A DNA stretch of 64,000 nucleotides from Bispira polyomma. Lineage: Eukaryota. The notes beneath the pieces were generated by a model. The model was not told where the DNA came from. It saw only the letters and a list, made by a program, of their open reading frames with translations, and made no database searches. Positions within the stretch are counted from its first letter, which is position 1. Every line of letters starts with the position of its first letter. This document shows positions 1 to 64,000 of this stretch, piece after piece. Location: NCBI GenBank assembly GCA_965649765.1, contig OZ287757.1, forward strand, positions 9,300,001 to 9,364,000, given 5' to 3'. The position numbers were made by a program, and so were the translations under genes.

Positions 1-155
1 AGGTTCTGCACTGAAACCAGCGGCCCTCAGTAAGGAACTACCACCTTTCCCACATAGGCATCGACGGGAGTCAAACCCATGCCAGCCAATCCCAGAGGTG
101 AGAGACCAGTAATTGTAAAGCGCAATGCTTGCTAACCACTAGGCCACCGTGGCCC
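1..155 (-). mobile_element. Same tRNA-derived SINE family, cut by window start
   Basis: Matches 32033-32183 and the reverse complement of 63421-63570. Confidence 0.85.
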
Positions 156-453
156 TGACCCTTAATAATAGGGCATTATTGGCAATAATGTGTTTTGGAA
201 GATCCCTAGCATCATTAAGTTATCAGTAGATAAGGAAAAATAAATATTTGAGCCTAAATAACTTCTGATTAAATGTATTAACGTCTAAACAGATTTGGAG
301 AACTATAGTTAGACAGTTATATTGTGACAAAAATGCCAGTGAAACTATTAACACAATATACAAAATTTTGTTAGTAAAAGCATGTGACATGCATACCAGG
401 AATATATGTTTTGTTTCTGAGGACAATCATGGAATCTTGTGTCTTTGTTGTAG

Positions 454-2105
454 AATATACAATGCTGTACACCCAGACCACTTGGACCCGTTTGGACTGG
501 TGCTTGTGCACTCCATCTGTCTATCTCTGAGAGGTAACTCTTGAAGGTTCTTGGCCGTGCTCCAATTACTGATATACTTGATATACTCCAACATAATAAT
601 ATCGTGTGATTTAACAATATTCCATTGTAAACCACCATCATATCCATATGCCAGCATATGGCTATTGCTTTTTTTAATTAAAATGCATTTACCAGTATAT
701 GGCAAAATCCATTGCTAGTAATGGGTTGTCAAAGGTAAAATGTTGTTGAAGGTTAGTGTTTCAATTTCATAATGTAGGTTATCGACTAGCAGACAATGCA
801 AATTGTTACTTCGAGAACCTGTTTATTAGAAAGCAGTTAACACACCCAAAAATATTGTTTTATTTCCCTTCAAATCCTCTCAATAGGAAATTGTTAGTAC
901 AACAGAATCCCCCATTCAAAAATGATACCCAAGGCTTTTATTGAATGCTGGAAGTAGTCAGTGGTGTGCATTTTAATGACTCCATCTATCTGTAACCTAT
1001 TACCTAAAAAAGTACATGAAACTAATTGAATACAGTATAAATCATTTCTGAATGGGTTTTGTTCATCTTTAGGACTCGGGTCCCACTGTCTATATGTTTT
1101 ACAAATATATTAGTCTTTATCTTACAGGACTTGTCAATGGAATTGTATTTCTAACTGTGAACAGAAGCAATCTGGGTAGCTTGAAACCCTCCCAGTTACA
1201 TGTGAGTTTATCAGAGATATAATGATAAAATAATTATATGTCCATATGTTGGAAGCCACAATTACCTTGCATGAATCATCTCTACCATAGCTTTATCATG
1301 AGTAACTCTTTTTTTACAATACAGTGGACAATTAAGTGGCCAATTACTTGTTAAAGCATATGACTGATGTCATCATACAGTAAAACAATAGGGAACCCTC
1401 TCAATTTGGTCTTTATTGCCAGGTGGTCGTTATATAGAGGTTTAATTTTGCTGAACATTAGCCTTGGGAAATAATAGTGCTGTCTTTATACAGAGGTGGC
1501 TCTCTCTATAAAGGTTTTCTCGCCAGGTTTGACTGTATGCCAATTTGAGAATTTAGTTAGGGGCCTCGGTGGTGTATGTGTAGCAATGCCCAGCCTGACA
1601 TGCATGTTCGGAAATGTATCAGACGACTATTGCTAAAGGCAAGTGGTTTACACTTTAGAAATTGTGACCTACTACATGGCTCGGCCTTCCTCCACCAGTA
1701 GACTGTCCATTGCAATGCAATAGTTGAAAGCAATGTCAAAAAATCAAATAACATCAACATCATGATAAACTACGGCCTAATTTATACGGCCTAATGTAGC
1801 TAAATTATGTAGTATTCATGTGAATACAAATGTGAATGTATTTCTTTGATTTTCCAAAGGTTGCATGTCTGAACTGGAGACAAAGAGATGAAAATTTAAT
1901 ACAAGAATATGATACCACAAGCTCTCAGCAGATCGTTCACAGCCTGAACGTGCCGGCCGCCCAGAGGGCGGAGCCACAGACTACAGATACTGTAGTAACG
2001 CCACAATCTGTGGAATTAGAGGAATTGGACAAACAATTTTATGAAATGACCAGAAACATCAAAAATTTTGGAGCAGAGCTTGAATCCGCTAGTCCTAGGG
2101 TGTAG
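454..2105 (+). CDS. 3' part (last three exons) of a 7TM receptor, cAMP-receptor-like (CrlA)/GPR157-like; exons 454-533, 1128-1201, 1860-2105; 5' exons lie upstream of the window
   Basis: AG/GT boundaries with compatible phases (2/1, 1/0, 0/stop) splice to ..IYNAVHPDHLDPFGLVLVHSICLSLRGLVNGIVFLTVNRSNLGSLKPSQLHVACLNWRQRDENLIQEY...SPRV*; the LHSICxxLxGxxNxIVF segment resembles TM7 of CAR-like/GPR157-type GPCRs (recognised from memory, not searched). Confidence 0.6.
780..1060. repeat. Unclassified dispersed repeat family (other copies ~2210-2460, 8270-8710, 36710-36910, and ~54930-55230 reversed)
   Basis: Shared ttcagttcct..aggaaattgttagtac..ttattgaat..gacttcagctat.tgtaacctattacc blocks. Confidence 0.6.
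1378..1535. mobile_element. Tc1/mariner(pogo)-type MITE
   Basis: TA|CAGT..ACTG|TA termini with internal aggtggtcgttata-type repeats. Confidence 0.6.
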
Positions 2106-3071
2106 AACTAAGCAGAACCAAAAGACTCCCTAGACATACGTAGCTTGTGGTTTGGTTCATCGAAGCATGGTAGCCTGGTCATTATAAAGACATGCTTCAA
2201 CTGTTTCGACCCCAAGATTGTCGACTAGCAGCTGATGATATTTGTTACTATCAGAACCACCAAAAAATATTCAAAAAATATTTACCTTCAGTTCCTTGCG
2301 ATAGGAAATTATTAATACGATAGACTTCTCTGTTAAAAAATATATATATACGTGAAGCCGCTATTTCATGCCGAAAGTTGTCTGTGATGTGTATTGTAGT
2401 GACTTCAGCTATATGTAACCTATTACCTGAAATCTTTAACTTGGGGTTGAAAAGGTCTTTTCACCTTTGAGGACACAGGGATAAAATTTCACTGTATCCT
2501 TCATGTAGAAAATTTATCAAACATTTTGCTGTAACCAATTGACCTCAAGCCGTTACAGGAATGAGCATAGGTCAGAACAAGTACTGATTATGTATAATTT
2601 TCTTATTTTGATCTGTATAAAAAGGTTATTCAGGCCACAATTTTCTTTGATGTTTTGAAATGAAACAAAAATTGAAGAGGCAATCAGAACATAAGAATCA
2701 AACATAGTCGCTTCACTATATATCACCTGTAAGTTCAAAGAAAAGTAACTTCTCTGATCAAATTGGTCCAACTTTAATGTTTGACTGTTATAGCTGGGAC
2801 TGTGGAAAGTTCCAGGGCATTTGCAGTGTAAAATTTTGTTTAAATTCCAATACATATAAAGATTACTGATTGTGCTACATTTTTTATTAATAATAATCAA
2901 TTAACAGTACAGAGTAAAAATAAATCCTACAAAAATATACATCTAACATTTATAATCTAGCTAAAGTCATATTAAATTAGCAGTTTCTATTTAAACTCAA
3001 CAAATTTGAAAGGCTCACCATATTTGGTTATATATACATAAAACCAAGCAAAATTGTTTAAATCTTTCCAG

Positions 3072-6000
3072 TTATTTCTTCATGTTCCTTCTTTTGGGTG
3101 TAGCTCTGCCGGCTCGGCCTCTTTTGGCATATTCTAAGTCTTCTTTGGCCTCTGCCTTAGCCTTAGGTTCTTTTCCTTTAGCTATTTCCTCTGTCTCTAT
3201 ACGTTTCCGTTCTCTTGACTAAGAGCATAACGATATATATTAAAAAATCAATAGATTCCAATATGATGTGTTTAACTCAATGTGTTGCTATATAAAGTTG
3301 AAAAATGTACAGCAATATGTATTGGTGCATCATTCTCACAGCAAAATCATTGAACAATACTCACTTATTGGTATTCTACAAATAAATATGTATTTATCGG
3401 CAACAAAATCGGAAATAAAGCCATGGATGAAGTCTACACAAAATAAATTATTATTATTCCAGATCCACTACTTTCGGCGCTTGTTAATGAAACTTAGTTA
3501 TATTTTTGCAAATGTATTACTGAAATACGATCCAAAATATTGCACTACATATTACAAATACAAATATCACAATATGTTGCAGTATGATAAATATGTTTAC
3601 TCTGGACTGTCCACATACTTTGGTCCCTATTTAAAATACTACAAGTGCTACAAGTAACACAAATCAATAAAGAAATTAAGAAATATATTCCTCAAGGTTC
3701 CTCATGATAAGTCCAGGATACACAGGTTAAAGGTTCATTTTGGCAAAAGGCTTGAATGTAATGGTCCTAACCTGTGGAATAAGGATATTGCACCAGGACA
3801 TCTCCCTACCTTACTTTCCTCCATCACAGATTAAAGGCAGATTTGTTTAATAATGCATTCCCTCCATAACTGTCTTTTTTATTTAGTTTTGCTGTTTTCG
3901 CAATTATGATTTTTGCATTCCAGTTATCATTTAACTCCACACATTAGCATTTGATACAATCAAAAAGAAGCATTAACAAAGATTGATAATAATAAAATGA
4001 CAATTTTCAGGCACAATACTCACCTCTGCATTGGGCAGCGACTTTTTTAACATGATCCTTCCCTTTGCCATGACCTTGTCTCCGTGGTAGAGAACAGGAT
4101 GCACGTAAAAAGCTACAGTACTGGAAGGATCCTCTGGATCATCGCTACCCCAATAGACCTCCTGGTAAGCATCTCCCATCCAGCGACCACCCAACCCTGG
4201 AGTGTCAAAGGTCATCTGTGGTCTTTGCAGAACCATCTTCCAGACAATGGAGCAGGCACGCTCAGTGTACACATCTACCTCTGCCACATGTTCAACAATG
4301 TCCTCCTCAACATCTGGGTGATTCTCTGCCAGTGCGGTGTAAACAAGCTGAAAATAAATCGAGTATAGGACTAGTATATTTTAAAATATCTTATAAAACT
4401 GTCATGGTGGCAGCCTATTACAGTCAGATTGTCATAATCTTAAGTGACCTAGTGGTTAGGCAGTTGATGATGGTCTACTGATCAGAAGGTCTAAGGTTCA
4501 ACTCTACCTGTGTTAATACTGCTAGGTTCATTGGTGGAGTAACATCTTTATGAAATATGTGAACATGACATCAGAGACTTTTCGCAGAACGGTTTATATT
4601 ACTGTATGTAGAGCTATAACCACGTAGGTTGTAATTACAGTGTGTAAAATCATTAAAAATGCATATTTAACACGAATGGTTTCTTAAAGATATCCTTAGA
4701 GGGTAAAAATATTGTATATTATATTCACATTATGTAATACAATATACTGGCTACATAATGCAACACCTGAAATATAAATATACCCAGCAGTTATATTAAT
4801 GACAGCTCCGTTAAGCAAGAGGATAATGGCCTCACGGCCATATCGTGATAATGCCACTACAAATCATAAGTTACTGACAAGTCTGCAAAAAGTAAACTAG
4901 TCACTAGTCAGTAATCAAAATAGATTTCGAGAACCGTCTACTGTGGGTACCCAGTTGGGTAAACCTAAGGCAAAATTCAAAGTAAAATCTGAAACATATG
5001 TATAAACAACCAAATCGCCTTAAAAAATGTTTTGACAATTTATTTTTCACATAAGTTTGCTTTAAAACCTGATAAAAACAATTTTTTAAATATTTTGGTA
5101 GCTCACAAAAGTTGGTTTGTTTACCTACAAAACTATTGGTTTTTTTTTGATAGCTCTAGAAACGACCAAACAATAGTATATTTTCCAATTTTAATATTTT
5201 CATTTTTACCTGTTATAGCTTGCAAAACGTCCGAAGATAGTGAACCACTAGTTACTATGCCTATGGACAAAAGAAAGTACTAAGCGACAGAACAGAAGCC
5301 ACTGTAGCACCCGAAACAAATCTATCACTTAAATTAATTCCTTGCTAATCAAAGCCCATGTTTAATCCAATTACAGATTTTTTTTTACTAAACTGTCGCT
5401 GTTCTATGGACAAACATTTTACAAATCACAAAAGGTATACATAGATTAATTATTTTAGTCACACTTACTTGAATCCTTTAATAATCTTAATCACAACACG
5501 TAAATAAAATAGCACTCAGCTAAAATGGCTAATACGTTTTAAGCTTATAAATATAATACACACACATAAATAGTCAAGAGAATAAATTTATTTGTTTCCA
5601 GGGGGATACGTTATTTTGCAAGGGCATGGCCATATTTTGTATCCCCACTCCCCACACACTTTTTTTAGCGCTACACTTGGTTCAATTATATTTGTTACCA
5701 AACAAAAAAAACATCCATTTCTGACCCCATATGGTTTATTCCTATCGTGACACATACAGCTTCTGTAATTTTTATCCTTTAAAATATTCCAGTTAACCTG
5801 TATGCAATATATTGGGTTCACAATATATTTTTTTTCTCAGCTTGATACAGTAAGGAATCTAAAAGTTGCTCCTTTATCAAAAATTCGCCACCCCTAAAAT
5901 TTAAGCCAAATAAATAAAAACTGACACCAAATTTAAGAGCACAACTCACTACAGATTCAGAGATTACCCTGTTGACACGTTGTAACTATGCGTAACCAAG

Positions 6001-9000
6001 GTTCTTCCACTATTACCTTTCTACAGGAAAGCATGATTATGCCAATAAGCATTGGCATAATCATGCAAAAAACCTGATTTAACAGTTTTTAGCTATTTAC
6101 CATGTAATAGTGAGATCGCCTGCTTGTGGACGTTATGGTCTTTGTGAAATATTAAAATTGTTGTGTGTGGTATTATCTTTTACGTACGTGCAGATCGATA
6201 AAAAAATGTTCTGCAAAAAATCTTTATTGTCTACTGATGCCGACACATCCTATATTGTGGCACTATTTCTTTTGAGAATAAACAAGCACCTTATATGATG
6301 ATATATGAATAGGGTGCTATACAAAACATAATAATAATGGTCTCCCTGGTTACGTGGTGAATAACAATCCTGGACAAGATGCAAACACACCGTTGTCTAC
6401 TGATAATAACAAAAGCCATATTGTAAGAATATCCCTTGTTAGAGAACAGTCACCATAACAGATGCATACATCATAATAATGAAAACCTTTTTGAGTGACA
6501 TCCTTGGCAAAAAAGTAATTTATCAGGTTGCAGGTATCTGGAGTCACTAATACACACATCACAGAATACTTCAGAAATTTCATAACAGTCTCATGTATAA
6601 TATTTTGAATAAAGAATTATGCAGGACTAACATACATGCCTTTGACAAATACATGCTACTCGACAGAGAGGGTACTTAAAAAGTTATTGTTGCACTATGA
6701 TTTAACAAAAACAAAATGGTTTACCTGTCGGAATTGTTTGCAGTCTACCTTATCGGCTCGGGCTCTCAGTATGTCCCCCACTGCATTTTCAAACTGTTGG
6801 AAATTGCTCCCTCTGCATTCGTCTTGCTTTCTACTAGATTTGACTTGCTTTTCTTTCTACAGAAAAATACATAAAGCTTGATACAACTGATCGACATGGG
6901 GAGGACATAAAGTTGCCCACAATGGTCACAAAGTCATCTACCCATGTTGCTTAAAATATTGTTGTAAAACACATGACTAAATTTTATTGTGTGCTAAACA
7001 CCTTTAATTGATATTTATTTATTTTTATTTAAATGTCGCACTTTGTACCTATGTATTATCTTGTGCGACCAGTTACGGATAATGAGTTTTCTCAAACAAG
7101 AAGCACCAGCCTTGTATACTACTAATTTTCCCCAACATACACAAGTTATATAACAAGATACATGCCCTCAGCCTGAGTCAGCATTAGCCACCATTCTACA
7201 TTAAAGTGGACTAAAAGCTAGAGTTGACACTTAAGTATCTTTTTTCGAACACCTTTTATTGCATATGATGACAGGGTTTAACTATTTTCATTAAAATACA
7301 TTTTGCAGTGAACTGTCGCTTATAGAGAGACAAATACCATTTCGGTGAAATATTAATTAATACAATTATATTGTCAAAATGACATAACAATAAAAAGTCT
7401 ACCAATAAACAACAGTTATAATTGTTCATTTTAAGTACAATATGGTGTGAACGAAATAGGTTAATCAGTAGTTCTATCAAAAAAACTTATATGAACTCAT
7501 TTGTAACTCCAATAAAACAGTATCGAAATCCCTTTCAACATCACCAAACCTATTTAACATTGTAACTTAAATTAGACAGGATTAGGTTGCTTTAAGTTTA
7601 ACTTTACTGCAAACAACCACCCTTCAGCAAGTCTACTGCCAACTTCTCTGCATATATGGTGTGGACAAAATTCGAACCCCTGACATAGAGGTGGGATGTT
7701 AGTGTCTTATCACTACACCAATGAGTAATTCGAGGTAACATTTAAGTTGACATCATTGTAAGCCTTCAGAAATGGAACCGTGGCTTTTAGAGAGACAGAT
7801 ACGATTTGGGTGAAATATTAAATTATAAAATGTTATTGTCAAAACGACATGACAATAAAAAGTCTTTTGAACAATAAAAATATGATCACCACTGATCAAG
7901 GTAACAGGGTGCTATCATATCACCACTCTTGCAGCATGTAGCAGTGAACAGCATTTCTTACTCCATAACCTATATCTGTTGAAATATATAGACACCTCAA
8001 AAATATAATTATATTTTCCTTCAGTTTCTCGCATTAGGAAATTGTTAGTACAGCAAACCTAGTCCGTTCCACACTTCTACCCCACCCTACGACCCCAAAA
8101 GAAAACTATCGCCGGGAAATGAAGGAAATTCAATAACTACCTCATGGGGAAGTATGCTGTAGTAACCATTTCCTATTGTGAGTTTTATTAACCCTTGCGA
8201 CCCCTGTGTTGTTGGCAAGTGGTGGCTTTTTTTACCCCTTTTTTACTCTCCGCAATCAGTCGAGACTGCTTCAATTTTCCTTCAGTTCCTCTTAATAACA
8301 AAATTGTAGTATAGCAGACTCCTTTGTTTAAACAAAATACTTAAGGCTGTTATTGAATTCCCGAGTTAGTCTGTGGTATTATTATTATTATTATGCATTT
8401 TTAACATGCTTTATTGATGCTTGGCATCTTCTAAAGCGCAACAGCAGAATCAGTGATCCAATCGTAAAGTCCATGGGCATAGCAAGGTCATAAGGGTAGG
8501 GGGGTTAACAGATGGTTAATCAGCAAGCAACCAGACTGGGTGTTAACCCACCCCGTAGCATCCGGCGGCAAGGGGCGCAACTCCCTTTTACGTTTCACAT
8601 GGTGAAGGGTGCCGTGGTATGTTTTAGCGACTTCAGCTATCAGTAACCTATTACCAAAAACTTTCTTTTCAGGCTATAGTTTTTTCTTGTGGTCGAAAGG
8701 GCTAAAAGTAATGTTTAAGTATAAATTAATTATCCTTATCTTCCATCAGTTTTCATCACAAAAAAAATCAGGCGAGATACCTGATTGATGAAAAGCATGG
8801 GTTGGTCAACTTGTTCAAGCGGAGCACGTATTTGTGTCACCATCTCACTGTATACTGATGTTATCACCTTCTGTGCAATCTGTGTGAAATAGAAAAAGCT
8901 ACTGAATGAAAACTGGCAACATAGCATTGTAATTTGTGTTAAAACAAAGCATTGTATTTTGTGTTAAAACAATACAACATTATTACATGTCTGTTTTTCC

Positions 9001-12000
9001 CTTGTATTTATTCTACCCGAACTTTTACAAATCATGTTTCTATTATAAAGAAGGCTAATTGCAGGAGAAATTTTTAATCAGATGTTAGTTTGCACAAGAA
9101 CATTCACAGAAAACAAAAGTTACTGACATTATTATATTGAACTGTAATAATTGAACCATATTACCAATTATTTGTCAATTAAAGTTCACAGTTTTTGGTT
9201 TTCATGGTTATTTCTGAAATATAATTGTATATTACTGGATAATTTATCTTGACTAATAGAGTGTTCATGTAAGACATTTATATAACTCAAATATTGACAT
9301 AATATAATTTCTGATAAGACAGTGTTTAACAGTATATTATTATTATTATTATTATAGATTTTTAACGCGCTTTATTGATGCTAGGCATCTTCTAAAGCGC
9401 AACAGCAGAATCATTAGTCCAATCATTAAGTCCATGGAAATTGCAGAGTCATAAGGAAGGAAGTGGGAGCGTGCACGAGGAAAGCTAAGGTGGGTAGGCA
9501 AGATTAAAAAGATAGGTTTTAAGCTTTTTCCTAAAACTGATAAGTGTGTCAACTGATCTGAGGTCAACTGGGAGACTGTTCCATAACCGTGGAGCTGCGG
9601 TGGAGAACGCTCTGAAACCCGCCTTTCTGATTGGTCTAACCGAAGTGACAGAGAGTCTGTTGCCTCTCTTGCGGTCACTAAAGGAAAGAAGGGAGGCAAG
9701 GTAGGGTGGCTGTTGAGTGATTACAGCCTTAAAAGTGGTAACGTGAATTTTAAACAAAATTCGAAATTCAATGGGCAACCAGTGTAATTTTTTGAGGTAA
9801 GGAGTAACGTCTGTGCGACAACCCAGGCGAAAAATGACCCTACATGACTACGGCACCCTTCACCATGTGAAGCGTGAAAAGTGAAAGGGAGTTGCGCCTC
9901 TTGCCGCCGGATGCTACGGGGTGGGTTAATACCCTTCACCATGTGAAGCGTGAAGCGTGAAAGGGAGTTGCGCCCCTTGCCGCCGGATGCTACGGGGTGG
10001 GTTAATACTCAATCTGGTTGCTTGCTGATCAACCAGCTGTTAACCCCCCTACCCTTATGACCTTGCTATGCCCATGGACTTTACGATTGGATCACTGATT
10101 CTGCTGTTGCGCTTTAGAAGATGCCTGGCATCAATAAAGCGTGTTAAAAATGCATTATTATTATTATTATTATTACATAGGTAGTTTTGGATGGACTGGA
10201 GCTTTTTAATGTTTGACTTATTTGCTTTGTACAAGAGAGAATTGCAGTAGTCGAGGCGGCTACTTACAAGGGCATTTGCCACAATTACCACTGTGCCCAT
10301 GGACAAGTGGTTTCTGATTCTTTTGATGTCGCGTATGTGGTAATAGCAGGAGCGACAGATGTTGGCAACACGAGTATCGAACGAAAAAGCTGAATCAAAA
10401 GTGACACCCAGGTTTTTAGCATTTTCGGAAGGTAGTATGTCTTTTCCCAGCAGGGAGATGGGAAACAAAGATTTTAGGAGTTCACTGTTTTTCTTGTTTC
10501 CTATGAGGATGAATTCTGTTTTGTCAGGGTTAAGCTTTAGTTTGGAGTAGTTCATCTACGCCTGGACATCAGACAGACAGTCTGCAAGTAGGTCTATGTT
10601 AGTATCTGCGTTTTGTGGATTGAGAGAGAAATAGACTTGAGTGTCGTCTGCATACATGTGGTGTTTTATATTGTGTTTATTGATGACAGTGCTGAGAGGA
10701 TGTGTATAAAGGGTGAAAAGTAGAGGACCAAGGACGGATCCCTGGGGTACTCCATATGGAAGTTTTATGGAAGATGATAGGTGATCATCTAGTTTAATTC
10801 TTTGTGCCCTAAGAGTAAGGTAGGATCTGATCCATTTAAGGACACTGCCATTTATACCGAACCACTGCTTGAGAGTGTCGCAGAGCAGGACATGATCAAT
10901 AGTGTCGAATGCAGCTGAGAGATCCAGAAGGGTGAGGGCCACTGTGTCGTTGCGGTCCAGTGCAAGATTGATATCATTGCTGATGGAAAAAAGGGCACTT
11001 TCTGTAGAGTGAAATTTTCTATAAGCAGAGTGGTGGCGATTTTCAATGTTTTGTCTATTAAGGTGGTCAGAAATTTGTTTAGCTACAGCTTTCTCGATGA
11101 CTTTTGAGACGAAGCTAAGGTTTGACACCGGTCTGTAGTTTTTGAGATGGTTTTTATCAAGCCCTTGTTTTTTAATCAAGGGAGTTACATTTGCCGTCTT
11201 GAAACAGGTGGGAAAAACACCATCCCGAAGAGAAAAATTTAATATATTTGTTATGGGTGTGACAAGAATGTCAAGACATTGACTCAGAATAACTGCTGGG
11301 ATGGGATCTAAGTCACAAGATTTAATAGTAGACGATTTGATGAGTTTCAGAACTTCAAGCTCTGACAGTGTACTAAAATGAAACAGGTTACAAACCTTAT
11401 ATCCTGGGGCTGGAGGATTGAAGTGATGTATCGTTGGGAAGGCGTCACGAATGTTGCTGATTTTTTCCAAATTTTTCTGCTAAAAAAGTAAGACAGTGGT
11501 TTATGGGGAGAACCTTCTCTGATGTTCGATGTAGAATTTTGTTTATGGAGGCCCATAACCTTTTGGGATTATCCTGATTATCGGTGATGATGGAGTCGTA
11601 GTGTTGCTTTTTGGCATCAGTTATTAGCCTGTTGTAATTATTTGTGGCGATACGGTAACGGCTTCTGTCTAAGGAGGATTTTGTGCGTCGCCATTGACGC
11701 TCAAGTTGGCGTTTGCGTCTTTTGGCTTCTGTAATGGCGGCATTGGTCCATTCATGGTTGTTAGTTGGGGGAAGGGTTTTTGATACCCATGGCGCATGTT
11801 TATCAAGGACAGTAGAAAGGCAGTGATTGTATTGTAAGCTAAGGCTTTCAGCATTTTTGCATGGATGTTTGATGAGATTAGTTTCCAGGATATCGTCTCT
11901 GAATTTGTTTATATTAATTTTTCTGATGTTTCTGTATTTTATGACACGAGGTTTATGTGAGGCAGGTATTGGTAAATTTTAATAGGCGAAGGTTGCTAGG

Positions 12001-15000
12001 TGATCTAAAATCCCATCAGTAACCCATGATTCTCTGATGAGATTTGAATTTGGTCTTGCGATTACCAGATCGATTATGTGATTGTGGATGTGGGTTGAAG
12101 TAGAGATAAACTGTGAGAACCCAAAAGTGTCGAGGAGGGTGTTGAAATCTTTTGTCGCAGTATTTTCTATGTCAAGCTTGATGTTGAAATCACCAAGGAT
12201 GATAGCTTCAAATGGGAGAAGGTTAAGGGTCTCAAGGAATTCGGAAAACTCTTGAGTAAAACTAGTTAAAGAAGGGATGGGTGGTCTGTAAAAGGAGGAA
12301 ACTAGGAATAAATGATAACCGTTTGAAATTTTGCATGAAATGTGTTCGAAAGACGAGTAGGACTGGTTTTTTAGAATATCACAGGGTATTTTTCACAAAA
12401 ATGCCAACTCCTCCCCCGCGTTTGTGCAACCTGGGGAACTGATGAAATTTGTAGCCCGGAGGAGTAATATCCGATAAAAAGGATGTCGTATCCCTACTGC
12501 TGAGCCACGTCTCGGAGACGGCAGCAACATCCAGGTCCTGGGCTATGACTAAGTCGATAGCCGCAGGTGCCTTATTCTGCAAGGAAAGGGCATTAAATGC
12601 ACCGATCTTAAGCAAGGATGCTGGGGGACCCGGATTAATGCTGACGTCCCCGCAGAGCGCAGTCAACAGAGGGATCCAGATACTGTTAACCCTGGGGTTT
12701 GGACGGCGGGTAATGTGAATTTGAAAAGCTAAAAAAGAAGTGTTCACCTTATCCAGGGAGGCTAGTAGAGATGGACCAAGTGCAAATTGGTCGAAAAAAG
12801 GTGTATTGGATGGAGAGCAGGCGCTCCATTTATGTAATCTGACACCGGCCAGAATAATACACGGGAGAAGTGTTAAACAGAACTTCCACATCTCAGATTT
12901 GAAGGAGCAGTAGCAAGAAAAAGAACCAAATATAAATCACAGCTAGACAGAATCAAAATGAAAGATGTAGTTTATTCTATGTAAAAACACTTGTAGTATA
13001 AAAATATGTGAACAAAGTCACATAGAATAAAAGGAAATGCGAAAATAGCAGAAGAAAAACGAATGCGTAAAACGGGAAATGTGGGCGATAATAACAGAAA
13101 GTTAAACAGCTAGGTGATAAATGGCAAGAAAAGCCCTATAAGACAGACAAAGTAAATATGATAAAAAGAACTGTAATTAATCAAAATATATAATGTTTTT
13201 CGCCATAACTCGAGGTACCAGTAAGAATTTTACAATTCGCGAAACGGAAATTTTAAAATGCTACTTAACTGGTGCACGCTAAACCACAATATGACTAAGT
13301 CGATATATCGTATTGATGATACACTAAACTCCAGCCTCAACTGTCTTGGGTTCGAAACTTAGTCCTGGCATGTTTGTGGGAAAGTTGACAAAGGACTTGC
13401 TGGAAAGTGTGTGGTTATTAGAGCAGAAAACCTTGACCAACTACCCTGCCTATTATTGTACACAAAACATGTTGAAAACCTTAAGTAAGTCAACATCATA
13501 CTATCATTGTATCACATCACAAATACAGACCATCAGAATATCATGCAATAATGTCAGCCTCTCGCGTTCAGATTCCTCAGAAGGGTCATCCATATAGTCA
13601 TCCAGTGCATTCTTGGCATCCAGCCAAGCATCTGAACAGAACATCTGGTATGCCTCCGATACATTCATGGGTCTGTTCTTGACGCATATATTTTCCAGGC
13701 TGCTCTCGTCGCGCGATACCTTCACTTCCATTTCTTTAGAGAGCCTGAAATGTCACAAAACATAATGACATGGTCAAGTTTTTACTTAAAAACATGTTTG
13801 ACTGAACTTATGCTAGACAAGCAATGCATCCTGTATTTAATATCAAATTCAGCTTTGTGTAACTTTTCACTGCCTTACGTTTTCAAAAGTGTTTGTTTTT
13901 TCATATTGATAATTATCACGGTATTCCCCTATTTCTAGTAATCATTTTCCATCAGTAACTAAGGCCAAGTGGTTAGATGCAATAATAGGCGTGTCATTGG
14001 CAGAGGAACATCAAAACAGGGCAGTTGGTCAAGGTTTTGTGTCTGCTTTACAATCACTGGTCTGTCACTTTGTGTGTTTTATCCTATTTGTTCCTTTATG
14101 TGAGAAGTTTTGTCAGGTACCTACAACAGGTCAGTGGCCTACATTGTTTCAGCAATGTTTTCTTTACTAAATCTGAACCTAAGCTGTTGAAAGCAACGTA
14201 AAACCCAACTAGTTCAAATTCACCAGTAACTGTGAATCCTCCTAACTGAAGACAGGCTACATGGTGGCACAATTTGTCCACCTTTCAAAGAATCTTTAGC
14301 CAATATGTATGTACCTGTAACCCCAGGTTTGTACAAAACAGGTCCTGTGTGTTCATTAGATGTGATAAGCAATGTAAATTAAGTATAAACAATTATTTCA
14401 ACATTTGCGACAAAGTGTAAACACCAGAGTTGAAATAGACAATCTTGACACAAAATCATTAGACAAGTTGTCACACTTCACCTCTCGCATTATTCAAGTT
14501 TGGCGATATTCACTAATCAAGAGCACCAGGCCTCAAAATCAAAGGTTAACCTCTCATTTGATAGGCAGTAGTAGTTTCACAGTTTCAAATGTATAACTCA
14601 TGTCTACTAGTATAACAAGCCTCTTGTTCAATATTATGAGCAGGGCCACTGTCTCGAAGTGGTTAGAAATGTCTGCTTCACTATCACTGGTTTCTCACTG
14701 ATGTGGGTTTCAATCCTGTTCGTTCTTTTATGTGGAAAGTTTGCGAGGAGGTGCCATAGATCGGTGGTTTACAAGTACTGGAGTCTTTCAGCAGTGAATG
14801 TGGTTGTCGTTGTATCACCTACACTGTTGGAAGTGACATAAAAACCCAACTAAACTAGTATTCAATACTTACAGCTCACTTAGCTACAGACCTAGACCTT
14901 TAAAAATTGCCAGGTTTTTGCATTTAAAATGTACCAAAGTTAAAGTTATGGGACAATTTGACACATACAGCAACAATTTCTAAGTTGAAGCGAAATAATC

Positions 15001-18000
15001 ACAATGTTGAGTACACAATACCCTAAGTATCCCTTATTCACTACAGAGTCGAACCTCCCACCCTTTGCCATGTAGAAGATAAACGACAAAACACATAAAA
15101 TTGTGGGTTTTGCTTTTTTTGGTGAATGAGACCACAAAGATGCAGAAGCAATACAATCTCATGACTATAATAATGTAAACACGATTAGGTGTCAGATAAG
15201 TTGTGTGGTCATTGGTGGGTTTACAAAATGCAGACAACAGCCAACAGCTTCGAGACGAAAATTTGGAAAAATAGGCTGTCAAAATTAAGTATATGGACCC
15301 ATATTTTATCTAATGTTTGAAGAAATCACACAAACACTGATTAACATTTAGTTGTAGTTGATCCTTACATTAGAAAAAGTGAAAGGGGCTTGGTGGCCTT
15401 GTGCTTAGAAACATTTGCTTCACAATTACTGGCATCTCACCAATGTGGGTTTGAATCCTGTTTGTTCCTTCATGTGGAAACGCTTGTCAGGTGCCTGTCG
15501 TAAGCTTTTGATTGACGTTTTTCAACTCTGGTTTCTTCAATTCTTAAATTTGTCCATCGCAATGTGACCTAAACTGTTGTAAGTCACGAAAAACCCCACT
15601 AACTAAAACTAAATAGACAAAGTGATGAGCCATTTTGGACAATCAGCGTCATCCCTTCAACCTTTTCTTTGTTGGTTTGTGAGATCTGAAGCACTCGTAG
15701 ATAACAAAGTAACTGAAAGGTTTGTAAAGCACCAAAAAGCAGAATACCATTATTGAGAATGAAAAATTAAACTCATGCCTGACGGGGGAAAGTTGCTGTG
15801 GTGCAGCATATAGACAGGCATGAAAAGGTAGGATTTTTTAGATATGTTACATTTGTGAATATATATGCTATCTGTGCCGTCAGTACATTGGCAAATAAAC
15901 ATGGAAAAATTCCTGATTTAAGGAGAAGTAGTTCTGCCTTTGAAAATACACTGTCAATATAGAAATTATGTCTCTTATAAGATCAATATAGTGTCATGTG
16001 ATCAATAATTTCAAAATTCCTAGTTGACACTTTAGCATGGAATTTCCACAAGTTCTCTTACATATGATGTAAGATTGTGCTAGTAAAGAGATTAAGCGCT
16101 TGTTTACCCGACTGCAATTAACCTCCTTGATATCTTGGTTTAACAGTGTCAAGTCTATGTATGATAGCTGATATTTTAATCATTTTACAATTGGTATACA
16201 CGGATAAAATTACTCTCTGTTTTACATACGTGCCCACTAGGAACCACTTGTTACACCTATAAACTAAAATGAACAGGTTTCATGTGCATGATCTTCCACA
16301 ACAGAGATAATTATGCAAATTGAAAAAAATAAAATAGAATGTAAACTATGATCAGAAAGTTTGTGATATTTGTGTTTTACTTGAAATTTCAGCATTATTC
16401 AGTGTATGTTACTAAGTATGTATAATACTATAACATACTAAGTAATTAAACATGTATGTTTAACTTCTGATCCTGAGGGTCCTTGATTCTATGTCACAGT
16501 TGTCAACGGAGGTTAAACCATTAGCTTCCGGTGATGACACCAATACTGTCATGTTGAACTATCCCTACTTTGACTTTTATATAGTTTGGTTGCTAAGCAC
16601 TTTCAAAAAAATATCACTACGGCCAGATGTAATGGTGGAAGAAACTAGTGATGCAGCACCAACCTATTACAAGTACCTGCCAAACTTTCCCACATGAAGG
16701 AACAAACAGGATTAAGACCACCGTTCCCCCATTCCTTTCTTTTTAAAAACAAGTACTTTAGGATTGGTGTTAAACAAATGATTCAAATTAATAAGGGAAT
16801 CCTAACAAAACTTATTTTAACCTTTCAATAGTTTGGAATGTTAATCGCAATTGCATTTAAACCAACATGTAAATGTTGGGTCATGCTCTGATGTCACCCC
16901 TACACCCCAGCCTGGGATCTTGCACTTTGTCAATCAAATGTTCACACTGCTCTGTCAGGGGCAATGCTAGCATATACCGCACAAACGCGATCAACCTGTA
17001 CCAATTTATATAACTGGGGAAACTTGTGTGGGTTACCTTGTGTACGGATATAGAGCAATCACATTCATTAGTTCATTATGTCTCTTTGGAAGAAATGAAA
17101 TGTAATTCTTACAGCACTAAATGTTTAATATGACAGAAGCACCCTAGTCATATGTCATCTTCAATGGTGGTCATTCTTTGAAAGGGATAGTCCTACAAAA
17201 TAGCTCTGGTCGTCATCATTAGGCAATGGCATGTTCACCATCTTGCCCAGGGATGTTATCTCTGAATAAACCTGGTGGCATGAGTGGGTGTAAAATCTTG
17301 AAATTTCCCATTATCAAATTAACTTCCCCAACTGGGAGTCAAACTGGGGACCTTCCGATTACCACACAAATTCCCCAACTTCTATGACACGGGACACCAA
17401 AAGCCACATCTGTATTAATAAGAACAAGGGGATTAATTCAGCTTACATCATTAAACCAAACAATCATTGAAGCAACATTCATTAACACAATACTTTATTT
17501 TAAGCCATTACATTTTAGTAAACCACATACCACCTACCATGCCACTACTGGGCCAGATAATGAGAAAAAATCCTTGATCAGCACTTCTACCCAGATTCCT
17601 TCCAAAATTGAACAGATTTTATATATGTTTATATATATATAATATACTACAAGTTGGAATAGTAAAAATTACATCCCATTTAAAATTAGACCTAGTTGTA
17701 TCGATATTTTAACCAAAATAGCTAACCGTGAAACTTGGTGTAAGTGAACTTCTTAATAATTGTACATTGGTGACATTTTCTTCCAGCTAAAATGTATACC
17801 AATACAGTAGTAGATTTATATTTTGTTTGGAGGGCACTATGACACTCGGGCAGAGGAAGTGCACACTATCCTGGCTGGTTTTTAAGTTACTATATAAATA
17901 GGCAGAGGAGGGGCAGTGTACACAGCCTTGTACAATACAATAGAAAACTGGTCTTTTAAAAATAGTTTCTGTTGAGATTTGCATTTTCAGATAACACATA

Positions 18001-21000
18001 CAAGGAAAAAGGCATAACAGCCACAAAAACGAAAGTGCAACCATGAAAATAGCCAGCATGTGACTACAGGTGCTTTGTAATATTATACATCAATCCATAT
18101 ACAAGACACTGTCAGTTAGTTTTAAGTACATTGTTTTGCCTATGGTTTTCATCATATGGAAAAATGAGAATTCTACTATTTTTATAGTTATTACAACGGA
18201 AGAAAACATTAGGCTTGCAAATGTGTGGGAGTTACACTTGTATTTAGTCATTGATTTGTTTGACAAGTGGTTACTAAACACAATCATACTTTATTGTTGT
18301 GAAATGTATACAAACAACTTGAACTGAAATCCATATCTAAATTGTTATTACTTAGTGGGTCATCATTTTTTTTTAGTTAGATAACTGGAATTATTGGTCC
18401 CTATTGGCAAGTTTATAGTTAACAATACATCATTTCATTGGGAATTAATTTTACTATCCCCTGTAATTTTTTTTACCCAGAATATAGATAATACAACTCA
18501 ATTACATCAACAAAGACTGAGTGACCAAGAGGATCATAGTTTTGTTGTGTTAACATATATTTGACATAAACCGAGGCATTTCTTTATTACTGTGTCACCA
18601 AAGATGTAGTATAGGAAAAACATGTATTAGCATGTATTTAAGGGGGGAAATTGGAAAAAAGTACATACACTATGGGGGCAAATTGTGAAATATAAGGCTT
18701 TTGGATACTATATTTAGGTTTAGTTTGGAACCAATTTCAAATATACAACAGACACAAAAACACACCTACAAACTGAAACTAAAAAAAAAACTAGCGTAAA
18801 GATATCATTATAGTACACATTTTTTATTCATTTACTCGCATATATTAAAAATTATATTTTACACACTTGTCATTGAAATTTACACACCATTGAATTTATC
18901 CAAAAATAAAATCCCCACTTTCTGATAAAACAGCCCCTCCACCTCTTTTCACTTGTTAAATTATTACTTGAATTATTAGTTAACGATTATTTGAATGAAG
19001 TTGATGAGCTTTCCTGACCGGTTTCAGGTGTTCGCCTTTTACCAGCTACTGCTTTGTAAAATGACAACTTCTGATGGAAAGAATTCATATATACAACTGT
19101 TTAATACATGTACATTGTTTATAATACAAAATAAACTTCATGAAACTTTGTTATATAGCATAAGTATTTAAACAAGGAGGGTTACAGTATCTTTGCTGTT
19201 TGATTACTGTCCACCTGACTCGACCACCAATCTTTGGTCTCATGAAGTGACCCCCTTTGAAAAAAAAATTTATCATCCCTGAGGGTGATTATTAGGATAA
19301 ATACAGCATTTTTTAATTCATATTCTGTAACTTTACATGCTACAAACTAGTTGCCTGTCTTCTGACCACAACATGTTCAAAAGAAAATCTGGATCCTTTA
19401 TAAATGAAGTTCACCATTCAGCTGCTTCCTGACACATTCTCCAAGTTGGTCCAGCTCTGTGCTTCTCGAGATGTGCATGCTGTGGTCCTGACATCTGCGT
19501 TGATCAACTCCATTCAGGAGTGTCAATGCCTGGCAACTCGTTAGCCTCACAACAATCAGAAGGGTACTAAGTTCCGACTCTGCACCCTTTTGACCGATGT
19601 ATAGGTAAACATATGGACTAGGCCTCTTTGCATCTTTGCACCTGCTTGCATACCTCTCCAAAGCTGGCTTAAAGTCATTGTCCATGTCAAAGATCTTTGT
19701 TTTCTCAATCGAATCGTCGTGGCGCAGGAGCTTCAAGGTGGTCAGGGTGAACTCGGACGAATAATACAGGGATGTCTTGCACAGCCGGGTAGCATAGATG
19801 TTTCCACAGTGACACTCCAGTATGATGCCTCGGTGCATGTTCTTTAAGAGGTCATTGACACTAGGTAAGAGGTTATCGGGACAAAGCCCACTCGGCCACT
19901 GGGGCAGCTCCACAAGCTCACGATCCTTGGAGTCTGGGCCAAACAGAGCATCCTTGATAACGTCCGGGATTTCCTCTTCTATATTCCTCGGCACCACGGT
20001 GTATGTGATCCTACACCCCCGGGCTTGGGTCTTGATATGCTGGCTATTGATGATGTTATTTCTGTATATGATTTCCAAATACATTTCGGTGCCCGTTACG
20101 GAGATGCAGTCATGTGACATGACAGACTTGTCAAACGGCAGATGTGGATGACCTTCATCTGGTCTTATTGAATTAAGCTGCAGTGTTTTATAGGCCAATG
20201 GGTTGACAGTACTCGTACCCAACATTGCCATGTGGGGATGGTACCCAGAATCCACCTCTGCACTTTGAGAAACAGTAGAATATGGGCCAGCTGTACTTAT
20301 ATGGCAACTGGAAGACTGAGCAGGTATAAACGATGGACCTGCTGTACTGGCCGGGGTAATAAAGTTGTCAAACTCCATGTCTTCAATGCCACCATCTCTG
20401 TAATCAGCCCGTGCAGACTCCTGCGGCAGCTTGATGTTCCAGTTGTCACTGTTTGCTCCCTGGTAAAAGCACTTTCCCTCATGATCTACTACAGCTGTGA
20501 GCTGATTTTGTGGAGGCTGTCCGAAGGTGGGCCCACCTTTGTGGTGTTCCAATACTACACCAGGGCTGGTGTACTCATTCAGAAATGTTGGTACTGGGGC
20601 ATCTGATCCAAGAGCTGGTTGTACGGACTCCGGGTCGGGGGTTGAGGCAACCGGAGGTACAATTTTCTTTGGTTTTTGCCGCTTTAGAAACCTGTACACC
20701 TTGTAAGGATTTGGGTCACTCTTCCTGGTCATCTCTGGAATTTCCTGTATATCTGGGGCTTTATTCAGGGCGCAGCGTAAGTTGGTCTTCCACTTGGCAT
20801 AGGTGGGCGTGTCGACACCTTCACGGAATTTACCTGTATGGCATGCCCATTCCTTAAAGATCTGACTCTGTTCTGGCACCCAGTCCTGTTTCCCCCCATG
20901 TTTCCAGGGTACTTTAAAGATCTGTGCAGACCTATCCACCCATTGAAGGCCTGGGATGGTACCAGTATTTAACCTGCTTATCAACCAAGGTCTCAGCCTC

Positions 21001-22123
21001 TGTCTACTGTCTGAAGCTTCTTCTTCTGAAATATAAGAGAAACCCCATGTGTTCCAGTGTTCAAATTTAAAGCCTGTAAACTCTTGTCTTTGAACCAAAA
21101 CCTACCACTCAAAATACACTTGAAAAAGTTGATTTGGGACATAGTGGACCTCATACAGTGGCGTCTTTGTGTGCAAGCGGGGTGAAGATTATTAACAACT
21201 GATATTAATTGTAAATGATATAATTTGTGTAACATATTAAAGTAAAAGTAGATTTTGAGAAAGAAACAATGAACAAAATGTCTGCTTGTTTATCAAGCTG
21301 GAATTGTGTAATATATCACACAAATATTATCTTTTCTTTTCGTCAAACTTGATTAATCTTAAATCCTCCAATAACCACATACGACTTAGCCAGAAATAGA
21401 AAATTTTTGATTGTAGTCGAATCAGATTAAGAATAGATATTGAGTGTTCACTCTTAGCTCATGATTTGTTTTAAGAACATTTGCTCAGTTGAGACTTGAC
21501 CTGTGTTGGGATCTCACTAAAAGAAACTTTACTTGGACAAAAATTTGAAAAAAATCCTACTTCTTAACTTTAAACAACAAATTTATATTTTTTTAAGTCA
21601 TAATTAACGTTTTCGATGCGTAATGAAGTATTAAATGAAAAATAGTAAAGTGGTAAAATTTTATTCCGACTATAATCTTCACAGTATTTATAAAAATTTA
21701 AGTAAATTATTAATATGATTAACAGACAACTATTATCAGACATACCTGCATAACTGTGGCCAGTGATTGACATGTTGCTATTGCCCTGTACTTCCCAAGC
21801 CATTTCTGTGATTCTCTGGCTCAAATCGTCTCTAGTAGTTAAAATATATCCTTATATTCTTGTTCTCAGGATACCAAATTAATATTCTTCTTTAAAACTT
21901 TTTTTCGTCTTTCAAGAATCCTATCTGACTCGAAACAACTCTTTTAATGTAAAATGTGTAACTCCTAAAAACCTTCCAGTTATATACATCTACTGGTGAA
22001 AATAACTGTATTACCCCCTCCAACACTGGTGTAGTTTTAACAGTCAACGTATTTGACAGTACAATAGGTGTGAAACCGTGTTATAATTGACCTTCTTGTC
22101 ACTAGAACATATAAATACACTGA

Positions 22124-22156
<33 letters not shown>

Positions 22157-22932
22157 TCTCCACAGTTTTCCAGTTCAATGTCTGTTGTCGGAAAATACAA
22201 CGGGCGATATAGTAAATATTCAAACCAGTCCCATATAAGCTATCTTCCTCAATTAATTTACTTCCTTATAGTACATGTACATAGACCCACTGCTTGTTTT
22301 GTTATTTCAAACTGTGTTCTGAAACTGGTTTTAATATATCTGTCGTCCTTCGATTTTCCCAATACGGGGAAGTTTTGTTCCATCCGAAGATAGAATTCTG
22401 TCAGTTGTTTAATAACGGCACAGATGTATCATTTAGGTTTTCCTGGTATAAAGCGAAGATATGTTTACGCAGAGAATTCGCCGTCAGTATTTTCCCCGAA
22501 AACACTGGGAATTCCCCACTACGCGTATTTGTAGCTATAAATAGTAACACCTAAGCAGAGCCTCGTTTTCGCGGTTTAGGTACTCATACTACTGCGCCAT
22601 GAATATGTAAACAAAGAAGTACTTCGATAACGACACATGACTGAGCCGATCAATATACAAATAAATCTAAACCACAGTCGTCGTTTGAAAACCTTGGGAA
22701 TTTTATACTGAACATTTATTTCATGATATATTGGCATTCTTATTTGTACATATATAATATATGGTTTCATAAACAATTATGTCACACCCCACCCCCCACC
22801 CCCCACCTCGTTTATAATAATATGCTTTTATATGACTAGGGTAATCTAACGAAAAAAATTATACGGATCAATTTCGGTTTCACGTTCGCCGATATATTCT
22901 TCACATTACTAATAGTTTGTGGGAGAATAGAT

Positions 22933-22964
<32 letters not shown>

Positions 22965-25900
22965 CATGACAGTGCTCCCCATTAAGAAGTAATTATTTAT
23001 TGATTTATTGTGTGTATTGTTTGTTTTAATTTGTTTGGATTTTTTTCAATCTCAACATAGTACGGAAGCCTGTACAGGTCATACAAAAAATAAGAGATAT
23101 ATGTTTAAATTACAAAAAGGGCTCATATTGTAATTACCAGATATATCTCATAATCTAATCTAATCTAATCTAGTCATACTTTTATAGCGCTTAATCTTTG
23201 TACAACAAATTCTAAGGCGCAACAAACCCAAAACGTTAATCGCAAATCAAAAATAGTGGGCGGATGGAAGTCGTAACCAGGGAGACTACCGTAGATGGTT
23301 GCGACGGCTAAGGTGGAAAAGCCTGTTCAAAAAGATAGGCCTTCAGCTTACTCCTGAAAGAGGAGAAAGTTTGAGCTAGGCGAACATGATCAGGTAGGCT
23401 GTTCCAAATGAGGGGGCCATCATGAGCTAGGCAGTGATTGAACTGAACTTTGGATTTGTGGATGCGAGGGTCGAAAGTGGGAATGTTAAGGTATAATTTA
23501 TCAGGGTTACTGCGCCTAGTCCTGACTGAGCATGTATATTTGGATAGATGGGGGCTAAAATAAGTGGGTAATCCAGAATTTAGAAATTTATATATTATTG
23601 TTGCTGTTTTGAAAGCAACACGATATTTTATTGGGAGCCAGTGCAGTGACTTCAGTACAGGAGTAATGTGGGAAAATTTAGATGTTTTGGTCACAATACG
23701 TGCCAAGGAGTGTTGGATATTCTAAAGGCGTCTGAGATCACTACGAGATAAGGAACGGAACAGAGAGTTGCAGTAATCAAGCCTGCTGCTGACCAAAGCA
23801 TTGGCAACTGTGATTGCAGTGGATTTTGAAAGATAGCGTCGAATCCGCCTGAAATCACGCAGGTCAACAAAACATGATCTACACACCGATGTGACATAGT
23901 TCGAGAAGGAAAATTCAGAGTCGAACACCACACCCAGGTTTCGTACTTTGTCAGCTGGAAAAAACCTGCTGCCAAGAATGTCAAGTGGAAAACAGCTGGA
24001 CAATTTTTCCCGTTGCGACTTGGAGCCAAACAAAATAAACTCAGTCTTCTCAGGGTTCAGCTTGAGTTTATTTGCTGCCATCCAGTGTTGTACATCAACA
24101 AGGCAGTTCTGTAAGGAAGTGAAAGCTACCTGGGCAGAGTCAGGTGTAAGGTAGATGTACAGTTGGGTATCATCAGCATAGAAGTGAAAGTTTATGTTTT
24201 TGTATGCAGCAATAATCTTGCTGAGTGGAGTGGTGTACATGGAAAACAAAATGGGACCCAGGACGGAACCTTGGGGAACACCAAATTTTAACCATGTTGG
24301 GTCGGATAAGATATTGCCAATTTTGACTGATTGGAATCTATCAGATAAATATGCCGTGAACCACTTAAGCGCCATACCGTTGATACCGAACCAGGACGAT
24401 AGGCACTGTGATCAATAGTATCAAAGGCTGCTGACAGATCCAGCAGTACTAAGGCAGTAGGCATACCTTTGGATAAAGATGTATGAACATCATTTTTGAT
24501 GCAGAGAAGTGCAGTCTCAGTAGAATGACCACTTTTGTACGCTGACTGATACTTATTGGACAGATTGCTGACGTCAACATGTTGTTTGATCTGTAAGGCA
24601 ACCGCGCGTTCTACCAACTTAGAGATACAGCAAAGGCCTGAGGCAGGACGGTAATTTTTCAAGTCAGCCTTTGGAAGAGAAGGTTTTTTTTATTAAAGGA
24701 GTGACAATAGCCTTTTTAAAATAATCTGGAAAGACGCCATTTATCAAAGAGAGGTTGATATGTTTTGTGATTGAGGGCAATAAAATGTCAATACATTCTA
24801 TGACAAGGAATGTGGGCCACGGATCTAGCAAGCAAGATTTTACGGGTGATGCCAGTATAATTTTCCTGACTTCATCAACAGTTACTGTGGAGAAACAGTT
24901 GAAGACGGTTGGTGGAGCTGTTGGTAAAGGGGCATTTAGGGCAGCTAATGTAAAACCGTCACGGATTCTGGTAATTTTATCAGTGAAAAAAGTACTAAAA
25001 ATGTTTGCCAGTGATTTGCTATTGGAATTTTCGGGTAGTATAGTCTGTTTTTTGCGGTGGAGGGTGTTATTTAGTTTTTGCGAAAGTTTCTTCGGGTCAC
25101 CCTCGCTTTGAGATATCATGTTAGCATAGTAGGCACGTTTTGAGTCATTTATAGTGTTGTTGCACCGGGTGATCCATTCGCGTAGTCTAGATCTATTTGT
25201 AGCTGTTTTGTTTCGGCGCCATGTTCGTTCGGCTTGCCTGCGCAGCATCTTCATTTCACGATAATTACTGGTGATCCACTCAGGTGCTGTACTGTGTGTA
25301 TAGGTCAGTGGCATTATCAGCAGGAGACTTGGCGAAGGCCGTATCTGCCAACTCTCGTCTAAGGTCAGACATATTGATTTTTTGAAATTGCCGAAAAGTG
25401 ATTTGTGTGACATCAAAAGATGGTGGGGAGGGAGCATCAATTTCACAGGATATCGAAAAATGATCACTGATGCAACGAATGTTTTTTATGTTTTTGATAC
25501 CATTGAAATCAGTAGGAGTTAGCAAGCAATCTAGTGTATGCCCATGAATATGGGTAGGGAAGTTTATATGTTGGGTAAGATTGCAAGATTCCAGAACTGT
25601 GGAAAACCGATTACTATTTCCAGATGCGGTGTCTATGTGAATATTGAAATCCCCACAGAATACAGTAGGAGAGGGTAACGAGCAAGTAAACCCAACAAAA
25701 GACATGAATTCTTCGAAAAATGTAGTGAGATTTGAGCCAGGAGGCCGATAAACTGTTGCAAAATTTAAACACCGGTTTTTCCAGTGAGCAGAGACAAGGA
25801 TGAGCTCGAAAGATGTAAAACTTGGTGTAGCAACTAATCGACATTCATAGTTTTTCTTAATAAAAAATCCCACCCCCCCCCCACCCTGTTTACCTACACG

Positions 25901-28900
25901 AGGGGTATGGAATAGCTGAAAGTCAGCTGGGGTAAGTTCAGAGAGGAATGATGGAGTATCAGAACTCCTAATGTGTGTTTCTGTGATGCCGAAAATATCT
26001 ATGGAGGATGAGTCGATCAAATCGGCTATGACAGGGCTTTTATTCCGCAACGAGCGGACATTTCCAAATCCGAACTGAATTGGGCCAGGGTTACTCACAA
26101 TATCACCTGCCAGTAGGATAGTAATGAGTTTGAATGTTTTAGCCTTTGGTAGGTAATTGACTGGGCAGAATTTAGATCGAAAATAACAGTGTGTGTGGCG
26201 GGACCAGAAGTGTGGAACAGGATTGCAAGACAAATTAATGTCTTCCAGGTGGTATTGCATTGACAATGTATCAGATAATTTTAAGTCGTTGCGATAACAG
26301 AACGTAAGGAATGACAGGTACAAGATGGCAGCCCTAATGGCAAACATATTGAAAAAAAAAACAAAAAAACAATATATAGTGGTGATGGTCGATAATAGGG
26401 GATAGTTTCCAGTATAACCCCAAATTCAAAAAAAATAAAAAGTGTTGTACAAAGACTAAGCATAAAAATAGAAAAACAGTTTATATACTAACATGTGAGG
26501 ATGATTTTTAAGTAAAACAAGCCAAAACGTGGGTATAAAAAGACTAGATTAATTTAATTTTGACAATTACGAGCCGCCGCCGCCAAACCGGAAGTCTAAT
26601 TTCTCATAGTTACAAGATGTATCTCGTAATTTCAACATAGAGCTATCTCGTAATTTCAAGATAACCTTATGTTTAAATTAAGCGATAGCATTATGTTAAA
26701 ATTACAAGATTACCTTATGTTGAAATTATGAGATGTATCTTGTAATTACAACATATATCTTGTAATTACAGGATTAGCCATTCTTGTAATTTCAACATAA
26801 ATCTCGTAATTACGAGATAGCACTATCTTGTAATTACAAGATAGCATTATGTTGGAATTACAAGATAGTGTTATGTTGAAAATACGAGATAGCACTATCT
26901 TGCAATTACGAGATAATTTTTCTTGTATAACCTGTATAGGCCTCCGTAACATACAGACTTGCTAAGAAAGTAGTTTATGCTTATCCGCCATGCATGGAGT
27001 CATTATGATTCCTATATGTAAATTGGGCAAAGTGTTGACTGTGGAAATATAACTGTCAGCTCAAGTGTCTACTTTTAAAAAGTCATATGCGCTCTTATAA
27101 ACCTTCCTAATTTAACATACAGTAGATATTTGCATTGATATGTGAAGATGTTCCTGTAAATGTACAGGCGTATTAAAGCTTCAATAAGTTTATGTATAAC
27201 ATGACATATAGCAGTAATCCATTTATTCAATTATATGTAACTTTGATAATGAAAGGTAGTACATCTAATTTAGACCGCTTTGTTAATGTCATATGTCAAG
27301 ACTTCAAGAGATACAGTATCTTTGCCACCAATTTATTCAAACAGCTTTTGAATAATTGTTTTAAAAATATGTACAATGAAGAAGACTTATTAGTGAGGTC
27401 CTCAGTGGCCGAGTGGTTAGCAAGTTTGGCATCTAATCACAGGCTGTCACCTGTGTGTGGGTTCGCCTCCCACAAGTGACAAATGCTGTGGGCCTGGCTG
27501 TTGATCGAGGACGTAAAACCCTAAACATTGACTTTAGTTGTTGGGAACATAAAAGATTGAATGTTTATAAGAGATACCAGCTGTACCAATTCTAATGCAA
27601 GGGAAATCAATCATCTAATTATTTATATGTGTACTGTGTAAAGCAGATGATGTTGTTCTTTGTTGTTGTTTTTTTTTTTGTCTTCTTAATATAATGGTGT
27701 TGTATCAGTTTGGTGCCATGAGCACGATATACATGAATACATAAGTAAATTATGCTTGAGACAAAAGGACTTGAGGAAAGTCTAATCTCAACATGGGGTT
27801 TCTGTACTGGTCCTTTTGTATTTGTATTGTACAAGGACATTATGGCTTTTATCTGACCAGAGTCACGTTTACACAATCACTACGAAACCCCCCATTGACA
27901 TATAATATTTATTATACCTCGGCGGCGAATCCAGTGATCCTATTGGTTAAAATGCAATCACGTGATATAACATATTTCCCGATATGGCCCGGCAGTTGGG
28001 GGTCATATCACTGCAGCGGGCCATATCACTTGCAAAGTTTAACAAGCACCATGTGCGGTTATTTGTGTTTTCATTAAAGATTTATAGTTTAATACACAAT
28101 TAAACAACTGTAAATACATTATATTGAATTTACTGTTAAACGTCTTCTTCCACCGTGGTTAAATTGTTTATATACACATCACTGGAGTTAGGGGCGCTAC
28201 TACACCTAGCAGCTTCACGAAAATAGATGTCGGGACTAAAATTTCTGCACCCGGCCAATATGGCTTGAGGGCCGTCAGGCCCAAAAGCCATATTGTGCTG
28301 ACCAAGGGTGCATATATTCTAGTATGGCCCTCACAAACAGCTTATATTCTCTTTATTATACCGAAGCATTTTTGATTTTTAATATAGTTTTAATAAGGAA
28401 TTTTAGTCCCGATGTCTATTTTCCTCTAAATATGGTGCTGTGTGTCAGGATGCTATTTTTCACACTGACATGATATAATAAAAATTTATCAAGATTTATG
28501 ACTAAATGAGGGTGGGAAAAATCATAATATTGTCGTATAGACTTTTTTCACACAGATCATGCATAATTATATTTTCATGTCCAACATTTACAAGAATGTG
28601 TGGCCAACAACAACATTTTTTTTAAATTGACTTTTGTGTTCTTTTTAACGTTTCTCCTAAGTGTTAGTCTTATTTTCTGTTGTTAGTGAGCGTTTCCGGT
28701 ACTAGAAGCGAAAAAAATTTTTCTCAAATAATTGTATAGAAGCATAAAAATTGAAAATTGCCTGTTATACATTGGCTGGTCACCTCACCAAGTTGCCTGC
28801 ATGGAAACGCTCACTTATCCAACACTGTTTTGTGTAATTTGTATGTCATGCAGAACGATTGCATGGCATCTCTGTCCCTATTATTGGGCCTCTCCACGAT

Positions 28901-31039
28901 CAGTCTTGATAGTGGAACAGGGTCGAATCATGATCAAGTGGGAGCTTTACTTTATTAATATTACCAAGCGAGTTGTTATCTGACACAGCCTGATATTGAT
29001 CTTGTTCGGCCCAGCCTTGATGGAAATACATAACACCTTATGGATTGGTTGGAAGCAATTGACCCAATTGAACTGAGGGGTGTCAGTTTTATATTATCTG
29101 GCGATTATAACACACAGCCTGATATCGATACTTTGCTGGAAATAATATGCAAGATTGAATTAGTTGGATTCGTTGAAAGCAATCACCCAGGCCAAACTAA
29201 GGGGTGTCAGTCAGTCACACTGTAGGCTGATGTCTTTTTTTAAAGACAATTCTTGTTTATTCTTAAGTGAAACAATTCTATAACAAAACTGAGTGGGTGT
29301 TTGTTGCATGCTATACCCACATACTATGTATGTGGTCATTTCGAAACTAGATTTCAACAGATAAATATAGAAAGTGATTTATCACAATGTATGTTATTTG
29401 AATGCATGGTGATGTTTGTTATAGCCATTATTTTACTACATTAGTTCATATGACTAGTAATAATTTACTAATGTATTATAATGGTAACGTTATTAACCAT
29501 CAGTTATTATGTGATGGCATTTTAAAAGATTTTATCCTTGCGTCTTTACTTAAACTTGCACATCTACAAGGAGGCATTTATATTTTAAATATATTACCTC
29601 AAACCTAGAATCATATTTCATACAACTTATACTAAAGTCCTTACTTTATGGATGCTCATTGTTACTTTTAGCTTTTGACCTTTACCTTAACTGCATCACA
29701 CAAGTAAGGGGGGGGGGGCACTCGGTGACATAGTGGTTAATACAAATGCCTCCCACCTCTGAGGTCGTGTTTCGAATCTTGTTGGCTACAGCTTTATGTT
29801 GGAAATTTGGCAGTTAGTTGAAAGTTGGCCGATGCCAGATCATTTAGACTGCAGAATATTGACCAACTAGTATGCACTGCTTTCCCCCACCAGTAAAACT
29901 AACCTGTTGTGATACGACTTATATACAATGTGCTGAAAGCAACATTAAACCCCAAATCCATCAATCAATTAAGCGTTCTAGCCAGATACTGTTGTAATAT
30001 ACCTAACAAGTCCTCAATTTATTTTTATTGAAATAGAGTATGAATGAGTACATTGTGTGATGTCCTGTCAAAACCATCGCCTGGCATGGCCAGTTACACA
30101 CGGCAAGGAAATTTCAGAGGTGGTCAGACCAGGTATTAAATACAGTTGATATACGATTACTGCAGGTACCATGTGATATGTATATTGTCTAGAACCACCT
30201 TTCCATACCACCAATGAGAGACTTTAGGTGTGACCAGTAATATCTAAACTAGTGCAAGTTTACAGCCTCACTAAAAAAGTAACTTCTATCTGTGTGGGAA
30301 GAGCTTCCATCCCTTTTTGGTGACATCCTCGTGGAATAAACTTACACAATTGTATTGTAAATGAGTAGGCAATATGGTGTGGTCATACGTTGCCTAAGGA
30401 TGTGATGCCACCAACAAACCTAAGCAGGAGTGTAACCAGGGACCCTCCGATCACCGGACAAACTCCACCCGCCACCCCCCTACTTGGAGTTGAAATGGGG
30501 ACCCTTCTAGTCGACAGACCATCTCCCTAACCACTAGGCCACAGGAAACTCTGTGTATCAATAAAATAAAATAACAGACAACAAGCTATCCTATACATAA
30601 AACAGTTGCTGTTATATGGAGAAAAACTGTAACCCACTAACCTGAGTGACAGGTCTTTGCAATCCGCCTGTGATTTCTGTAGTTTTTGCCCAAGATCCAA
30701 GTTCTCCTGGCGAAGTTCTTCCTTTTCCTTTTCAAGCTTTTCCAAATCCAGTTTACTTTTCTTCTGGCTAGAGCTGTCTTCCACGGAAGAAAGGCTACGT
30801 TTTTTGCCACGCAAATCATCTTCCGAAGCCGATGACAAAGAGGACAAAGCCCCGCCCACTACCACTACTTTCTCTACGTCACGATCACCGTCGCACTTCT
30901 GGCTTGAGGCATCATACCACGTTTCGTCGGCTCCGTCACTGATAACTTGCTGTATCTGTGCCGATTCCCTGCTTATTATTTCGGCAGACCTTTTGATTTT
31001 ATTTTTAATATCCTGAACTGAACGCTGTTGATCATCCAT
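3072..31039 (-). CDS. Mieap/SPATA18-like (mitochondria-eating protein C-terminal domain) coiled-coil protein, paralogue A, ~437 aa; coding exons 31039-30642, 13744-13531, 8879-8781, 6856-6725, 4347-4024, 3218-3072
   Basis: All junctions GT-AG and phase compatible (2,0,0,0,0), 1314-nt uninterrupted frame. Motifs R|LSKEM..LENICVKNRPMNVSEAYQMFCSDAWLDA and ACSIVWKMVLQRPQM..YVHPVLYHGDKVMAKGRI resemble the MIEAP domain family; exon structure mirrors paralogue B. The join of exon 30642 to 13744 is inferred. Confidence 0.75.
8380..8613 (-). mobile_element. Second copy of the L2-tail SINE-like element
   Basis: Near-identical to 9930-10173 in reverse; flanked by gtggtat TSD (8373-8379/8614-8620); same 5' start GGCACCC. 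Confidence 0.8.
9337..13250 (-). mobile_element. Near full-length L2-clade non-LTR retrotransposon (APE + RT), disrupted; in intron 2 of gene A
   Basis: APE motifs (SETWL, GGGVGIF), RT motifs ([37 protein letters not shown]), C-terminal SRLDYCNSL..LHWLP..AYPP*, (AAT)n tail at ~9337-9355; in-frame TAG at 10556-10558, frameshifts, and an insertion at 9846-10173. 5' boundary approximate. Confidence 0.9.
9846..10173 (+). mobile_element. Short non-autonomous retroelement (SINE-like) with L2-derived 3' tail, inserted antisense in the L2; 5' head tandemly duplicated
   Basis: tacat TSD (9841-9845/10174-10178), (ATT)n tail, last ~110 bp homologous to the host L2 3' UTR (9340-9456); second copy at 8380-8613. 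Confidence 0.8.
14645..15615 (+). repeat. Two decayed SINE copies (14645-14855, 15385-15615); relatives at ~29715-29970, 44270-44480 and 51165-51385 (-)
   Basis: Shared tRNA-like head, atgtgg(g)aaa core and ctgttg..gtgac.taaaaccc 3' end. Confidence 0.55.
19398..21803 (-). CDS. IRF: Interferon regulatory factor (IAD1-type, IRF4/8-supergroup-like), ~561 aa; coding exons 21803-21746 and 21025-19398
   Basis: Trp-repeat DBD (RLRPWL..GLQWVD..FKVPWKH..IFKEWA..AKWKTNLRCALNK) and C-terminal IAD1/SMAD-FHA-like domain (GCRI..LLKNMHRGI..IYATRLC..KIFD). The TTG start in the ORF track is intronic: strong acceptor tttctcttatatttcag ends at 21026; the upstream exon MAWEVQGNSNMSITGHSYA-G|gtatg (acceptor at 21832) is phase-1 compatible. 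Confidence 0.95.
22491..22517. promoter_or_regulatory. Composite GAS (STAT) + NF-kB site upstream of IRF gene
   Basis: TTTCCCCGAAA at 22491-22501 (TTCN3GAA, same sequence as the mammalian IRF1 GAS core) followed 5 bp later by palindromic GGGAATTCCC(C) at 22507-22517, ~0.7 kb upstream of the IRF ATG exon in a CpG-richer patch. Confidence 0.65.
22870..22888. promoter_or_regulatory. ISRE-like element upstream of IRF gene
   Basis: AATTTCGGTTTCACGTTCG contains TTTCNNTTTC (GAAACCGAAA on the - strand) plus a partial third half-site. Confidence 0.5.
23061..26948. mobile_element. MITE with ~30-bp TIRs (TACGG..CCGTA) and internal palindromic minisatellite, split by the L2 insertion; IS3EU-like termini
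   Basis: tacggaagcctgtacaggtcatacaa (23061) is the inverted repeat of ttgtataacctgtataggcctccgta (to 26948); near-perfect 6-bp TSD acatag/acatac; repeated atctcgtaattacgagat-type units at 23130-23150 and 26597-26915. Confidence 0.7.
23150..26596 (-). mobile_element. Full-length L2-clade LINE (single ORF: leader, 2A-like motif, APE, RT), frameshifted
   Basis: ORF pieces 26347-25280, 25467-24664, 24662-24288, 24375-23722, 23706-23308 carry ITETH, YRPPG, GDFNIH, LLDLSAAFDTIDH, GVPQGSVLGP, YADDTQ, LHWLP, AFPP*; (GATTA)n tail at ~23150-23172. Confidence 0.92.
27398..27535 (+). mobile_element. Older tRNA-derived SINE (related copy at 47405-47550, - strand)
   Basis: A box TGGCCGAGTGG, B-box-like GGTTCGCCTCC, 3' gctgttga..ggacgtaaaacccta. 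Confidence 0.65.
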
Positions 31040-31273
31040 TGTTTTCGTTTGTTTAGCAACGTGCAAAAGTAGGGTTTATTTAAAATATGTGATATCTCAA
31101 ATTTGAACGAATACCTTATATATTATACTCCTTATTTACTTTTTTGATACAGCTTTAAGTACCAAAGCTGTCTAATGCTTTGGTATTGATACACCAGTGT
31201 ATATAGATACCCATGTGTACTTGTATTTCATCGATGCAGTCGACGTAGTATTGAACGGCGGCAAAATTAACAC

Positions 31274-31292
31274 GAAATCGAAAGTGAAAGTA
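31274..31292. promoter_or_regulatory. ISRE/IRF-E upstream of Mieap-like gene A
   Basis: GAAATCGAAAGTGAAAGTA = three GAAA half-sites at 6-bp spacing, ~235 bp upstream of the ATG at 31039. Confidence 0.65.
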
Positions 31293-31489
31293 CTCTATAC
31301 ATAGTACTTCAAAGGAACAAAGGGGCAAGTATATATCACTGGTTGTTATTCTTTTACTTTAGGAGTGGAGTCCATTTTTGAATAACCTAAAAACCACTGT
31401 TCTGATGTGTAACGAAAGAGATAACGGTTATTAATATAAGATATATTTATAAAAAAATTATTTTTCCAATACTTCCTCCTAAGTTTTTT

Positions 31490-32640
31490 ATATAGCGCAA
31501 AATCCACATGAGTGATCAGGGTGCTGTGGATGCAGAATTTACTTTATTTTAGGTTTATGTAAAAGGTGTGTTTTTAGTTCTTTTTGAAAAATGTCCGTTG
31601 ATGGAGCATGTTGTAACTTTGAAGGTAGATTGTTCCATAGCTTAGAGGCAGCCATACTGAATGCCCAGTCTCCAGCAGAGACTAGTCTTGTTTTCCAATT
31701 GAAAAACTTCAAGCCAGTTTGATGTCTTGTTTGATAGACTGGAGTAGTGACATTCAATAGGTTTGTCAGATACCTTGGACCTTCACCTGTGAGTGCCATG
31801 AAAGCGAGTAGCAGTATTTTATATTTAATGTGTTGATGGATAGGACGCCAGTGGAGTTGGTACAGTAAAATTTTTGTTGAACATTTTTCATGATGAAATA
31901 TAAGACTAGTTGCACTTTTTTGTAAACTTTGTAACTTGAATTGGGATATTTAATGTCCACTCTAGTACCTGTTTAGGTTATATTAGGCGGGTAGTTGGAA
32001 ACGCTGGAGGAAACACTGCATACAGTTGATTAAGGTTCTGCACTGAAACCAGTGGCCCACAGTAAGGAACTACCACCTTTCCCACATAGGCATCGATGGG
32101 ATTCGAACTCACCCCACCCAGAGGTGAGAGACCAGTGATTGTGAAGCACAAGGCTTGCTAACCACTAGGCCACCGCAGTCCCCTTTTGTAACTTCTCAAA
32201 GAGTTGTGTGGAAGAACCAAAAAGCATTTTATTGCAGTAGTCCAACCTCAAAAATATACATGTACTGATGAGAGATTTGCAGGCTTCAAGTGTCAGCTAG
32301 GGGCGAATGTGATGTATTGTTCGAAGGTAATGGTAGCACGACCTAAGCAGATTGCCCATGTAAACCTGCAATAAAAACTCCTTATCAAAGTAAGTCCCAT
32401 GATTTCATACAGATGATGACTTTGGGACAAGCATTGTTTTCCACCTGGAGATGACTGAGACTTTAGAGAGTTGTTTCTTTGTGCCTATTATCACGAATTC
32501 CGTTTTGTCCTCATTTATATTGAGCTTGTTTACCCTCATCCATGACACAATTTCTAATATACGTGTCTGCATGGTGTCAATTGCAGTTTGTTGTTTAGTT
32601 GCAACATCAGGATTTCACCTAGAAATATGCAAATGAGGAC
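31490..32640 (-). mobile_element. Degenerate L2/CR1-group RT fragment, interrupted by a SINE
   Basis: LNEDKTEFVI, LGVIICMKS, PRYLTNLL..FSMAASKLWNNLP..FQKELKTHL remnants across frames. Confidence 0.65.
31938..32183 (-). mobile_element. Same tRNA-derived SINE family, full length
   Basis: Reverse complement of 63421-63665 at high identity; tttgtaactt flanks both ends as TSD. Confidence 0.88.
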
Positions 32641-32645
32641 GATTA

Positions 32646-34797
32646 AGCCTCGGTGGTGATGCCATTTTGGGAGATATTTCTTCAGTTATGATACAATGTA
32701 TATAAGGTGACATAAGGTAAGGGAGGGTAAATTTCATTAGCTAACTGATATGAACAGGCCTTTATACAGTGTATCCAGGTAGTACGACAGTTAGACATGA
32801 CTGACATCAGGTTATATAAGGTAATAGAAGGTTGGAAAGGGTAAGGCCTCAGAAGAGTTATGGCAATAAATGGTAACATCAGCTTATTCCTCTATGGTGG
32901 GAGATGGTAATCGGTTCTTCCACCACTGGGGGCGGTGCTGCAACCAGTATTTTAATGCGTGCCATTTAGAACATTGGCTCTTTCATGATTCAGCCATTAA
33001 TGTGTTCACATCATAGATGTACAACAATAAATAGACAGCCAGCTCTTCATGTTGCATTGCTACAGGGCATTATGCAGTTGAATTATATAAACCAGAGAAA
33101 CAATGTAGATATTTACAAGTACTTAAGAAGGAGGCACGTTAGAAGACAGAACCTACTGACTGCAAAATTTGGCCTCTATGAAAACCTCCTGCAGGAGTTC
33201 GAGCTTAAAGACCTGACTGTCTTTAAGAACTTTATCCGTATGGAGCCACAGCTGTTTTGTGAGCTTTTTGATCAAGTGGGGCCCCTGCTACATGCAACGG
33301 CAAAACTGTTAGGTAGTCGATGGAATGTCTACCACACTGTCGGAGCCCTAGATGGAAAGCATGTGGTTCATCAAGTGTCCCTCGAGCTTAGGGTCTCTCT
33401 ATTACAATTACAAGGAATTTTATTCTATTATCCTGCTGGCTCTGGTGGATGATGACTACAACTTGTTGTGGGCGGATGTCGGCAGTAATGGTTGTTGCTT
33501 AGATGTCCAGGTGTTTAATGACTTTGATCTGAAGGAGGTTAAAGAATATTGTACCATTGGTTTCCCAGCTGCTGATCCATTACCAGGTGATAACAAGAAC
33601 ATACCTAAAAAGAAGAAAGCCATTCTTAGCCAGACATCTCACAGATGCAGAACGCATATTTAACTACAGACTATCAAGGGCAAGGCATACAGTTAAAAAT
33701 GCTTTTGGGATTTTTTCAATCAAATTCCGATGCATCTTAACCACAATGCAACAAGTTCCACATACTGTCACCACCATTGTTCTTGCTTGTGTGGTATTGC
33801 ATAACATCATGTGGAAGAGGTACCCTATAGTCCACAGTGGCCTTCAGGATGACGAACACTCTGTTGTACCTGGGCCTGTACTCATGGCAGATTAATGGAA
33901 CGCATCAGGGGAAAATTGTGCTAGAAAACATACTCAAACAGCCCTGCTGGAAAAAAGCCTGAAATAATTACCAAATGGAAGCAATCTGTTCATTCCATAT
34001 TTATTACTTATACATTACATGTTAAATACATTTCTTACACGTCAGGTGCATCTCAACAGCCTTGTCTTCTGAGAGCTTGGCCCTTTTTTGTGTTTCTATA
34101 ATCCTTCAGGCCCTTTACATTGAGACAGGGGCTGTCTTGGACCCAGTCAATGAGCTTTTCCTTCTCATCATCTGCTAAGGGTTATTGCAAAAATAATAAT
34201 ATAGTACATTAGTTTCAATAATCCAAAATCACACACTTAACCTTTGATCCTGTGAAATGAAATGATTGTGATATGCGTTTGTATGTTATACATAGCCCAA
34301 ACTGTTACTGCCATATATGGTCACTACCTAGCACCTGTGCTTCACCACCTGTCACCTGGTGTCACCGACACACAACCGCCTCTATAACTCATCTCACCAC
34401 ATTGTTACCGCATCAATAGCCTCAGACTGTAGCTTAATGGCGTCTCCTTACCGTCTCTTACCACCTTTTACTATCTATCACTGTACTCTATCATCAGAAA
34501 ATATACCATTAACGGTTACAGATGGTTCAATGCAGCTAGAGGTGATTATATAGGGACTATTGGGCAACAGGCTGATGCGGTCAATCAACCAAAAAGGCAG
34601 TTGAATTTGAACCGTCCCTGAAGAGCCGAAATTTCATGTTAAAACCATCACCTGACACGGCTGGTTATCAATGATTAGAGATTTTTGAGTGGTACGATCT
34701 GATATTGATATAGTCGATATATGATTACCGCAGTTACCAGGTGATATGAATACTGTCCCGAGCCACCTTTCCATACCAACAATGTGAAACTGGGGCT
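32646..34797 (+). mobile_element. Decayed PIF/Harbinger DNA transposon with HARBI1-like DDE transposase pseudogene (~33000-33900)
   Basis: GALDGKH, YYNYKEFYSIILLALVD, WADVGSNG, FNYRLSRARHTVKNAFG, ACVVLHN split over three frames; short imperfect TIR (agcctcggt / actggggct) and TTA on both flanks (boundaries tentative). Confidence 0.8.
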
Positions 34798-36159
34798 TTA
34801 CATATATAAGTGTCTACAATACTATGACACTAAACATGATTTGAAATACTTTCTAAGTATGCAATTTAAGTTGAAATTTAATTCTAAAAGGTATCAACTC
34901 TTTATTTATTGGCCATTAGATTTAAATTGCTATGTCAAAAGGTTTTGAAACGTAAGAAGGTGTAAATCTGTGTATCTGTAGTCATGTGTCCTACACCAAT
35001 ATAATAATATTATATTGTGTATAAAGTGAATAATAAATGTAAAATAACTCTTGCTTTTTATATATTTAGAAAGTTACATGACCAGCAGGACACAGCGCCA
35101 AAAAGTGGAAACAAAATCCTAGAAATTGTCAAATCGTGGTTGGTGTCTCTATTCAGATGTTTCTGTTAATTTGGCTCTGTAGTGGTTGTGTATTTCCGGT
35201 GAGTTTCACCACTTAACAACAGTGGAAGTCCAAAGTAATAATAGTCTATTTTGTGAGCTTTTTCATCTTACTTTGTTTCTTCTTTTAACAAACTCTAAAA
35301 TATTTAACAAACAACAGTTGTAGTATCATATAAAATCTCAATGGTACTTTTCTTTGAGGCCTGATATAACTGGCTCTTTACTATAGATTCTGGACACTGG
35401 GCCCCGCAAATGCTGTGCTTATCTCATCTCATACCATCATATAGAATATCTTTTCTGGAGCATGTGCTGCTCCTTATATACACAAAATTGGCATGGATGC
35501 CATGAGTCACACAGAGATTACAATCTTTTGAATTCTACAGGAAAACACTGGTCAAATGATTATAGAAAATAAGTAAGATTACCATATATGGAAGTGACAT
35601 GATCAGGGATTTAGTAAGTTTAGTAAAAGTTGATGCATTGATTGTTCATCTGATCAGAACATAATATGGTACTGGGAAGGGTCATGTGTCTTATCATGTT
35701 TATATATTGTTTAATGTGAATCAGACATTCCTGTACTGGAGTGAGAGGAAGCAATAAATATTTTCAGGTAATGTGACCTCATTACAATGTTGCAAGCTCA
35801 TTCCAATAGCATCTCCACATCTTTACAAAATCTTACACAAACACATGAGAAATAGAGCTGTGTTTGAAGGACAATTAACATAAACACAACATTGATAAAA
35901 TCATATACTTGTAGACAAAAGAGAATATTTTACTGAAATATGTAAGCTTGCGTTCATTTACAAAAGTGTCTAGCTGTTGTTGTAAACCTAGATTAAAAGC
36001 CGATTTACAAATGAAGTAATTTAAGTAAACGTATATCAGGATACAAAATACTACAATTGGTTCAACATTAGGATTAATTGTATAATTACTGAAAAAATAA
36101 AACTTCTATTAATTCTACCATTTCCTTCCCTAATAATATAGTTCGCTCACAAAATTTTT

Positions 36160-36560
36160 TGGGGGTCATGAATTTTTTTTTGTGCAAATTTTATTAAATT
36201 TTTTTTTAAATTCACACTTTTACCATTTTTGGAGGCCAACTTGAATTTCTACGTTAAACACAAAAAGGCGTGCAAGGGTCATCAATTTTTTTTTTGTGCA
36301 AATTTTATTAATTTTTTTTTTAAATTCACTCTCTTACCATTTGTGGAGGCCAACTTGAATTTCTACGTTAAACACAAAAACAGTGCAAGATAGAGCGATT
36401 TTGGCACAATTTTTTGGCCCAGAGAAATCTGCACGATTTTCATAAAAATCGCTCTCCCACCATCAGAATATATTTAACGTCACACAATGTCTCACTGGGA
36501 CATTTTGTTTTTGCTGTGCAAAAACAAATTTCTTTCATTTGCTAAGCAGTACTCTAGTTT
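36160..36560. repeat. Dispersed repeat with internal ~118-bp tandem duplication; homologous to 63185-63710
   Basis: gggtcat..tgtgcaaattttatta..ggaggccaacttgaatttctacgttaaacacaaaaa occurs twice; downstream part aligns to the flanks of the SINE at 63421. Confidence 0.7.
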
Positions 36561-38083
36561 TTTATTTAAAAGTGGAAAAATAAGTTGTTAGATGTTACAT
36601 AACATTTTCTTGCACTATAATATATATGCTGGTGATACCTAACAGCCAGGGTTATCACCGAGACACTGTTCAATGGCAGAAAGGTTGCAACAATAAAATA
36701 AAATAACCCTTTTAACCCTTGTTGACACACTAAAAATTTAATTTAATTTTTCTTTGGTTCCTCGCAATCGTAAATTGTCAGTACAGCAGCTTTCACATTC
36801 AAAAAAATATTAGACATGAAGCCCTTATTGAATGTTTCAATGACCCCAGCTATGTGTAACCTATTGCCAAAAAAAATTTCTTTAGTTATCGCTTTGGGTT
36901 GTATAGGTTAATGTATTATTCCTTGGCCCAGGTCCGAACCCTCACAACACAGATCAATTGGTACAGTACTTTTTGTCATCTTTTAGCAAGAAAACTAACA
37001 TGAATTACAACAATTACACATCGCATAATTTATTATACACATTTTGTTGTTTCATTGCAGTATAAATTGTTAAACATAGAACAAAAAGGCACAAATTTAA
37101 CTTGCAGGTTTCCTGAACAGCAATCAGATTATCACATATTAAATTAACCAAAATCTGACTTGAACTGACATTAACAATAATATCAACTGAATTTAATGAA
37201 CCTGCACAATTAAATGTGTTATAAAAATGTAAAATGAGAATCCAATTTAGTTTATTAAGATAAACATAACAGCATATCAATCAATATATGCATTAGATTT
37301 TTTTTCAGGAAACAATAGCAGGTCCTAAAATATATAATAGTACATTGATGTAGCATACCCATATATGTATATTTCAGTTTAAACCCATATTCCCAAATTA
37401 ACTGTTTCATAAAACTAAGCACCATAACAAAATGAATCAGGGGGGTGGGGGGGGGGGGTTATGTTCATCCATCATAGTATTATAGTACAAGTAACAAACA
37501 AAATAAGTATTGCCAAAGAACGTATTTGTTATTGTTTTGACATTTGACACTGTACACAACTATATATTGCACATTAAGTAGTTTAATAATCGTTTGGACA
37601 CGATTCAGTATTCATAATACATAGTCAAAGTAGCATATATTCTACATAACTAAGTTAACATTTTTAACACTAATTTATAATACACATAAAGTACACCCTA
37701 TCTATTTGCGAATATTAATATTTTCTAAGTTACTCAACAAACAAAGCTCTTTATATGAATCATTTCATGACAACAGTAAGATGTTCACCAATAAGAAGAC
37801 CCGCATCAGAAGCTACATGCTATGCAGAGTAGAGCCTCTATTATCCAATCATTTATTATCCAAACATTAAGATTTAATGAACTTAATTTTAGCTCACTAT
37901 TGTATCCATTGTTTTATATTAAAAGTGCTTCATTTACTTTTTAATATATTTCTTAATATATTTTCTAATATATTTTTTTATAATGATCATTTTGTTATTC
38001 AAACTGATTATCACTCTCGCAAGGTGTTAGACTATTATTTAAGTAACTTATATCCTGAAGTCAAATTCACTCTCCAAAGATTT

Positions 38084-38087
<4 letters not shown>

Positions 38088-38131
<44 letters not shown>
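38088..38131. repeat. (TA)n microsatellite in 3' UTR of gene B (others: (TA)n ~22123-22146, poly-G 22933-22963, polyT/polyG ~55491-55532)
   Basis: Read directly. Confidence 0.95.
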
Positions 38132-38134
<3 letters not shown>

Positions 38135-38226
38135 CTATTGCTTTATAAACAACAACATTTATTTTTTTTGCAGATAATAGAGATTGTTCTAATCCCTTGT
38201 CACAGCTCATTACTCAAATCTGTATG

Positions 38227-41200
38227 TCAGTCATTCCTCAGAAGAACCTTGCCTGGGGTCTTCAGTTTATCCTCCTGCCACAGTGCCGGGTAGACATAAC
38301 AGATGACCTTGGCCCTTTCAGAGGTCGGGTTGATACTTGTCCAGTACAAATCCTGGATCTTTTCTCCTTTCCATTCCTCCCCAATCCCGTCTGTCGTAAA
38401 CCTCATGGGCGGTCTCTGGATCACCATGTTCCAAGCCAGACGGCACGCGACAGAGACGTACGACTTAAAAATGTCGGCTTCCTTGACCAAGGGCCAGCGA
38501 CTGGTGATGTGATCTTGCGAGTCCGCATGGGACGGTGATGAACATGTGCTATCTAGTTGATCAAATATACTCTGAAAATTTTTATAAAAATCCATATTGT
38601 TTATTGTACTGTTTTGACATAGTCTATGGGGGGCCGCGGTGGCCTAGTGGTTAGCAAGCATTGCGCTTCACAATCACTGGTCTGGTGCAGTGTTCAATAT
38701 AGCTAAAATCACTACAATCTATCTAACTTTTATAGCGCTTTTTCTGTGCTAGCACATTTTAAGACGCATAAGACAGAATATCATTTTGACAATTTCATAT
38801 AGCCATTGAACGTGAGGGGTCATGACCTTGGAGACACCGGAAAAAGGTAAGAAGGCTAAGGTGGAAAAGCCTTGCTGAATAGATAGGTTTTGAGCTATTT
38901 CCTGAACCAGGCAAGTGAAGAGGCAGTGTGAATATCAAATGGCAGATCATTCCACAGCTTAGAAGCATCATATGAGAAACCAAAGATGCTCAGAATGTTT
39001 TTCGGTCCCTGGGTATATTTGTTCATACATAGAATTACTAGTACCAGCACATTGCCAAATAGGTGTAATGAAGAAAAGTATAACAATAATGTAGGGGTAT
39101 GACATGGATGGACATCGTACCTTCACAATAAATGTAATGTTGCCCAATAGTCAACAAACATTGTTGCCAAAGGGTAAAAATTAATATTTATAATCAACGA
39201 ATTTGCTGGCTTATTCCGTAGAAATTTTAATCACTTGATTGCTTAGGGCACTCATTAGAGCACATTTATTCACCAAGCTACAACATTAACAGTACCCAAA
39301 AGTGAAAAATGTATTATTGCTCAGCACATGGGCAATGATTCCATCAAATATCAAGTGACTTGGTCCCGCAGGTTATTGTTATGCAGTTTTCTGTGTTGTT
39401 AAATGTAAAGCTACAGTAAAAAGCACACAAATGTTGACTAATGGGCATACAAATTAATATCATTTGGTACTGTTATGCATCATTCACTAACCTGCTCTAG
39501 CTTCACCATTGATATATTATCACTTGACCTCTTCAGGTAGTTGCTCAACTCTGTGTGTAGATTCTGGGGCAGGGATTTAACCCTCATAATGTCACCAGCA
39601 GCATTCTCTGTTACCTTTACAATAAAGGATGCATAATTTATGGTATTAGTTAAGTTTGGGTTCATTGTGTCTTGTGTCACTTTACGACAGGCAGGTCACT
39701 GTTTACGGAAATCAAAGCAGGCCCCATGTACTATATCTACATTCAGTTTTCCCATATACATGCCAGGGCCGAAATTCCAATCCACAACTGCGGAAGTTGA
39801 AGCTGAAAGTGTTACCCCTATAGCTCACAAATACTTACTACAGTAGAACCCCCATTATCCAAACATGGAAGGGTCTTCAAGGAGAACAGCCATTTTTGTG
39901 CAAAACAATAAATGAAAACAAAAATTTGGTTTGTGGAAATTAGTTCTAATATTTTGAAATGTAGTATGTTGAAAGCAATTTTAAACCCAATAGAAACTAA
40001 ACTAAACCTATAACAAAATTTGACTTTAATTCCATAAAATATCAATCAAAGTATTGTCAGCCACGTTAAAACCGGATCACGTGGAAAATCGCAACTAACC
40101 TGATACATCTGGTCAGTAAATTCAACATATGGTATAACTTACATCTCCCAGGGGATTAATAATACCATCATAAAGACCTTTAAGTGCCTTCTCCGCTTCA
40201 TCATAGGAAATCTGGAAAACATGAATATGCATAACCTAGCGGAAAGCTGTACATAATGAATGTTAAAAATCGACTTTTCATCTAAACCTAAAACGAAACT
40301 GCCAGAACAACTATATTTCCTTGTACAAATAGTGAGTGTAGGCTTAGTGGTTAAGTGTTTTTTCAGGGGTCCTTGATGTGGGAAAATTCTTGATGCAGGT
40401 CATTGATTTTTTATAGTACTAAATAGTTTCATACATAATTCTAGCTTCATCTACCAATACATGACCTTTGCCATGTAACTTTTAAGATACTGAATATATG
40501 ACTGGAAAAGTAGGTAAATTGAAACATATTTTACTGCTCTAGAATAGTGTAACTAGCAAATAAGATACAAAACTCAAATAATCAAAAGAATAATTTCGAG
40601 CAAGCAACGTTTTCCTTTTGATATAGTAAATGTAACATTGATGTGGTTATGGAGGTATAATGTAAAAAAACAAGGAATATTCCTTTAGCATGTTCTACAC
40701 CTAATTTTGAATTCCTATATCTATGTTGTCTTTGTAAATACATGTATTGTTTGGACAGTTAAATTTTGTTCCAATGACAGAAGATTTAAAATCGAAGAGA
40801 AATTTTAGTATAACAGAACAGGAAAAATTAACAATTTAGTAGAGTAGAAAATGTAAAGTAAGGGTATAACACAAGGTTGTATAACAGAGACTTCACAGTA
40901 TAAGTGGACTATATTTGATGTATTAAACTCCTCCTCCCTAATTATTTGATGTATTAAACTCCTCCTTCCTAATTATTTGATGTATTAAACTCCTCCTCCC
41001 TAATTATTTGATGTATTAAACTCCTCCTCCCTAATTATTTGATGTATTAAACTCCTCCTCCCGAATTATATTGACTCCTCCTCCTTAATTATATTGACCG
41101 ATTTCAGGCAGAGTAAGAAATATCTAAATAGTGACTGATATTAGATAATGATATCATAATGTAGTTAGTAATGTAATGTAAAATTCATTTTCACATACTG

Positions 41201-44200
41201 TTCAGCATCCACACATTATATGGATATATTACTTGTTTTATGTACATTTCCATTTTTTTTGCATTTTTCAAACATTTTTTTACAACCCAATATATATGAA
41301 CATCACTTTCATTAATAATAGTCCCTCTTTAGAGCCTTGAGCTAGATGTGAACACGCAATCACCTGCTTGTGATGACCCTTGCCTGTCTCTTTCGGAGAA
41401 CCAGCTTTGGAGGATGTGTATCAATAGAGCACTGTGTAAATGCTTCGCTAAAACTAATAATAAGCCTGGCTTACCAAGATGATGTCACACAAAAGTCTGA
41501 GGTTATCAGCTTCCCCCTCACTTAACCGGTCCACGGTTTCCTTGGCTTCTTGCCATTGGTCAGAACACAGCTGCAGGTAGTCATCCTTAATCCTCATTGG
41601 CCGGTTCTTGATGTTGACGTTCTCAATGGTACTCTCACGTGCGGATACCTTGGCATCCATCTCATGGGAAAGTCTGTAATGATAGGATATGATATTATAG
41701 AGTTTTGACATGCATAATCAATGCCAGGCATCTTCTAAAGAGCAACATCATTCACAGAGTTTTTAAAATTGTAATCCGTTTCCAGCGCAAATTCGTGATC
41801 CAACGTGCTGCAACAGAGAAGGCATAGGATCCAATGGGTTTACTGGTTCTGATATAAGAGACTAAAACATTGTAACACTGACACCATAAGTTTTCCATAT
41901 GTGTTACCTTAAGTAAGTTACAATAGACACTCTATTATCCAAACTTTTGTTATCTGAATATACTACTTCTGGAATACACTTTCATACGAATTTTGACCCT
42001 CTTAAAACATGGTCTCTTAAAACATAACCTTACCTCATTGTCAAGTCCTTCACTTGTTCATCCAGCCGTCCACTTCTCCGTTCTTCACTTTCGAGAGCAC
42101 CCTCCGACTGCTTCAATAGTTGCTCTAGTTGAGACTTCTCCATCACGGCGTGTTCAAGAAGGTCTTGCAGCCGGCTTATTTTACCTTCTATTCCTTTTCG
42201 GTTGTCTGCCAGTTCCACTGCTTTTAGAGGCTTCCCTAAGGTGGTCGACATTTCCTTCATACGATCTTCTAAGCTGTCATCTAATTTGAGCATGGCATTC
42301 TTTTGTTCTTTCATTTCTTTCTCCATCTTATTGTTCTCCAACTGTAGCCTTTCCATATCTTGCTGTAAGCGCTCAATATGTCTGCCCTTCTCTGTATTCT
42401 CTTTCTTCAGTGCTTCTACTTTTTCACCCAGATCCTCCAAGTCTTTGACATGTTTGTCTCCTTTCTGCTCTTCTTCCTCCTGACTTCCTTGCATGTTTTC
42501 TTCTAACGACATCCCACCTACAGTATGTAACAATATATTGATAACAATTAATATATACAAATATATATACATAATTCAAACAATATGTTGTAATAGGAAA
42601 TTGGAAAATGAAATGTCTAGGTGTACACCATTTTTACAGTAAAATCTAATGTCACTGATTTATTGGTATTCTTTATTATTATAACAACATGAACCAGATT
42701 ATTTGTCAGCCAACGGAATAAGAAAATGAAGCAATGGATCCACTCAATCAAATGCAGGAATGAAATGCAATTCTAAGCATTAATGTTGTTACAAAATTCA
42801 AGGAAAATATCAATCAATATAAATATATGGTTTTCAGATCGCACCCGAAGAAGTTGCGGTTTATAACTTTCTGGAACAAAATGTCACTTCTGGATTGGTG
42901 GTGCACCAACTTCCACTAAAAAGGTCACGATCAGTGGTTCATATAATACAGCATTATAGCCTGGGAAAATACATGTATCATTGATTGTTTCAATAGTTTC
43001 ATTTTGATATCAAAGCAGCAAAGTAACGATTAATATTGAAATACCGTCCCAGTACCGCCCTAAGACCGTCCTATTTGTTGGTGCCATTTTCACACCCAAA
43101 TAATAATAAACTATAAAGTACTTAAGTTATATCTAACATTTGTGTGGATATATTGTTTACAGTGCTATTGTAAAAACATAAATGGATCCAACTTGCGATA
43201 TTTTAAATTGATTTTAAATTTTTCTTTAGAGAGCTTTGTAAATGTATTTTTTGACAAATTTTTAATCTTAAGCTGAAAAACAAAAACATGAAATTACTAA
43301 TGTATATGTAATATATTAATGTTCAGTATGCACAGAATGTTCATAGGAATACAGTCACATAACTCACATTTCAAGTTTAATGTTGCTGGTCTTGATATAA
43401 CCCCTGGACGCTGTTTCAAATTGGCCACAGTGTCAACATCGCCCGATTAAAAGCCGATTTTACTTACCTCTAATTGCAAGTGTCTCCTGTTCTGCACGGA
43501 ACTCCTCCGTGATAGAGTCAACTTTCAAATCACTCCCTGTTGTTTTGTGTGTCACCGGACTATTTCTGCCACCCTTTGACTCTGTGTCCACAGGTTCTTC
43601 ATCTTTACTGTTGTTAGAATACAAGTTTGTTTTATTTAAAAATAAGTTTACATTACAATTACATGTATTTATTTCATACGTACGTAGATAATGCAAATAC
43701 ATACAAACTAAAATAAGCATTTGAATCTGTCAAGCAAATTAGCCAGAAAACACATGAAACACAAATATAAGACCAAATATTGTCACAAATAGGCTTGACA
43801 GTCTGATAGCTAAAAAAACCAAAGGTTTTTCATATGGCATTGTATATTATAGACACATACAGAATACAACAACATCACACTTTACATGTATAATGTTAAC
43901 AGAAAATAAGAAACATTATATAAACCACAGAAACAACCTCTTTTAGTAGCTATCGGTCCATTGTAGCCAATCTATTGTTTTATTAATAATTATTAAGAAC
44001 AAAATAACAAAAAACAATATCCTTATAAGATTAAATGATATCCAATAGTTTAATACAGACATCTTGAAAAAAATATGAGGAGTGACATTGTTTGGAATTT
44101 TATTTGATATTTCTTCATCTTCTATATACAATTTTCCTAAATAATACCAGTGAGCTCAATATAAGCAATCTTTTGATTGTTATAAAAAGGTCATACCGAG

Positions 44201-44649
44201 TAAAATTTCACATAATGTAAAACTATGTATACTTGTATACTTTGTGTATGTTCTTGTTAATTGAGACACTTGGCACTGCAATAATCACTCATAATCACAG
44301 GCCTCTCACCAATGTGGGTTTCGATACCAGTTACTTCGTTCATGTTGGAAAAATTTTGTCAGGTACTTGCCATAGGATGGTGCTTTACGGTGGCTTCAGT
44401 CCTGGTTTACGCCACCATTAAATCTGGCAATCTTGATATAACCTAAGCTGTTGAACGTGACGTGAAACCCAACTAAATTCAAGTTATTACTTACACGAAT
44501 TGCTGCTCCTTCTTTTGCTCATTTGCTGAATCCATCCCTGTTTGGGCATGTTCCTCATTTGCATCTGGTTTTCCCATGCCTGGCAGTTTCTGAGGTGTGG
44601 TCCTGTTATTAATGGCTGCTCTTTGAGTAAAAGACCCTGGCTCTGCCAT
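38227..44649 (-). CDS. Mieap/SPATA18-like coiled-coil protein, paralogue B, ~504 aa; coding exons 44649-44495, 43607-43468, 42517-42034, 41673-41475, 40211-40143, 39614-39492, 38571-38227
   Basis: GT-AG junctions with phases 2,1,2,0,0,0 give a 1515-nt open frame; long heptad-rich coiled coil, then R|LSHEM..IENVNIKNRPMRIKDDYLQLCSDQWQEA and ACRLAWNMVIQRPPM..YVYPALWQEDKLKTPGKV, homologous to paralogue A. Confidence 0.8.
38628..38683 (+). mobile_element. 5' fragment of the same SINE
   Basis: ggccgcggtggcctagtggttagcaagcattgcgcttcacaatcactggtct is almost identical to the 63421 head. Confidence 0.8.
38710..39090 (-). mobile_element. Degenerate L2 3' fragment in last intron of gene B
   Basis: FSYDASKLWNDLP..FRK..KAFPP-type end and L2-like 3' UTR. 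Confidence 0.65.
40913..41098. repeat. Minisatellite, 31-bp unit x5 plus degenerate copies
   Basis: Unit atttgatgtattaaactcctcctccctaatt read directly. Confidence 0.9.
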
Positions 44650-46092
44650 TGTTGAAATGTGTGAGTTTTATTGTTATAAAAACTGCGAACTTTTACCATT
44701 TATCCAGCCCAGACTTCCTCCTTGAGAAAATGAAAATATACCACCATTTGTGTATCCACCAAGGATATTTTATGGCTGACAAACCTATAAAAAGCATCAT
44801 TCACCCAAGTGACTTGGCTATAGCTGTCATCAGTGAACGAAGTGAACCAGTCACAGATATATAGTTATGTCACAAGGATGTGTAATCCTTAATATTTTAT
44901 CAAACAGTTTAATATAACCTTTTCATTATGCAACATTTAACCAATACATTTAGATTGTTACTTATACAACTATTTTATTGTGCGAAAGTTTTTATTTCAA
45001 GCTATGAACCAATGAAACACTCCTTTTTTTTCTTTTTTGGGGGGTGGGGGATGAGGGGGTGGGTGGTGGTGGGGTGGGGGGGTGGGGGGTTATATCCTAT
45101 TTTAGCCTCATGTGCTCATACCACAAGAGAACCTTATTCTAGTCATAAAACCTTTGTAATAATAATAACATTGGTGTTATCACATTTAAGTTGAAATATT
45201 TGTAGGCTCCACTCGATGAGTGGAGATACCGGTTATGTGTCATTTAATTATTAGTGACATATATGCCCTACTAGATCTTCACCCATCGAGTGGGCGAGTG
45301 AAAAACACCGAGAAATATAGCTTTCTGTACATTAAGGTAGTTATTTTTACTGTCATGTAATATATATATCTAATAGGAAATTACCCGAGTGACGCATTTT
45401 ATTTAATTTTATCTCAAGAGAAGACAAATCAATATCGTCCCAGTCTGTAGGACTCGGGATTTATTTATTTACTATAACAATATTGAAACAACCCAAAACT
45501 TTATATAGTCTTTTGTTTATATATCAAAACTTTCCATTATGACGTCACAATGCAAATCTGAAAGCTAAGAACATTAGAGTTTTTACCATAAATAACTAAC
45601 TTAAAACATGTAATTAGACACGTCTTAAAACCGAGTTTGTTAAACCAAAACATTTTTTAAGGTTGATATTTCATATTCGCCATACTTTTTAGCAACTTTC
45701 TGTGTTAAATATTGCCTAAAATTGATACTAAAAAAGCCTCAGAAACGTACAGTTTTCATATACACATTTACGGGCGCCGGTACATACAAAAAAATAGATT
45801 GCCTAGTGTGTCTTCTCCTCTGTATGATCCGTATACGTGACCAAGTGGATAATAAATATATGTATCCTGAGAAACACACCCACTATCAAACTTCTACCTC
45901 TGTATTCTTTTGCCACATACGAGTGTCTGAATTCTATATAACTGATTTGTATGGATGGTAATAAACTCCAAGATGTCCAATATGCACACAAAACAGGTTC
46001 TGTACACAAGTTTGGGTAAAGGGAATCAATACACACACAGTACTTACAAAAAATATTATAGTAGCATACATCGACTATTGTGTTTACAGGCA

Positions 46093-46110
46093 AAATCGAA
46101 AGTGAAAGTA
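46093..46110. promoter_or_regulatory. ISRE/IRF-E upstream of Mieap-like gene B
   Basis: AAATCGAAAGTGAAAGTA, identical over 18 bp to 31275-31292; ~1.3 kb upstream of the ATG-containing exon (acceptor at 44785), where a non-coding first exon is expected. Confidence 0.6.
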
Positions 46111-46293
46111 GTGATATTATATTTTAGTGCTCAAATAAATTCCCTTTTGTGTTTCTTCTTCGCCAATCAAAGGAAATAGCGTATTTTTTAACAATCAGTT
46201 TCAGTATCTCGGTCAAATTTATCAGCAATACATTTTAGTGAAATATAAATTCAAATTAGTAAAAATTGACAAACGCGAGTTTTTTCCCCACAA

Positions 46294-47096
46294 CATCAGC
46301 TGACAAAGTATGCAACCTGGGCGTGTTGTTTGACTCTGAATTCTCCTTCTCCAACCATGTTGCATCCGTGTGTAGATCATGTTTTGTTGGCCTCCGTGAT
46401 TTCAGGCGAATTAGACGTTATCTAACCAAATCCACTGCAATCACTGTTGCCAACGCCTTGGTCAGCAGTAGGCTTGATTACTGCAACTCTCTGTTCCGTT
46501 CCCTATCTTGTAGTGACCTCAAACGTCTTCAGAACGTTCAACACTCATTGGCTCGCATCGTGGCCAAAACTTGTAAATTTTCTCATATTACTCCTGTACT
46601 TAATTCACTCCACTGGCTCCCAATAAAATATCGTGTTGCTTTCAAAATTGCAACAATTATATACAAATTTCTAAATTCTGGATCACCCACCTATTTCAGC
46701 CCCCATCTATCCAAATATACATGCTCAGTCAGGACTAGGCGCAGTAACCCTGATATGTTATATCTTAACATTCCCACTTTCGACCCTCGCATCCACAAAT
46801 CCAAAGTACATTTCAATCATTGCCTTGCTCATGATGGCCCCTTCATATGGAACAGCCTGCCTGATCATGTTCGCTTGGCTCAAACTTTCTCCTCTTTTAG
46901 GAGTAAACTGAAGGCCTACCTTTTCGAACAGGCCTTTCCACCTTAGCCATCGCAACCATCCCGGTAGTCTCTCTGGTTATGACCACCATCCGTCCCCCAT
47001 TTCTGATTTTTTGATTAATGCTTAGGTCAGTTGCGCCTTAGAATTTGTTGTACAAAGATTAAGTGCTATAAAAGTACGATTAGATTAGATTAGATT
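46294..47096 (+). mobile_element. 5'-truncated L2 copy, same family as 23150-26596
   Basis: ADKVCNLGV..SRLDYCNSL..LHWLP..AFPP* nearly identical to 23308-23960; (GATTA)n tail. Confidence 0.9.
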
Positions 47097-48919
47097 AATC
47101 AAAACCATAATTGAAACTGGGCCGAACGTTTACACCGATATTAGCACTTTTTAAAAGCATGTATAAATGTCTAGACCTTGTGGCAGGGCCTTCCATGAGG
47201 GCATTATGATTTTTATTCCACATCCCTCTATGAATTTCCTACAGGATAAAATAAAGAATCTGCCAGTTATAAAGACACTAGTGCTAACACCTTTTGAACA
47301 GATAGAAACTGTGTCAAATGCAGTCATACAGTGTTTCACCAACAGTAAAGCTTGTAAGTCTAATAAATGTCATATTACACGTTAATCATATGACATTAGA
47401 AAGTCAAAGTCCAATTTTAGGGTTTTAAGTCCCGTTCAACAGCCAGGGTCATATTGGGACAGACCCTCAGCATTTACCACTTGAGGGAGGCGAACTCATG
47501 CAGAGGTGACAGCCTGTGATTATATGCCAAACTTGCTAACCACTCGCCACTTGTTAAAAATGTAATTATATATAAGAACATAATACCACACTACTAGGTT
47601 TGTATGTTCACTAGGTCTATGATGCGAGTCCAATTGGCCAATGCTGAAAATACCTCCTGTGGCCAATATTTATAAATGTGTATTTGTGGCAAAGTATTCT
47701 AGATTAAATAGAATGAAATGGGAAAATGGTGTAATCTTTAGAGAAGTGTGGGCGTAAAAGTTTTTGATGTTGTGTTGAAAGAAGGAATTGTAGTCCATGT
47801 TTTTACTTTTTATAACCACTAAATACATGGTCACTTTTAACATACACTTTTTATATTTCATACTATTAATTTGTTGGTCACTTCCTATTCAGACTTTATT
47901 ACCGTATTATTGTAGTTAGTAGCTAGCTTGAATATGTACTTAAGTTCTCATTAAGGCTGGACTCATCAGAGCAAATAGAGCCAGAGAATCCAAGTATAGA
48001 CACAACAGCGTTACTTCCTACACAATAAGTGATTTGTCTCTTCTCTGGATTAAGTAAATATTATTTCCTTTTTATAACACTATATACATTTTTCACATTT
48101 GTTTAATTGTCCAAGTTTGTATAAAGTAACTTCTATATTAAGTCCATATCATTTTCACCTATTATTGTTTCACGTTCATAAACATTTCACTATATTAATT
48201 ACTCATAATTCCCGCATATTATTGTGTCCTATGTATAAACGTTTCACTGAATTATTCCAAGCTCGATCTATTAGTTCTGTACTGCAGAGTGACAACTGGC
48301 TGTCCATGCTTCCCTCAAAGTGCTAAGCTATCCCAGCTAAAGTAACACTTGGGAAGCAGCCAGCTAGCTACCCAAGACCCAAGAAGCTAAACCCAAGAAG
48401 CTAGTCACTGCCCATGTGACCCAAGAAGATGGTCACTTGTAGTAATGCACCCACCATCATGCTGGTGGGTGAAGTCAGTCTCACTGACTGACTATCTGAA
48501 GTGAACTCTAACCTAGCTTGAACTAAATTGCCTGGCTAAGGCTCTACCTTATATAGCGAAATAAGTGATGGATATAATAAGGATTTACAAAGCCCTTAGC
48601 CAATAAGTATGAAGAAGTATTTAAGTATAAACCTGCCAGCTGTTGTTTAGGTCTCCAGCTACCACAATGCATTGTACAGAATCAACACATCTACTCTACA
48701 AATATATAATTAGACTAACACCATAACATTACACAGTGAAATGTCACAAAGGACTTTTTACATAATAGCTAGTGACATGTGTTGTTTCTGTCACATCACA
48801 GACTCGTAAATTGACATAACAAATGACATGAGACAAAAAGGTATAGCCTTTCGGTACTGTGACTTTTCCTGTATGTGGATTGAAGAGGTTTATACAGTTG
48901 GTTGTTGTTGATGTGCGAC

Positions 48920-49810
48920 TAACCTATTACACACCGCTTTTTCAACAACTTTTGACATAAATGGAAGATTGCTGACAGGTCTGTAATTCTTCAAAACATC
49001 TTGATCAAGATTAGGTTTTTTCAAAAGTGGCTTGACTAGAGCATGCTTTAAGCTTGTAGGGAATTAACCAGTTTACATGGATAGGTTAACGATTTTTGTC
49101 ATTATGCTCAAACATGGAGATCCAGGGTTAACACATTGTTTTAGGATCGCTGTTGGCATAGGATCTGTAGCATTTGTAGAATTTTTGGTGTAACTGATGA
49201 TCTTTACAATTTCTGCTTCATCTGCAGCTCTGAATAAAAACATTTGATCTCTTACTTCTTCCTCTTCCACTTTAATATTATCTGTTGTGGTAGCTTCTAT
49301 ATAAAGTTTTGAATGAATGTCCTTCATCTACTGTATAAAGAAATTATTAAAAACTTCTGTTAGGTCTGAACAAAAATGGTTATTTGGCAGTTTATGTCTT
49401 GGTTTATTTTGCAGTAGATGGGACACAACATTATATAGCTTATTTTGATCTCCTTGACAATCTTCTATGATATTTTGAAGGTGTGATTCTTCTGATTGTC
49501 GAATAAGTTAAAAACATTTATTTCGTAGATCTTTAAAAATTTGTCTATCAATTTCGAGTTTTGTTCAACGCCACTTTTGTTCTGCCTTCCTTTTTTCTGA
49601 TAAAGTCTTTTGAATTCCTGTTGTCCACCATGGTTTTTTATCTCAAAGAGCTATTAAACATGTTTTAGATAGTGCATGCTTTTGTAGTGTTTCAGAAAGT
49701 GTGGAGTTGTACTGATCGATTAAATGTTCTAGGTCATCTGATGGTGATGACTAACTGTGACAAATTTATATCCTCACACAATAAATCAAAGTTGATGTTT
49801 TTCAATTTCC
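48920..49810 (-). mobile_element. Degenerate L2/CR1-group internal fragment
   Basis: TDPMPTAILKQC..IVNLSM and NYRPVSNLP remnants with many stops. Confidence 0.6.
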
Positions 49811-52000
49811 GTTTGAAACTTTAAAATTTTACTATTTTGACATTTACGAAATATTTTCTATATTTTTAGAAACTCTTACAATATCCTATGATTATATATT
49901 TCCATAAATTACATCTTCTCACAGAAGCACAAACTATGCCAAATTACAACGTAATAACTAGGTCTCATTCAGACGGTTGACCATCACAAATGGACCACAG
50001 ATGTCTTCTGAGTGATCAGTTGCAGTAGGTTTCAACATTGTTTCATATTTGTCTACATTAGGAGTGCTTTGGAAAACTTCATTGATATCCATAAGCATTA
50101 TTCTCACCATCACAAAAGTAAAAAAAAATGTGGGGTAAGGCTTGCTATGGGGTATACATCTTGATCAGTTTTGGAGTGTTTCTCATCAGTAGCAGTTTGT
50201 GTTGGCTCGTTGTGGCTCGTGTGTTGCATTAGTGTGGATTAGTAGCAGTTAGGTAACATTAGTGATGTATTAATGAGTATTTGTTATTGTCCCTTATGTC
50301 TTCGTTTCTCATTAGTGGGTGTTAGGGAAGGTATGTGTCACAGTGGCAGTGTGGCTTAGGTGAGGAGGGAAATATACACCATGTAACAGTCTATCTAGGG
50401 TATAACCTCATGCAAAGAAGGATCATGTCTGAATCAGAACTAGCCTTAAGGTAGAGAGAACTGTGTACTCTTTGTGCATGGCAAAATGGTGTCAAGTACA
50501 TATTATCTGTAAACAATCTAAAACCGGTTGAGACAGCAGTGTTATCACTGTTGATAAATTAATCATTAACACAAATATTCACAACAACACAGTATTGAGC
50601 CAGTATAATCTATATGTAGTATTGGGTCAGATACTTATCAGATTAATCAGAGGTGTGGTGTGTGCTAGAGTTCTATTTGAAGTGGCCTGTATCATATATG
50701 TTTCTTAACTGACAGGGCAAACTGACACTATAATGTATATTAAATAGTGCATCGTCATGGCTATATGAAGACCTTCTATTAAATGTTTCATATAATATAA
50801 GTTTGGATAAATGAATTGTCGACAGGTAATTGTTGAAATTACTTGATGATGAAATAGTTCATTTTCCACGAAAATTATGTCACAAGGCTTTTATGTGATG
50901 TAGGAGTTAATATAGGAACAAAGGCATGCCCTTTTACTAAAGTCACCTCTTTGTTGTGTTTTACAGTCTGGAAAGAATTACAAAATTCTCCTAAAATTAT
51001 GCAAAATGTATGCTACATCAAAATGCATTGTGCATTAACTTTGCTTTGTATATGCGTTTATGATGTAAACCATTTTGCTAACATATTCCATTACCAGTTA
51101 AAGTGTAAGAAATTTAACCTTAATGTGTATGTATGTCAACTTATGTCTATCAAATTTAATAGTATGTGATTGGGGTTTATTTTCACTTTCAACACATTGT
51201 GTAGGTCATATTACGACAGACAGTTTTACTGGTGCGGTCAAGCTAGTTGGTAAAGATTTTACACTGTAAACCACTGGCTATCGGCAAGTATGGCCAACTT
51301 TCCCACATAAAGCCGCGACCGATATTCAAACTCATGACCTCAGAGGTAGTAGGTGAGTCTGTTAACCACTACGCCAACAAGCCTCCAGTATTATATTTGT
51401 AATATATTATGAGATAGTGAAGCATGTGGACATTATGATCTATATCTGTATTACATGTAAACATTATATTTATTTATATATAGTACATGTATTGTATATA
51501 ATAGAGTAGATGAATTTGCATGTATATTATAGTGCATGGTAATTAAATTATTTCCAGAATCAACCAAAATATAAAAATATTAACTATAAGGTGCCATATG
51601 AAAAATACTGTTTTAACACTAAATGTTGTGGTAAATTGTTTTAAAAACGATACCACCCATGTATGAAATCATAATTGGTTGTTAATCAATCAGCTGAAAT
51701 TTCTGTTCACTTTAATTTTAATATACCAATATGCACGTGCATAGCTGTAATGATAAATCGATTAGTGTATGTAATAATCATCAACAAACATGGAGCCTGT
51801 GGATAAACCTTGCTGTACACTGCTTGTCAACAGACATGGTATTGAAAGTATTAATTATTAAAGTGTGGTGTTCAAGTGTTGAATAATTTACGTCTTTAAT
51901 ATTGTTTTCTAAATACATAAATCATAATTTTAATAGATGACATGTTTAGTGAAGTCCAGCAGATTTACTCAAGTATTTTGTTTTACATTTTACAGGGAAC

Positions 52001-55000
52001 ATGGATATTGGAGATTATCGTGTGGACAAAAATGTCTGCCTGGGTCGGGGTTCCTATGGCTGTGTGTTTAAAGGTTATGAAAGAAATAAGAAGAGTCCAG
52101 TTGCAGCTAAAGAAATTGTCAATGCTGATCATTTAAACAAAAGTACATTTCAAGAAATTAAAAGTCTTACATCAATTAAACACGACAATATATGCATTAC
52201 TGAATGCTTATGAACAGTCGAAGAGTTGGTGGATTATATTAGAGTACTGTGATCGTGGGGATCTAAAGGGATTTCTGAAATCGACCATGCCACATTTACA
52301 ACTGGAGGTGAAAATTAGTATTATGCTCCAGTGTGCTACTGCCATCAGCTACCTCCACAACCAGAAGCCATGTATTGTCCACAGAGATATAAAGTTAAAC
52401 AACATACTGCTGAAGACATCACCAAAAGGGCTCATGGTTAAAGTCTGTGATTTCGGCTTGTCAAAAATAATGGATACTGGGGATGAACCAATGAATACCG
52501 ATACTGGAACACTGGCATTTAGAGCTCCAGAACTCTTACTTAAAAGAGATGGCAGATATCAGTATACTTCTGATGTGGATACTTTTGCATTAGGGCTGGT
52601 TTTTAAAATCGTACTTGATGTCGGATTTGAAACTGAAAAATTAGAACCAACTGAAGGTAAAATCACTGTCCTCTGACACATATTTTATACCATTGTTATG
52701 TAAAAAAGATGGCAAACATCAGTATACTGCTGTTATGGATACTTTTGCATCAGGGCTATTTTTTGAAAATCTTGATTGATGTTGGATCTGAAAGTGAAAA
52801 GTTAGAACCAACTCAATATCAAAATCACTGTTCTCTGTTACATATTGTATTCTAATTTGTTGCATTTATTATTATTCAATTTGTTGCAGCTCAGAATCTG
52901 CTAGAGCTGCTTGCTCAATAAAAGCTACAGATAAATAGTTGAAACTTTCATAATTGATATTATTATATTATTTTATTTTTTCAATTTAATATATTCCATC
53001 CATTGCAGTCCCAGTTAAAGGTGAAGCAGCATGGATGATGACATATGGTATGACCTTGGACAAGTGCAGGAGTGAAAACCGAAAAAGTCCCGCTGTTTTT
53101 GTTCTCAGAGCCAGTGATTCAAATGTGCTGATGAATCTCAAAGCAGTTACAACCCGCATGATTGTGTACAATGCTGAAGATCGGCCTAAAATGCAAGAAG
53201 TAGAACACTTTTTACAGATACTTCAAGGACATTTAAATGAACAGTGAGTAAATACATTGTTACTATGTCTTTTGATAATAATATATGAAGCTGTACGTAT
53301 TATTGATGATAGCATTTGTAATAAATATTCCTCCCAAAATTGAACAGTTCTGGTATTAATGCTTTTTTCATCTTTAATTTAACTGCTGTTTTCTGGATAC
53401 TGTTAATATCACTAGATCCTTAGTCTTGTGTCATTGTAAATTGAACAGTTTATTGGTGCAGTAAATTGGGACAGAGTAGTTGGTGAAGTGAACAGTGCTA
53501 TAAATTATTATATACAATTTGATTGGATACCCATCTTCAGAATTCACATGTAACGGCATTAATTGTGAATTTTATGGTGATTGTTTTGTCAATAAACATA
53601 AAATATATTTTATATATGCATTAGTTAATGCATTATTTAGTCATTAATATACATTACAGTGTCCTTGATTGTTTGATCCCATAGGAACCTAATTTACTCA
53701 GACGTGTTTCTACATTATGCCAAACAGAAAGACAGTGAGAAAGATAATCTTGTCAAACAATTACAAAACTGTGAAACTGAAATCCAAGAACAGAGAACAA
53801 GGTAAAATGTCATGTATGCAATGACCGTATCAGGTGTAGTGTCAATTCAATGCAACCAAATAAGCTCACTTAGTGAACTCTGGCTATATGTCATTTGATC
53901 TTTTGATTAGGTTAATGAAACAGTGTTTCTAATTTTTTGATAGTGAATCTTTCTTACACTAATTTTGATCAATTTTCCCCCATAGACATCACAGCTATGC
54001 CAATCGGATAGAAGTAGTTGTGTCAGAGTTAATGTGCAAATAAACAAGGAGTCTAATGCTATTCAGATAGGGGTATATGTAAGATTTACTTTCAATCAGA
54101 TTAATATTTTTTACTTTTTGACACCACTTGTACAAATTTTGACATACATCGGAGAATGTGAAATGGGTAAGTTAATTTATACTAGATATTGCTGTACAAA
54201 TAAACACTTAGTGGGCATATATTTGCAAATAATGGACTGTACTTTCAATGGAATAATAGATAAGCATAAATGTAAGCTTACATTTTACTGCTATGGACAA
54301 TCTAAACAATTTGTTCACTACACTATATTCTTATGGTCTGCCATCTTGGCATCCATTATTATCCCAAATAATGGTAAGGTAGAATTTATACAATGTTCCT
54401 TAGGTTTGTTCACTGCATACTTCAGGTATTTGTAACAGGTTTTGCAACTGTAAAGCCTTGTGACAACTTTTATTTATGTTGTACTATATATTAGTTGCAT
54501 GACTACTCCACGCTTATCCATCCTCATCCTATTTTTGTAGAACTTTGAGTTAGAAAAGAAAGTTTCATTGTTTGAAGATAAATGTCACTCACTAGAAAAC
54601 AACTTCTTACAGAGGGACCAGGAACTGGCAGAATGTAAAACTGAACTACAGAAAAAGTAAGACTTTTCCACAACACAATACAGAAAATTTAAGTTAAGTA
54701 TTATTATCACAACATGTTATATTTATATCATGTTTACTTTAAAAAAAACTTACCCGCAGTTTAGACAAATCCATTGAAAAAAACCCTCTGATGTGTAATG
54801 TTAGTATCCCACATGTGGGGGGGGATTAATGAAATTGAATATTTGGATAATAGAAGCTCAACCTGCTTCTGTCCTGGATCTTGAATTGTAATGTACTGTG
54901 ATTATGTGTTCACAATAGGGTGATTTGATTTGGTTTCTCTATTTAACTGTTGGCAATACCTGATGGAAATTTTTAGGTAACAGGTTATAGATAACTGGGT

Positions 55001-58000
55001 AACAGGTTATAGATAACTGGAGTTAGTAAAACAAAGACTACCTTGGTTACTCAGTAACAACATCAAATATATTTCTTGATCAGAGAAGTATGCTGTACTA
55101 ACAATGTCCTATTTCAGGAAACTGAAGTGAAATAAATAAATATTTTGATGGCTTACCGACAGACATATGTTCTAGAAGCAACAAATTCAGTCAGTTAAAA
55201 TCGACAACCTTGTGGTTCAAAAGGTTAAATTTTGTTGCTTGTCAATGTTAAACAAATACCCTGAAGTTCAAATAAAAGTCTATTCATCTGAAGCATTTTG
55301 TTGATATAGAAAAAAACAGGGTACTTGAATGGAGTAGTAGTTCTTGCCTCCCCCTCGCCTCTTTGGCCGTGGGTTCAAAGCTATACATATACTTATTTGT
55401 ACCTAATTACTATTGGCTTACTGATAATGTTGTTGCACTTTAAAAATGTATATTAATAATAAAGCATTGTATATTATTCCATTATTATTATTTTTTTTTT
55501 TTTTTTTTTTTTGGGGGGGGGGGGGGGGGGGCACTGCTGTTATCTGACATTTGTTAAAACAAATAGTTTTCCTTGTTAAATTTAACCCTTTAACAACCTT
55601 GTCTGTCGAGCAGAGTGTTGATGACCATTTAAATAGCTAAAAACCATGTTTGCTGATGCATGTTGACACCAGTATATTGCAGTTGTCATATCATCGGGTT
55701 TGTGGGAGAGCGTTTTTAACATGGCTTCTACGAATTATAGGAAAACTACAGGATTGCCCTGTGAACACTATGTTTTGTATAATTTTGATTAAATTTCACT
55801 ATTGTGTGTAACAATAACGCCAAAACAGCTGTTTCTGTGGTTTAACATGTTTTTTTTTTACTAAAGGCTAAGCCAAGACTTTGTCTTAGGTCTAATATAC
55901 CTTTGTGCTATATTTAAGACAATGTCTACACTTATTTGTGAACCAGAACCATAATTTTCATTTTGGTTGTTAGTGCAGGATACTCCCTGTAACTAGAACT
56001 AGTACAAATTTCTCTATTACTAGATTTACTTTTACTATGTCAGCACCATCGATGTTGGATCATTTCATTACCAGGCTCAATGTTTGAAACTTGACAATCT
56101 TCTTAATTTGTTTTCATTTAATGACAATGTACAAAGTTTAACATATTATGCCTTAAATTATATTTAATAAAAATATATATTTGATAATAAAAAAGTATCC
56201 TAAAGAAAATAACAAGTTTATTTTTTGTTGCTATGAATTTCACTTAAAAATTTCACCTATAGTTTTAATTTCAATATTCTAGTTTATTTTTGTTGCTATG
56301 AATTTCAATTATAACCCCTCCCCCCCTCCCACCACCCTCTCTACTTTACAATATTTTATTAAGGGAAGTAGATCAAGTCAATAAGAACAAGACAATCACA
56401 TAACATAATCATATTATTATTGAAAATAGTAAACATTTTAATGTTTTAATTATCATTCCTATTGTTATGATGTTACTCCATTGCTTAAAACAGAAATTAA
56501 TTCATACAACATGTGACAAGCACATGCAGCACAATCCCTGTGCTCTCACCAACGTGGGTTTGTTCCTCCATGTGGGGAAGTTGGTCAGATACTTGTAGCA
56601 GGTCGGTGATTTTACAGTGCTTTTGCAACTTGTCACTTCTACCAAGATATTGGACCATCCTGATATGATCGAAAATTCAATATTTTAACGCTAGAACAGC
56701 TCATCAGCTTCAGTAGTAACATATTTGCATCACTCCTCTGCAGTCGGCATTGAAAACTCTGTGTTAGCTTTGTATGAAGGAAAGTTGGCAGTAGAGTTAA
56801 GACAAGAACATGAGGCAACAAATACCCTTAGGGACATCTTTTAGCGTGTACCGGGGGAAAGCCCGCTACGAAAAAAACACCATAAAACTTTGTAAAATAT
56901 CTGAGACAAGACTGAGTTCATAATCTTTGGCTCAAAACAACAGAGGGATAAGTTGGAAGCATTGTTTCCAGTTGACATCCTGGGTAGCCCCTTCAGTCCA
57001 GCTGATTCTGTCAAGAACCTGGGTGTATGGTTTGACTCTGACTTTTCTTTCTCTAAACACGTTCAGAGTGTCTGCAAAAGCTGTTTTATGCAACTCCGTG
57101 ACTTTAGACATGTCAGACGGTTTCTCACTTATGATGCTTCTATACTTGTGGCCAATGCTTTTGTCAGTAGTAGACTGGATTACTGCAATTCACTTTTCAG
57201 GAGTCTCTCAAAGTTTAATTTACGCAAATTACAATGCATTCAAAATAGTGCAGCTAGAATTGTGTCAAACACCAGTCAATACACTAGTATAACTCCTGTT
57301 CTTAAGAAATTGCATTGGCTCCCTGTTGAACAGCGTTCAGTGTTTAAGACAGCTACACTTGTTTATAAGTTTCTCCACACTGGGTTTCCAAAGTACTTTG
57401 CCCCATATCTTTTCACTTACAGTAGTTCCTACAATACCAGACGTAGTCAGAGTGGTAGTAATTTCCTTGTTGTTCCGAAGTTCCACCCATCTACTCAAAG
57501 GTCGGTAAAACAGTTTGGTCACAGCTTTGCTTTTGATGCTCCCATTGTTTGGAATGGTCTTCCTGAGGTGATTCGTGCTTCCCCCTCACTAGCCTGTTTT
57601 AGAAAGAAGCTTAAAACCCACTTGTACACTAAAGCATATCCACCTTAGTCTCAATCATCCCCCGGTGCGCTCTATGTTGCTGACCCTTTTTCTGTCCCTT
57701 GATTTTGGAAATTGCATAACTGTCTTTTGTGCTGGTGCGCCTTAGAGTCCCCTTTGTTAAGGGGAGATTAAACGCAATAAAAGTCTAATTACAATTACCC
57801 TGTGTAGAGTTTCTCCCCTACTAAACTGTCCATCGTGACATAATGTGAACGTCTTGAAAGGGTTATTAAGGCAAAAATTAAGCAACCAAAGTAAATTGGG
57901 ATGAAATTAAAAATAAATATAACATATATTGTAAGCTACAGAGAGATTTAAAACATCACACAGCAAGGAATAAACAAATATCTGACCAGTAAGCAAGGTG

Positions 58001-59400
58001 TACCAGTCTTTTTCAACTATATTTGTTGGTTTGTAGAAATTCAGTAGAAAATTCAGATTATCTAAATGTTCCTAAAGATTCAAATTTATTATCTCATTTT
58101 CATGGAATAATATAATCTGTAAAGTTTCATTATTAAGGTGAGGTGATCATCCTGGCTTGTTGTGTTGAATTTGACAATCTTGTCTTATTGTTTCCTAATG
58201 CTTCCTCTCAAAGAAAACAAGTTTAAAAATGGTTAATGACAGTATTAAAACTTGCCTTAGTTTTTAGAAATTTTGATAGTGCAACTTATATTATTCCTGT
58301 GTTATACTTTCCAAAGAATAGCTAGCTCATGCAATTTGATAACTTCATTCTCAAACAACAAATGGCTGCAACTTTTAATTTTGCTGTGATAAATTTGAGA
58401 AAAATTGTACAGCATCTCTCATATTCCAGTTTCTTTTATTTGTTTTAGATTGATGCAAGAACAGACGGCTCACAATGGCACTACAGAGGGGCTGAGCTGT
58501 TTACGACAAGAAAACCATGAGTTTAAAGATAGGTGAGTGAATATTAATATTTATAATATGGACTGTGTCTGTGTTCCTATTGTTTTTCTAGCTTACAGTC
58601 ATTATTTTTGTGTTGTCTGCCATCCAAATTTTGGTTTCTGCTCATTTAAAAGTATTACACATATCTTTATCAAATTGAATACACAGGTTTATCATTGGTA
58701 TACATTGCTTAGGATTTTGGGCCCATTTCATAAACAAAATGGCTTCTGCTTCCAGAAGTTTTTGCGAATAGCTTTGTGGTGTTGCCAAAATGAAAACTTA
58801 GGTATTCACATAGATACATACACTCATTTAATACAGTAATATTATAAGAATTAACCAGAACATCTAAGTTCAAGATACCGATTCATTGATTTGTCATTAA
58901 ATGCAGTGACATCGTGAGATTTTCCAGAATAGCAATTTTTATATTCTAAAATCTGTATATCTCCGTGAATATGGGATGTAATTTTACTTGTAAAAAGCTT
59001 TATAAATGTAATAATTTAGTTTAATAAAATATTGATCTTAAAATTGTAGCTTTAGTAACTTAAAAAGGCCAGAATTGGTTGAACTCACTCAATTAATTTA
59101 TTTAATAAAGATAAGTAAAAATAGATATGACGTCATATGCTTAGCAATAAAGAGAGGTTTCCCCAAAACTGTAAATTGAATGCTTGTTACTTCCTTATTT
59201 ATAGCTGTATTAATACCAAATTATCGGTGAATCGTCACTGAAAAAGACCTCATATGTTTCTTATCATATTACTTGTGCAGCATCTCTCAGATTCCAGTTT
59301 TACTTATTTGTTTTAGATTGCTGCAAGAAAAGGCTGCTCACAAGGCCACTACAGAGGATTTAAGACGTTTACAAAAAGAAAACCGTGAGTTTAAAGATAG
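52001..59400 (+). pseudogene. Ser/Thr protein kinase (IKK/ULK/STK35-like) with C-terminal coiled-coil exons; frameshifted as assembled; coding exons 52001-52656, 53009-53243, 53685-53801, 54541-54656, 58449-58532, 59317-59400; no terminal exon identified
   Basis: Catalytic motifs all present: GRGSYG, VAAK, QEI, LEYCDRGDL, HRDIKLNN, DFG, GTLAFRAPE, SDVDTFALG, EDRP. Frame break at ~52193 (HDNI-t-ALLNAY) and a 116-nt exon at 54541 that is one base short for phase 2. Pseudogene versus assembly indel cannot be decided from sequence. Confidence 0.75.
56900..57798 (+). mobile_element. 5'-truncated L2 copy (related family) in kinase intron
   Basis: KTEFIIFG..VKNLGVWFD..SRLDYCNSL..LHWLP..AYPP*, 3' UTR and short (CAATTA) tail. 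Confidence 0.9.
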
Positions 59401-61529
59401 GTAAGTAATTAGTTATTTTTGGTACTAGATTTGACACTTGGGTTTATCATGGTTATTGATTGCTTAGGATTGAATTTGTGCATATGCCGATAAACTAAAG
59501 GGCCTCCATATTCCTTAATTTGTGATTGATTTCAATTTTGTTTGTTAAACAGAATATGTGGGGTGAATGGGAATTCACTTATGCTATGTGTCCAGTTTTA
59601 CCACAAAAACATATCACACTTGTGACAGCCTGCATAAAAAAAGCCCTGCTTCTGATGGCCTGCACTGCGCTGGCACAATATCTTGTTAATTATTTTCCTG
59701 GGTCAGATGGACGATTTGCATACTTTGTCTTACAAAAATTGAAGCAGCTTTTTTTACGAGAGCAAACTGCTAAAACTCTTTTTGTCTATATCTCAGTGAC
59801 TACTGCATTTTTTTGCCCAAAAGCTATTAACAGAACTAATAAAATATACAAAAATAAGTGTAGAGAAAGAAATCTAAAATTCACCATTATATCTGTAATT
59901 CGCCACCCCTAAAATTCAAGCCTAATCAGTAAACACTGAACAGGAGAATAATAACTGGAATTTAGGTAAGTAAGGGCAAAACTCGAAATTTCAGCAAATA
60001 ATACCGACAATTCTATCAAAAACACAACATTTTCTATGTAGTAAATTTCAAATACAGTGGCAAATTTTAGAGTCTTTATTCTACTTGTTTGAAACACCCT
60101 GACCTGAAACATTTGTCTGGAATTATATATATCTCAAACTACTTCTCACAGGACATTCTCATTTGGCACAAATTTAGTAGAGATATGATTGTCTGCCAGT
60201 GTGGCTTAGGAACGCAGAGGACCTGTACTCAATCCCAGCTTGGGATGACCATGTATAGAGCAGATACATAGGTGTCCCAGATGACAACTTCTGTCATTGG
60301 GATCTATTCCCAGTGGTAATAGTTTGTGTGCATCATATTTATTGGTTTAAGAAGGGGGTGAAATGATCCCCGATTCACTGGAATAAGATGCCTTTGATTC
60401 GCGATCTGAGCCGTGGACATATAAAGTAAAGTTATAATAACAATTTGCTAGTTTAATTTTATCATATTTTGAAGAAATAAGGTCTCTTTTTTAGTGACTA
60501 TACCTTATTATATTTTTAAACCATTTTGTAATATCGCTCTCACAAATTGGAAGTTTCGTCGAACGTGATTTGTAGTGTGTGTATGGTATGTATTTAAAAC
60601 ATCTATTTTACCTAATTTGTCTAGTGTTGTGGGAGGTGACTATAAAATTACCTTAAATTACCCTGGGTTCTGGGAAGTGACTAAAATCGCCTTAAATAAC
60701 TTAAATTACCAGGTTCTGGGAGTTGACTGTAAAATTCATCCGGGTTCTGGAATGTGCTGTAAAAATTGCCTAAAGGTCTTGGAGGTGGCTTTGTAAGACA
60801 TAATAAAATATCAAATTTATTCTTTTCATTTATATACAATTGACATGGTGATTATACAATAATACAAGTTACACAAATTACATAAAAAGTTTTCACTATT
60901 TACTTGAGACAATAATATTATGCACATAGAATTACCTCCCAGCCCAAGGGTGTATATTGTATTTGCTGTTTAGCTGTACTTGTAGTTATCACCTTGATCG
61001 CCAGATAAAAGTAAATAAATGTAAATACAAGACAATGTTCAAGACAGTATTTTTTGCTCTTTTGCACCCCAGGAGACAACTATTACTGGAAACTGAAGGA
61101 AAGTTTTCGATAATAGTTTACAGACAGCTAAAGACACTAAAACAGACGACTCACTTCTTCCGCCATTCAATAACAGCCTCACATATCATTTTCAAACAAG
61201 AAAGTCAATTATCTGAAGAAAGATAAAATAATATGTTTAGGGTGACGCCTACTTGCTGACAGACATAGGAACTGGGAGTGACAAATGCCGTCTGCTTCAA
61301 GTCAATAACATAGGAGTCAAAAGGGTTAAAATGACATCTAGATATCTAAGACGAAGTTCAGATTTGGTAGAACTATTCGGTTAGGGGTTTTGAGGTATTA
61401 TGTCATGGTTAGATTTTATTTGGCACCAAAATGTCTGTGTCATTATATTCTTATGAGAACTGTATTTCAGCAACTACATTAGAACCTCTATTATCCAAAC
61501 TTCTATTATGAAGCGTCCCGCAAGGAACG

Positions 61530-62990
61530 CTTGTTTGTATACCAGAGAAAATTCACACTTTCACCATATTTATTTTTGATCGGGGCTGAAGTACTGTCTT
61601 CATTACTAAAACTAAATCCAAATATAAAAGGTTTTAAGTTGAGAAAAGAAGAGATCAAATTGACATAGTTTGCAGATGACACAACCCTCATACTTGATGG
61701 ATCACACCGCTCTCTAGAGACAGCACTTAATATGCTAGAAATATTTGGAAATGTTTCTGGCTTAAAAATGAACTTGGAAAAAACAAAGGTTATCTGGATT
61801 GGTCGGAAACGTTTCTTTAAGGAAACATTAAAAATAAAACAACCTAAAATGTGGCAACTCAGAATTTTCTATGTTATCATTAAATTTTTCAGCCAATTTG
61901 GGTGATATTCCAATCATAAACTACTCTGAGGCATTAGAAAAATTAAGAAGGACATTGCAAATTGGAGAAATAGATATTTTTTTTTTTTTTTTTGAGAATA
62001 TCACTTATTAAAACCAAATTTTTGTCAAAACTGATACACCTCTTCATTACCTTGCCTGCACCATTAGGTTCTTTGAAACAGATAAATAAAATGATGTTTG
62101 AATTTTTATTGAATCATAAACCTGATAAGATGAAACGAAAAATCATATGCCTGGATTATTCAAAAGGGGGTTTGAGAATGATTAATATATTCTATTTTGA
62201 AAAGGCATTAAAAAAACTTGGATACGAAGGACAATCTATCAACCAGGAGTAGCATGGAACAAGGTATGAATATAACATTTCTACAAATATTTTAGACTTT
62301 TACAGGTTAAAACTCTCGGTTGAGAAGTTCCTGAAGATATATAAAAAAGCCAGGACATTTTTTTTCTTGAGACCTAGTCTACCATTCCATATAAAAATTT
62401 TGTGTACATCCAGAAAAGGGATTAATGTTTTCTATAAAATTTACAGTGAAGATGACTTTAAGGAACCAATTTGTAAATCAGTATGGGCAGTAAAACTAAA
62501 TTTTATAGTTGATATCAATGTTTGGGAAAATATTTTTAAGGCCAGTTTCAAGTCCATTTCAAATAACACATTAATATGGTTTCAATATAAAATACTTTTT
62601 AACATTTTTGATACCAATTAATATTTGCATAAGATAAAAGTAGTTGATTCCAACCTTTGCAATTTTTGTTAGCGACATCCAGATTCTATTTACCACCTTT
62701 TTACTCAGTGCACTTACGTTGACAAATTTTGACAAAATATATTAGATTGGATCTGGAATAAGTTGGCTCTTAAAATAGAGCTATGTGATGTCTGGCCACT
62801 GAACTTTTTGCTACTAGTATCAAGGTATTACATATTTTTGTGGTCAAAGAGGAAATTTCAATTGAACATATATTTCCTTCAGAAAAAAATTTAAATTATA
62901 TTTTTAAAACAAAAACTTTTGTCGAAAGTAAATCAAACTGAACAAAAACTTAACAAGAAATGGGAAGTATGGGAAAACTTAATAATGCAA
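61530..62990 (+). mobile_element. Degenerate L1/Tx1-clade RT fragment
   Basis: LSPYLFLIGAEVL, FADDTTL, SGLKMNLEKTKVIWIG, RISLIKTK..SKL, KGGLRMI, WFQYKIL and a C-terminal zinc-knuckle remnant; many frameshifts. Confidence 0.75.
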
Positions 62991-63420
62991 AACGTGTTTT
63001 TTTTTTGTTAAACTTCTACATAAAATGACCAGTGAAAAAGTGAGCATTATAAAAAAAAATATATTAATTTTTTTTTTATGATTTGGTAACCAGCATCGTA
63101 GTGTAAGCTTTTGTTGTGACAAAATTATTGCATTTGTTAAGATGTGCCTACTGTATATGTGTAATATTTTTTATAATATATAAATATTTTTTTTTAAATT
63201 TTAAAAAAAATTACTCTTTTTTTTCCGGCCAACTTAAATTTCTGTGTTAAACGCCAAAACACGTTTTTTCGCAAACGGTGCCAGATAGAGCGATTTTGGA
63301 CGAATTTTAGGCTCGGAGGGTATATGCAGAAAATTGCTGTCCCGCCATTTGTGGCAGCCTTGAAAATACATTTAACATCACACAATGTCCCATTGAGACA
63401 TTTTCTTTCATTTGCAAAGC

Positions 63421-63683
63421 GGGGCCGCAGTGGCCTAGTGGTTAGCAAGCATTGCGCTTCACAATCACTGGTCTCTCACCTCTGGGCGGCGTGAGTTCGA
63501 ATCCCGTCGATGCCTATGTGGGAAAGGTGGTAGTTCCTCACTGTGGCTGCTGGTTTCAGTGCAGAACCTTGATCAACTGTATGCAGTGTTTCCTCCAGTG
63601 TTTCCAACTACCCGTCCCAATATAACCTAAACAGGTACTAAAGTGGACGTTAAAATATCCCAATTAAAAAAAAAAAAAAATAA
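63421..63683 (+). mobile_element. Young tRNA-derived SINE, full length
   Basis: A box TGGCCTAGTGG, B box GAGTTCGAATCC, A-rich tail, 14-bp TSD ttcatttgcaaagc (63407-63420/63684-63697). Confidence 0.9.
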
Positions 63684-64000
63684 TTCATTTGCAAAGCAGT
63701 ACTCTAGTTTGAATGTTTGATTATATGAAATCATTTCTACACTGAATTTATGTTTTCCAATTGTTTTTTATGCAGAAAAACTCTTCCATTTCCAGTTGTA
63801 CATCTTGTGTTTTACAGAATTTTTGGTATGATATATTGAAGGCCACACACCATTTTCATGTACATAATTATTGTTAGGATTACATAATTGAATGACTAGG
63901 TGACATAAACTGTGTACGTTATGTTCTTAACATACACATACTTTTCTATTTTAAATACGAGAATTTATCGTACCAACAGGAAACTCAACTGGCAGACTTA

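Follow-up and report, generated by a model that had tools for sequence, protein, structure and literature searches.

Molluscs mount an interferon-like antiviral response, but little is known of its effectors specific to particular lineages. A single IRF8-like gene is described from the oyster; poly(I:C) and OsHV-1 induce it, and its product activates ISRE reporters (PMC5557890). In vertebrates, p53 induces Mieap, a mitochondrial protein (PMC3022033, PMC10845071), and the Mieap expansion of bivalves, about 53 copies per species, has been interpreted as serving quality control of mitochondria or stress tolerance in general (PMC8382680); a literature search found no link between Mieap and interferon, IRF, virus or GrpE. 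For nested genes, the H13/Mcts2 pair provides a precedent in which transcription of the inner gene truncates the host transcript (PMC13309782). In the window (the whole 64,000-nucleotide stretch of DNA analysed), these themes meet: the expanded Mieap-like family of this genome is probably an IRF-induced defence family, the IRF gene nested within one member its inducible amplifier, and the locus one site of an IRF regulon.

Host gene A and its paralogue gene B

The initial annotation described a one-strand cluster of 43 kb in which an IRF gene was grouped with two tandem Mieap-domain genes beside a divergent kinase. All three genes are indeed on the minus strand; a simple tandem of the three is ruled out by the position of the IRF gene, which according to the gene models is not a neighbour of the first Mieap-domain gene (gene A) but lies on the same strand inside its intron 1. 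The divergent gene begins with an ATG at 52001 on the plus strand (52001..53247), has a frameshift near 52190, and encodes a generic Ser/Thr kinase; it shows no preference for TBK1/IKK, and that identity was rejected.

Gene A (31039-3072, minus strand) consists of six exons encoding 437 aa, with all junctions GT-AG and the reading frame stop-free. Exon 1 (30642..31039) encodes an acidic, low-complexity N-terminus and a coiled coil, includes a bipartite NLS-like motif (aa 79-96), and ends in a phase-2 donor. Intron 1 (13745..30641) extends over 16.9 kb and contains a LINE fragment in addition to the IRF gene; its junction is in-frame GT-AG and homologous to the exon 3/4 junction of gene B. The MIEAP domain begins in exon 2 (13531..13744) and is followed through exon 3 (8781..8879) and exon 4 (6725..6856) to exon 5 (4024..4347), which encodes the C-terminal MIEAP part with a predicted GrpE-like helix and beta-domain; a predicted exon 6 (3072..3218) supplies a basic tail and the stop codon.

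Gene B (38227..44649, minus strand) is Mieap-like and encodes 504 aa in seven coding exons (44649-44495, 43607-43468, 42517-42034, 41673-41475, 40211-40143, 39614-39492 and 38571-38227), likewise stop-free with GT-AG junctions. Its protein, 31% identical to that of gene A, has a disordered N-terminus, then a long coiled coil, then the MIEAP domain. Pfam searches of the spliced models were run exon by exon, the joined models being used for translation and pairwise comparison; single exons scored above the PF16026 cut-off of 27 bits in both genes (31.3 bits for exon 5 of gene A, 36.2 bits for the MIEAP exon of gene B).

Each gene is preceded by the same 18-bp ISRE/IRF-E of tandem GAAA repeats, as first reported, on the minus strand at 31275..31292 for gene A (ATG 236 bp downstream) and at 46093..46110 for gene B, where the predicted ATG follows 1.44 kb on and a non-coding first exon may intervene. 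When the upstream regions of the two genes were compared, this 18-mer was the sole significant match (E 8e-5). The window contains 16 copies of GAAANNGAAA where 4.8 are expected (0 of 100 shuffles).

The nested IRF gene and its upstream region

The IRF coding sequence (21803-21746 plus 21025-19398, minus strand) encodes 561 aa, without an internal stop, in a first coding exon of 19 codons (21746..21803) and a main exon of 1628 nt (19398..21025) that holds the DNA-binding domain, the linker and the IAD; the C-terminus bears a pLxIS-like motif. The protein matches PF00605 (DNA-binding domain) with 131 bits against a cut-off of 27, and PF10401 (IAD), which is absent from IRF1/2, with 61.5 bits. 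Its best-scoring homologues are named IRF8/4-like, and phylogeny sets it apart from the IRF1-like gene of the same genome (support 97/91). By its sequence the nested IRF is therefore of the IRF4/8 class; the IRF1-like reading has to be abandoned, and an IRF1/2 identity is ruled out by the IAD and the tree position.

Other IRF genes are found elsewhere in the genome, including the IRF1-like gene (contig C6) and a gene of at least seven exons (contig C4:65115158-65144582) whose DNA-binding domain is 73% identical to that of the nested copy, nearer than any named IRF. The Solemya orthologue has about ten coding exons across 34 kb and no Mieap gene nearby. The single 1628-nt exon that makes up the main part of the nested gene thus marks it as a retrocopy of an IRF4/8-like multi-exon parent, represented by the C4 gene. 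Three runs of DNA reads confirmed the assembly over 17648-22922; their depth was even and they contained no splice joints.

In a distantly related species (L042), whose IRF has saturated silent sites (pS 0.79), the predicted nesting of the IRF, the ISRE, the kB site and the order of elements are all kept. With dN of 0.06 in both domains, the comparison indicates strong purifying selection on the nested IRF. The orthologue of gene A exon 1 (L042 2921-3241) has the same NLS-like motif and the same phase, the in-frame junction across intron 1 is conserved, exon 2 is 82% identical, the orthologous first coding exon of the IRF lies at L042 7850-7901, and the 12-mer core of the gene A ISRE occurs about 150 bp ahead of the orthologous ATG. 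AATAAA signals are present 3′ of the IRF stop codon in both species.

Upstream of the IRF on the minus strand is a compact promoter module (22491..22544) made up of elements named by their consensus motifs: a 14-bp MEF2-like A/T box (22544-22531), a kB site (GGGGAATTCCC, 22517-22507) and, 5 bp from the kB site, a GAS site (TTTCGGGGAAA, 22501-22491). The strict GAS consensus TTCCNGGAA has no match in the window, the site present being of the form TTTCCCCGAAA. Pairs of kB and GAS sites no more than 30 bp apart turned up in 18 of 300 shuffles of the window, so the weight of this pair comes from its position at the 5′ end of the IRF. Farther upstream is an ISRE-like site (22870..22883, minus strand, with GAAACCGAAA at 22881-22872), which possibly serves autoregulation. 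The GAS, kB and ISRE elements originally attributed to the IRF gene are thus all present, but their conservation is uneven: the A/T box and the kB site are kept upstream of the L042 IRF, and a site resembling the ISRE-like site (GAAACTGAAA) lies about 250 bp before the L042 kB site, whereas GAS is absent at the corresponding position, making STAT input weaker than claimed.

The Mieap-like family, its ISREs and its predicted fold

Homologues of gene A exon 2 number 54 Mieap-like paralogues in the genome. The exact ISRE 12-mer has 131 copies genome-wide, of which 15 lie within 20 kb upstream of a Mieap exon 2, from which all distances were measured, when 0.13 would be expected; these sites belong to 14 of the 54 paralogues, and 13 of the 15 share one orientation. 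The other 40 paralogues have no exact 12-mer within 20 kb, the scan having covered exact matches. Nine copies fall within 5 kb upstream of exon 2 and none within 5 kb downstream; none occurs in 97 kb around Mieap last exons, and a variant ISRE with an (A/G)G spacer lies upstream of a Mieap gene at only one of its 57 sites. The ISRE-bearing paralogues are deeply diverged. They are distributed over several clusters, so that the locus is one site of a probable regulon rather than the self-contained regulator-plus-effector module first proposed. The proposal that Mieap genes are IRF targets gains from this enrichment and from the conservation of the ISRE, the kB site and the linkage in L042; it is less specific about the regulator, because the motif is the IRF1/2 consensus (PMC7819612) and fits those factors equally, and the nested IRF need not be its reader.

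Genes A and B were also considered as orthologues of SPATA18 and rejected. Canonical-like copies on contigs C5 and C1, about 20% identical to A and B, match PF16026 better (up to 95 bits in the genome, compared with 31-36 for A and B), and in a tree built without vertebrate sequence A and B fall with moderate support in an expanded clade of 50-plus members. A homologue search with the full Mieap-like protein returned only the query itself, and no Mieap entry appears among the rows listed in the antiviral transcriptome supplements for oyster and Nematostella. MIEAP homologues also turn up in microbes, one in an oyster nidovirus (PMC11848433) and three, as MIEAP-like ORFs, on a bacterial contig from the L042 sample; they read as signs of host-microbe conflict. 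The ISRE upstream of many paralogues suggests virus-induced defence genes rather than mitochondrial clean-up. Such a regulon would recast the Mieap expansion as a candidate antiviral family, with a bearing on shellfish disease.

The C-terminal MIEAP part (gene A exon 5) was modelled with a pLDDT of 96, and its predicted fold resembles that of GrpE, a co-chaperone of Hsp70. With VIA-align the top four matches are GrpE chains (Z 5.4-7.1; the next match 2.8), and with Foldseek the top 12 are all GrpE; both the Z scores and the E-values of the GrpE matches (0.08-3) are weak. The alignments span 78-80 of 85 residues with 6-19% identity and an rmsd of 3.6-4.4 Å. A PDB sequence search for the MIEAP domain and a search of a viral structure library gave no match. 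A likeness of fold does not by itself demonstrate a function, but it offers the first concrete biochemical hypothesis that was found for the MIEAP domain, human SPATA18 included.

Candidate explanations and comparison with known systems

The favoured explanation, an IRF-induced defence family with a nested amplifier, would operate as follows. Antiviral or inflammatory signalling would cause an IRF to switch on the Mieap-like genes (encoding a variable N-terminus, a coiled coil, and a MIEAP domain ending in the GrpE-like beta-domain), which would have retained the upstream IRF site. A retrocopy made from the mRNA of an IRF4/8-like gene would have entered intron 1 of gene A and been held there by selection under its own kB-driven, perhaps STAT-driven, promoter. 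Upon infection, active NF-kB would induce the nested IRF, which would be phosphorylated on its pLxIS-like tail; the nested IRF, its C4 parent or the IRF1-like protein would then bind the ISREs and induce the Mieap-like genes together with the nested IRF itself. Since gene A and the IRF are on the same strand, their transcription would have to interact, whether by interference or by read-through. The effectors would most likely work by binding chaperones or membranes; the leading guess is that the GrpE-like domain engages Hsp70. An IRF retrogene inside its own predicted target would offer a compact natural setting in which to test feedback through gene nesting.

It is also quite possible, though we would not call it probable, that the family is IRF-regulated but the nesting a frozen accident: a retrocopy would have landed in an intron that was open and active in the germline, acquired a promoter of its own and have no regulatory link to its host, with the IRF1-like gene on C6 reading the ISREs, as the IRF1/2 consensus would allow. 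Genes nested on the strand of their host are typically retrocopies with few introns, usually not co-expressed with the host (PMC3814207), and a nested gene is hard to relocate, so that its position would be kept even without function. The chance landing of an IRF in an ISRE-bearing gene would nevertheless be unlikely unless it was favoured or selected, since the target loci, some 54 in number, are small and the genome measures 1.03 Gb; the nested copy also has an ISRE-like site of its own and a kB site that is conserved. At the level of the family, the favoured explanation fits with an accidental nesting.

An unlikely arrangement is that the single ISRE promoter of gene A yields both products, exon 1 being alternatively spliced to the IRF exons and the transcript ending at the IRF poly(A) site, to give a chimera of about 700 aa (NLS, coiled coil and IRF) with positive feedback. 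Of the acceptors in the window, the best-looking one (21831) keeps the frame and introduces no stop, as do two acceptors in L042 (7825 and 7783), and the stretch of eight codons ahead of the IRF Met looks conserved, in addition to the AATAAA signals noted above. The strongest-looking L042 acceptor (7848), however, breaks the frame, and part of the apparent codon conservation is explained by where it lies; a related transcript begins at the homologous Met, and the IRF possesses conserved promoter motifs of its own. Similarly doubtful is the broadest proposal, in which the mollusc Mieap-like expansion consists of IRF-induced antiviral effectors whose GrpE-like domain, of which the oyster nidovirus and the host-associated bacterium have taken copies, engages Hsp70, and the IRF retrogene is a cis feedback switch that works by read-through, interference or a chimeric NLS-coiled-coil-IRF isoform. 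Very unlikely is a family devoted to quality control of mitochondria or to tolerance of stress in general, on the precedents of vertebrate and bivalve Mieap, with the ISRE-like motif a passive relic or the site of a non-immune factor, given that 18 bp are identical while the rest of the A and B upstream regions has diverged beyond recognition, that the motif is a tandem IRF consensus, that A and B group, with the moderate support noted above, away from the C5 and C1 copies, and that gene A carries an NLS-like motif.

In comparison with known systems, the nested IRF shares its DNA-binding domain and IAD with mollusc IRF8-like proteins (55-66% DNA-binding domain identity), such as oyster CgIRF8 of the IRF4 subfamily in the RLR-MAVS / STING-TBK1 interferon-like response (PMC5557890, PMC8218723), and ISRE-type sites likewise lie upstream of candidate targets; it differs in being a retrogene with few introns, whose multi-exon parent is still present in the genome, and in lying inside a candidate target. 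Its kB and GAS promoter recalls that of vertebrate IRF1. Genes A and B have the disordered N-terminus, coiled coil and MIEAP domain of Mieap/SPATA18 (PF16026) and of bivalve OG24, which similarly forms tandem clusters and numbers about 50 copies in a genome (PMC8382680), but they are divergent paralogues with ISREs, and gene A has the NLS-like motif. With the Hsp70 nucleotide-exchange factors GrpE and GrpEL1, the MIEAP part shares a long helix followed by a small beta-domain; it differs by an extra helical bundle, and none of 27 Mieap-like members matches the GrpE profile PF01025. Clusters of the plant GIL1/IRKI C-terminal domain (PF24994) match the whole domain with a TM of about 0.6. Finally, as in H13/Mcts2, a gene with its own, here putative, promoter sits in what is predicted to be a host intron; in the present pair it is a transcription factor that is nested, in its own predicted target, and imprinting is not implied.

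An IRF gene predicted to lie within a Mieap-domain gene

The window (about 36% GC, with no N) contains two minus-strand Mieap-domain (PF16026) genes with stop-free, GT-AG-spliced models, gene A (31039-3072; six exons, 437 aa) and gene B (44649-38227; seven exons, 504 aa), whose proteins are 31% identical across 346 aa. Spliced models were queried one exon at a time; the final MIEAP exons of A and B each exceed the Pfam cut-off by themselves, and the IRF gene on the same strand (coding exons 21803-21746 and 21025-19398; 561 aa, stop-free) matches PF00605 (131 bits) and PF10401 (61.5 bits), so that these domain assignments of the initial annotation are upheld. The single-strand clustering of the three genes also holds, except that the IRF would lie inside gene A, not beside it: exon 1 of gene A, of phase 2, joins in frame to exon 13744 at a junction homologous to the exon 3/4 junction of gene B, and therefore the IRF is predicted to lie within a 16.9-kb gene A intron on the common strand. 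A bipartite NLS-like motif (30752-30805; gene A aa 79-96) and a basic C-terminal tail suggest that the gene A protein may be nuclear, in contrast to vertebrate Mieap.

A contig from a sample of a related species (L042; ENA ERZ22147071) has the same order, which provides the synteny and ISRE conservation initially named as a check: ISRE core (about 2761-2772), orthologous gene A exon 1 (2921-3241) with its phase and NLS-like motif kept, two IRF exons (7850-11542), then gene A exons 2, 3, 4 and the start of 5. The two IRFs are 69% identical, with silent sites saturated (pS 0.79) and dN of 0.06 in both domains; therefore the shared order is old and the IRF is under purifying selection.

Predicted kB (22517-22507, about 700 bp upstream of the IRF) and GAS (22501-22491, 5 bp from the kB site) sites and an ISRE-like site (22881-22872) are present as initially annotated. 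The sequence upstream of the L042 IRF keeps the kB site along with a 14-bp A/T box and a 10-bp motif, but no GAS was found at the matching place, which weakens the proposed STAT input. A pLxIS-like motif, comparable to that of IRF3, is present at the IRF C-terminus in both species. The peptide over the first IRF coding exon (21746-21831) loosely resembles the gene A exon 1/2 junction peptide, possibly by chance.

The DNA-binding domain of the nested IRF is 73% identical to that of an IRF4/8-like multi-exon gene (G000:C4:65115158-65144582; DNA-binding domain split in two, IAD over five exons), closer than to any named IRF; the closest of these are mollusc IRF8-like proteins (chiton 66%, Solemya 64%, abalone 62-63%), and the IRF tree assigns the window IRF to no animal class. 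The animal was read from this as a lophotrochozoan, probably of the molluscs. In Solemya, the orthologue is divided into about ten coding exons across 34 kb, with no Mieap match within its locus. Because the C4 relative and the Solemya orthologue are multi-exon genes, the nested IRF is a retrocopy that has been retained. Genes nested on the strand of their host are mostly intron-poor (PMC3814207). Three additional intron-poor, diverged IAD-bearing IRFs, two of them divergently oriented, are found at G000:C1:21602827-21611931 and C1:23685364-23688360 (open frames 515-651 aa), and IRF retroposition thus appears to be recurrent in the lineage.

Six further Mieap-like genes come after the window (G000:C10:9378483-9380254 and 9545446-9718820), which puts A and B at the margin of a more extensive cluster. 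Degraded LINE copies with endonuclease and reverse-transcriptase motifs are at 9352-12891, 23308-26347, 46266-46946 and 56953-57648, of which one sits in intron 1 of gene A and another 160 bp upstream of the gene B ISRE; a DNA-transposase-like fragment (32985-33895) lies between B and A. The divergent Ser/Thr kinase of the initial annotation (52001-55200, plus strand, with C-terminal coiled-coil exons) is indeed near the locus, but a frameshift near 52190 separates its N-lobe from its C-lobe, which would make it a pseudogene or reflect an error in the assembly, and it is not specifically similar to any one immune kinase. Its exon end is partially duplicated at about 52710-52840. About 810 bp upstream of the kinase is a 10-bp ISRE core (51181-51190).

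ISREs of the Mieap-like family

The sole significant match between the upstream regions of A and B is an identical 18-mer with a tandem GAAA repeat (31275-31292 and 46093-46110), the shared ISRE reported initially. Its 12-mer core, common to A, B and L042, has 131 sites in the genome (1.035 Gb, 75 contigs scanned), which also contains 54 homologues of gene A exon 2, most of them grouped on C10 and C3 in clusters. The 20 kb upstream of these homologues hold 15 sites versus 0.13 expected (P 2e-26, which overstates independence, as paralogues have common ancestry), a family-wide enrichment of the kind initially named as a check. The motif was defined from two of the 15, the other 13 being independent of its choice, and 13/15 are oriented as in A and B. 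Within 5 kb, nine sites are upstream and none downstream; around the last exons there is none in 97 kb. Passive inheritance is unlikely, because the site-bearing paralogues form long separate branches in the tree and the upstream regions of A and B otherwise have no remaining similarity. Exact matches within 20 kb upstream are found for 14 of the 54 genes; the locus is one site within a wider predicted IRF regulon, not the self-contained regulator-plus-effector unit first proposed.

Elsewhere on the contig of the window, G000:C10:41053979-41254654 has four exact 12-mers in two inverted pairs without a Mieap exon nearby, and is possibly another IRF-regulated gene family. Further close pairs are at C1:79273062/79273128 and C2:66493225/66493378.

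Predicted fold and microbial relatives of the MIEAP domain

The full MIEAP domain of a related transcript was modelled with pLDDT 86. Foldseek placed GrpE in 12 of its 13 best rows, every one weak; the Atlas matches were a mollusc Mieap cluster at TM 0.74, plant GIL1/IRKI as well as fungal clusters at about 0.6, and GrpE at 0.38. For the C-terminal 85 residues of gene A (pLDDT 96), four GrpE chains matched with Z 5.4-7.1 over 78-80 residues, the next match being 2.8, and GrpE filled all 12 top Foldseek rows. No GrpE sequence match was found, nor any MIEAP-GrpE link in the open-access literature searched. The models thus offer a GrpE-like C-terminal part as a lead at the level of fold, not function; Hsp70 binding by this domain is rather unlikely.

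A 64-kb oyster nidovirus genome encodes a MIEAP homologue (PMC11848433). On a bacterial-looking contig of the related species' accession (L049:2-9122; ENA ERZ22147071 ctg21634l), with TrmO, SAM synthetase, AdoHcyase and cytochrome c as housekeeping neighbours, three intronless MIEAP-like ORFs of the expanded clade (27% identical to gene A across 250 aa; E 4e-16) are in a 33-36% GC stretch; two of them overlap, perhaps as parts of a single broken gene. Host-to-symbiont transfer is possible. The presence of the domain in microbes is consistent with a role in conflict.

Possible function of the nested IRF

Infection would activate NF-kB, and perhaps STAT, and the nested IRF would be induced through its own promoter and activated at its pLxIS-like motif; binding of the IRF to ISREs would then induce the Mieap-like genes and possibly the IRF itself. 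In oyster, poly(I:C) and OsHV-1 both induce IRF8, a factor that activates ISRE reporters (PMC5557890; PMC7064767). Induction of the Mieap-like family through an IRF is probable; a functional role for the nesting is tentative, and slightly disfavoured. The nesting may instead be accidental, with the ISREs served by another IRF, as the motif fits the IRF1/2 consensus (PMC7819612) and contig C6 carries an IRF1-like gene. The published reading of Mieap expansion in bivalves as mitochondrial repair (PMC8382680) leaves the selected ISRE motif unexplained.

The observation in the initial annotation is real, and its ingredients have precedents in invertebrate IRF-ISRE signalling, mollusc Mieap expansion and same-strand nested retrogenes; the open-access literature searched contained neither their combination nor the family-wide motif enrichment nor the GrpE-like fold. 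If the IRF is indeed nested, its transcription and that of gene A must interact, because they share a strand. A chimeric isoform with gene A exon 1 spliced to the IRF is improbable, the best acceptor being in frame in the window and out of frame in L042. At H13/Mcts2, nested transcription cuts the host transcript short (PMC13309782).

What the first reader, a model, noticed from the sequence alone, without database searches (positions are those of the whole stretch)
13745..30641. IRF gene nested on the SAME strand inside a 16.9-kb intron of Mieap-like gene A
Seen: exon 31039-30642 ends ..DLSL-AG|gt (phase 2) and exon 13744 begins ag|G-LSKEM; paralogue B has the same junction (..DLTM-AG|gt..ag|A-LSHEM) with only a 360-bp intron. 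So A's homologous intron is ~47-fold larger and contains the whole IRF gene and its promoter. Established: most nested genes are antisense to the host. Inference: host transcripts must skip the IRF exons and poly(A) signals (AATAAA on - near 18825, 18575, 17495), allowing transcriptional interference or feedback between IRF and its putative target.
Basis: partly seen in the sequence, partly recalled or inferred. Interest (0 to 1): 0.85.

Follow-up and report, generated by a model that had tools for sequence, protein, structure and literature searches.

The report
IRF retrogene inside Mieap-like gene intron
An immune transcription-factor gene, probably an old RNA-derived copy, sits in the same direction inside the first intron of a gene it may itself switch on; the layout is real and shared with a second species, but same-strand nesting is a known arrangement and no RNA yet shows how the two genes affect each other.

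Summary
Observation confirmed. A two-exon, 561-aa IRF4/8-type gene lies sense within the 16,897-nt phase-2 first intron of Mieap-like gene A. A second species, with IRF synonymous sites saturated, has the same exon order, phases and a 14.2-kb intron; DNA contigs tile the downstream half. Misassembly is excluded and no alternative first exon was found. The IRF is most likely a retrogene: its sister paralogue on contig C4 has at least 8 introns that it lacks, and its one intron looks newly gained. It has its own conserved CpG-rich promoter (ISRE, CTATTTATAG box, kB site). The host promoter carries a conserved tandem ISRE that several Mieap-like paralogues share. Cross-splicing between host and IRF coding exons is out of frame in both species. 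The cited AATAAA signals are uninformative (21 in the intron, none conserved). No RNA was available, so splicing, interference and feedback are inferred. Same-strand nesting of intron-poor genes is common (about 29% of Drosophila nestings); mouse H13/Mcts2 is the working model. What is unusual is a transcription factor inside its putative target. First readers noted two other same-strand nestings in this genome (unchecked).

The parts
31274..31291 (-). Tandem ISRE/IRF-E 235 nt upstream of gene A ATG (reads GAAATCGAAAGTGAAAGT on +)
   Evidence: core kept 147 nt upstream of the orthologous ATG in L042; same 18-mer upstream of B near 46092-46109
30642..31039 (-). Gene A exon 1 (coding part): basic KRSLS motif plus coiled coil, phase-2 donor
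   Evidence: orthologue L042 2921-3240 has the same donor phase, 33% aa identity, rough dN/dS 0.2-0.3
13745..30641 (-). Gene A intron 1, 16,897 nt, phase 2, hosting the IRF gene
   Evidence: 14,160 nt in L042
23151..26430 (-). Degraded LINE (endonuclease plus RT remnants, L2/CR1-like by my own knowledge), sense to the host, just upstream of the IRF promoter; not found at this place in L042
22365..22885 (-). IRF promoter region: ISRE at 22881, CTATTTATAGCTAC box at 22544, kB site at 22517, GAS-like site at 22500 (window only), conserved block near 22395-22365; CpG o/e about 1.0
   Evidence: ISRE, box and kB kept in order in L042 (7067, 7295, 7322); CpG o/e 1.05 there against 0.34 for the locus
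21746..21803 (-). IRF coding exon 1 (19 codons, phase-1 donor)
   Evidence: L042 7850-7901; N-terminus colinear with the C4 paralogue's first coding exon
21026..21745 (-). Single IRF coding-region intron, 720 nt, phase 1, at a position the parent lacks (probable gain)
   Evidence: 2013 nt in L042
19398..21025 (-). IRF exon 2: whole DNA-binding domain, linker and IAD in one 1628-nt exon
   Evidence: pN 0.06 against pS about 0.8 relative to L042 in both domains
13531..13744 (-). Gene A exon 2, the family-defining exon, strong phase-2 acceptor
   Evidence: 83% aa identity to L042 17401-17614
8781..8879 (-). Gene A exon 3
   Evidence: L042 18658-18756
6725..6856 (-). Gene A exon 4
   Evidence: L042 19851-19982
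4024..4347 (-). Gene A exon 5, MIEAP domain C-terminal part
   Evidence: PF16026 30.5 bits, cut-off 27; L042 from about 21485
3072..3218 (-). Tentative gene A last exon (48 charged residues then stop)
   Evidence: outside L042, not checked in the second species
41674..42033 (-). Paralogue B homologous intron, 360 nt

Best explanation
An mRNA of the intron-rich IRF4/8-type gene on contig C4 was retroposed, before the split of the two species seen here, into the phase-2 first intron of Mieap-like gene A in sense orientation. It gained a new phase-1 intron near its start and its own promoter inside the host intron, and it is kept by purifying selection. Shown from DNA: layout, conservation, parent, intron loss, selection, promoter motifs, out-of-frame cross-splices. 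Inferred: polymerases from the host promoter must splice A1 to A2 over two competing IRF exons and read through the IRF poly(A) site; those that fail make dead-end products, since A1 joined to IRF e2 stops within 7 codons (window) or at once (L042). IRF exon 2 thus acts as a competing last exon that lowers full-length host output, more so when the IRF promoter fires, as at H13/Mcts2. Because both promoters carry ISREs, immune signals probably induce both genes. Confidence is about 0.93 for the layout, 0.8 for the retrogene origin, 0.55 for co-induction and 0.3 for a functionally selected damping loop.
For: Junction homology in B, in 15 paralogues and in a spliced family transcript from another organism that reads DLTNR-LSKE (P0092). 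Same architecture in L042. DNA tiling. No conserved coding sequence or family-like first exon between the IRF stop and A2. Parent on C4:65.114-65.145 Mb with at least 8 introns absent from the nested copy, 62% aa identity over 362 aligned positions, sister in a quick tree with SH-aLRT 95. None of the other six IRF loci is on a contig that holds one of the 54 Mieap-like exons. Conserved promoter motifs and CpG peak. Tandem ISRE: 6 of 39 genome-wide copies lie within 20 kb upstream of Mieap-like exons, 0.04 expected. Oyster IRF8 activates ISRE reporters (PMC5557890). Sense-sense interference causes intronic polyadenylation at H13/Mcts2 (PMC13309782).
Against: No RNA for this organism: the A1-A2 splice, start sites and 3' ends are unobserved. 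No poly(A) tail, target-site duplication or UTR homology to the parent remains, so retroposition is inferred from intron absence alone. Four of seven IRF loci here are intron-poor, so intron loss in situ also happens in this lineage. ISRE copies near paralogues are related by duplication and are not independent. A1 is poorly conserved (33%). In Drosophila, nested pairs usually diverge in expression (PMC5174743), which argues against co-induction. The tree is the quick version.
Confidence: 0.75

Rival explanations
1. Neutral cohabitation: the nesting is real and old, but the two genes are expressed in different cells or at different times and do not regulate each other. The ISREs are inherited family traits and the position is a frozen accident. 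This rival concerns only the regulatory half of the best explanation.
For: The host ISRE is shared by paralogues that hold no IRF, so it predates the insertion. Surviving nested pairs usually show divergent expression (PMC5174743). A nested gene is hard to move once inserted, so conservation does not prove function.
Against: Both promoters keep ISREs in both species despite saturated synonymous sites, which points to shared inducibility.
Confidence: 0.45
2. DNA-level duplication or relocation of the IRF gene followed by reverse-transcriptase-mediated loss of all parental introns, rather than one retroposition.
For: Other IRF loci on C1 show partial intron loss. The C4 parent has a CTATTTATAG box next to an ISRE 14 kb upstream of its first coding exon, the same 10-mer as in the nested promoter.
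Against: All 8 mapped parental introns are gone, including the 5'-most one that RT-mediated loss tends to spare (my own knowledge). No promoter homology beyond the 10-mer. The 10-mer occurs 8 times in 239 kb of fetched loci.
Confidence: 0.15
4. Misassembly, or A2 spliced from a different first exon downstream of the IRF, so that the IRF is between genes and not nested.
For: No transcript was seen. Reads were laid only on 13450-19440. A1 has no detectable paralogue by sequence.
Against: An independent assembly of another species has the same order and phases. No candidate exon is conserved between the IRF stop and A2. A1 ends in the family-typical coiled coil plus DLxxR phase-2 donor and would otherwise be an orphan exon in both species.
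Confidence: 0.05

Closest known systems
Mouse H13/Mcts2 (PMC13309782, PMC3467052)
   Same: Retrogene with its own CpG-rich promoter inside a host intron, both transcribed in the sense direction; transcription of the nested gene causes intronic polyadenylation of the host.
   Different: Mcts2 is imprinted and controlled by methylation and is not known as a regulator of H13. Here the nested gene is a transcription factor with a motif for itself in both promoters, it has a coding intron, and interference is unshown.
Same-strand nested genes of Drosophila and human (PMC5174743, PMC4394429)
   Same: About 27-29% of Drosophila and about a third of human nestings are same-strand; intronless internal genes are enriched among them (71.5% in D. 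melanogaster), and nesting typically arises by insertion of short young duplicates into long introns.
   Different: Most such pairs are functionally unrelated and diverge in expression; this pair shares ISRE motifs.
Multi-exonic retrogenes and intron gain in retrogenes (PMC4772013; RNF113B and DCAF12L2, PMC3002245)
   Same: Old retrogenes usually gain exons or introns (over 80% of ancient ones are multiexonic) and mostly recruit new promoters.
   Different: Here the new intron appears to split parent-derived coding sequence near codon 18 without loss of codons, judged from a short 25-residue alignment, so insertion fits better than intronization.
Oyster CgIRF8 and other molluscan IRF8-like proteins (PMC5557890)
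   Same: DBD plus IAD architecture; 53-65% identity in the DBD.
   Different: This lineage's IRFs fall outside the molluscan IRF8-like clade in the quick tree. The nested copy is a lineage-specific duplicate.
Expanded Mieap-domain families of bivalves (OG24, PMC8382680)
   Same: Large PF16026 family (at least 54 copies here, about 53 per bivalve there), coiled-coil N-terminus.
   Different: This subfamily matches unnamed proteins and amphioxus coiled-coil proteins; no mitophagy role is shown, and I found no paper linking the family to ISREs.

Membership tests
Nested gene pair (intronic, same strand) | Internal gene lies wholly between two consecutive host exons | tested here: met
   Promoter motifs and both coding exons lie between A1 and A2 in two species; the 3' end is unmapped but 5.6 kb remain before A2
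Nested gene pair (intronic, same strand) | Flanking host exons are joined in mRNA | not testable with these tools
   No RNA run; supported only by junction homology and an intact frame
Nested gene pair (intronic, same strand) | Internal gene is an independent transcription unit | tested here: inconclusive
   Conserved motifs, CpG peak and own ATG; no start-site data
Retrogene | Intron-containing parent elsewhere whose introns are absent from the copy | tested here: met
   C4:65.114-65.145 Mb, at least 8 introns missing, sister in tree
Retrogene | Poly(A) remnant, target-site duplication or UTR homology to the parent | tested here: inconclusive
   No non-coding homology found; such marks would not survive this divergence
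Retrogene | Intact ORF under purifying selection | tested here: met
   561 and 559 aa ORFs; pN 0.06 against pS about 0.8 in both domains
IRF family, IAD-containing (IRF4/8-like) | Tryptophan-pentad DBD (PF00605) plus C-terminal IAD (PF10401) | tested here: met
   131 and 61.6 bits, cut-offs 27; best single-protein PDB matches are IRF4 DBDs
IRF family, IAD-containing (IRF4/8-like) | Binds ISRE and regulates transcription | not testable with these tools
   Shown for oyster CgIRF8 (PMC5557890), not for this protein
Mieap-domain proteins (PF16026) | MIEAP domain above the curated cut-off | tested here: met
   Exon 5 alone 30.5 bits against 27
Mieap-domain proteins (PF16026) | Orthology to SPATA18/Mieap and mitochondrial quality-control function | not tested
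   One of at least 54 lineage paralogues
H13/Mcts2-type interference locus | Nested transcription causes host intronic polyadenylation in cis | not testable with these tools
   Needs 3'-end sequencing and promoter silencing

The most novel reading that the evidence does not exclude
A transcription factor retroposed into one of its own target genes and forms a conserved one-locus incoherent feed-forward loop: IRF protein activates both ISRE promoters in trans while IRF transcription truncates the host in cis, and the phase of the newly gained intron keeps every cross-splice out of frame.
Probability: 0.2. Interest if true: 0.7.

Novelty: new member of a known kind. Interest (0 to 1): 0.4.

Why it matters
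As a layout it is ordinary: same-strand nested retrogenes are well described. It is worth keeping for three reasons. It is an old, two-species example in an unstudied invertebrate lineage where the nested gene is an immune transcription factor and the host looks like its target, which makes cis interference directly testable with one induction experiment. It shows a probable coding-region intron gain in a retrogene. And it points to the expanded Mieap-like family as candidate IRF-induced immune genes, a link I did not find in the papers searched.

Tried and rejected
RNA evidence: the three runs that hold the locus are DNA contigs. Spliced models were joined only inside local scripts; searches went exon by exon, so no search with the joined gene A protein was made. 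The A2 exon search found no spliced orthologue of A, only family members; P0050 and P0051 lay on short contigs without DNA; P0092 found no relatives; the C1 IRF found none. Identifying the organisms: accession numbers are in no paper, and the tree does not place the lineage in a named group. Rejected: AATAAA sites as evidence (background level, not conserved); the GAS site as a conserved feature (absent in L042); an in-frame A1-IRF chimera (weak acceptors); promoter homology to the parent (not above shuffles); an alternative first exon. A resemblance between the IRF promoter box plus kB site and an abundant repeat is limited to the motifs and was left as speculation.

Full report
Setting. The window is G000:C10:9,300,001-9,364,000 of a 1.035-Gb animal genome. 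The nearest named relatives of its IRF are molluscan IRF8-like proteins, but in a quick tree this lineage's IRFs fall outside the molluscan clade, so the phylum is unresolved. No RNA run holds the locus.

Observation. On the minus strand, exon A1 (31039-30642) ends in a coiled coil and DLSL-AG|gt, and exon A2 starts ag|G-LSKEM at 13744, giving a phase-2 intron of 16,897 nt. Paralogue B has the same junction with 360 nt. A1 to A5 join in one open frame, with a tentative last exon at 3218-3072; exon 5 passes the PF16026 cut-off. The A2 exon has 54 matches in the genome. Of 24 paralogues I could anchor, 15 have a candidate coiled-coil exon ending in a phase-2 Arg donor 273-1328 nt upstream, and 8 have none within 1.5 kb. 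A spliced family transcript from another organism reads DLTNR-LSKE across this junction. A2 therefore needs an upstream exon of the A1 type. The IRF has coding exons 21803-21746 and 21025-19398, encodes 561 aa with DBD and IAD, and is on the same strand inside the intron.

Refutation tests. Misassembly: the top IRF homologue (P0001, 69%) lies on a 2.36-Mb contig of another assembly (L042). There the order is A1 orthologue 2921-3240 with the same phase-2 donor, IRF e1 7850-7901, IRF e2 9915-11542, A2 17401-17614, then A3, A4 and A5, with a 14,160-nt intron. IRF synonymous sites are saturated between the species (pS about 0.8) and the introns do not align, so this is an independent and distant witness. 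DNA contigs from three runs (two samples, one study, possibly the source sample) tile 13450-19440 and one extends about 2.7 kb further. Alternative first exon: between the IRF stop and A2, no open frame of 25 codons with a good phase-2 donor resembles a family exon, and translated comparison of the two species finds nothing there. Neither refuting condition is met. The splice itself is unobserved.

Origin of the nested gene. The closest paralogue lies on C4:65,114,416-65,144,594. It is 62% identical over 362 aligned residues and is sister to the two nested copies (SH-aLRT 95, quick tree). It has at least 8 introns at positions where the nested gene is continuous. The parent's first 25 codons lie in one exon and are colinear with the nested N-terminus, which is split by a phase-1 intron after codon 17-19, so that intron is probably a gain; the alignment is short, so this is moderate evidence. 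No other IRF locus shares a contig with a Mieap-like exon, which favours insertion of the IRF into A after A separated from its paralogues. Retroposition is the simplest reading. It rests on intron absence alone, and three IRF loci on C1 are also intron-poor. Both IRF domains show pN about 0.06; A2-A4 give dN/dS about 0.22 and A1 roughly 0.2-0.3. At least 4.0 kb of the intron is repeats, including a sense LINE remnant upstream of the IRF promoter, so the IRF explains only part of the size.

Regulatory anatomy. Upstream of IRF e1, an ISRE, a 14-nt CTATTTATAGCTAC box and a kB site are kept in the same order in both species (window 22881, 22544, 22517; L042 7067, 7295, 7322), on a CpG peak (o/e about 1.0 against 0.48 and 0.34). 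The GAS-like site at 22500 is absent from L042. The start site is unknown; 7 and 12 upstream ATGs between the box and the start codon suggest a nearer start or a 5' UTR intron. Upstream of A1 is a tandem ISRE (31274-31291) whose core is kept in L042 and whose 18-mer recurs upstream of B. The 18-nt tandem pattern occurs 39 times in the genome (reversed control 11), and 6 lie within 20 kb upstream of Mieap-like exons where 0.04 are expected. These copies share descent, so this shows an inherited family trait, not six independent events. Oyster IRF8 activates ISRE reporters (PMC5557890), which makes the host a plausible IRF target; binding is untested here.

How it most likely works. Host transcripts must join A1 to A2 (acceptor score 7.5, above every AG within the intron) past IRF e2 (4.6) and the IRF poly(A) site. 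Because the host intron is phase 2 and the IRF intron phase 1, both cross-splices are out of frame in both species: A1 to IRF e2 stops within 7 codons in the window and at once in L042, and IRF e1 to A2 also stops early. Mis-splicing therefore costs host output but makes no fusion protein. In-frame acceptors for an A1-IRF e1 chimera exist but score -6.7 and -2.4, below all 39 training acceptors. By analogy with H13/Mcts2, where sense-sense transcription drives host intronic polyadenylation (PMC13309782), firing of the IRF promoter may truncate host transcripts. With ISREs in both promoters this could form an activate-in-trans, damp-in-cis loop. That step is inference.

Comparison with what is known. 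In Drosophila 71-73% of nested genes are opposite-strand, and intronless genes are enriched among the same-strand remainder (PMC5174743); in human about two-thirds are opposite (PMC4394429). Old retrogenes commonly gain exons, introns and new promoters (PMC4772013; PMC3002245). Mieap-domain families are also expanded in bivalves (PMC8382680). I found no report of a nested or retroposed IRF, within a library that lacks most subscription journals. The locus is a new member of a known kind, with one uncommon twist: a regulator inside its putative target.

Limits. Spliced models were joined only in local scripts and searched exon by exon. Only one other species was available.

Verdict. Observation confirmed, interpretation partly supported, interest 0.4; the feed-forward loop has probability about 0.2 and would deserve 0.7.

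Noticed in passing
G000 genome-wide; copies in L031:1836 and L049: A 25-nt motif (CTATTTATAG followed by a kB-like palindrome, preceded by a short hairpin) accounts for most of 4,673 pattern hits, often as same-strand pairs 5.8-6.0 kb apart: probably the terminal repeats of one abundant mobile element. On the other strand it reads as a kB-like site before a TATA box. The nested IRF promoter has the same two motifs with a longer spacer; a shared origin is speculation.
   Followed up: partly
G000:C1:21.60-21.61 Mb and C1:23.69 Mb (L049-L051): Three more intron-poor, fast-evolving IRF genes, two of them head to head; the genome holds 7 IRF loci, of which 4 are intron-poor.
   Followed up: partly
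G000:C10 9.3-9.7, 20.7, 29.7, 36.2-36.8, 38.9-39.3 Mb; C3; C12: At least 54 Mieap-like paralogues in tandem clusters; 6 of the genome's 39 perfect tandem ISREs lie upstream of them, suggesting an IRF-induced gene family.
   Followed up: partly
window 52001-53247 (+): Ser/Thr kinase gene (PF00069, 115 bits) with an apparent frameshift near 52200: pseudogene or assembly error.
   Followed up: no
window 19440-19480 (-): The C-terminal SMHIS motif of the IRF is identical in L042 and kept in the C4 parent; it resembles a pLxIS-type phosphorylation motif by my own knowledge.
   Followed up: partly
G000:C4:65,100,267 (L044:2266): CTATTTATAG box directly joined to an ISRE 14 kb upstream of the parent IRF's first coding exon; possibly its promoter. 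The parent's exons are preceded by tandem partial copies of their own acceptors and exon starts.
   Followed up: partly
window 32970-33892 (+): Fragmented transposase-like frames (Harbinger/PIF-like by my own reading) between genes A and B.
   Followed up: no
window 1836-2102 (+): An 89-codon open frame that looks like an exon of a gene converging on the 3' end of gene A.
   Followed up: no
window 16552-16570 (-) and L042 17187-17205: A 19-nt exact match between the two species in the intron downstream of the IRF; conserved element or shared repeat, unresolved.
   Followed up: no

Follow-up and report, generated by a model that had tools for sequence, protein, structure and literature searches.

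A likely IRF retrogene nested in intron 1 of a Mieap-like gene of Bispira polyomma, with a candidate in-frame splice from its host

Gene A, a Mieap-like gene of Bispira polyomma, harbours a whole IRF gene on its own strand within its first intron. The nested gene likely arose long ago by retrocopying of a multi-exon IRF gene on another contig, and its transcription is likely self-driven. A sequence-only reading of this DNA had suggested that coding exon 1 of gene A can be spliced in frame onto the IRF, giving an N-terminally extended, coiled-coil isoform. While the geometry behind that suggestion proved real, the locus appears from its sequence to work like an intronic retrogene that is a candidate for the chimeric class. 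On balance we favour, with some confidence, a model in which a kB/ISRE promoter of its own drives most transcription of the IRF, the host is spliced across it and an in-frame chimera would be minor. The window, meaning the whole 64,000-nt stretch that was analysed, corresponds to C10:9300001-9364000 of a 1.04-Gb genome, and all the parts treated here sit on its minus strand.

Results

An IRF gene inside a MIEAP-family host

The following features of the window define the host, its neighbours and the nested gene:

30642..31039, minus strand: gene A coding exon 1, 398 nt, with a Ser-rich part, a bipartite-NLS pattern, a coiled-coil-like end and a phase-2 donor
13531..13744, minus strand: gene A exon 2, the conserved exon of the family, with a phase-2 acceptor
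8781..8879, minus strand: putative gene A exon 3, 99 nt, taken from the open 393-aa model
4024..4347, minus strand: gene A exon 4, encoding the MIEAP domain (Pfam PF16026, E 4.4e-7; Atlas 0.95)
3072..3218, minus strand: putative last coding exon of gene A
38227..44648, minus strand: gene B, a tandem MIEAP-family paralog with a phase-2 junction from 42033 to 41673 and 5' exons only partly modelled
23308..26425, minus strand: frameshifted LINE (endonuclease and reverse transcriptase) inside gene A intron 1
21746..21831, minus strand: IRF 5' exon, with a candidate weak acceptor at 21831, the ATG at 21803 and a strong phase-1 donor at 21746
19398..21025, minus strand: large IRF exon, 1628 nt, with the DNA-binding domain, linker, IAD and stop, and without eight alignable parental introns

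Joined as 31039-30642, 13744-13531, 8879-8781, 4347-4024 and 3218-3072, the gene A exons form an open model of 393 aa. Its PF16026 match reaches 30.5 bits against a curated cut-off of 27, which places it among MIEAP-domain proteins as a divergent member; a far better match lies on C5. The exon-2 protein has at least 54 matches in the genome, and an AG occupies the homologous phase-2 site in 51 of the 53 exon-2 copies examined. For 23 copies a coiled-coil exon ending in D/E-L-x-x-R was assigned, this ending being one of the filter criteria and copies that lacked an exon of this kind within the 10-20 kb retrieved being left out. Gene A exon 1 carries the same ending and has one copy genome-wide. 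Neither exon 1 (0 of 36 candidates) nor, at longer lengths, exon 4 (0 of 66) had a match in protein searches.

An exon-2 profile run over the window finds two copies, at 13.7 and 41.7 kb, and no others, and between the IRF and exon 2 (19397-13800) none of nine relaxed candidates resembles a coiled-coil first exon. Since the copy at 13.7 kb is the sole family exon-2 partner that the window offers to exon 1, and exon 2 has no alternative coiled-coil exon in that interval, the IRF lies nested in gene A intron 1, on the same strand. Alternatively, exon 1 could serve the IRF exclusively, or the nesting could be an artefact of assembly, with some other first exon for the downstream MIEAP exons. Intron 1, at 16.9 kb, is indeed the longest among the 23 assigned junctions (the rest measure 0.27-9.6 kb), and none of the contig pieces listed spans the whole stretch. 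Yet exon 1 ends in the motif and the phase of the family, the interval up to exon 2 offers no substitute for it, and both exon 1 and the IRF stand at single-copy depth with contigs unchanged, so that we hold such a misassignment to be very improbable. The sequences of exon 1 and the IRF are borne out by three DNA-like read runs, in which introns are covered as in DNA and contigs run through the IRF intron. Among the 15 best of 220 joints in these runs neither 30642 to 21831 nor 30642 to 13744 appears, a result that, for reads of this kind, speaks neither for nor against the two splices. A depth dip at 30816-31400 was discarded, as it was gone when coverage was redone, and the part of the window from 13 to 32 kb gave no match to Rfam.

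The IRF as an old copy of a multi-exon parent

From its own ATG at 21803 the IRF is an intact ORF of 561 aa, with a DNA-binding domain (PF00605, E 2.6e-38; five Trp in the translation) and a C-terminal IAD (PF10401, E 1.2e-16). By these domains it would be an IAD-bearing, IRF4/8-like member of the family, predicted to bind ISREs and to activate transcription. Its nearest named matches are molluscan: it shares the pairing of DNA-binding domain and IAD with IRF8-like and IRF4-like proteins of molluscs (Liolophura, scallops, Haliotis, Patella), at 45-65% identity over the DNA-binding region, but differs from them in having its coding region in one large exon and is about 33% identical overall to the Liolophura protein.

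A multi-exon IRF gene at C4:65.114-65.145 Mb is the presumed parent of the copy on C10. It has at least 10 coding introns. Eight of these lie in alignable sequence, and the window's copy lacks all eight, their positions being covered by its one exon of 1628 nt; the parental model has 11 exons and its frame breaks in the linker. One of these introns, in phase 0 in the parental DNA-binding domain, also occurs in the paralog at C4:56.44 Mb and can thus be regarded as ancestral. Parent and copy agree in 221 of 331 domain residues, with pS at 0.81 (saturated) and dN at 0.24. The window IRF is also 73% identical (363/498) to a single-ORF relative on a 2.36-Mb contig, P0001, and here the domains (78/85 and 214/243 identical) are far better kept than the linker (71/169); P0001 begins within the DNA-binding domain, which makes it uninformative on an N-terminal extension. 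In a tree with long branches and a midpoint root, the window IRF and P0001 group together (99/99) as sister to the C4 parent (95/97), and window IRF and parent fall outside the mollusc/Owenia group. The saturated pS, the dN, the better-kept domains and the grouping with P0001 together indicate that the copy is old and under purifying selection.

The sole coding intron of the IRF, in phase 1 and eight codons before the DNA-binding domain, was likely gained, given that the parent's intron lies elsewhere and in phase 2. Acquiring new 5' exons is the usual route, accounting for 75-93% of multi-exon retrogenes in the consulted part of PMC4772013. With synonymous divergence saturated, a poly(A) remnant and a target-site duplication would be unlikely to persist. 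We therefore take the IRF to be, likely, an old retrocopy of the C4 parent, with retroposition itself as the probable route; DNA duplication followed by intron loss may also have produced an intron-poor IRF. The IRF 5' region occurs only once in the genome. Derivation of the 5' exon from the C4 parent was tried and rejected as not significant, given that 604 to 1521 of 5000 protein shuffles and 1824 of 2000 DNA shuffles scored as high.

An in-frame join with a weak acceptor

The coding geometry proposed earlier was reproduced. Exon 1 ends at a phase-2 donor at 30642 (CAG/gttagt), an AG directly precedes 21831, and the 28 nt from there to the IRF ATG contain no stop when read in phase 2. The join from 30642 to 21831 is thus in frame and, by way of the splice from 21746 to 21025, runs to the IRF stop at 19398, with a predicted length of 703 aa against the roughly 700 claimed. 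The NLS ascribed to exon 1 likewise matches a bipartite pattern at residues 79-96, a pattern that is common by chance. Nine acceptors were joined in silico to exon 1, and 21831 alone reaches the end of the IRF while the other eight stop early; two further phase-2 open AGs, 21813 and 21819, stand outside these nine joins and have far lower matrix scores.

We agree with the earlier caution that a phase match, expected in one case out of three, is poor evidence. Stop-free windows of nine codons are also common in gene A intron 1 (7769 of 13216, 59%), and the two together make the frame fit alone a weak argument. Furthermore, phase 2 at the end of exon 1 is the family norm (51/53) and says little about the IRF: it is accounted for by the normal partner, exon 2, with its strong acceptor at 13744. 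If the 86-nt exon (21746-21831) were kept in the host mRNA, it would shift the frame and leave a product of 168 aa.

Real use of 21831 as an acceptor, which the earlier proposal presupposed, is a different matter from the presence of the AG and the open frame. Two models trained on 65 acceptors, themselves inferred from gene models of the same genome, give unlike answers. In a position matrix 21831 scores -5.4 bits, below all 65 real acceptors (leave-one-out minimum -4.2), and 369 of the 892 AGs of intron 1 score at least as high; for comparison, the acceptors of exon 2 (13744) and of the large IRF exon (21025), both in the training set, score 8.0 and 8.1 bits. When the matrix is replaced by a smoothed model that includes an AG-exclusion term, four of the 65 real sites are as low as 21831, 214 of 2361 decoys are as high, and 21831 comes first of the 12 AGs evaluated from 21805 to 21964. 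The acceptor is therefore best described as weak and model-dependent, though plausible.

The ranking of neighbouring sites bears on a further possibility, promoter piggy-backing without fusion, whereby exon 1 would join an out-of-frame acceptor (21815, 21920, 21025 and others) and yield a regulatory upstream ORF or a dead-end product. Such an outcome would agree with the early stops in eight of the nine joins, with the matrix model, in which 21815 and 21920 beat 21831, and with poly(A) signals 3' of the IRF that would terminate host transcripts. On the other hand, 21815 and 21920 rank under 21831 in the smoothed model. Moreover, a long upstream ORF with a strong start context blocks downstream translation, and the 132-codon upstream ORF, whose start context is strong, would do so for the IRF. 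We consider piggy-backing improbable.

A junction-like peptide at the candidate acceptor

The frame after 21831 reads DDLSQRITEM, which is close to the MIEAP-family junction pattern, D-L-[ST]-x-R followed by L-[SA]-x-E-M. Scored with an 11-column family junction profile allowing one gap, the codons after 21831 are the best of 901,611 stop-free positions, and when all 64 windows are scanned across 186 positions in the 5' region of the IRF, p is <=3e-7 per position and roughly 0.004 or less family-wise. This test is post hoc, the match having been spotted first and scored later; with longer profile windows the match fades, and DNA profiles of the family junction do not pick up the IRF 5' exon. 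Upstream, in a different frame, there is another coiled-coil-like match, albeit a weak one (about 8e-6 for p at a single position and about 0.09 when corrected family-wise). In our judgement the chances that the junction peptide is true homology to the MIEAP family are nearly even. If it is, the 5' exon would derive from a spliced or intron-less family copy, of which none was found among the 53 copies examined.

That the peptide should survive where synonymous sites are saturated would suggest translation or late recruitment, since an untranslated stretch should lose the match at synonymous saturation unless it was recruited late or held by splicing signals. The peptide is a clue that keeps a fusion alive and counts against the self-driven model. 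The rival it speaks for is a functional chimeric retrogene of the TRIMCyp/jingwei type, in which the host ISRE promoter would regularly make a 703-aa IRF with NLS and coiled coil through 30642 to 21831; the coiled coil would pre-oligomerise the IRF or tether it to proteins of the family and the NLS would hold it in the nucleus, forming a feed-forward amplifier. Apart from the in-frame join and the first place that the smoothed model gives to 21831 among 12 AGs close to the ATG, this rival gains from the junction-like peptide starting right at the acceptor and in the IRF frame, stops closing the same frame further upstream, and from the second weak match (the ~0.09 one); precedents are described in the available portions of PMC5470649 and PMC4772013. 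It is weakened by the position of 21831 under every real acceptor in the matrix, by the post hoc and window-dependent nature of the peptide match and its absence from the DNA profiles, by phase 2 being the family default, by the frameshift that the 86-nt exon would cause in host mRNA, and by the heptad register of exon 1, which, judged by eye, breaks off at the join. We regard a regular chimera, and equally its amplifier mechanism, as doubtful. Protein searches with the IRF found no longer protein from this clade among the matches. Of the chimeric isoform as first proposed, the geometry and the precedent of retrocopies within host introns hold, while the argument from exon 1 phase does not, given the normal partner exon 2.

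Promoter-like elements of host and nested gene

Consensus matches near gene A and the IRF provide candidate regulatory elements for both:

31274..31289, minus strand: triple ISRE-like element, some 235 nt 5' of the gene A start codon, with a TATA-like box at 31122
22872..22881, minus strand: ISRE-like site upstream of the IRF, from a pattern scan
22507..22517, no strand: near-palindromic NF-kB consensus site upstream of the IRF, from a pattern scan
22092..22270, minus strand: putative IRF non-coding first exon, with a TATA-like site at 22270; its candidate donor, at 22092, scores 4.4 bits
18290..18828, minus strand: candidate IRF poly(A) signals in the host intron (AATAAA at 18828, 18588 and 18295), within 1.1 kb of the stop

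The putative first exon of the IRF gives no in-frame ATG. We count the kB, ISRE-like and TATA-like sites and the donor near the IRF in favour of the self-driven model. As for the ISRE-bearing gene A promoter, from which the chimera was supposed to arise, an ISRE-like element is present, but it is common to the paralog and other family members, and the IRF has promoter-like elements of its own. The core of the gene A element recurs in a gene B element at 46098-46107 (24 of 500 shuffles as high). Across the genome the triple-ISRE pattern has 62 matches against 38 for the control; nine of the 62, where 0.06 would be expected, are found in the 20 kb upstream of a family exon 2, an excess inflated by the pattern having been built from these loci. 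All 10 matches of the canonical triple motif fall in family loci, which fill about 75% of the 844 kb scanned (p about 0.06). No similarity was found between the promoter of gene A or B and that of the IRF. The gene A ISRE therefore looks like a family trait rather than a sign of IRF capture.

Discussion

The self-driven model that we favour builds on the nesting, the absent introns, the conserved domains under selection and the family phase, and adds to them a probable retroposition, putative promoters and predicted induction and feedback. The mRNA of the multi-exon C4 IRF would have been reverse-transcribed and inserted into gene A intron 1, where it would have acquired a new 5' exon and the phase-1 intron; this exon is possibly a decayed piece of the host family, its Met turned into a start codon. 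A kB/ISRE promoter of its own would then drive most IRF transcription, giving the 561-aa protein, and the host would be spliced over it, reading through the IRF poly(A) signals, to give the 393-aa protein. Both units may be induced through IRF/NF-kB signalling, so that the IRF may exert feedback not only on itself but also on its host and on further members of the family that bear an ISRE. Where a host transcript ends at a poly(A) signal of the IRF, exon 1 could at times be spliced to the IRF, most of the tested acceptors giving short products and the in-frame form through 21831 being a minor by-product. In the bolder version, the retrocopy landed in its own ISRE-driven target and took a family coding piece as its first exon, the host promoter then giving, by splice choice, either a Mieap-like effector or a nuclear coiled-coil IRF; we think this rather unlikely.

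Known systems offer partial parallels. TRIM5 is interferon-induced and supplies a coiled coil to its fusion. In TRIM5-cyclophilin A (TRIMCyp) and in Drosophila jingwei, as here, a retrocopy lies in or beside a host gene whose 5' exons can be spliced to it (PMC5470649, consulted in part), but their fusions are shown and functional whereas the join in the window is known from frame compatibility alone. In addition, what was copied here is an entire transcription factor that has a start and promoter-like elements of its own, and the downstream exons of the host are intact. Mouse Taf9 in Ak6 is another likeness, being a same-strand retrocopy within a host intron; in the same source expressed retrocopies use upstream host exons in 13 of 230 cases in human and in 14 of 243 in mouse, the denominators being all expressed retrocopies and not only intronic sense ones (PMC4772013, in the portion consulted). 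We count this base rate in favour of the self-driven model. The present locus differs from Taf9/Ak6 in belonging to an invertebrate, in being known from sequence alone and in having as host a predicted target of the nested factor. A literature search, mostly at the level of search results, returned neither an IRF retrogene nested in a MIEAP-like gene nor a chimeric retrogene that pairs a master regulator of immunity with its own target.

Even without fusion, a conserved IRF retrogene in an ISRE-bearing host, together with the ISRE enrichment over a 54-copy family, makes a testable invertebrate IRF circuit. If the fusion were true, the locus would join a master immune regulator to its own target in a chimeric retrogene, a TRIMCyp-like transcription-factor fusion that sets up a feed-forward loop over 50 or more candidate antiviral genes in an invertebrate. 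For the MIEAP family, the likeness is to the MIEAP/SPATA18 family of bivalves (OG24), which shares PF16026 and a large lineage expansion, with at least 54 copies in the present genome, and which has been linked to mitochondrial stress (PMC8382680, as far as consulted). Several members in the genome studied here differ from OG24 in bearing ISRE-like elements, so the Mieap-like expansion hints at an immune role rather than a mitochondrial one only. A MIEAP homolog is also encoded by an oyster nidovirus, according to the part of PMC11848433 consulted.

ISRE-like elements across the MIEAP family

The family to which tandem genes A and B belong may constitute a large set of IRF targets, a candidacy that rests on pattern matches to triple ISRE-like elements (predicted IRF-binding elements) lying upstream of 9 of the family's exon-2 copies, which number at least 54, in the clusters on contigs C10 and C3 of the Bispira polyomma genome. 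Examples of MIEAP-family loci with such triple elements are:

C10: 3414719, 19664112, 36305654, 36333253, 36816695, 39000715, 39312671
C3: 100575871

The top MIEAP match genome-wide (C5:42802984-42805739, E 2.5e-24) is likely the true SPATA18/Mieap ortholog. In the window itself, a pattern scan also placed ISRE-like motifs at 52629, 52790 and 53773, with the protein kinase ORFs:

51953-53247, + strand, possibly frameshifted protein kinase spread over overlapping ORFs

IRF paralogs and the parent gene

Three further IRFs carry the C-terminal IRF association domain (IAD, PF10401), and since each is mostly one ORF (515-651 aa), they suggest that retroposition or intron loss has occurred repeatedly in this family. 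Two of the three form a divergent pair. All three are covered by these loci:

C1:21602746-21612027 and C1:23685352-23688360, IAD-bearing, largely single-ORF IRFs (L024-L026)

ORFs resembling a tyrosine-recombinase retroelement, as judged by eye, adjoin an IRF paralog on the same contig (L027, C1:23695453-23700000). Within introns of the multi-exon parent IRF, a splice acceptor together with the beginning of its exon recurs as degenerate tandem copies (C4:65135992-65137480, also near 65114780 and 65138830), many of them consecutively 5' of the first IAD exon. Elsewhere, P0102, an unrelated 803-aa protein, has a coiled-coil-like region of ~320 aa (by eye) followed by an IRF domain and IAD, an arrangement that may reflect either a genuine fusion or an error in the gene model.

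Mobile elements and repeats in the window

One LINE, very high-copy in the DNA runs, sits between the IRF and gene A exon 1; the Pfam check of the LINE calls covers 23.7-26.4 kb.

9485-12936, 23308-26425, 31539-31949, 46263-46946, 56905-57648, LINE copies or fragments
26600-26915, tandem array (24 bp, palindromic) on the 5' side of the 23308-26425 LINE
32970-33895, + strand, disrupted PIF/Harbinger-like transposase (DDE_Tnp_4) in the interval separating gene B from gene A

What the first reader, a model, noticed from the sequence alone, without database searches (positions are those of the whole stretch)
22491..22517. Vertebrate IRF1-style GAS + kB promoter module in an invertebrate IAD1-type IRF
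Seen: TTTCCCCGAAA and a perfect GGGAATTCCC only 5 bp apart. Established: the mammalian IRF1 promoter uses a TTTCCCCGAAA GAS and a kB site synergistically, and IRF8 is also GAS-driven. Inference: ancient or convergent STAT+Rel wiring of IRF induction, implying a cytokine-JAK/STAT input.
Basis: partly seen in the sequence, partly recalled or inferred. Interest (0 to 1): 0.75.

Follow-up and report, generated by a model that had tools for sequence, protein, structure and literature searches.

The report
STAT-plus-NF-kB site pair upstream of IRF
A textbook STAT site and a perfect NF-kB site sit side by side upstream of a bivalve-like interferon-regulatory-factor gene, and the same pair recurs upstream of a second, very different IRF gene in the same genome, so it is probably a real immune-inducible switch, though no RNA data yet show where transcription starts.

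Summary
TTTCCCCGAAA lies at 22491-22501 and GGGAATTCCC at 22507-22516, 5 bp apart.

The IRF gene (DBD + IAD1) is on the minus strand. The pair lies about 690 bp upstream of its probable ATG, at 21803.

Each motif alone occurs at chance frequency. Tight kB+GAS pairs are not enriched genome-wide: 16 against 17 in the control.

The region is single-copy and the exact pair is unique in the 1.035-Gb genome.

The main new result concerns a second IRF gene on another contig. Its IAD is only 29% identical to this one. It carries GGAATTCCCC, 1 bp, then TTCCGGGAA, 2.26 kb upstream of its ATG.

Both genes show the same order on the gene strand: kB, GAS, then a TATA-like element 35-39 bp on. The flanks cannot be aligned. 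I estimate the chance of this second hit at about 0.007.

The genome encodes one STAT locus and two Rel-homology loci.

No RNA run was available, so the transcription start, factor binding and inducibility are all inferred. No orthologous promoter could be fetched.

Verdict: a probable composite STAT/Rel-responsive promoter module. It is a new invertebrate instance of a known vertebrate IRF1-type logic. Whether it is ancestral or convergent is unresolved. The scan's earlier notes on it are from this same window only.

The parts
22491..22501 (.). GAS-type STAT site TTTCCCCGAAA. The core TTCCCCGAA at 22492-22500 is an N3-spaced palindromic half-site pair.
   Evidence: The same 11-mer is used as the GAS in STAT1 EMSA probes (PMC3507856, passage seen).
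22507..22517 (.). Palindromic kB site GGGAATTCCC. It reads GGGGAATTCCC on the minus strand.
   Evidence: It matches GGGRNWYYCC on both strands.
22445..22453 (-). TATA-like element on the gene side of the pair. It reads CTTTATACC on the minus strand and TATAAAG on the plus strand, and starts 40 bp after the GAS core.
   Evidence: The paralogue has TATATATAA at the equivalent place, starting 36 bp after its GAS core.
22417..22427 (-). Inferred transcription start zone, about 25-35 bp downstream of the gene-side TATA-like element. There is a CA at 22425-22424.
   Evidence: Inference only. No RNA evidence.
22537..22544 (+). Second TATA-like element (TATAAATA) on the far side of the kB site, pointing away from the IRF gene.
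   Evidence: It leaves the orientation of the module ambiguous. No plus-strand ORF of 80 aa or more that looks like a gene lies nearby.
21746..21803 (-). Probable ATG-bearing exon of the IRF gene (MAWEVQGNSNMSITGHSYA, phase 1, donor GT at 21745-21744). A possible acceptor AG lies at 21833-21832.
   Evidence: The frame joins exon 2 at 21025. This is my reading of the sequence and was not confirmed by RNA.
19398..21025 (-). Main IRF exon. It encodes the DNA-binding domain (PF00605, E 2.6e-38) and IAD1 (PF10401, E 1.1e-16), through to the stop codon.

Best explanation
The GAS/kB pair is a composite, signal-integrating cis-regulatory element of the minus-strand IRF gene, most likely its proximal promoter.

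Read on the gene strand, the order is: kB site (22517-22507), 5 bp, GAS (22501-22491), 39 bp, TATA-like element (22453-22445). That predicts a start near 22420, a short non-coding leader, and then the ATG exon at 21803.

A Rel/NF-kB dimer would respond to pathogen sensing. A tyrosine-phosphorylated STAT dimer would respond to a cytokine receptor and JAK. The two would bind side by side and cooperate to switch the IRF gene on.

A second, highly diverged IRF gene in the same genome uses the same arrangement.

Shown here:
- the motifs, and their rarity as a pair;
- single-copy status;
- recurrence with the same order, strand and TATA spacing at a paralogue;
- presence of STAT and RHD genes.

Inferred: factor binding, the start site, inducibility and synergy.
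For: 1. Motifs and spacing are as stated.

2. The exact pair is unique in 1.035 Gb, against 0 for the control. The 501-bp region has one match in the genome, so it is not a repeat.

3. The a-priori relaxed pattern TTCNNNGAA N1-12 GGGRNWYYCC has 410 hits genome-wide. One is at G000:C1:23690624-23690643. This is 2,258 bp upstream of the ATG of another IRF gene, on the gene's strand (PF00605 and PF10401 confirmed). At that hit density, the expected number within 3 kb upstream of the six other IRF loci is about 0.007 (my calculation).

4. Of the 16 genome-wide matches to GGAATTCCC N0-8 TTCNNNGAA, 2 are these IRF sites, and both are on the gene strand.

5. TATAWA at +21 to +55 after the GAS is present at 2 of the 2 IRF-linked sites and at 1 of the 14 others. 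The background is 8.3% of 35-bp windows.

6. The two promoters share nothing alignable apart from the motifs. 240 of 500 whole-region shuffles, 932 of 1000 downstream-flank shuffles and 651 of 1000 upstream-flank shuffles reach the observed score. The paralogue's region is also single-copy. The recurrence is therefore not a recent duplication or a shared repeat.

7. The paralogue's ATG exon is preceded by a strong polypyrimidine-AG acceptor. This fits a distal non-coding first exon.

8. The genome has one STAT_bind locus and two RHD loci.

9. In humans, GAS and NF-kB sites in the IRF1 promoter are described as critical for induction by IFN-gamma and TNF (PMC8264192, passages seen).
Against: - No RNA run holds the stretch. 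The three runs that were laid are DNA-like contigs with no joints. The start site and exon 1 are therefore unverified.
- The pair is about 690 bp from the ATG. A second TATA-like element (TATAAG, 21856-21851) lies just upstream of the ATG, so the pair could be a distal element rather than the core promoter.
- The gene-side TATA reads best on the opposite strand, and another TATA lies on the far side (22537-22544).
- Each motif alone is at chance frequency.
- The composite class is not enriched genome-wide: 16 against 17 in the control. For the relaxed pattern, 410 against 208, but roughly 73 of the first 100 listed hits are one repeat family, by my eye count.
- Five of the seven IRF loci show no such pair in up to 9.5 kb upstream.
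- Among 80 IRF-encoding metagenome contigs (330 kb) there was only one GAS-kB pair within 30 bp. It lies inside the gene, in a GC-rich contig that I left alone.
- No orthologous promoter could be examined.
Confidence: 0.6

Rival explanations
1. Chance juxtaposition. Two consensus-like words happen to lie together in AT-rich non-coding DNA and have no regulatory role. The second IRF-linked pair is a coincidence.
For: Single motifs occur at chance frequency. Tight composites are as frequent as in the reversed control, 16 against 17. At least one other composite lies in a coding exon on the opposite strand (L112/L125). Five other IRF loci lack it.
Against: The expected number of a-priori composites within 3 kb upstream of the other six IRF loci is about 0.007, yet one is there. 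It has the same order, the same strand relative to the gene and a TATA at the same distance. Both copies use near-optimal sites rather than degenerate ones.
Confidence: 0.2
2. The element is functional but serves something other than the proximal IRF promoter. It could be a distal or intronic enhancer or an alternative promoter of the surrounding Mieap-like host gene. Alternatively it could be the promoter of an unannotated plus-strand transcript that starts after TATAAATA (22537-22544).
For: A consensus TATAAATA lies 20 bp beyond the kB site on the plus strand. A MIEAP-domain exon lies further along the minus strand at 3976-4287. Earlier notes place the IRF gene inside that gene's long intron (not verified by me). 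A TATA-like TATAAG also lies next to the IRF ATG.
Against: No gene-like plus-strand ORF lies within several kb. The next feature is a minus-strand LINE-like element at 23308-26347. The paralogue has its TATA only on the gene side, and there is no ORF of 70 aa or more that looks like a gene on its far side. The nearest gene to both copies is an IRF.
Confidence: 0.12
3. The element is functional but is read by other factors. Examples are ETS-family or BCL6-like proteins on the TTCC/GGAA cores, or NFAT or another RHD protein on GGAATTCC. In that case it does not report a JAK/STAT plus Rel input.
For: The TTCC/GGAA cores are shared by several factor families (established knowledge, recalled). PF00554 also covers NFAT-type RHD proteins, and the two RHD loci were not typed further. 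No binding data exist.
Against: Both copies keep the full palindromic N3 GAS (TTCCCCGAA, TTCCGGGAA) and a full 10-11-bp kB consensus, not just GGAA cores. The genome has a STAT with a STAT_bind domain.
Confidence: 0.1

Closest known systems
Human/mouse IRF1 promoter: GAS plus NF-kB sites, including the 'composite GAS/kappaB promoter element' of Pine 1997 (Nucleic Acids Res 25:4346)
   Same: An IRF gene carries a STAT-type GAS and a kB site close together upstream of its start. PMC8264192 (passages) states that both elements are critical for IRF1 induction by IFN-gamma and TNF. The 11-mer here equals the GAS used in STAT1 EMSA probes (PMC3507856). That this 11-mer is the native IRF1 GAS is my recollection.
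   Different: The Pine paper itself is not held; I saw only its title, in a reference list. Here the target is an IAD1-type IRF of a lineage-specific invertebrate clade, not an IRF1 orthologue. The sites are separate (5 bp and 1 bp apart) and lie 35-39 bp before a TATA-like element. Nothing has been tested experimentally.
Vertebrate IRF8 (ICSBP) promoter with an IFN-gamma-responsive GAS-type element
   Same: An IAD1-type IRF induced through a STAT site.
   Different: As far as I recall, no adjacent perfect kB site forms a tight composite there. Orthology with the present gene is not supported.
Bivalve IRFs studied so far (Crassostrea gigas CgIRF1, CgIRF2, CgIRF8)
   Same: These are mollusc IRF genes induced by poly(I:C) or virus, and JAK/STAT components are present in the genome (PMC5557890, passages seen; PMC8218723, passages seen).
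   Different: Those papers test what the IRF proteins activate: human IFN-beta/ISRE reporters and the CgIFNLP promoter. In the passages I saw, they do not test what drives the IRF genes. My searches found no open-access description of a GAS+kB module in an invertebrate IRF promoter. Subscription journals and supplements were not searchable.
Insect stress/immune genes that need both JAK/STAT and a Rel factor (e.g. Drosophila Turandot A) - recalled, not checked here
   Same: Invertebrate precedent for STAT and Rel inputs converging on one promoter. Invertebrate STAT prefers N3 sites such as TTCCCGGAA (recalled).
   Different: The target genes are different, and insects have no IRF family.

Membership tests
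Composite GAS/kB cytokine-and-pathogen-inducible promoter element (vertebrate IRF1 type) | STAT-type GAS, TTCN3GAA palindrome | tested here: met
   TTCCCCGAA at 22492-22500 within TTTCCCCGAAA. The paralogue has TTCCGGGAA.
Composite GAS/kB cytokine-and-pathogen-inducible promoter element (vertebrate IRF1 type) | kB site fitting GGGRNWYYCC | tested here: met
   GGGAATTCCC at 22507-22516 fits on both strands. The paralogue has GGGGAATTCC.
Composite GAS/kB cytokine-and-pathogen-inducible promoter element (vertebrate IRF1 type) | The two sites are adjacent (within about one helical turn), so bound factors can cooperate | tested here: met
   The spacer is 5 bp here and 1 bp in the paralogue.
Composite GAS/kB cytokine-and-pathogen-inducible promoter element (vertebrate IRF1 type) | Lies in the proximal promoter, shortly upstream of the gene's transcription start | tested here: inconclusive
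   It is upstream of the gene on the gene strand, with a TATA-like element 39 bp on. However, there is no RNA run, no joints in the laid contigs, and the ATG is about 690 bp away.
Composite GAS/kB cytokine-and-pathogen-inducible promoter element (vertebrate IRF1 type) | Bound by STAT and Rel/NF-kB proteins; induction lost when the sites are mutated | not testable with these tools
   Only the presence of one STAT_bind locus and two RHD loci was shown.
Composite GAS/kB cytokine-and-pathogen-inducible promoter element (vertebrate IRF1 type) | Conserved in related promoters | tested here: inconclusive
   It is present at 2 of 7 IRF loci in this genome, with the same architecture. No related genome is available (one search states that there are none). 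The 80 metagenome IRF contigs gave no upstream pair, but they are short and not orthologous.
IAD1-type IRF (IRF3-9 group) | N-terminal IRF DNA-binding domain plus C-terminal IAD1 (Pfam IRF-3 domain) | tested here: met
   PF00605 at E 2.6e-38 (residues 34-137) and PF10401 at E 1.1e-16 (residues 337-529).
Orthologue of vertebrate IRF1 | Groups with IRF1/2 and lacks IAD1 | tested here: not met
   It has IAD1. In a quick tree of 28 rows it sits in a clade (SH-aLRT 99) with three other IRFs of this genome and two unnamed proteins, apart from the named mollusc IRF8-like proteins. No IRF1/2 reference was in that tree.
Transposable-element-borne regulatory module | The surrounding sequence is repeated in the genome | tested here: not met
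   Window 22150-22650 has 1 match in 1.035 Gb. The paralogue's 451-bp region also has 1 match.

The most novel reading that the evidence does not exclude
Bivalves run an interferon-like feed-forward loop. A still-unidentified cytokine signals through JAK and the single STAT, and pathogen sensing signals through Rel. The two inputs converge on a tight kB-GAS-TATA cassette that switches on lineage-specific IAD-type IRF genes. In this reading, the STAT+NF-kB control of IRF induction is an ancestral bilaterian wiring kept since before the protostome-deuterostome split, not a vertebrate invention. The two cassettes found here would give a defined DNA bait for finding the upstream cytokine pathway.
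Probability: 0.15. Interest if true: 0.75.

Novelty: new member of a known kind. Interest (0 to 1): 0.5.

Why it matters
Molluscs have IRFs, a STAT, Rel proteins and virus-inducible 'interferon-stimulated-like' genes, but no recognisable interferon. What induces their IRF genes is largely untested.

A compact composite STAT/Rel element that recurs at two diverged IRF genes gives a concrete, mutable 27-bp target. It can be used to test three things:
- whether JAK/STAT signalling feeds into IRF expression in a lophotrochozoan;
- whether NF-kB and STAT synergise there as they do at mammalian IRF1;
- whether that logic is ancestral or convergent.

It also provides a candidate inducible promoter for mollusc cell work. 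If the sites prove inert, the case becomes a useful caution about reading consensus motifs in AT-rich genomes.

Tried and rejected
Expression evidence:
- The look-up of sequencing runs found no RNA holder. It found only three runs from one study, which hold 0.99 of the words including intron and intergenic DNA.
- Read laying on 19300-22900 gave contigs identical to the window. They break at the (AT)n run at 22113-22161, and there were no joints and no variants. This gave no information on the start site, splicing or polymorphism.

Orthologous promoters:
- The best protein relative is P0001 (69% identity, unnamed).
- G000 has no relatives in the genome search.
- A metagenome scan with a 5-sequence IRF alignment (A1) gave 80 IRF-encoding contigs. 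None has a GAS within 30 bp of a kB site upstream of the match. The only pair is in L071, inside the match, in a contig of GC 0.56. That contig may be vertebrate. I did not look at it further or use it.

Repeat origin: rejected.

Shared descent visible in the flanks: rejected, since there is no alignment above shuffles.

A wider 'regulon':
- I followed the 14 non-IRF tight composites only as far as printing their contexts and scanning ORFs at two of them.
- Four of the 14 are one repeat.
- The L112 site lies in a plus-strand coding-looking ORF.
- Nothing immune-related was seen, and I stopped there.

GAS-like cluster between the head-to-head IRF pair on C1 (L017 5814-5848): it sits in low-complexity AT-rich sequence with no kB site, so I judged it uninformative.

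Literature:
- Pine 1997 is not held.
- One search failed on term syntax and was not repeated in that form.
- Six searches found no open-access report of a GAS+kB module in an invertebrate IRF promoter.
- Subscription journals and supplementary files could hold one.

Spliced model: I searched only exon 2. Exon 1 (19 codons) is too short to search.

Tree: I used 24 of the 49 hits plus 4 translations from G000. I left out 25 hits: extra isoforms, unnamed Logan rows, further birds, and zinc-finger-containing amphioxus proteins. The method was 'quick', with SH-aLRT support only. The rows for IRF-B and IRF-C have very long branches, so their position inside the clade is unsafe.

Full report
**What is there**

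One search shows, on the plus strand:
- TTTCCCCGAAA at 22491-22501;
- ACACT at 22502-22506;
- GGGAATTCCC at 22507-22516, followed by a further C at 22517.

The first element contains the N3-spaced palindrome TTCCCCGAA. The second is a perfect palindromic kB 10-mer that fits GGGRNWYYCC on both strands.

**The gene**

The only IRF coding sequence nearby is on the minus strand. It is an open frame at 21098-19398, with an IRF DNA-binding domain (PF00605, E 2.6e-38) and an IAD1 (PF10401, E 1.1e-16).

The frame has no ATG ahead of the DBD. A good acceptor (tttcag) ends at 21026, so the large exon is 21025-19398. An in-phase ATG exon can be read at 21803-21746, with donor GT at 21745.

This exon model is my reading. 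It agrees with coordinates in the scan's earlier notes on this window and is unconfirmed by RNA.

On the gene strand the order is therefore:
- kB (22517-22507);
- 5 bp;
- GAS (22501-22491);
- 39 bp;
- CTTTATACC (22453-22445, which reads TATAAAG on the plus strand);
- about 640 bp further on, the ATG.

**Is it more than chance?**

Taken singly, no. TTCNNNGAA occurs 20 times in the window against 20.15 expected. GGGRNWYYCC occurs 4 times against 3.04 expected, and three of those matches are this site.

As a class, tight composites are also not enriched:
- GGAATTCCC N0-8 TTCNNNGAA gives 16 hits in the 1.035-Gb genome against 17 for the reversed control.
- The relaxed pattern TTCNNNGAA N1-12 GGGRNWYYCC gives 410 hits against 208. 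By my eye count, about 73 of the first 100 listed belong to one repeat family.

What is rare is this particular pair. TTCCCCGAA N1-12 GGGAATTCCC occurs once in the genome, and the control 0 times. A 501-bp stretch around it has a single genomic match, so it is not part of a repeat.

**The key result: a second copy at another IRF gene**

One hit of the relaxed, a-priori pattern lies at G000:C1:23690624-23690643 and reads TTCCCGGAAGGGGGAATTCC. The Pfam IRF search of the genome places an IRF DBD exon at C1:23688127-23688360 on the minus strand. I fetched the stretch as L014 and read it.

This gene, which I call IRF-B, has:
- an ATG/DBD exon starting at L014 3367 (PF00605, E 1.5e-13);
- an IAD exon (PF10401, E 1.1e-8).

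On its own (minus) strand, upstream, it has:
- GGAATTCCCC (5644-5635);
- 1 bp;
- TTCCGGGAA (5633-5625);
- 35 bp;
- TATATATAA (5589-5581).

This cassette lies 2,258 bp before the ATG. The ATG exon is preceded by a long polypyrimidine tract and an AG, which fits a distal non-coding first exon.

The order, the strand relative to the gene and the distance to a TATA-like element all match those of the window's gene.

With 410 hits in 1.035 Gb, the expected number within 3 kb upstream of the six other IRF loci is about 0.007 (my calculation). With the tighter pattern, which I derived after seeing both sites, it is about 1e-4.

TATAWA at +21 to +55 after the GAS is present at both IRF-linked sites (+40 and +36). 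It is present at 1 of the other 14 tight composites. The background is 8.3% of 35-bp windows.

**The two cassettes are not copies of one another**

- Local alignment of 241 bp around each finds only the shared GGAATTCCC. 240 of 500 shuffles score as high.
- The downstream flanks are below shuffle level: 932 of 1000 shuffles reach the observed score. So are the upstream flanks: 651 of 1000.
- The IRF-B region is single-copy.
- The proteins are distant: 29% identity over the IAD and 43% over 53 residues of the DBD.

**Context in the genome**

PF00605 finds 11 exon matches, which I group into seven IRF loci. PF10401 finds four IAD-type genes.

I fetched up to 9.5 kb upstream of the five other loci. 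None has a GAS within 12 bp of a kB site. So 2 of 7 IRF loci carry the module.

A quick maximum-likelihood tree was built from 28 rows: 24 of the 49 hits, plus four translations from this genome. It puts the four IAD-type IRFs of this genome, P0001 and P0002 in one clade (SH-aLRT 99), apart from the named mollusc 'IRF8-like' proteins. IRF-B and IRF-C have very long branches, and the program warns about them.

The gene is thus not an IRF1 orthologue, and the resemblance to IRF1 is one of regulatory logic.

The best named relatives of the protein are bivalve and other mollusc IRFs. The best hit overall is an unnamed protein at 69% identity.

The genome has one locus with a STAT DNA-binding domain and two loci with Rel-homology DNA-binding domains. 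I did not type the latter as Rel, NF-kB or NFAT.

**What could not be shown**

- No RNA run holds the stretch.
- The three runs laid are contigs identical to the window. They span intron and intergenic DNA, break at the (AT)n tract, and show no joints and no variants.
- The start site, the first exon, inducibility and any population constraint therefore remain untested.
- No related genome is available, and the tool that would fetch the P0001 locus is closed.
- A metagenome scan returned 80 IRF-encoding contigs, mostly short. None has a GAS-kB pair upstream of the match. The single pair found lies inside the match in a GC-rich contig, which I left alone because it may be vertebrate. These contigs are not orthologous and have little upstream sequence, so this is a weak negative.

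**Ambiguities in the anatomy**

- The gene-side TATA of the window's gene reads as a consensus TATAAAG on the opposite strand.
- A second TATAAATA lies 20 bp beyond the kB site on the plus strand (22537-22544).
- A TATAAG lies about 50 bp before the ATG (21856-21851).

The pair could therefore be a core-promoter element, a -650 upstream element or a bidirectional element.

Against a plus-strand target, the next feature on that side is a minus-strand LINE-like element (23308-26347), and no gene-like plus-strand ORF follows. IRF-B has its TATA on the gene side only, and no gene-like ORF on the far side.

**Mechanism proposed**

A Rel/NF-kB dimer on the palindromic kB site and a STAT dimer on the adjacent GAS act together just upstream of a TATA-directed start. 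They would induce the IRF gene when pathogen sensing and a cytokine/JAK signal coincide.

- Shown: the sequence elements, their rarity as a pair, their recurrence with conserved architecture, and the presence of the candidate factors' genes.
- Inferred: binding, synergy, the start site and inducibility.

I put this at about 0.6. I put pure chance at about 0.2. The remainder is split between another target transcript and other binding factors.

**Comparison with what is known**

PMC8264192 states that GAS and NF-kB elements of the human IRF1 promoter are well defined and critical for induction by IFN-gamma and TNF (passages).

[quoted passage not shown] The paper itself is not held.

The 11-mer here is the GAS used in STAT1 EMSA probes (PMC3507856, passage). 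That it is the native IRF1 GAS is my recollection.

In oysters, IRF genes are induced by poly(I:C) and virus, and the proteins activate ISRE-type reporters (PMC5557890, passages). An oyster receptor is reported to activate ISRE, STAT3 and GAS reporters (PMC8218723, passage).

In the passages and listings I saw, nobody describes what drives a mollusc IRF gene, or a GAS+kB module in an invertebrate IRF promoter. Subscription journals and supplementary files were outside reach.

**Verdict**

This is a new, untested invertebrate instance of a known regulatory logic. Whether it is ancestral or convergent is open. Interest is moderate (0.5).

Noticed in passing
G000:C1:23685000-23694000 (L014), minus strand: A second IAD-type IRF gene ('IRF-B') with a very divergent DBD (PF00605 E 1.5e-13, PF10401 E 1.1e-8). 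It has its own kB-GAS-TATA cassette at L014 5644-5581. Its branch in the tree is extremely long.
   Followed up: yes
G000:C1:21602893-21611871 (L017, L124, L006): Two further IAD-type IRF genes lie head to head, about 3.6 kb apart. One is a single 583-codon open frame holding both DBD and IAD. A cluster of GAS-like words (N3 and N4 spacing) sits at L017 5814-5848 in AT-rich, low-complexity sequence between them, with no kB site.
   Followed up: partly
window 31273-31290, minus strand: ACTTTCACTTTCGATTTC, an ISRE/IRF-E-like run of GAAA repeats on the other strand. It lies about 235 bp upstream of the ATG of the coiled-coil ORF at 31039-30527. Earlier notes make that ORF exon 1 of a Mieap-like gene whose long intron would hold the IRF gene.
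   Followed up: partly
window 3976-4287, minus strand: An exon-like ORF matching the MIEAP (mitochondria-eating protein) domain, PF16026, E 5.6e-7. The pieces at 30530-31039 and 13507-13731 matched no Pfam family.
   Followed up: partly
window 23308-26347 and 9352-12891, minus strand: Two LINE-like retroelement remnants. They have endonuclease-like and reverse-transcriptase-like ORFs, with a YADD motif visible in the translations. Frames are broken into several ORFs. Not checked against Pfam.
   Followed up: no
window 32985-33895, plus strand: Overlapping ORFs whose translations look like a Harbinger/PIF-type DDE transposase, with frameshifts. Read from the translations only.
   Followed up: no
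window 22113-22161 and 22933-22974: An (AT)n microsatellite at which the contigs of all three public runs break, and an uninterrupted run of about 42 G. At 22869 one X1 contig continues with 126 unrelated letters, which may be an alternative haplotype or an insertion.
   Followed up: no
genome-wide (listing): One dispersed repeat family carries a TTCTAGGAA word followed 12 bp later by GGGGCACTCC. It accounts for roughly three quarters of the first 100 listed matches to the relaxed GAS-kB pattern. A smaller family (GGAATTCCCATATTTCCATGAA) gives 4 of the 16 tight composites.
   Followed up: partly
G000:C3:56779362-56779383 (L112/L125): A kB+GAS composite (GGAATTCCCACTGTTCCTGGAA) that lies inside a plus-strand coding-looking ORF, so it is most likely a by-product of coding sequence.
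   Followed up: partly
L071 (metagenome contig, GC 0.56): The only GAS-kB pair (gap 10 bp) among the 80 IRF-encoding metagenome contigs. It lies inside the IRF match. The contig may be vertebrate and was deliberately not examined further.
   Followed up: no

What the first reader, a model, noticed from the sequence alone, without database searches (positions are those of the whole stretch)
31274..46110. Identical 18-bp ISRE retained upstream of two highly diverged paralogues
Seen: AAATCGAAAGTGAAAGTA at 31275-31292 and 46093-46110 in the same orientation, although I see no alignable flanking DNA and the N-terminal exons differ. Established: GAAAGTGAAAGT matches the IRF1/2 IRF-E consensus and also the PRDM1/Blimp-1 site. 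Inference: purifying selection on a functional element; the B copy could also serve the divergent kinase gene.
Basis: partly seen in the sequence, partly recalled or inferred. Interest (0 to 1): 0.7.

Follow-up and report, generated by a model that had tools for sequence, protein, structure and literature searches.

The report
Antiviral switch shared by MIEAP genes
The repeated 18 letters are one case of a DNA signal found in front of about half of the copies of a large, poorly understood gene family in this invertebrate (probably a mollusc); the signal is likely read by antiviral IRF transcription factors, which would make the family part of the infection response rather than only of stress repair.

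Summary
Observation confirmed. The 18-mer is exact at 31275-31292 and 46093-46110 and occurs only twice in the 1.035-Gb genome. Its flanks do not align, and it is not a repeat. It lies upstream of two intact MIEAP-domain (PF16026) paralogues.

It is not pair-specific. 16 of 32 paralogues examined, on two chromosomes, carry the 17-bp consensus AAANYGAAASYGAAASY within 20 kb upstream of a conserved exon (19 sites, 0.44 expected). 17 of the 19 share one orientation, and 6 of 171 site pairs match exactly over 18 bp or more. The A/B identity is therefore the family consensus plus chance.

The layout (AANNGAAA plus tandem GAAA) fits IRF better than Blimp-1, but Blimp-1 co-binding is not excluded. 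The viperin gene carries two such sites. An intact IRF8-like gene, probably a retrocopy, is nested in gene A's first intron. Shared use by the kinase gene is weakly supported: that gene is a frameshifted kinase-MIEAP paralogue 5.9 kb away, behind a LINE fragment.

No RNA data were available, so start sites, binding and induction are untested. The element is a known kind. What is new is that an expanded MIEAP family looks IRF-controlled; two bivalve pathogens also carry the domain.

The parts
31275..31292 (+). IRF-E/ISRE-type site A (17-bp family core 31275-31291 plus one A); GAAA strand antisense to gene A; 235 bp upstream of the gene A ATG
46093..46110 (+). IRF-E/ISRE-type site B; antisense to gene B; about 1.44 kb upstream of the modelled gene B ATG. 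A 5'-UTR intron is inferred from an acceptor-like sequence near 44720
3072..31039 (-). Gene A: acidic/coiled-coil N-terminus plus MIEAP domain, 437 aa. Modelled exons 31039-30642, 13744-13531, 8879-8781, 6856-6725, 4347-4024, 3218-3072
   Evidence: Pfam PF16026; in-silico model, all AG/GT, no internal stop; no RNA
38227..44649 (-). Gene B: low-complexity N-terminus, coiled coil, MIEAP domain, 504 aa. Modelled exons 44649-44495, 43607-43468, 42517-42034, 41673-41475, 40211-40143, 39614-39492, 38571-38227
   Evidence: Pfam; in-silico model; no RNA
19398..21803 (-). Intact IRF8-like gene (561 aa, DNA-binding domain plus IAD), nested in modelled intron 1 of gene A. Exons 21803-21746 and 21025-19398. 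The DNA-binding domain has no intron, unlike its closest paralogue on C4: likely a retrocopy
22491..22881 (.). Candidate promoter sites of the nested IRF: GAS-type TTTCCCCGAAA 22491-22501, kB-type palindrome GGGAATTCCC 22507-22516, ISRE-like TTTCGGTTTC 22872-22881
   Evidence: sequence; consensus matches only
46263..46946 (+). LINE reverse-transcriptase fragment directly beside site B on the kinase side (90% identical to the copy at 23294-23957)
52001..59401 (+). Gene C (part): kinase exons followed by coiled-coil exons, apparently continuing to MIEAP exons at C10:9378486 and 9379970 beyond the window. A third paralogue, with a frameshift in the first kinase exon near 52190
   Evidence: the frameshifted stretch lies on a gap-free short-read contig; linkage of kinase and MIEAP exons inferred

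Best explanation
The 18-mer is one instance of a 17-bp element, AAANYGAAASYGAAASY, that lies upstream of about half of the examined copies of an expanded MIEAP-domain gene family; it is likely an IRF-binding promoter element inherited from the family's ancestor, and would switch these genes on with the animal's antiviral programme. Shown: the recurrence, the sharp 17-bp boundary, the orientation bias, the association with first coding exons, and IRF genes in the genome. Inferred: two or three IRF DNA-binding domains occupy the tandem AANNGAAA/GAAA half-sites near the start site; selection keeps only those bases while the flanks and N-terminal exons diverge; A and B match over 18 bp because both sit at the consensus. 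Untested: which IRF binds, and whether expression is induced or basal. A feedback role for the nested IRF is speculation.
For: Enrichment: 19 sites upstream of 16 of 32 paralogues against 0.44 expected from the genome-wide count of 849 (P 4e-22 without A and B). Strict 17-mer: 13 of the genome's 127 copies lie in 864 kb of cluster DNA, expected 0.11. The AA-extended pattern occurs 0 times in 200 kb of random DNA; spacer-altered controls occur once each in the clusters. Two positions that the search did not fix are invariant in 19 of 19 (A before AA, pyrimidine before GAAA), while flanks look random. 17 of 19 sites are antisense to the gene. 9 of 19 have an ATG-opened frame of 150 codons or more starting within 1 kb, against 13.9% of random positions (P 5e-4); CpG o/e median 0.66 against 0.44 (P 0.004). 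Carriers are spread over deep branches and two chromosomes. Positive controls: the viperin gene has two GAAAGTGAAAGT 25 bp apart, about 2.9 kb upstream of its first coding exon, in the same orientation; the C4 IRF8-like gene has an upstream ISRE and a GBP gene has an intronic site. Three other MIEAP-type loci (C1:65.4, C1:77.7, C5:42.8 Mb) have no listed site within 400 kb. IRFs recognise AANNGAAA (PMC7819612, passages). Oyster IRF2 and IRF8 are induced by poly(I:C) and activate ISRE reporters (PMC5557890, passages).
Against: No RNA holder was listed, so start sites, exon joins and induction are unverified. 16 of 32 paralogues have no strict site in the 5-20 kb scanned. 10 of 19 sites have no long ATG frame within 1 kb, site B among them, and three have CpG o/e under 0.25. 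No IRF-E 12-mer was found in 180 kb over five RLR genes, though their 5' ends were probably not reached. Of 40 sampled non-MIEAP site loci only one had a Pfam-recognised immune neighbour (GBP) within 5 kb (76 of 134 ORFs scanned, 12 of them again). 8 of 42 sites there can be read as coding Glu-Asn-Glu-Ser-type frames, so the genome-wide excess is partly coding. 18 of 19 family sites are Blimp-1-competent by the human G/N or N/G rule. Paralogues are related, so the orientation P value is optimistic.
Confidence: 0.72

Rival explanations
1. The site is IRF-bound but drives basal or tissue-specific (gill, haemocyte) expression rather than an infection-induced response.
For: IRF1 gives constitutive defence through IRF-E sites (PMC7819612, passages). 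MIEAP annotations are over-represented in unchallenged mussel gill (PMC5549309, passages), and a host MIEAP protein is well covered in a mussel proteome table (PMC11521996 supplement). Those may be the canonical gene.
Against: The same site type stands at viperin, GBP and an IRF gene; oyster IRFs are dsRNA- and virus-induced. This rival does not conflict with IRF binding.
Confidence: 0.13
2. The conserved factor is PRDM1/Blimp-1, a repressor, alone or competing with IRF.
For: A and B are G/G sites that contain AAGTGAAAGT. Family N1/N3 bases are GG 10, GC 6, CG 2, CC 1, and only C/C excludes human BLIMP1 (PMC2938208 and bioRxiv 10.64898/2026.06.15.732353, passages).
Against: The invariant 5' AAANY half-site is an IRF contact that BLIMP1 does not need. 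7 of 19 family sites, and 61 of the 100 listed genome-wide strict sites (counted by hand), end in GAAAC. The base after the core is free. A Blimp-1 gene was not searched for in this genome.
Confidence: 0.09
3. The exact identity reflects something special to A and B, such as recent gene conversion or an extra pair-specific constraint.
For: The 18-mer occurs only twice in the genome; the two genes are neighbours; the T at position 4 is a minority base (3 of 19).
Against: There is no flank similarity. A and B are not supported sisters. 6 of 171 pairs share 18 bp or more, including B with a gene 27 Mb away, against 2.8% expected.
Confidence: 0.03
4. The match is chance, part of a repeat, or coding sequence.
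For: The motif can read Glu-Asn-Glu-Ser-Glu-Ser, and several one-mismatch hits lie inside long ORFs.
Against: Sites A and B are non-coding and single-copy. The 25 near-matches share no flanks except one 24-bp pair. Enrichment at paralogues is 28- to 120-fold.
Confidence: 0.02

Closest known systems
Vertebrate IRF-E / ISRE promoter elements (IRF1/2 sites; PMC7819612, passages)
   Same: AANNGAAA core and tandem GAAA half-sites with a 2-bp spacer; upstream position; also present at this genome's viperin, GBP and IRF genes.
   Different: Invertebrate host (interferon homologues are vertebrate-only); the target family is not one I know as interferon-stimulated (recalled; no linking paper); binding untested.
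Overlapping BLIMP1/IRF-E sites (PMC2938208; bioRxiv 10.64898/2026.06.15.732353, passages)
   Same: Sites A and B are G/G variants that contain the BLIMP1 core.
   Different: The family tolerates C at the BLIMP1-critical positions and conserves a 5' half-site that only IRF needs.
Bivalve MIEAP expansion, orthogroup OG24 (PMC8382680, passages)
   Same: Dozens of PF16026 genes per genome (53.1 per bivalve against 0.6 in others; at least 36 last-exon matches here).
   Different: That paper reads the expansion as stress and mitochondrial quality control and the passages seen mention no IRF element. Membership of this subfamily in OG24 was not tested.
Oyster IRF2/IRF8 pathway (PMC5557890, passages)
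   Same: IRF8-like and IRF1/2-like genes are present in this genome.
   Different: Oyster IRFs were tested on mammalian reporters; here a native family-wide site is read from the genome.

Membership tests
IRF-E/ISRE | Two or more GAAA cores with a 2-bp spacer and a 5' AA (AANNGAAA) | tested here: met
   definition from PMC7819612
IRF-E/ISRE | Non-random, outside repeats and coding sequence | tested here: met
IRF-E/ISRE | Located at promoters or start sites | tested here: inconclusive
   Proxy only: 9 of 19 near an ATG-opened long frame and raised CpG; no RNA
IRF-E/ISRE | Cognate IRF with DNA-contact residues in the genome | tested here: met
   11 PF00605 exon matches at about seven genes; nested IRF keeps the Trp repeat and R-C-x-x-N; C6 gene of IRF1/2 type by eye
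IRF-E/ISRE | Same element at known antiviral genes of the organism | tested here: inconclusive
   Present at viperin, GBP and the C4 IRF; absent from the fetched parts of five RLR genes
IRF-E/ISRE | Bound by IRF and confers inducibility | not testable with these tools
   Needs EMSA, reporter assays or challenge RNA-seq
PRDM1/Blimp-1 site | G at N1 and/or N3 (GTGAAAG core) | tested here: met
   A and B are G/G; 18 of 19 family sites have at least one G
PRDM1/Blimp-1 site | Constraint limited to the BLIMP1 footprint, with G required | tested here: not met
   5' AAANY half-site conserved; C at N3 in 7 of 19
MIEAP-domain proteins (PF16026) | Pfam match above the gathering score | tested here: met
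   Last MIEAP exons of A (30.5 bits) and B (36.2 bits), cut-off 27; Atlas 0.96
Bivalve OG24 / SPATA18 orthologue | Phylogenetic placement with OG24 or SPATA18 | not tested
   No named close homologue found; the best Pfam match in the genome is another gene, C5:42.8 Mb

The most novel reading that the evidence does not exclude
The expanded invertebrate MIEAP-domain family is an unrecognised class of IRF-driven antimicrobial effectors, a lophotrochozoan counterpart of interferon-stimulated genes: a conserved MIEAP core with freely swapped N-termini (kinase, coiled coil, possible myristoylation signal). An oyster nidovirus and an intranuclear mussel parasite captured the domain as mimics, and this locus carries its own nested IRF as a local feedback loop.
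Probability: 0.35. Interest if true: 0.8.

Novelty: new member of a known kind. Interest (0 to 1): 0.58.

Why it matters
Bivalves carry about 50 MIEAP-domain genes each, and the expansion has been explained as an adaptation to physical stress (PMC8382680). A conserved IRF-type site in front of half of the copies here would move much of the family into innate immunity. It supplies a native invertebrate IRF consensus and a natural experiment: site-bearing against site-less paralogues in one genome. The idea is directly testable in existing oyster poly(I:C) data. It would also give a reason why two bivalve pathogens carry the domain.

Tried and rejected
- RNA evidence: no RNA holder listed. The three runs behave as genomic contigs of one study and showed no differences at either site, so they give no polymorphism test.
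- Flank alignment of A and B: nothing above shuffles.
- Repeat origin: rejected.
- Genome-wide excess as proof of a regulon: not accepted, because part of it is coding and the reversed control of this periodic motif is not independent.
- Neighbours of 40 non-MIEAP site loci: mostly uninformative (Atlas lead under 0.9).
- RLR control: inconclusive; the 5' ends were not obtained.
- Oyster challenge data: no MIEAP label in 5 supplementary files of PMC7064767 or 9 of PMC6182001. The PMC7064767 table uses CGI ids, and no oyster homologue with such an id was found, so induction was not tested.
- No related genomes are held for cross-species footprinting.
- The paralogue tree is poorly resolved (5 of 26 inner branches starred), so retention against repeated gain is not settled.
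- No structure or complex prediction was run.

Full report
OBSERVATION. The 18-mer AAATCGAAAGTGAAAGTA is exact at 31275-31292 and 46093-46110 on the + strand; with up to 3 mismatches allowed these are the only two matches in the window. The 1.035-Gb genome holds only these two exact copies, and none of the reversed control. Short-read contigs from three DNA runs of one study cover both sites with no difference. The flanks do not align: for 100 and 400 bp on each side, 16-100% of shuffles score as high.

THE GENES. Both sites lie upstream of minus-strand genes whose last conserved exon matches MIEAP (PF16026) above the cut-off. In-silico splicing with canonical AG/GT gives intact proteins of 437 aa (A, ATG 235 bp from the site) and 504 aa (B, ATG about 1.44 kb from the site, probably behind a 5'-UTR intron). 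No RNA holder was listed, so these are models. A's 16.9-kb first intron holds an intact 561-aa IRF gene on the same strand. Its best named hits are mollusc IRF8-like proteins, 45-65% identical over mostly the DNA-binding domain, so the animal is probably a mollusc; I did not identify it further. The divergent kinase gene begins at 52001 behind a splice acceptor, has a frameshift near 52190 that a gap-free contig confirms, and appears to run on into MIEAP exons beyond the window.

THE SITE IS FAMILY-WIDE. B's last exon finds 38 matches in the genome, clustered on C10 and C3. I fetched 780 kb of these clusters and added the 64-kb window and 200 kb of spread background. Loci on C5 (86 Mb), C3 (93 and 100 Mb) and C10 (29.8 Mb) were not fetched. 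The pattern AANNGAAASYGAAASY occurs 849 times in the genome, which predicts 0.71 in the cluster DNA; 20 were found, and none in the background. The stricter AAANCGAAASYGAAASY occurs 127 times against 28 for the control; 13 lie in the clusters against 0.11 expected (P 4e-19 without A and B).

Per gene, 16 of 32 paralogues have a site within 5-20 kb upstream of the conserved MIEAP exon: 19 sites against 0.44 expected, and 17 of 19 have the GAAA strand antisense to the gene, like A and B. Two further paralogues checked later gave one more antisense site and one blank. Conservation is sharply bounded at 17 bp. Two positions left free by the search are invariant: A before the AA, and a pyrimidine before the first GAAA, each 19 of 19. 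6 of 171 pairs share 18-20 identical bases, and a column-independent model expects 2.8%.

On a tree of 29 paralogues (three genes with split or duplicate exons left out; one labelled on the 12-mer alone) carriers are spread over long branches. The label needs 6 changes against 9.8 shuffled, and A and B are not supported sisters. This fits ancestral presence with losses, but the tree is too weak to exclude repeated gain.

PROMOTER ASSOCIATION (proxy). 9 of 19 sites have an ATG-opened frame of 150 codons or more starting within 1 kb on the gene strand, against 13.9% of random positions in the same regions (P 5e-4). Local CpG o/e is 0.66 against 0.44 (P 0.004). Three sites have CpG under 0.25 and may be chance.

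WHICH FACTOR. IRFs recognise AANNGAAA, and an ISRE has two or more GAAA repeats (PMC7819612, passages). The element reads as three half-sites, xAAANY-GAAASY-GAAASY. Human BLIMP1 overlaps such sites and is excluded only when both critical G are C (PMC2938208 and bioRxiv 10.64898/2026.06.15.732353, passages). By that rule 18 of 19 family sites, A and B included, could bind it. But the invariant 5' half-site, C at the last critical position in 7 of 19 family sites and in 61 of the 100 listed genome-wide sites (hand count), and the free 3' base point to IRF as the conserving factor. Oyster IRF2 and IRF8 are poly(I:C)-induced and activate ISRE reporters (PMC5557890, passages), and this genome has about seven IRF genes.

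CONTROLS. For the reading: viperin has two GAAAGTGAAAGT 25 bp apart, about 2.9 kb upstream of its first coding exon and in the same orientation; the C4 IRF8-like gene has an upstream ISRE and a GBP gene an intronic site; three MIEAP-type loci outside this subfamily have no listed site within 400 kb. Against or unclear: no 12-mer in 180 kb over five RLR genes whose 5' ends were probably not reached. Among the first 40 listed strict-site loci outside the clusters and not already held, only GBP was a Pfam-recognised immune neighbour (76 of 134 ORFs scanned, 14 proteins), and 8 of 42 sites sit in open frames that read as Glu-Asn-Glu-Ser. The genome-wide excess is thus partly coding and does not by itself show a regulon.

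KINASE SHARING. Site B is 5.9 kb from the kinase ATG with a LINE fragment directly between. It would be in the family's minority orientation for gene C (2 of 19 sites), and most of C's clade lacks the site. Sharing is not excluded, because C's first exon is unknown.

COMPARISON AND NOVELTY. The element is a known kind. The bivalve MIEAP expansion is known and was read as stress and mitophagy related (PMC8382680, passages). Seven full-text searches returned no paper that, by listing or by the passages read, links MIEAP-domain genes to IRF or ISRE control; subscription journals are not covered. Supplements of two oyster challenge studies carry no MIEAP label, so induction there is untested rather than absent. 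Independent hints of a host-pathogen role: an oyster nidovirus encodes a MIEAP homologue (PMC11848433, passage), and a profile of this family's last exon hits two proteins of an intranuclear mussel parasite as well as Aplysia, Octopus, scallop, Dreissena and amphioxus proteins. Earlier AI notes on oyster HSPA12 and clam IFI44 report similar elements; I did not test them.

VERDICT. A real, constrained, family-wide IRF-type element (confidence about 0.85 for IRF binding, 0.72 including an antiviral or infection-linked role). It is a new member of a known kind, and of moderate interest because it points to an immune function for a large unexplained gene expansion and makes that directly testable.

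Noticed in passing
window 19398-22881: Intact IRF8-like gene nested in gene A intron 1. Its DNA-binding domain is intronless, whereas the closest paralogue (C4:65.115-65.119 Mb, 69% and 78% identical exons) is split there: probably a retrocopy. Upstream lie adjacent GAS-type and kB-type sites and an ISRE-like site; another IRF paralogue (C1:23.69 Mb) also has adjacent GAS and kB sites.
   Followed up: partly
window 52001-59401 and G000:C10:9378486-9380266: Apparent kinase-coiled coil-MIEAP fusion gene with a frameshift near 52190 that is present in a short-read contig. A partial duplicate of the kinase exon end follows at 52685-52816, and doubled depth hints at a close kinase paralogue elsewhere.
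   Followed up: partly
P0090, P0186 (MDP0588198.1, MDP0588199.1): Two proteins with consecutive locus tags of 'Ca. Endonucleobacter bathymodioli', an intranuclear parasite of mussels, carry repeated MIEAP domains. PMC11521996 does not mention MIEAP in its main text; in its supplements the two rows seen (of three hits) are host proteins, file 2 was unreadable and file 4 was cut. The oyster nidovirus CGNV also encodes a MIEAP homologue (PMC11848433, passage). Host contamination of the bin was not excluded.
   Followed up: partly
L207 (G000:C3:9588448-9588484): Viperin gene with two GAAAGTGAAAGT sites 25 bp apart, about 2.9 kb upstream of its first coding exon.
   Followed up: yes
L147 (C2:96079504) and C3:33380611: HSPA12-like coding sequence (recognised by eye, no Pfam hit) shortly downstream of IRF-type sites; an earlier AI note reports the same in oyster.
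   Followed up: no
G000:C1:21.60-21.61 and 23.69 Mb; C4:56.44 Mb: Further divergent IRF paralogues: about seven IRF genes in all, several with long uninterrupted exons.
   Followed up: no
L140 (C1:79273061/127), L146, C8:65459996/65460062, C6:34.38-34.40 Mb: Paired or tandemly repeated strict sites away from MIEAP genes: candidate IRF targets with no gene identified.
   Followed up: no
window 58451-58533 and 59319-59401; 40912-41100; 26601-26938; 32970-33895: Tandemly duplicated coiled-coil exon in gene C; a 31-bp minisatellite in a gene B intron; a degenerate palindromic array; a decayed DDE_Tnp_4 transposase upstream of gene A.
   Followed up: no
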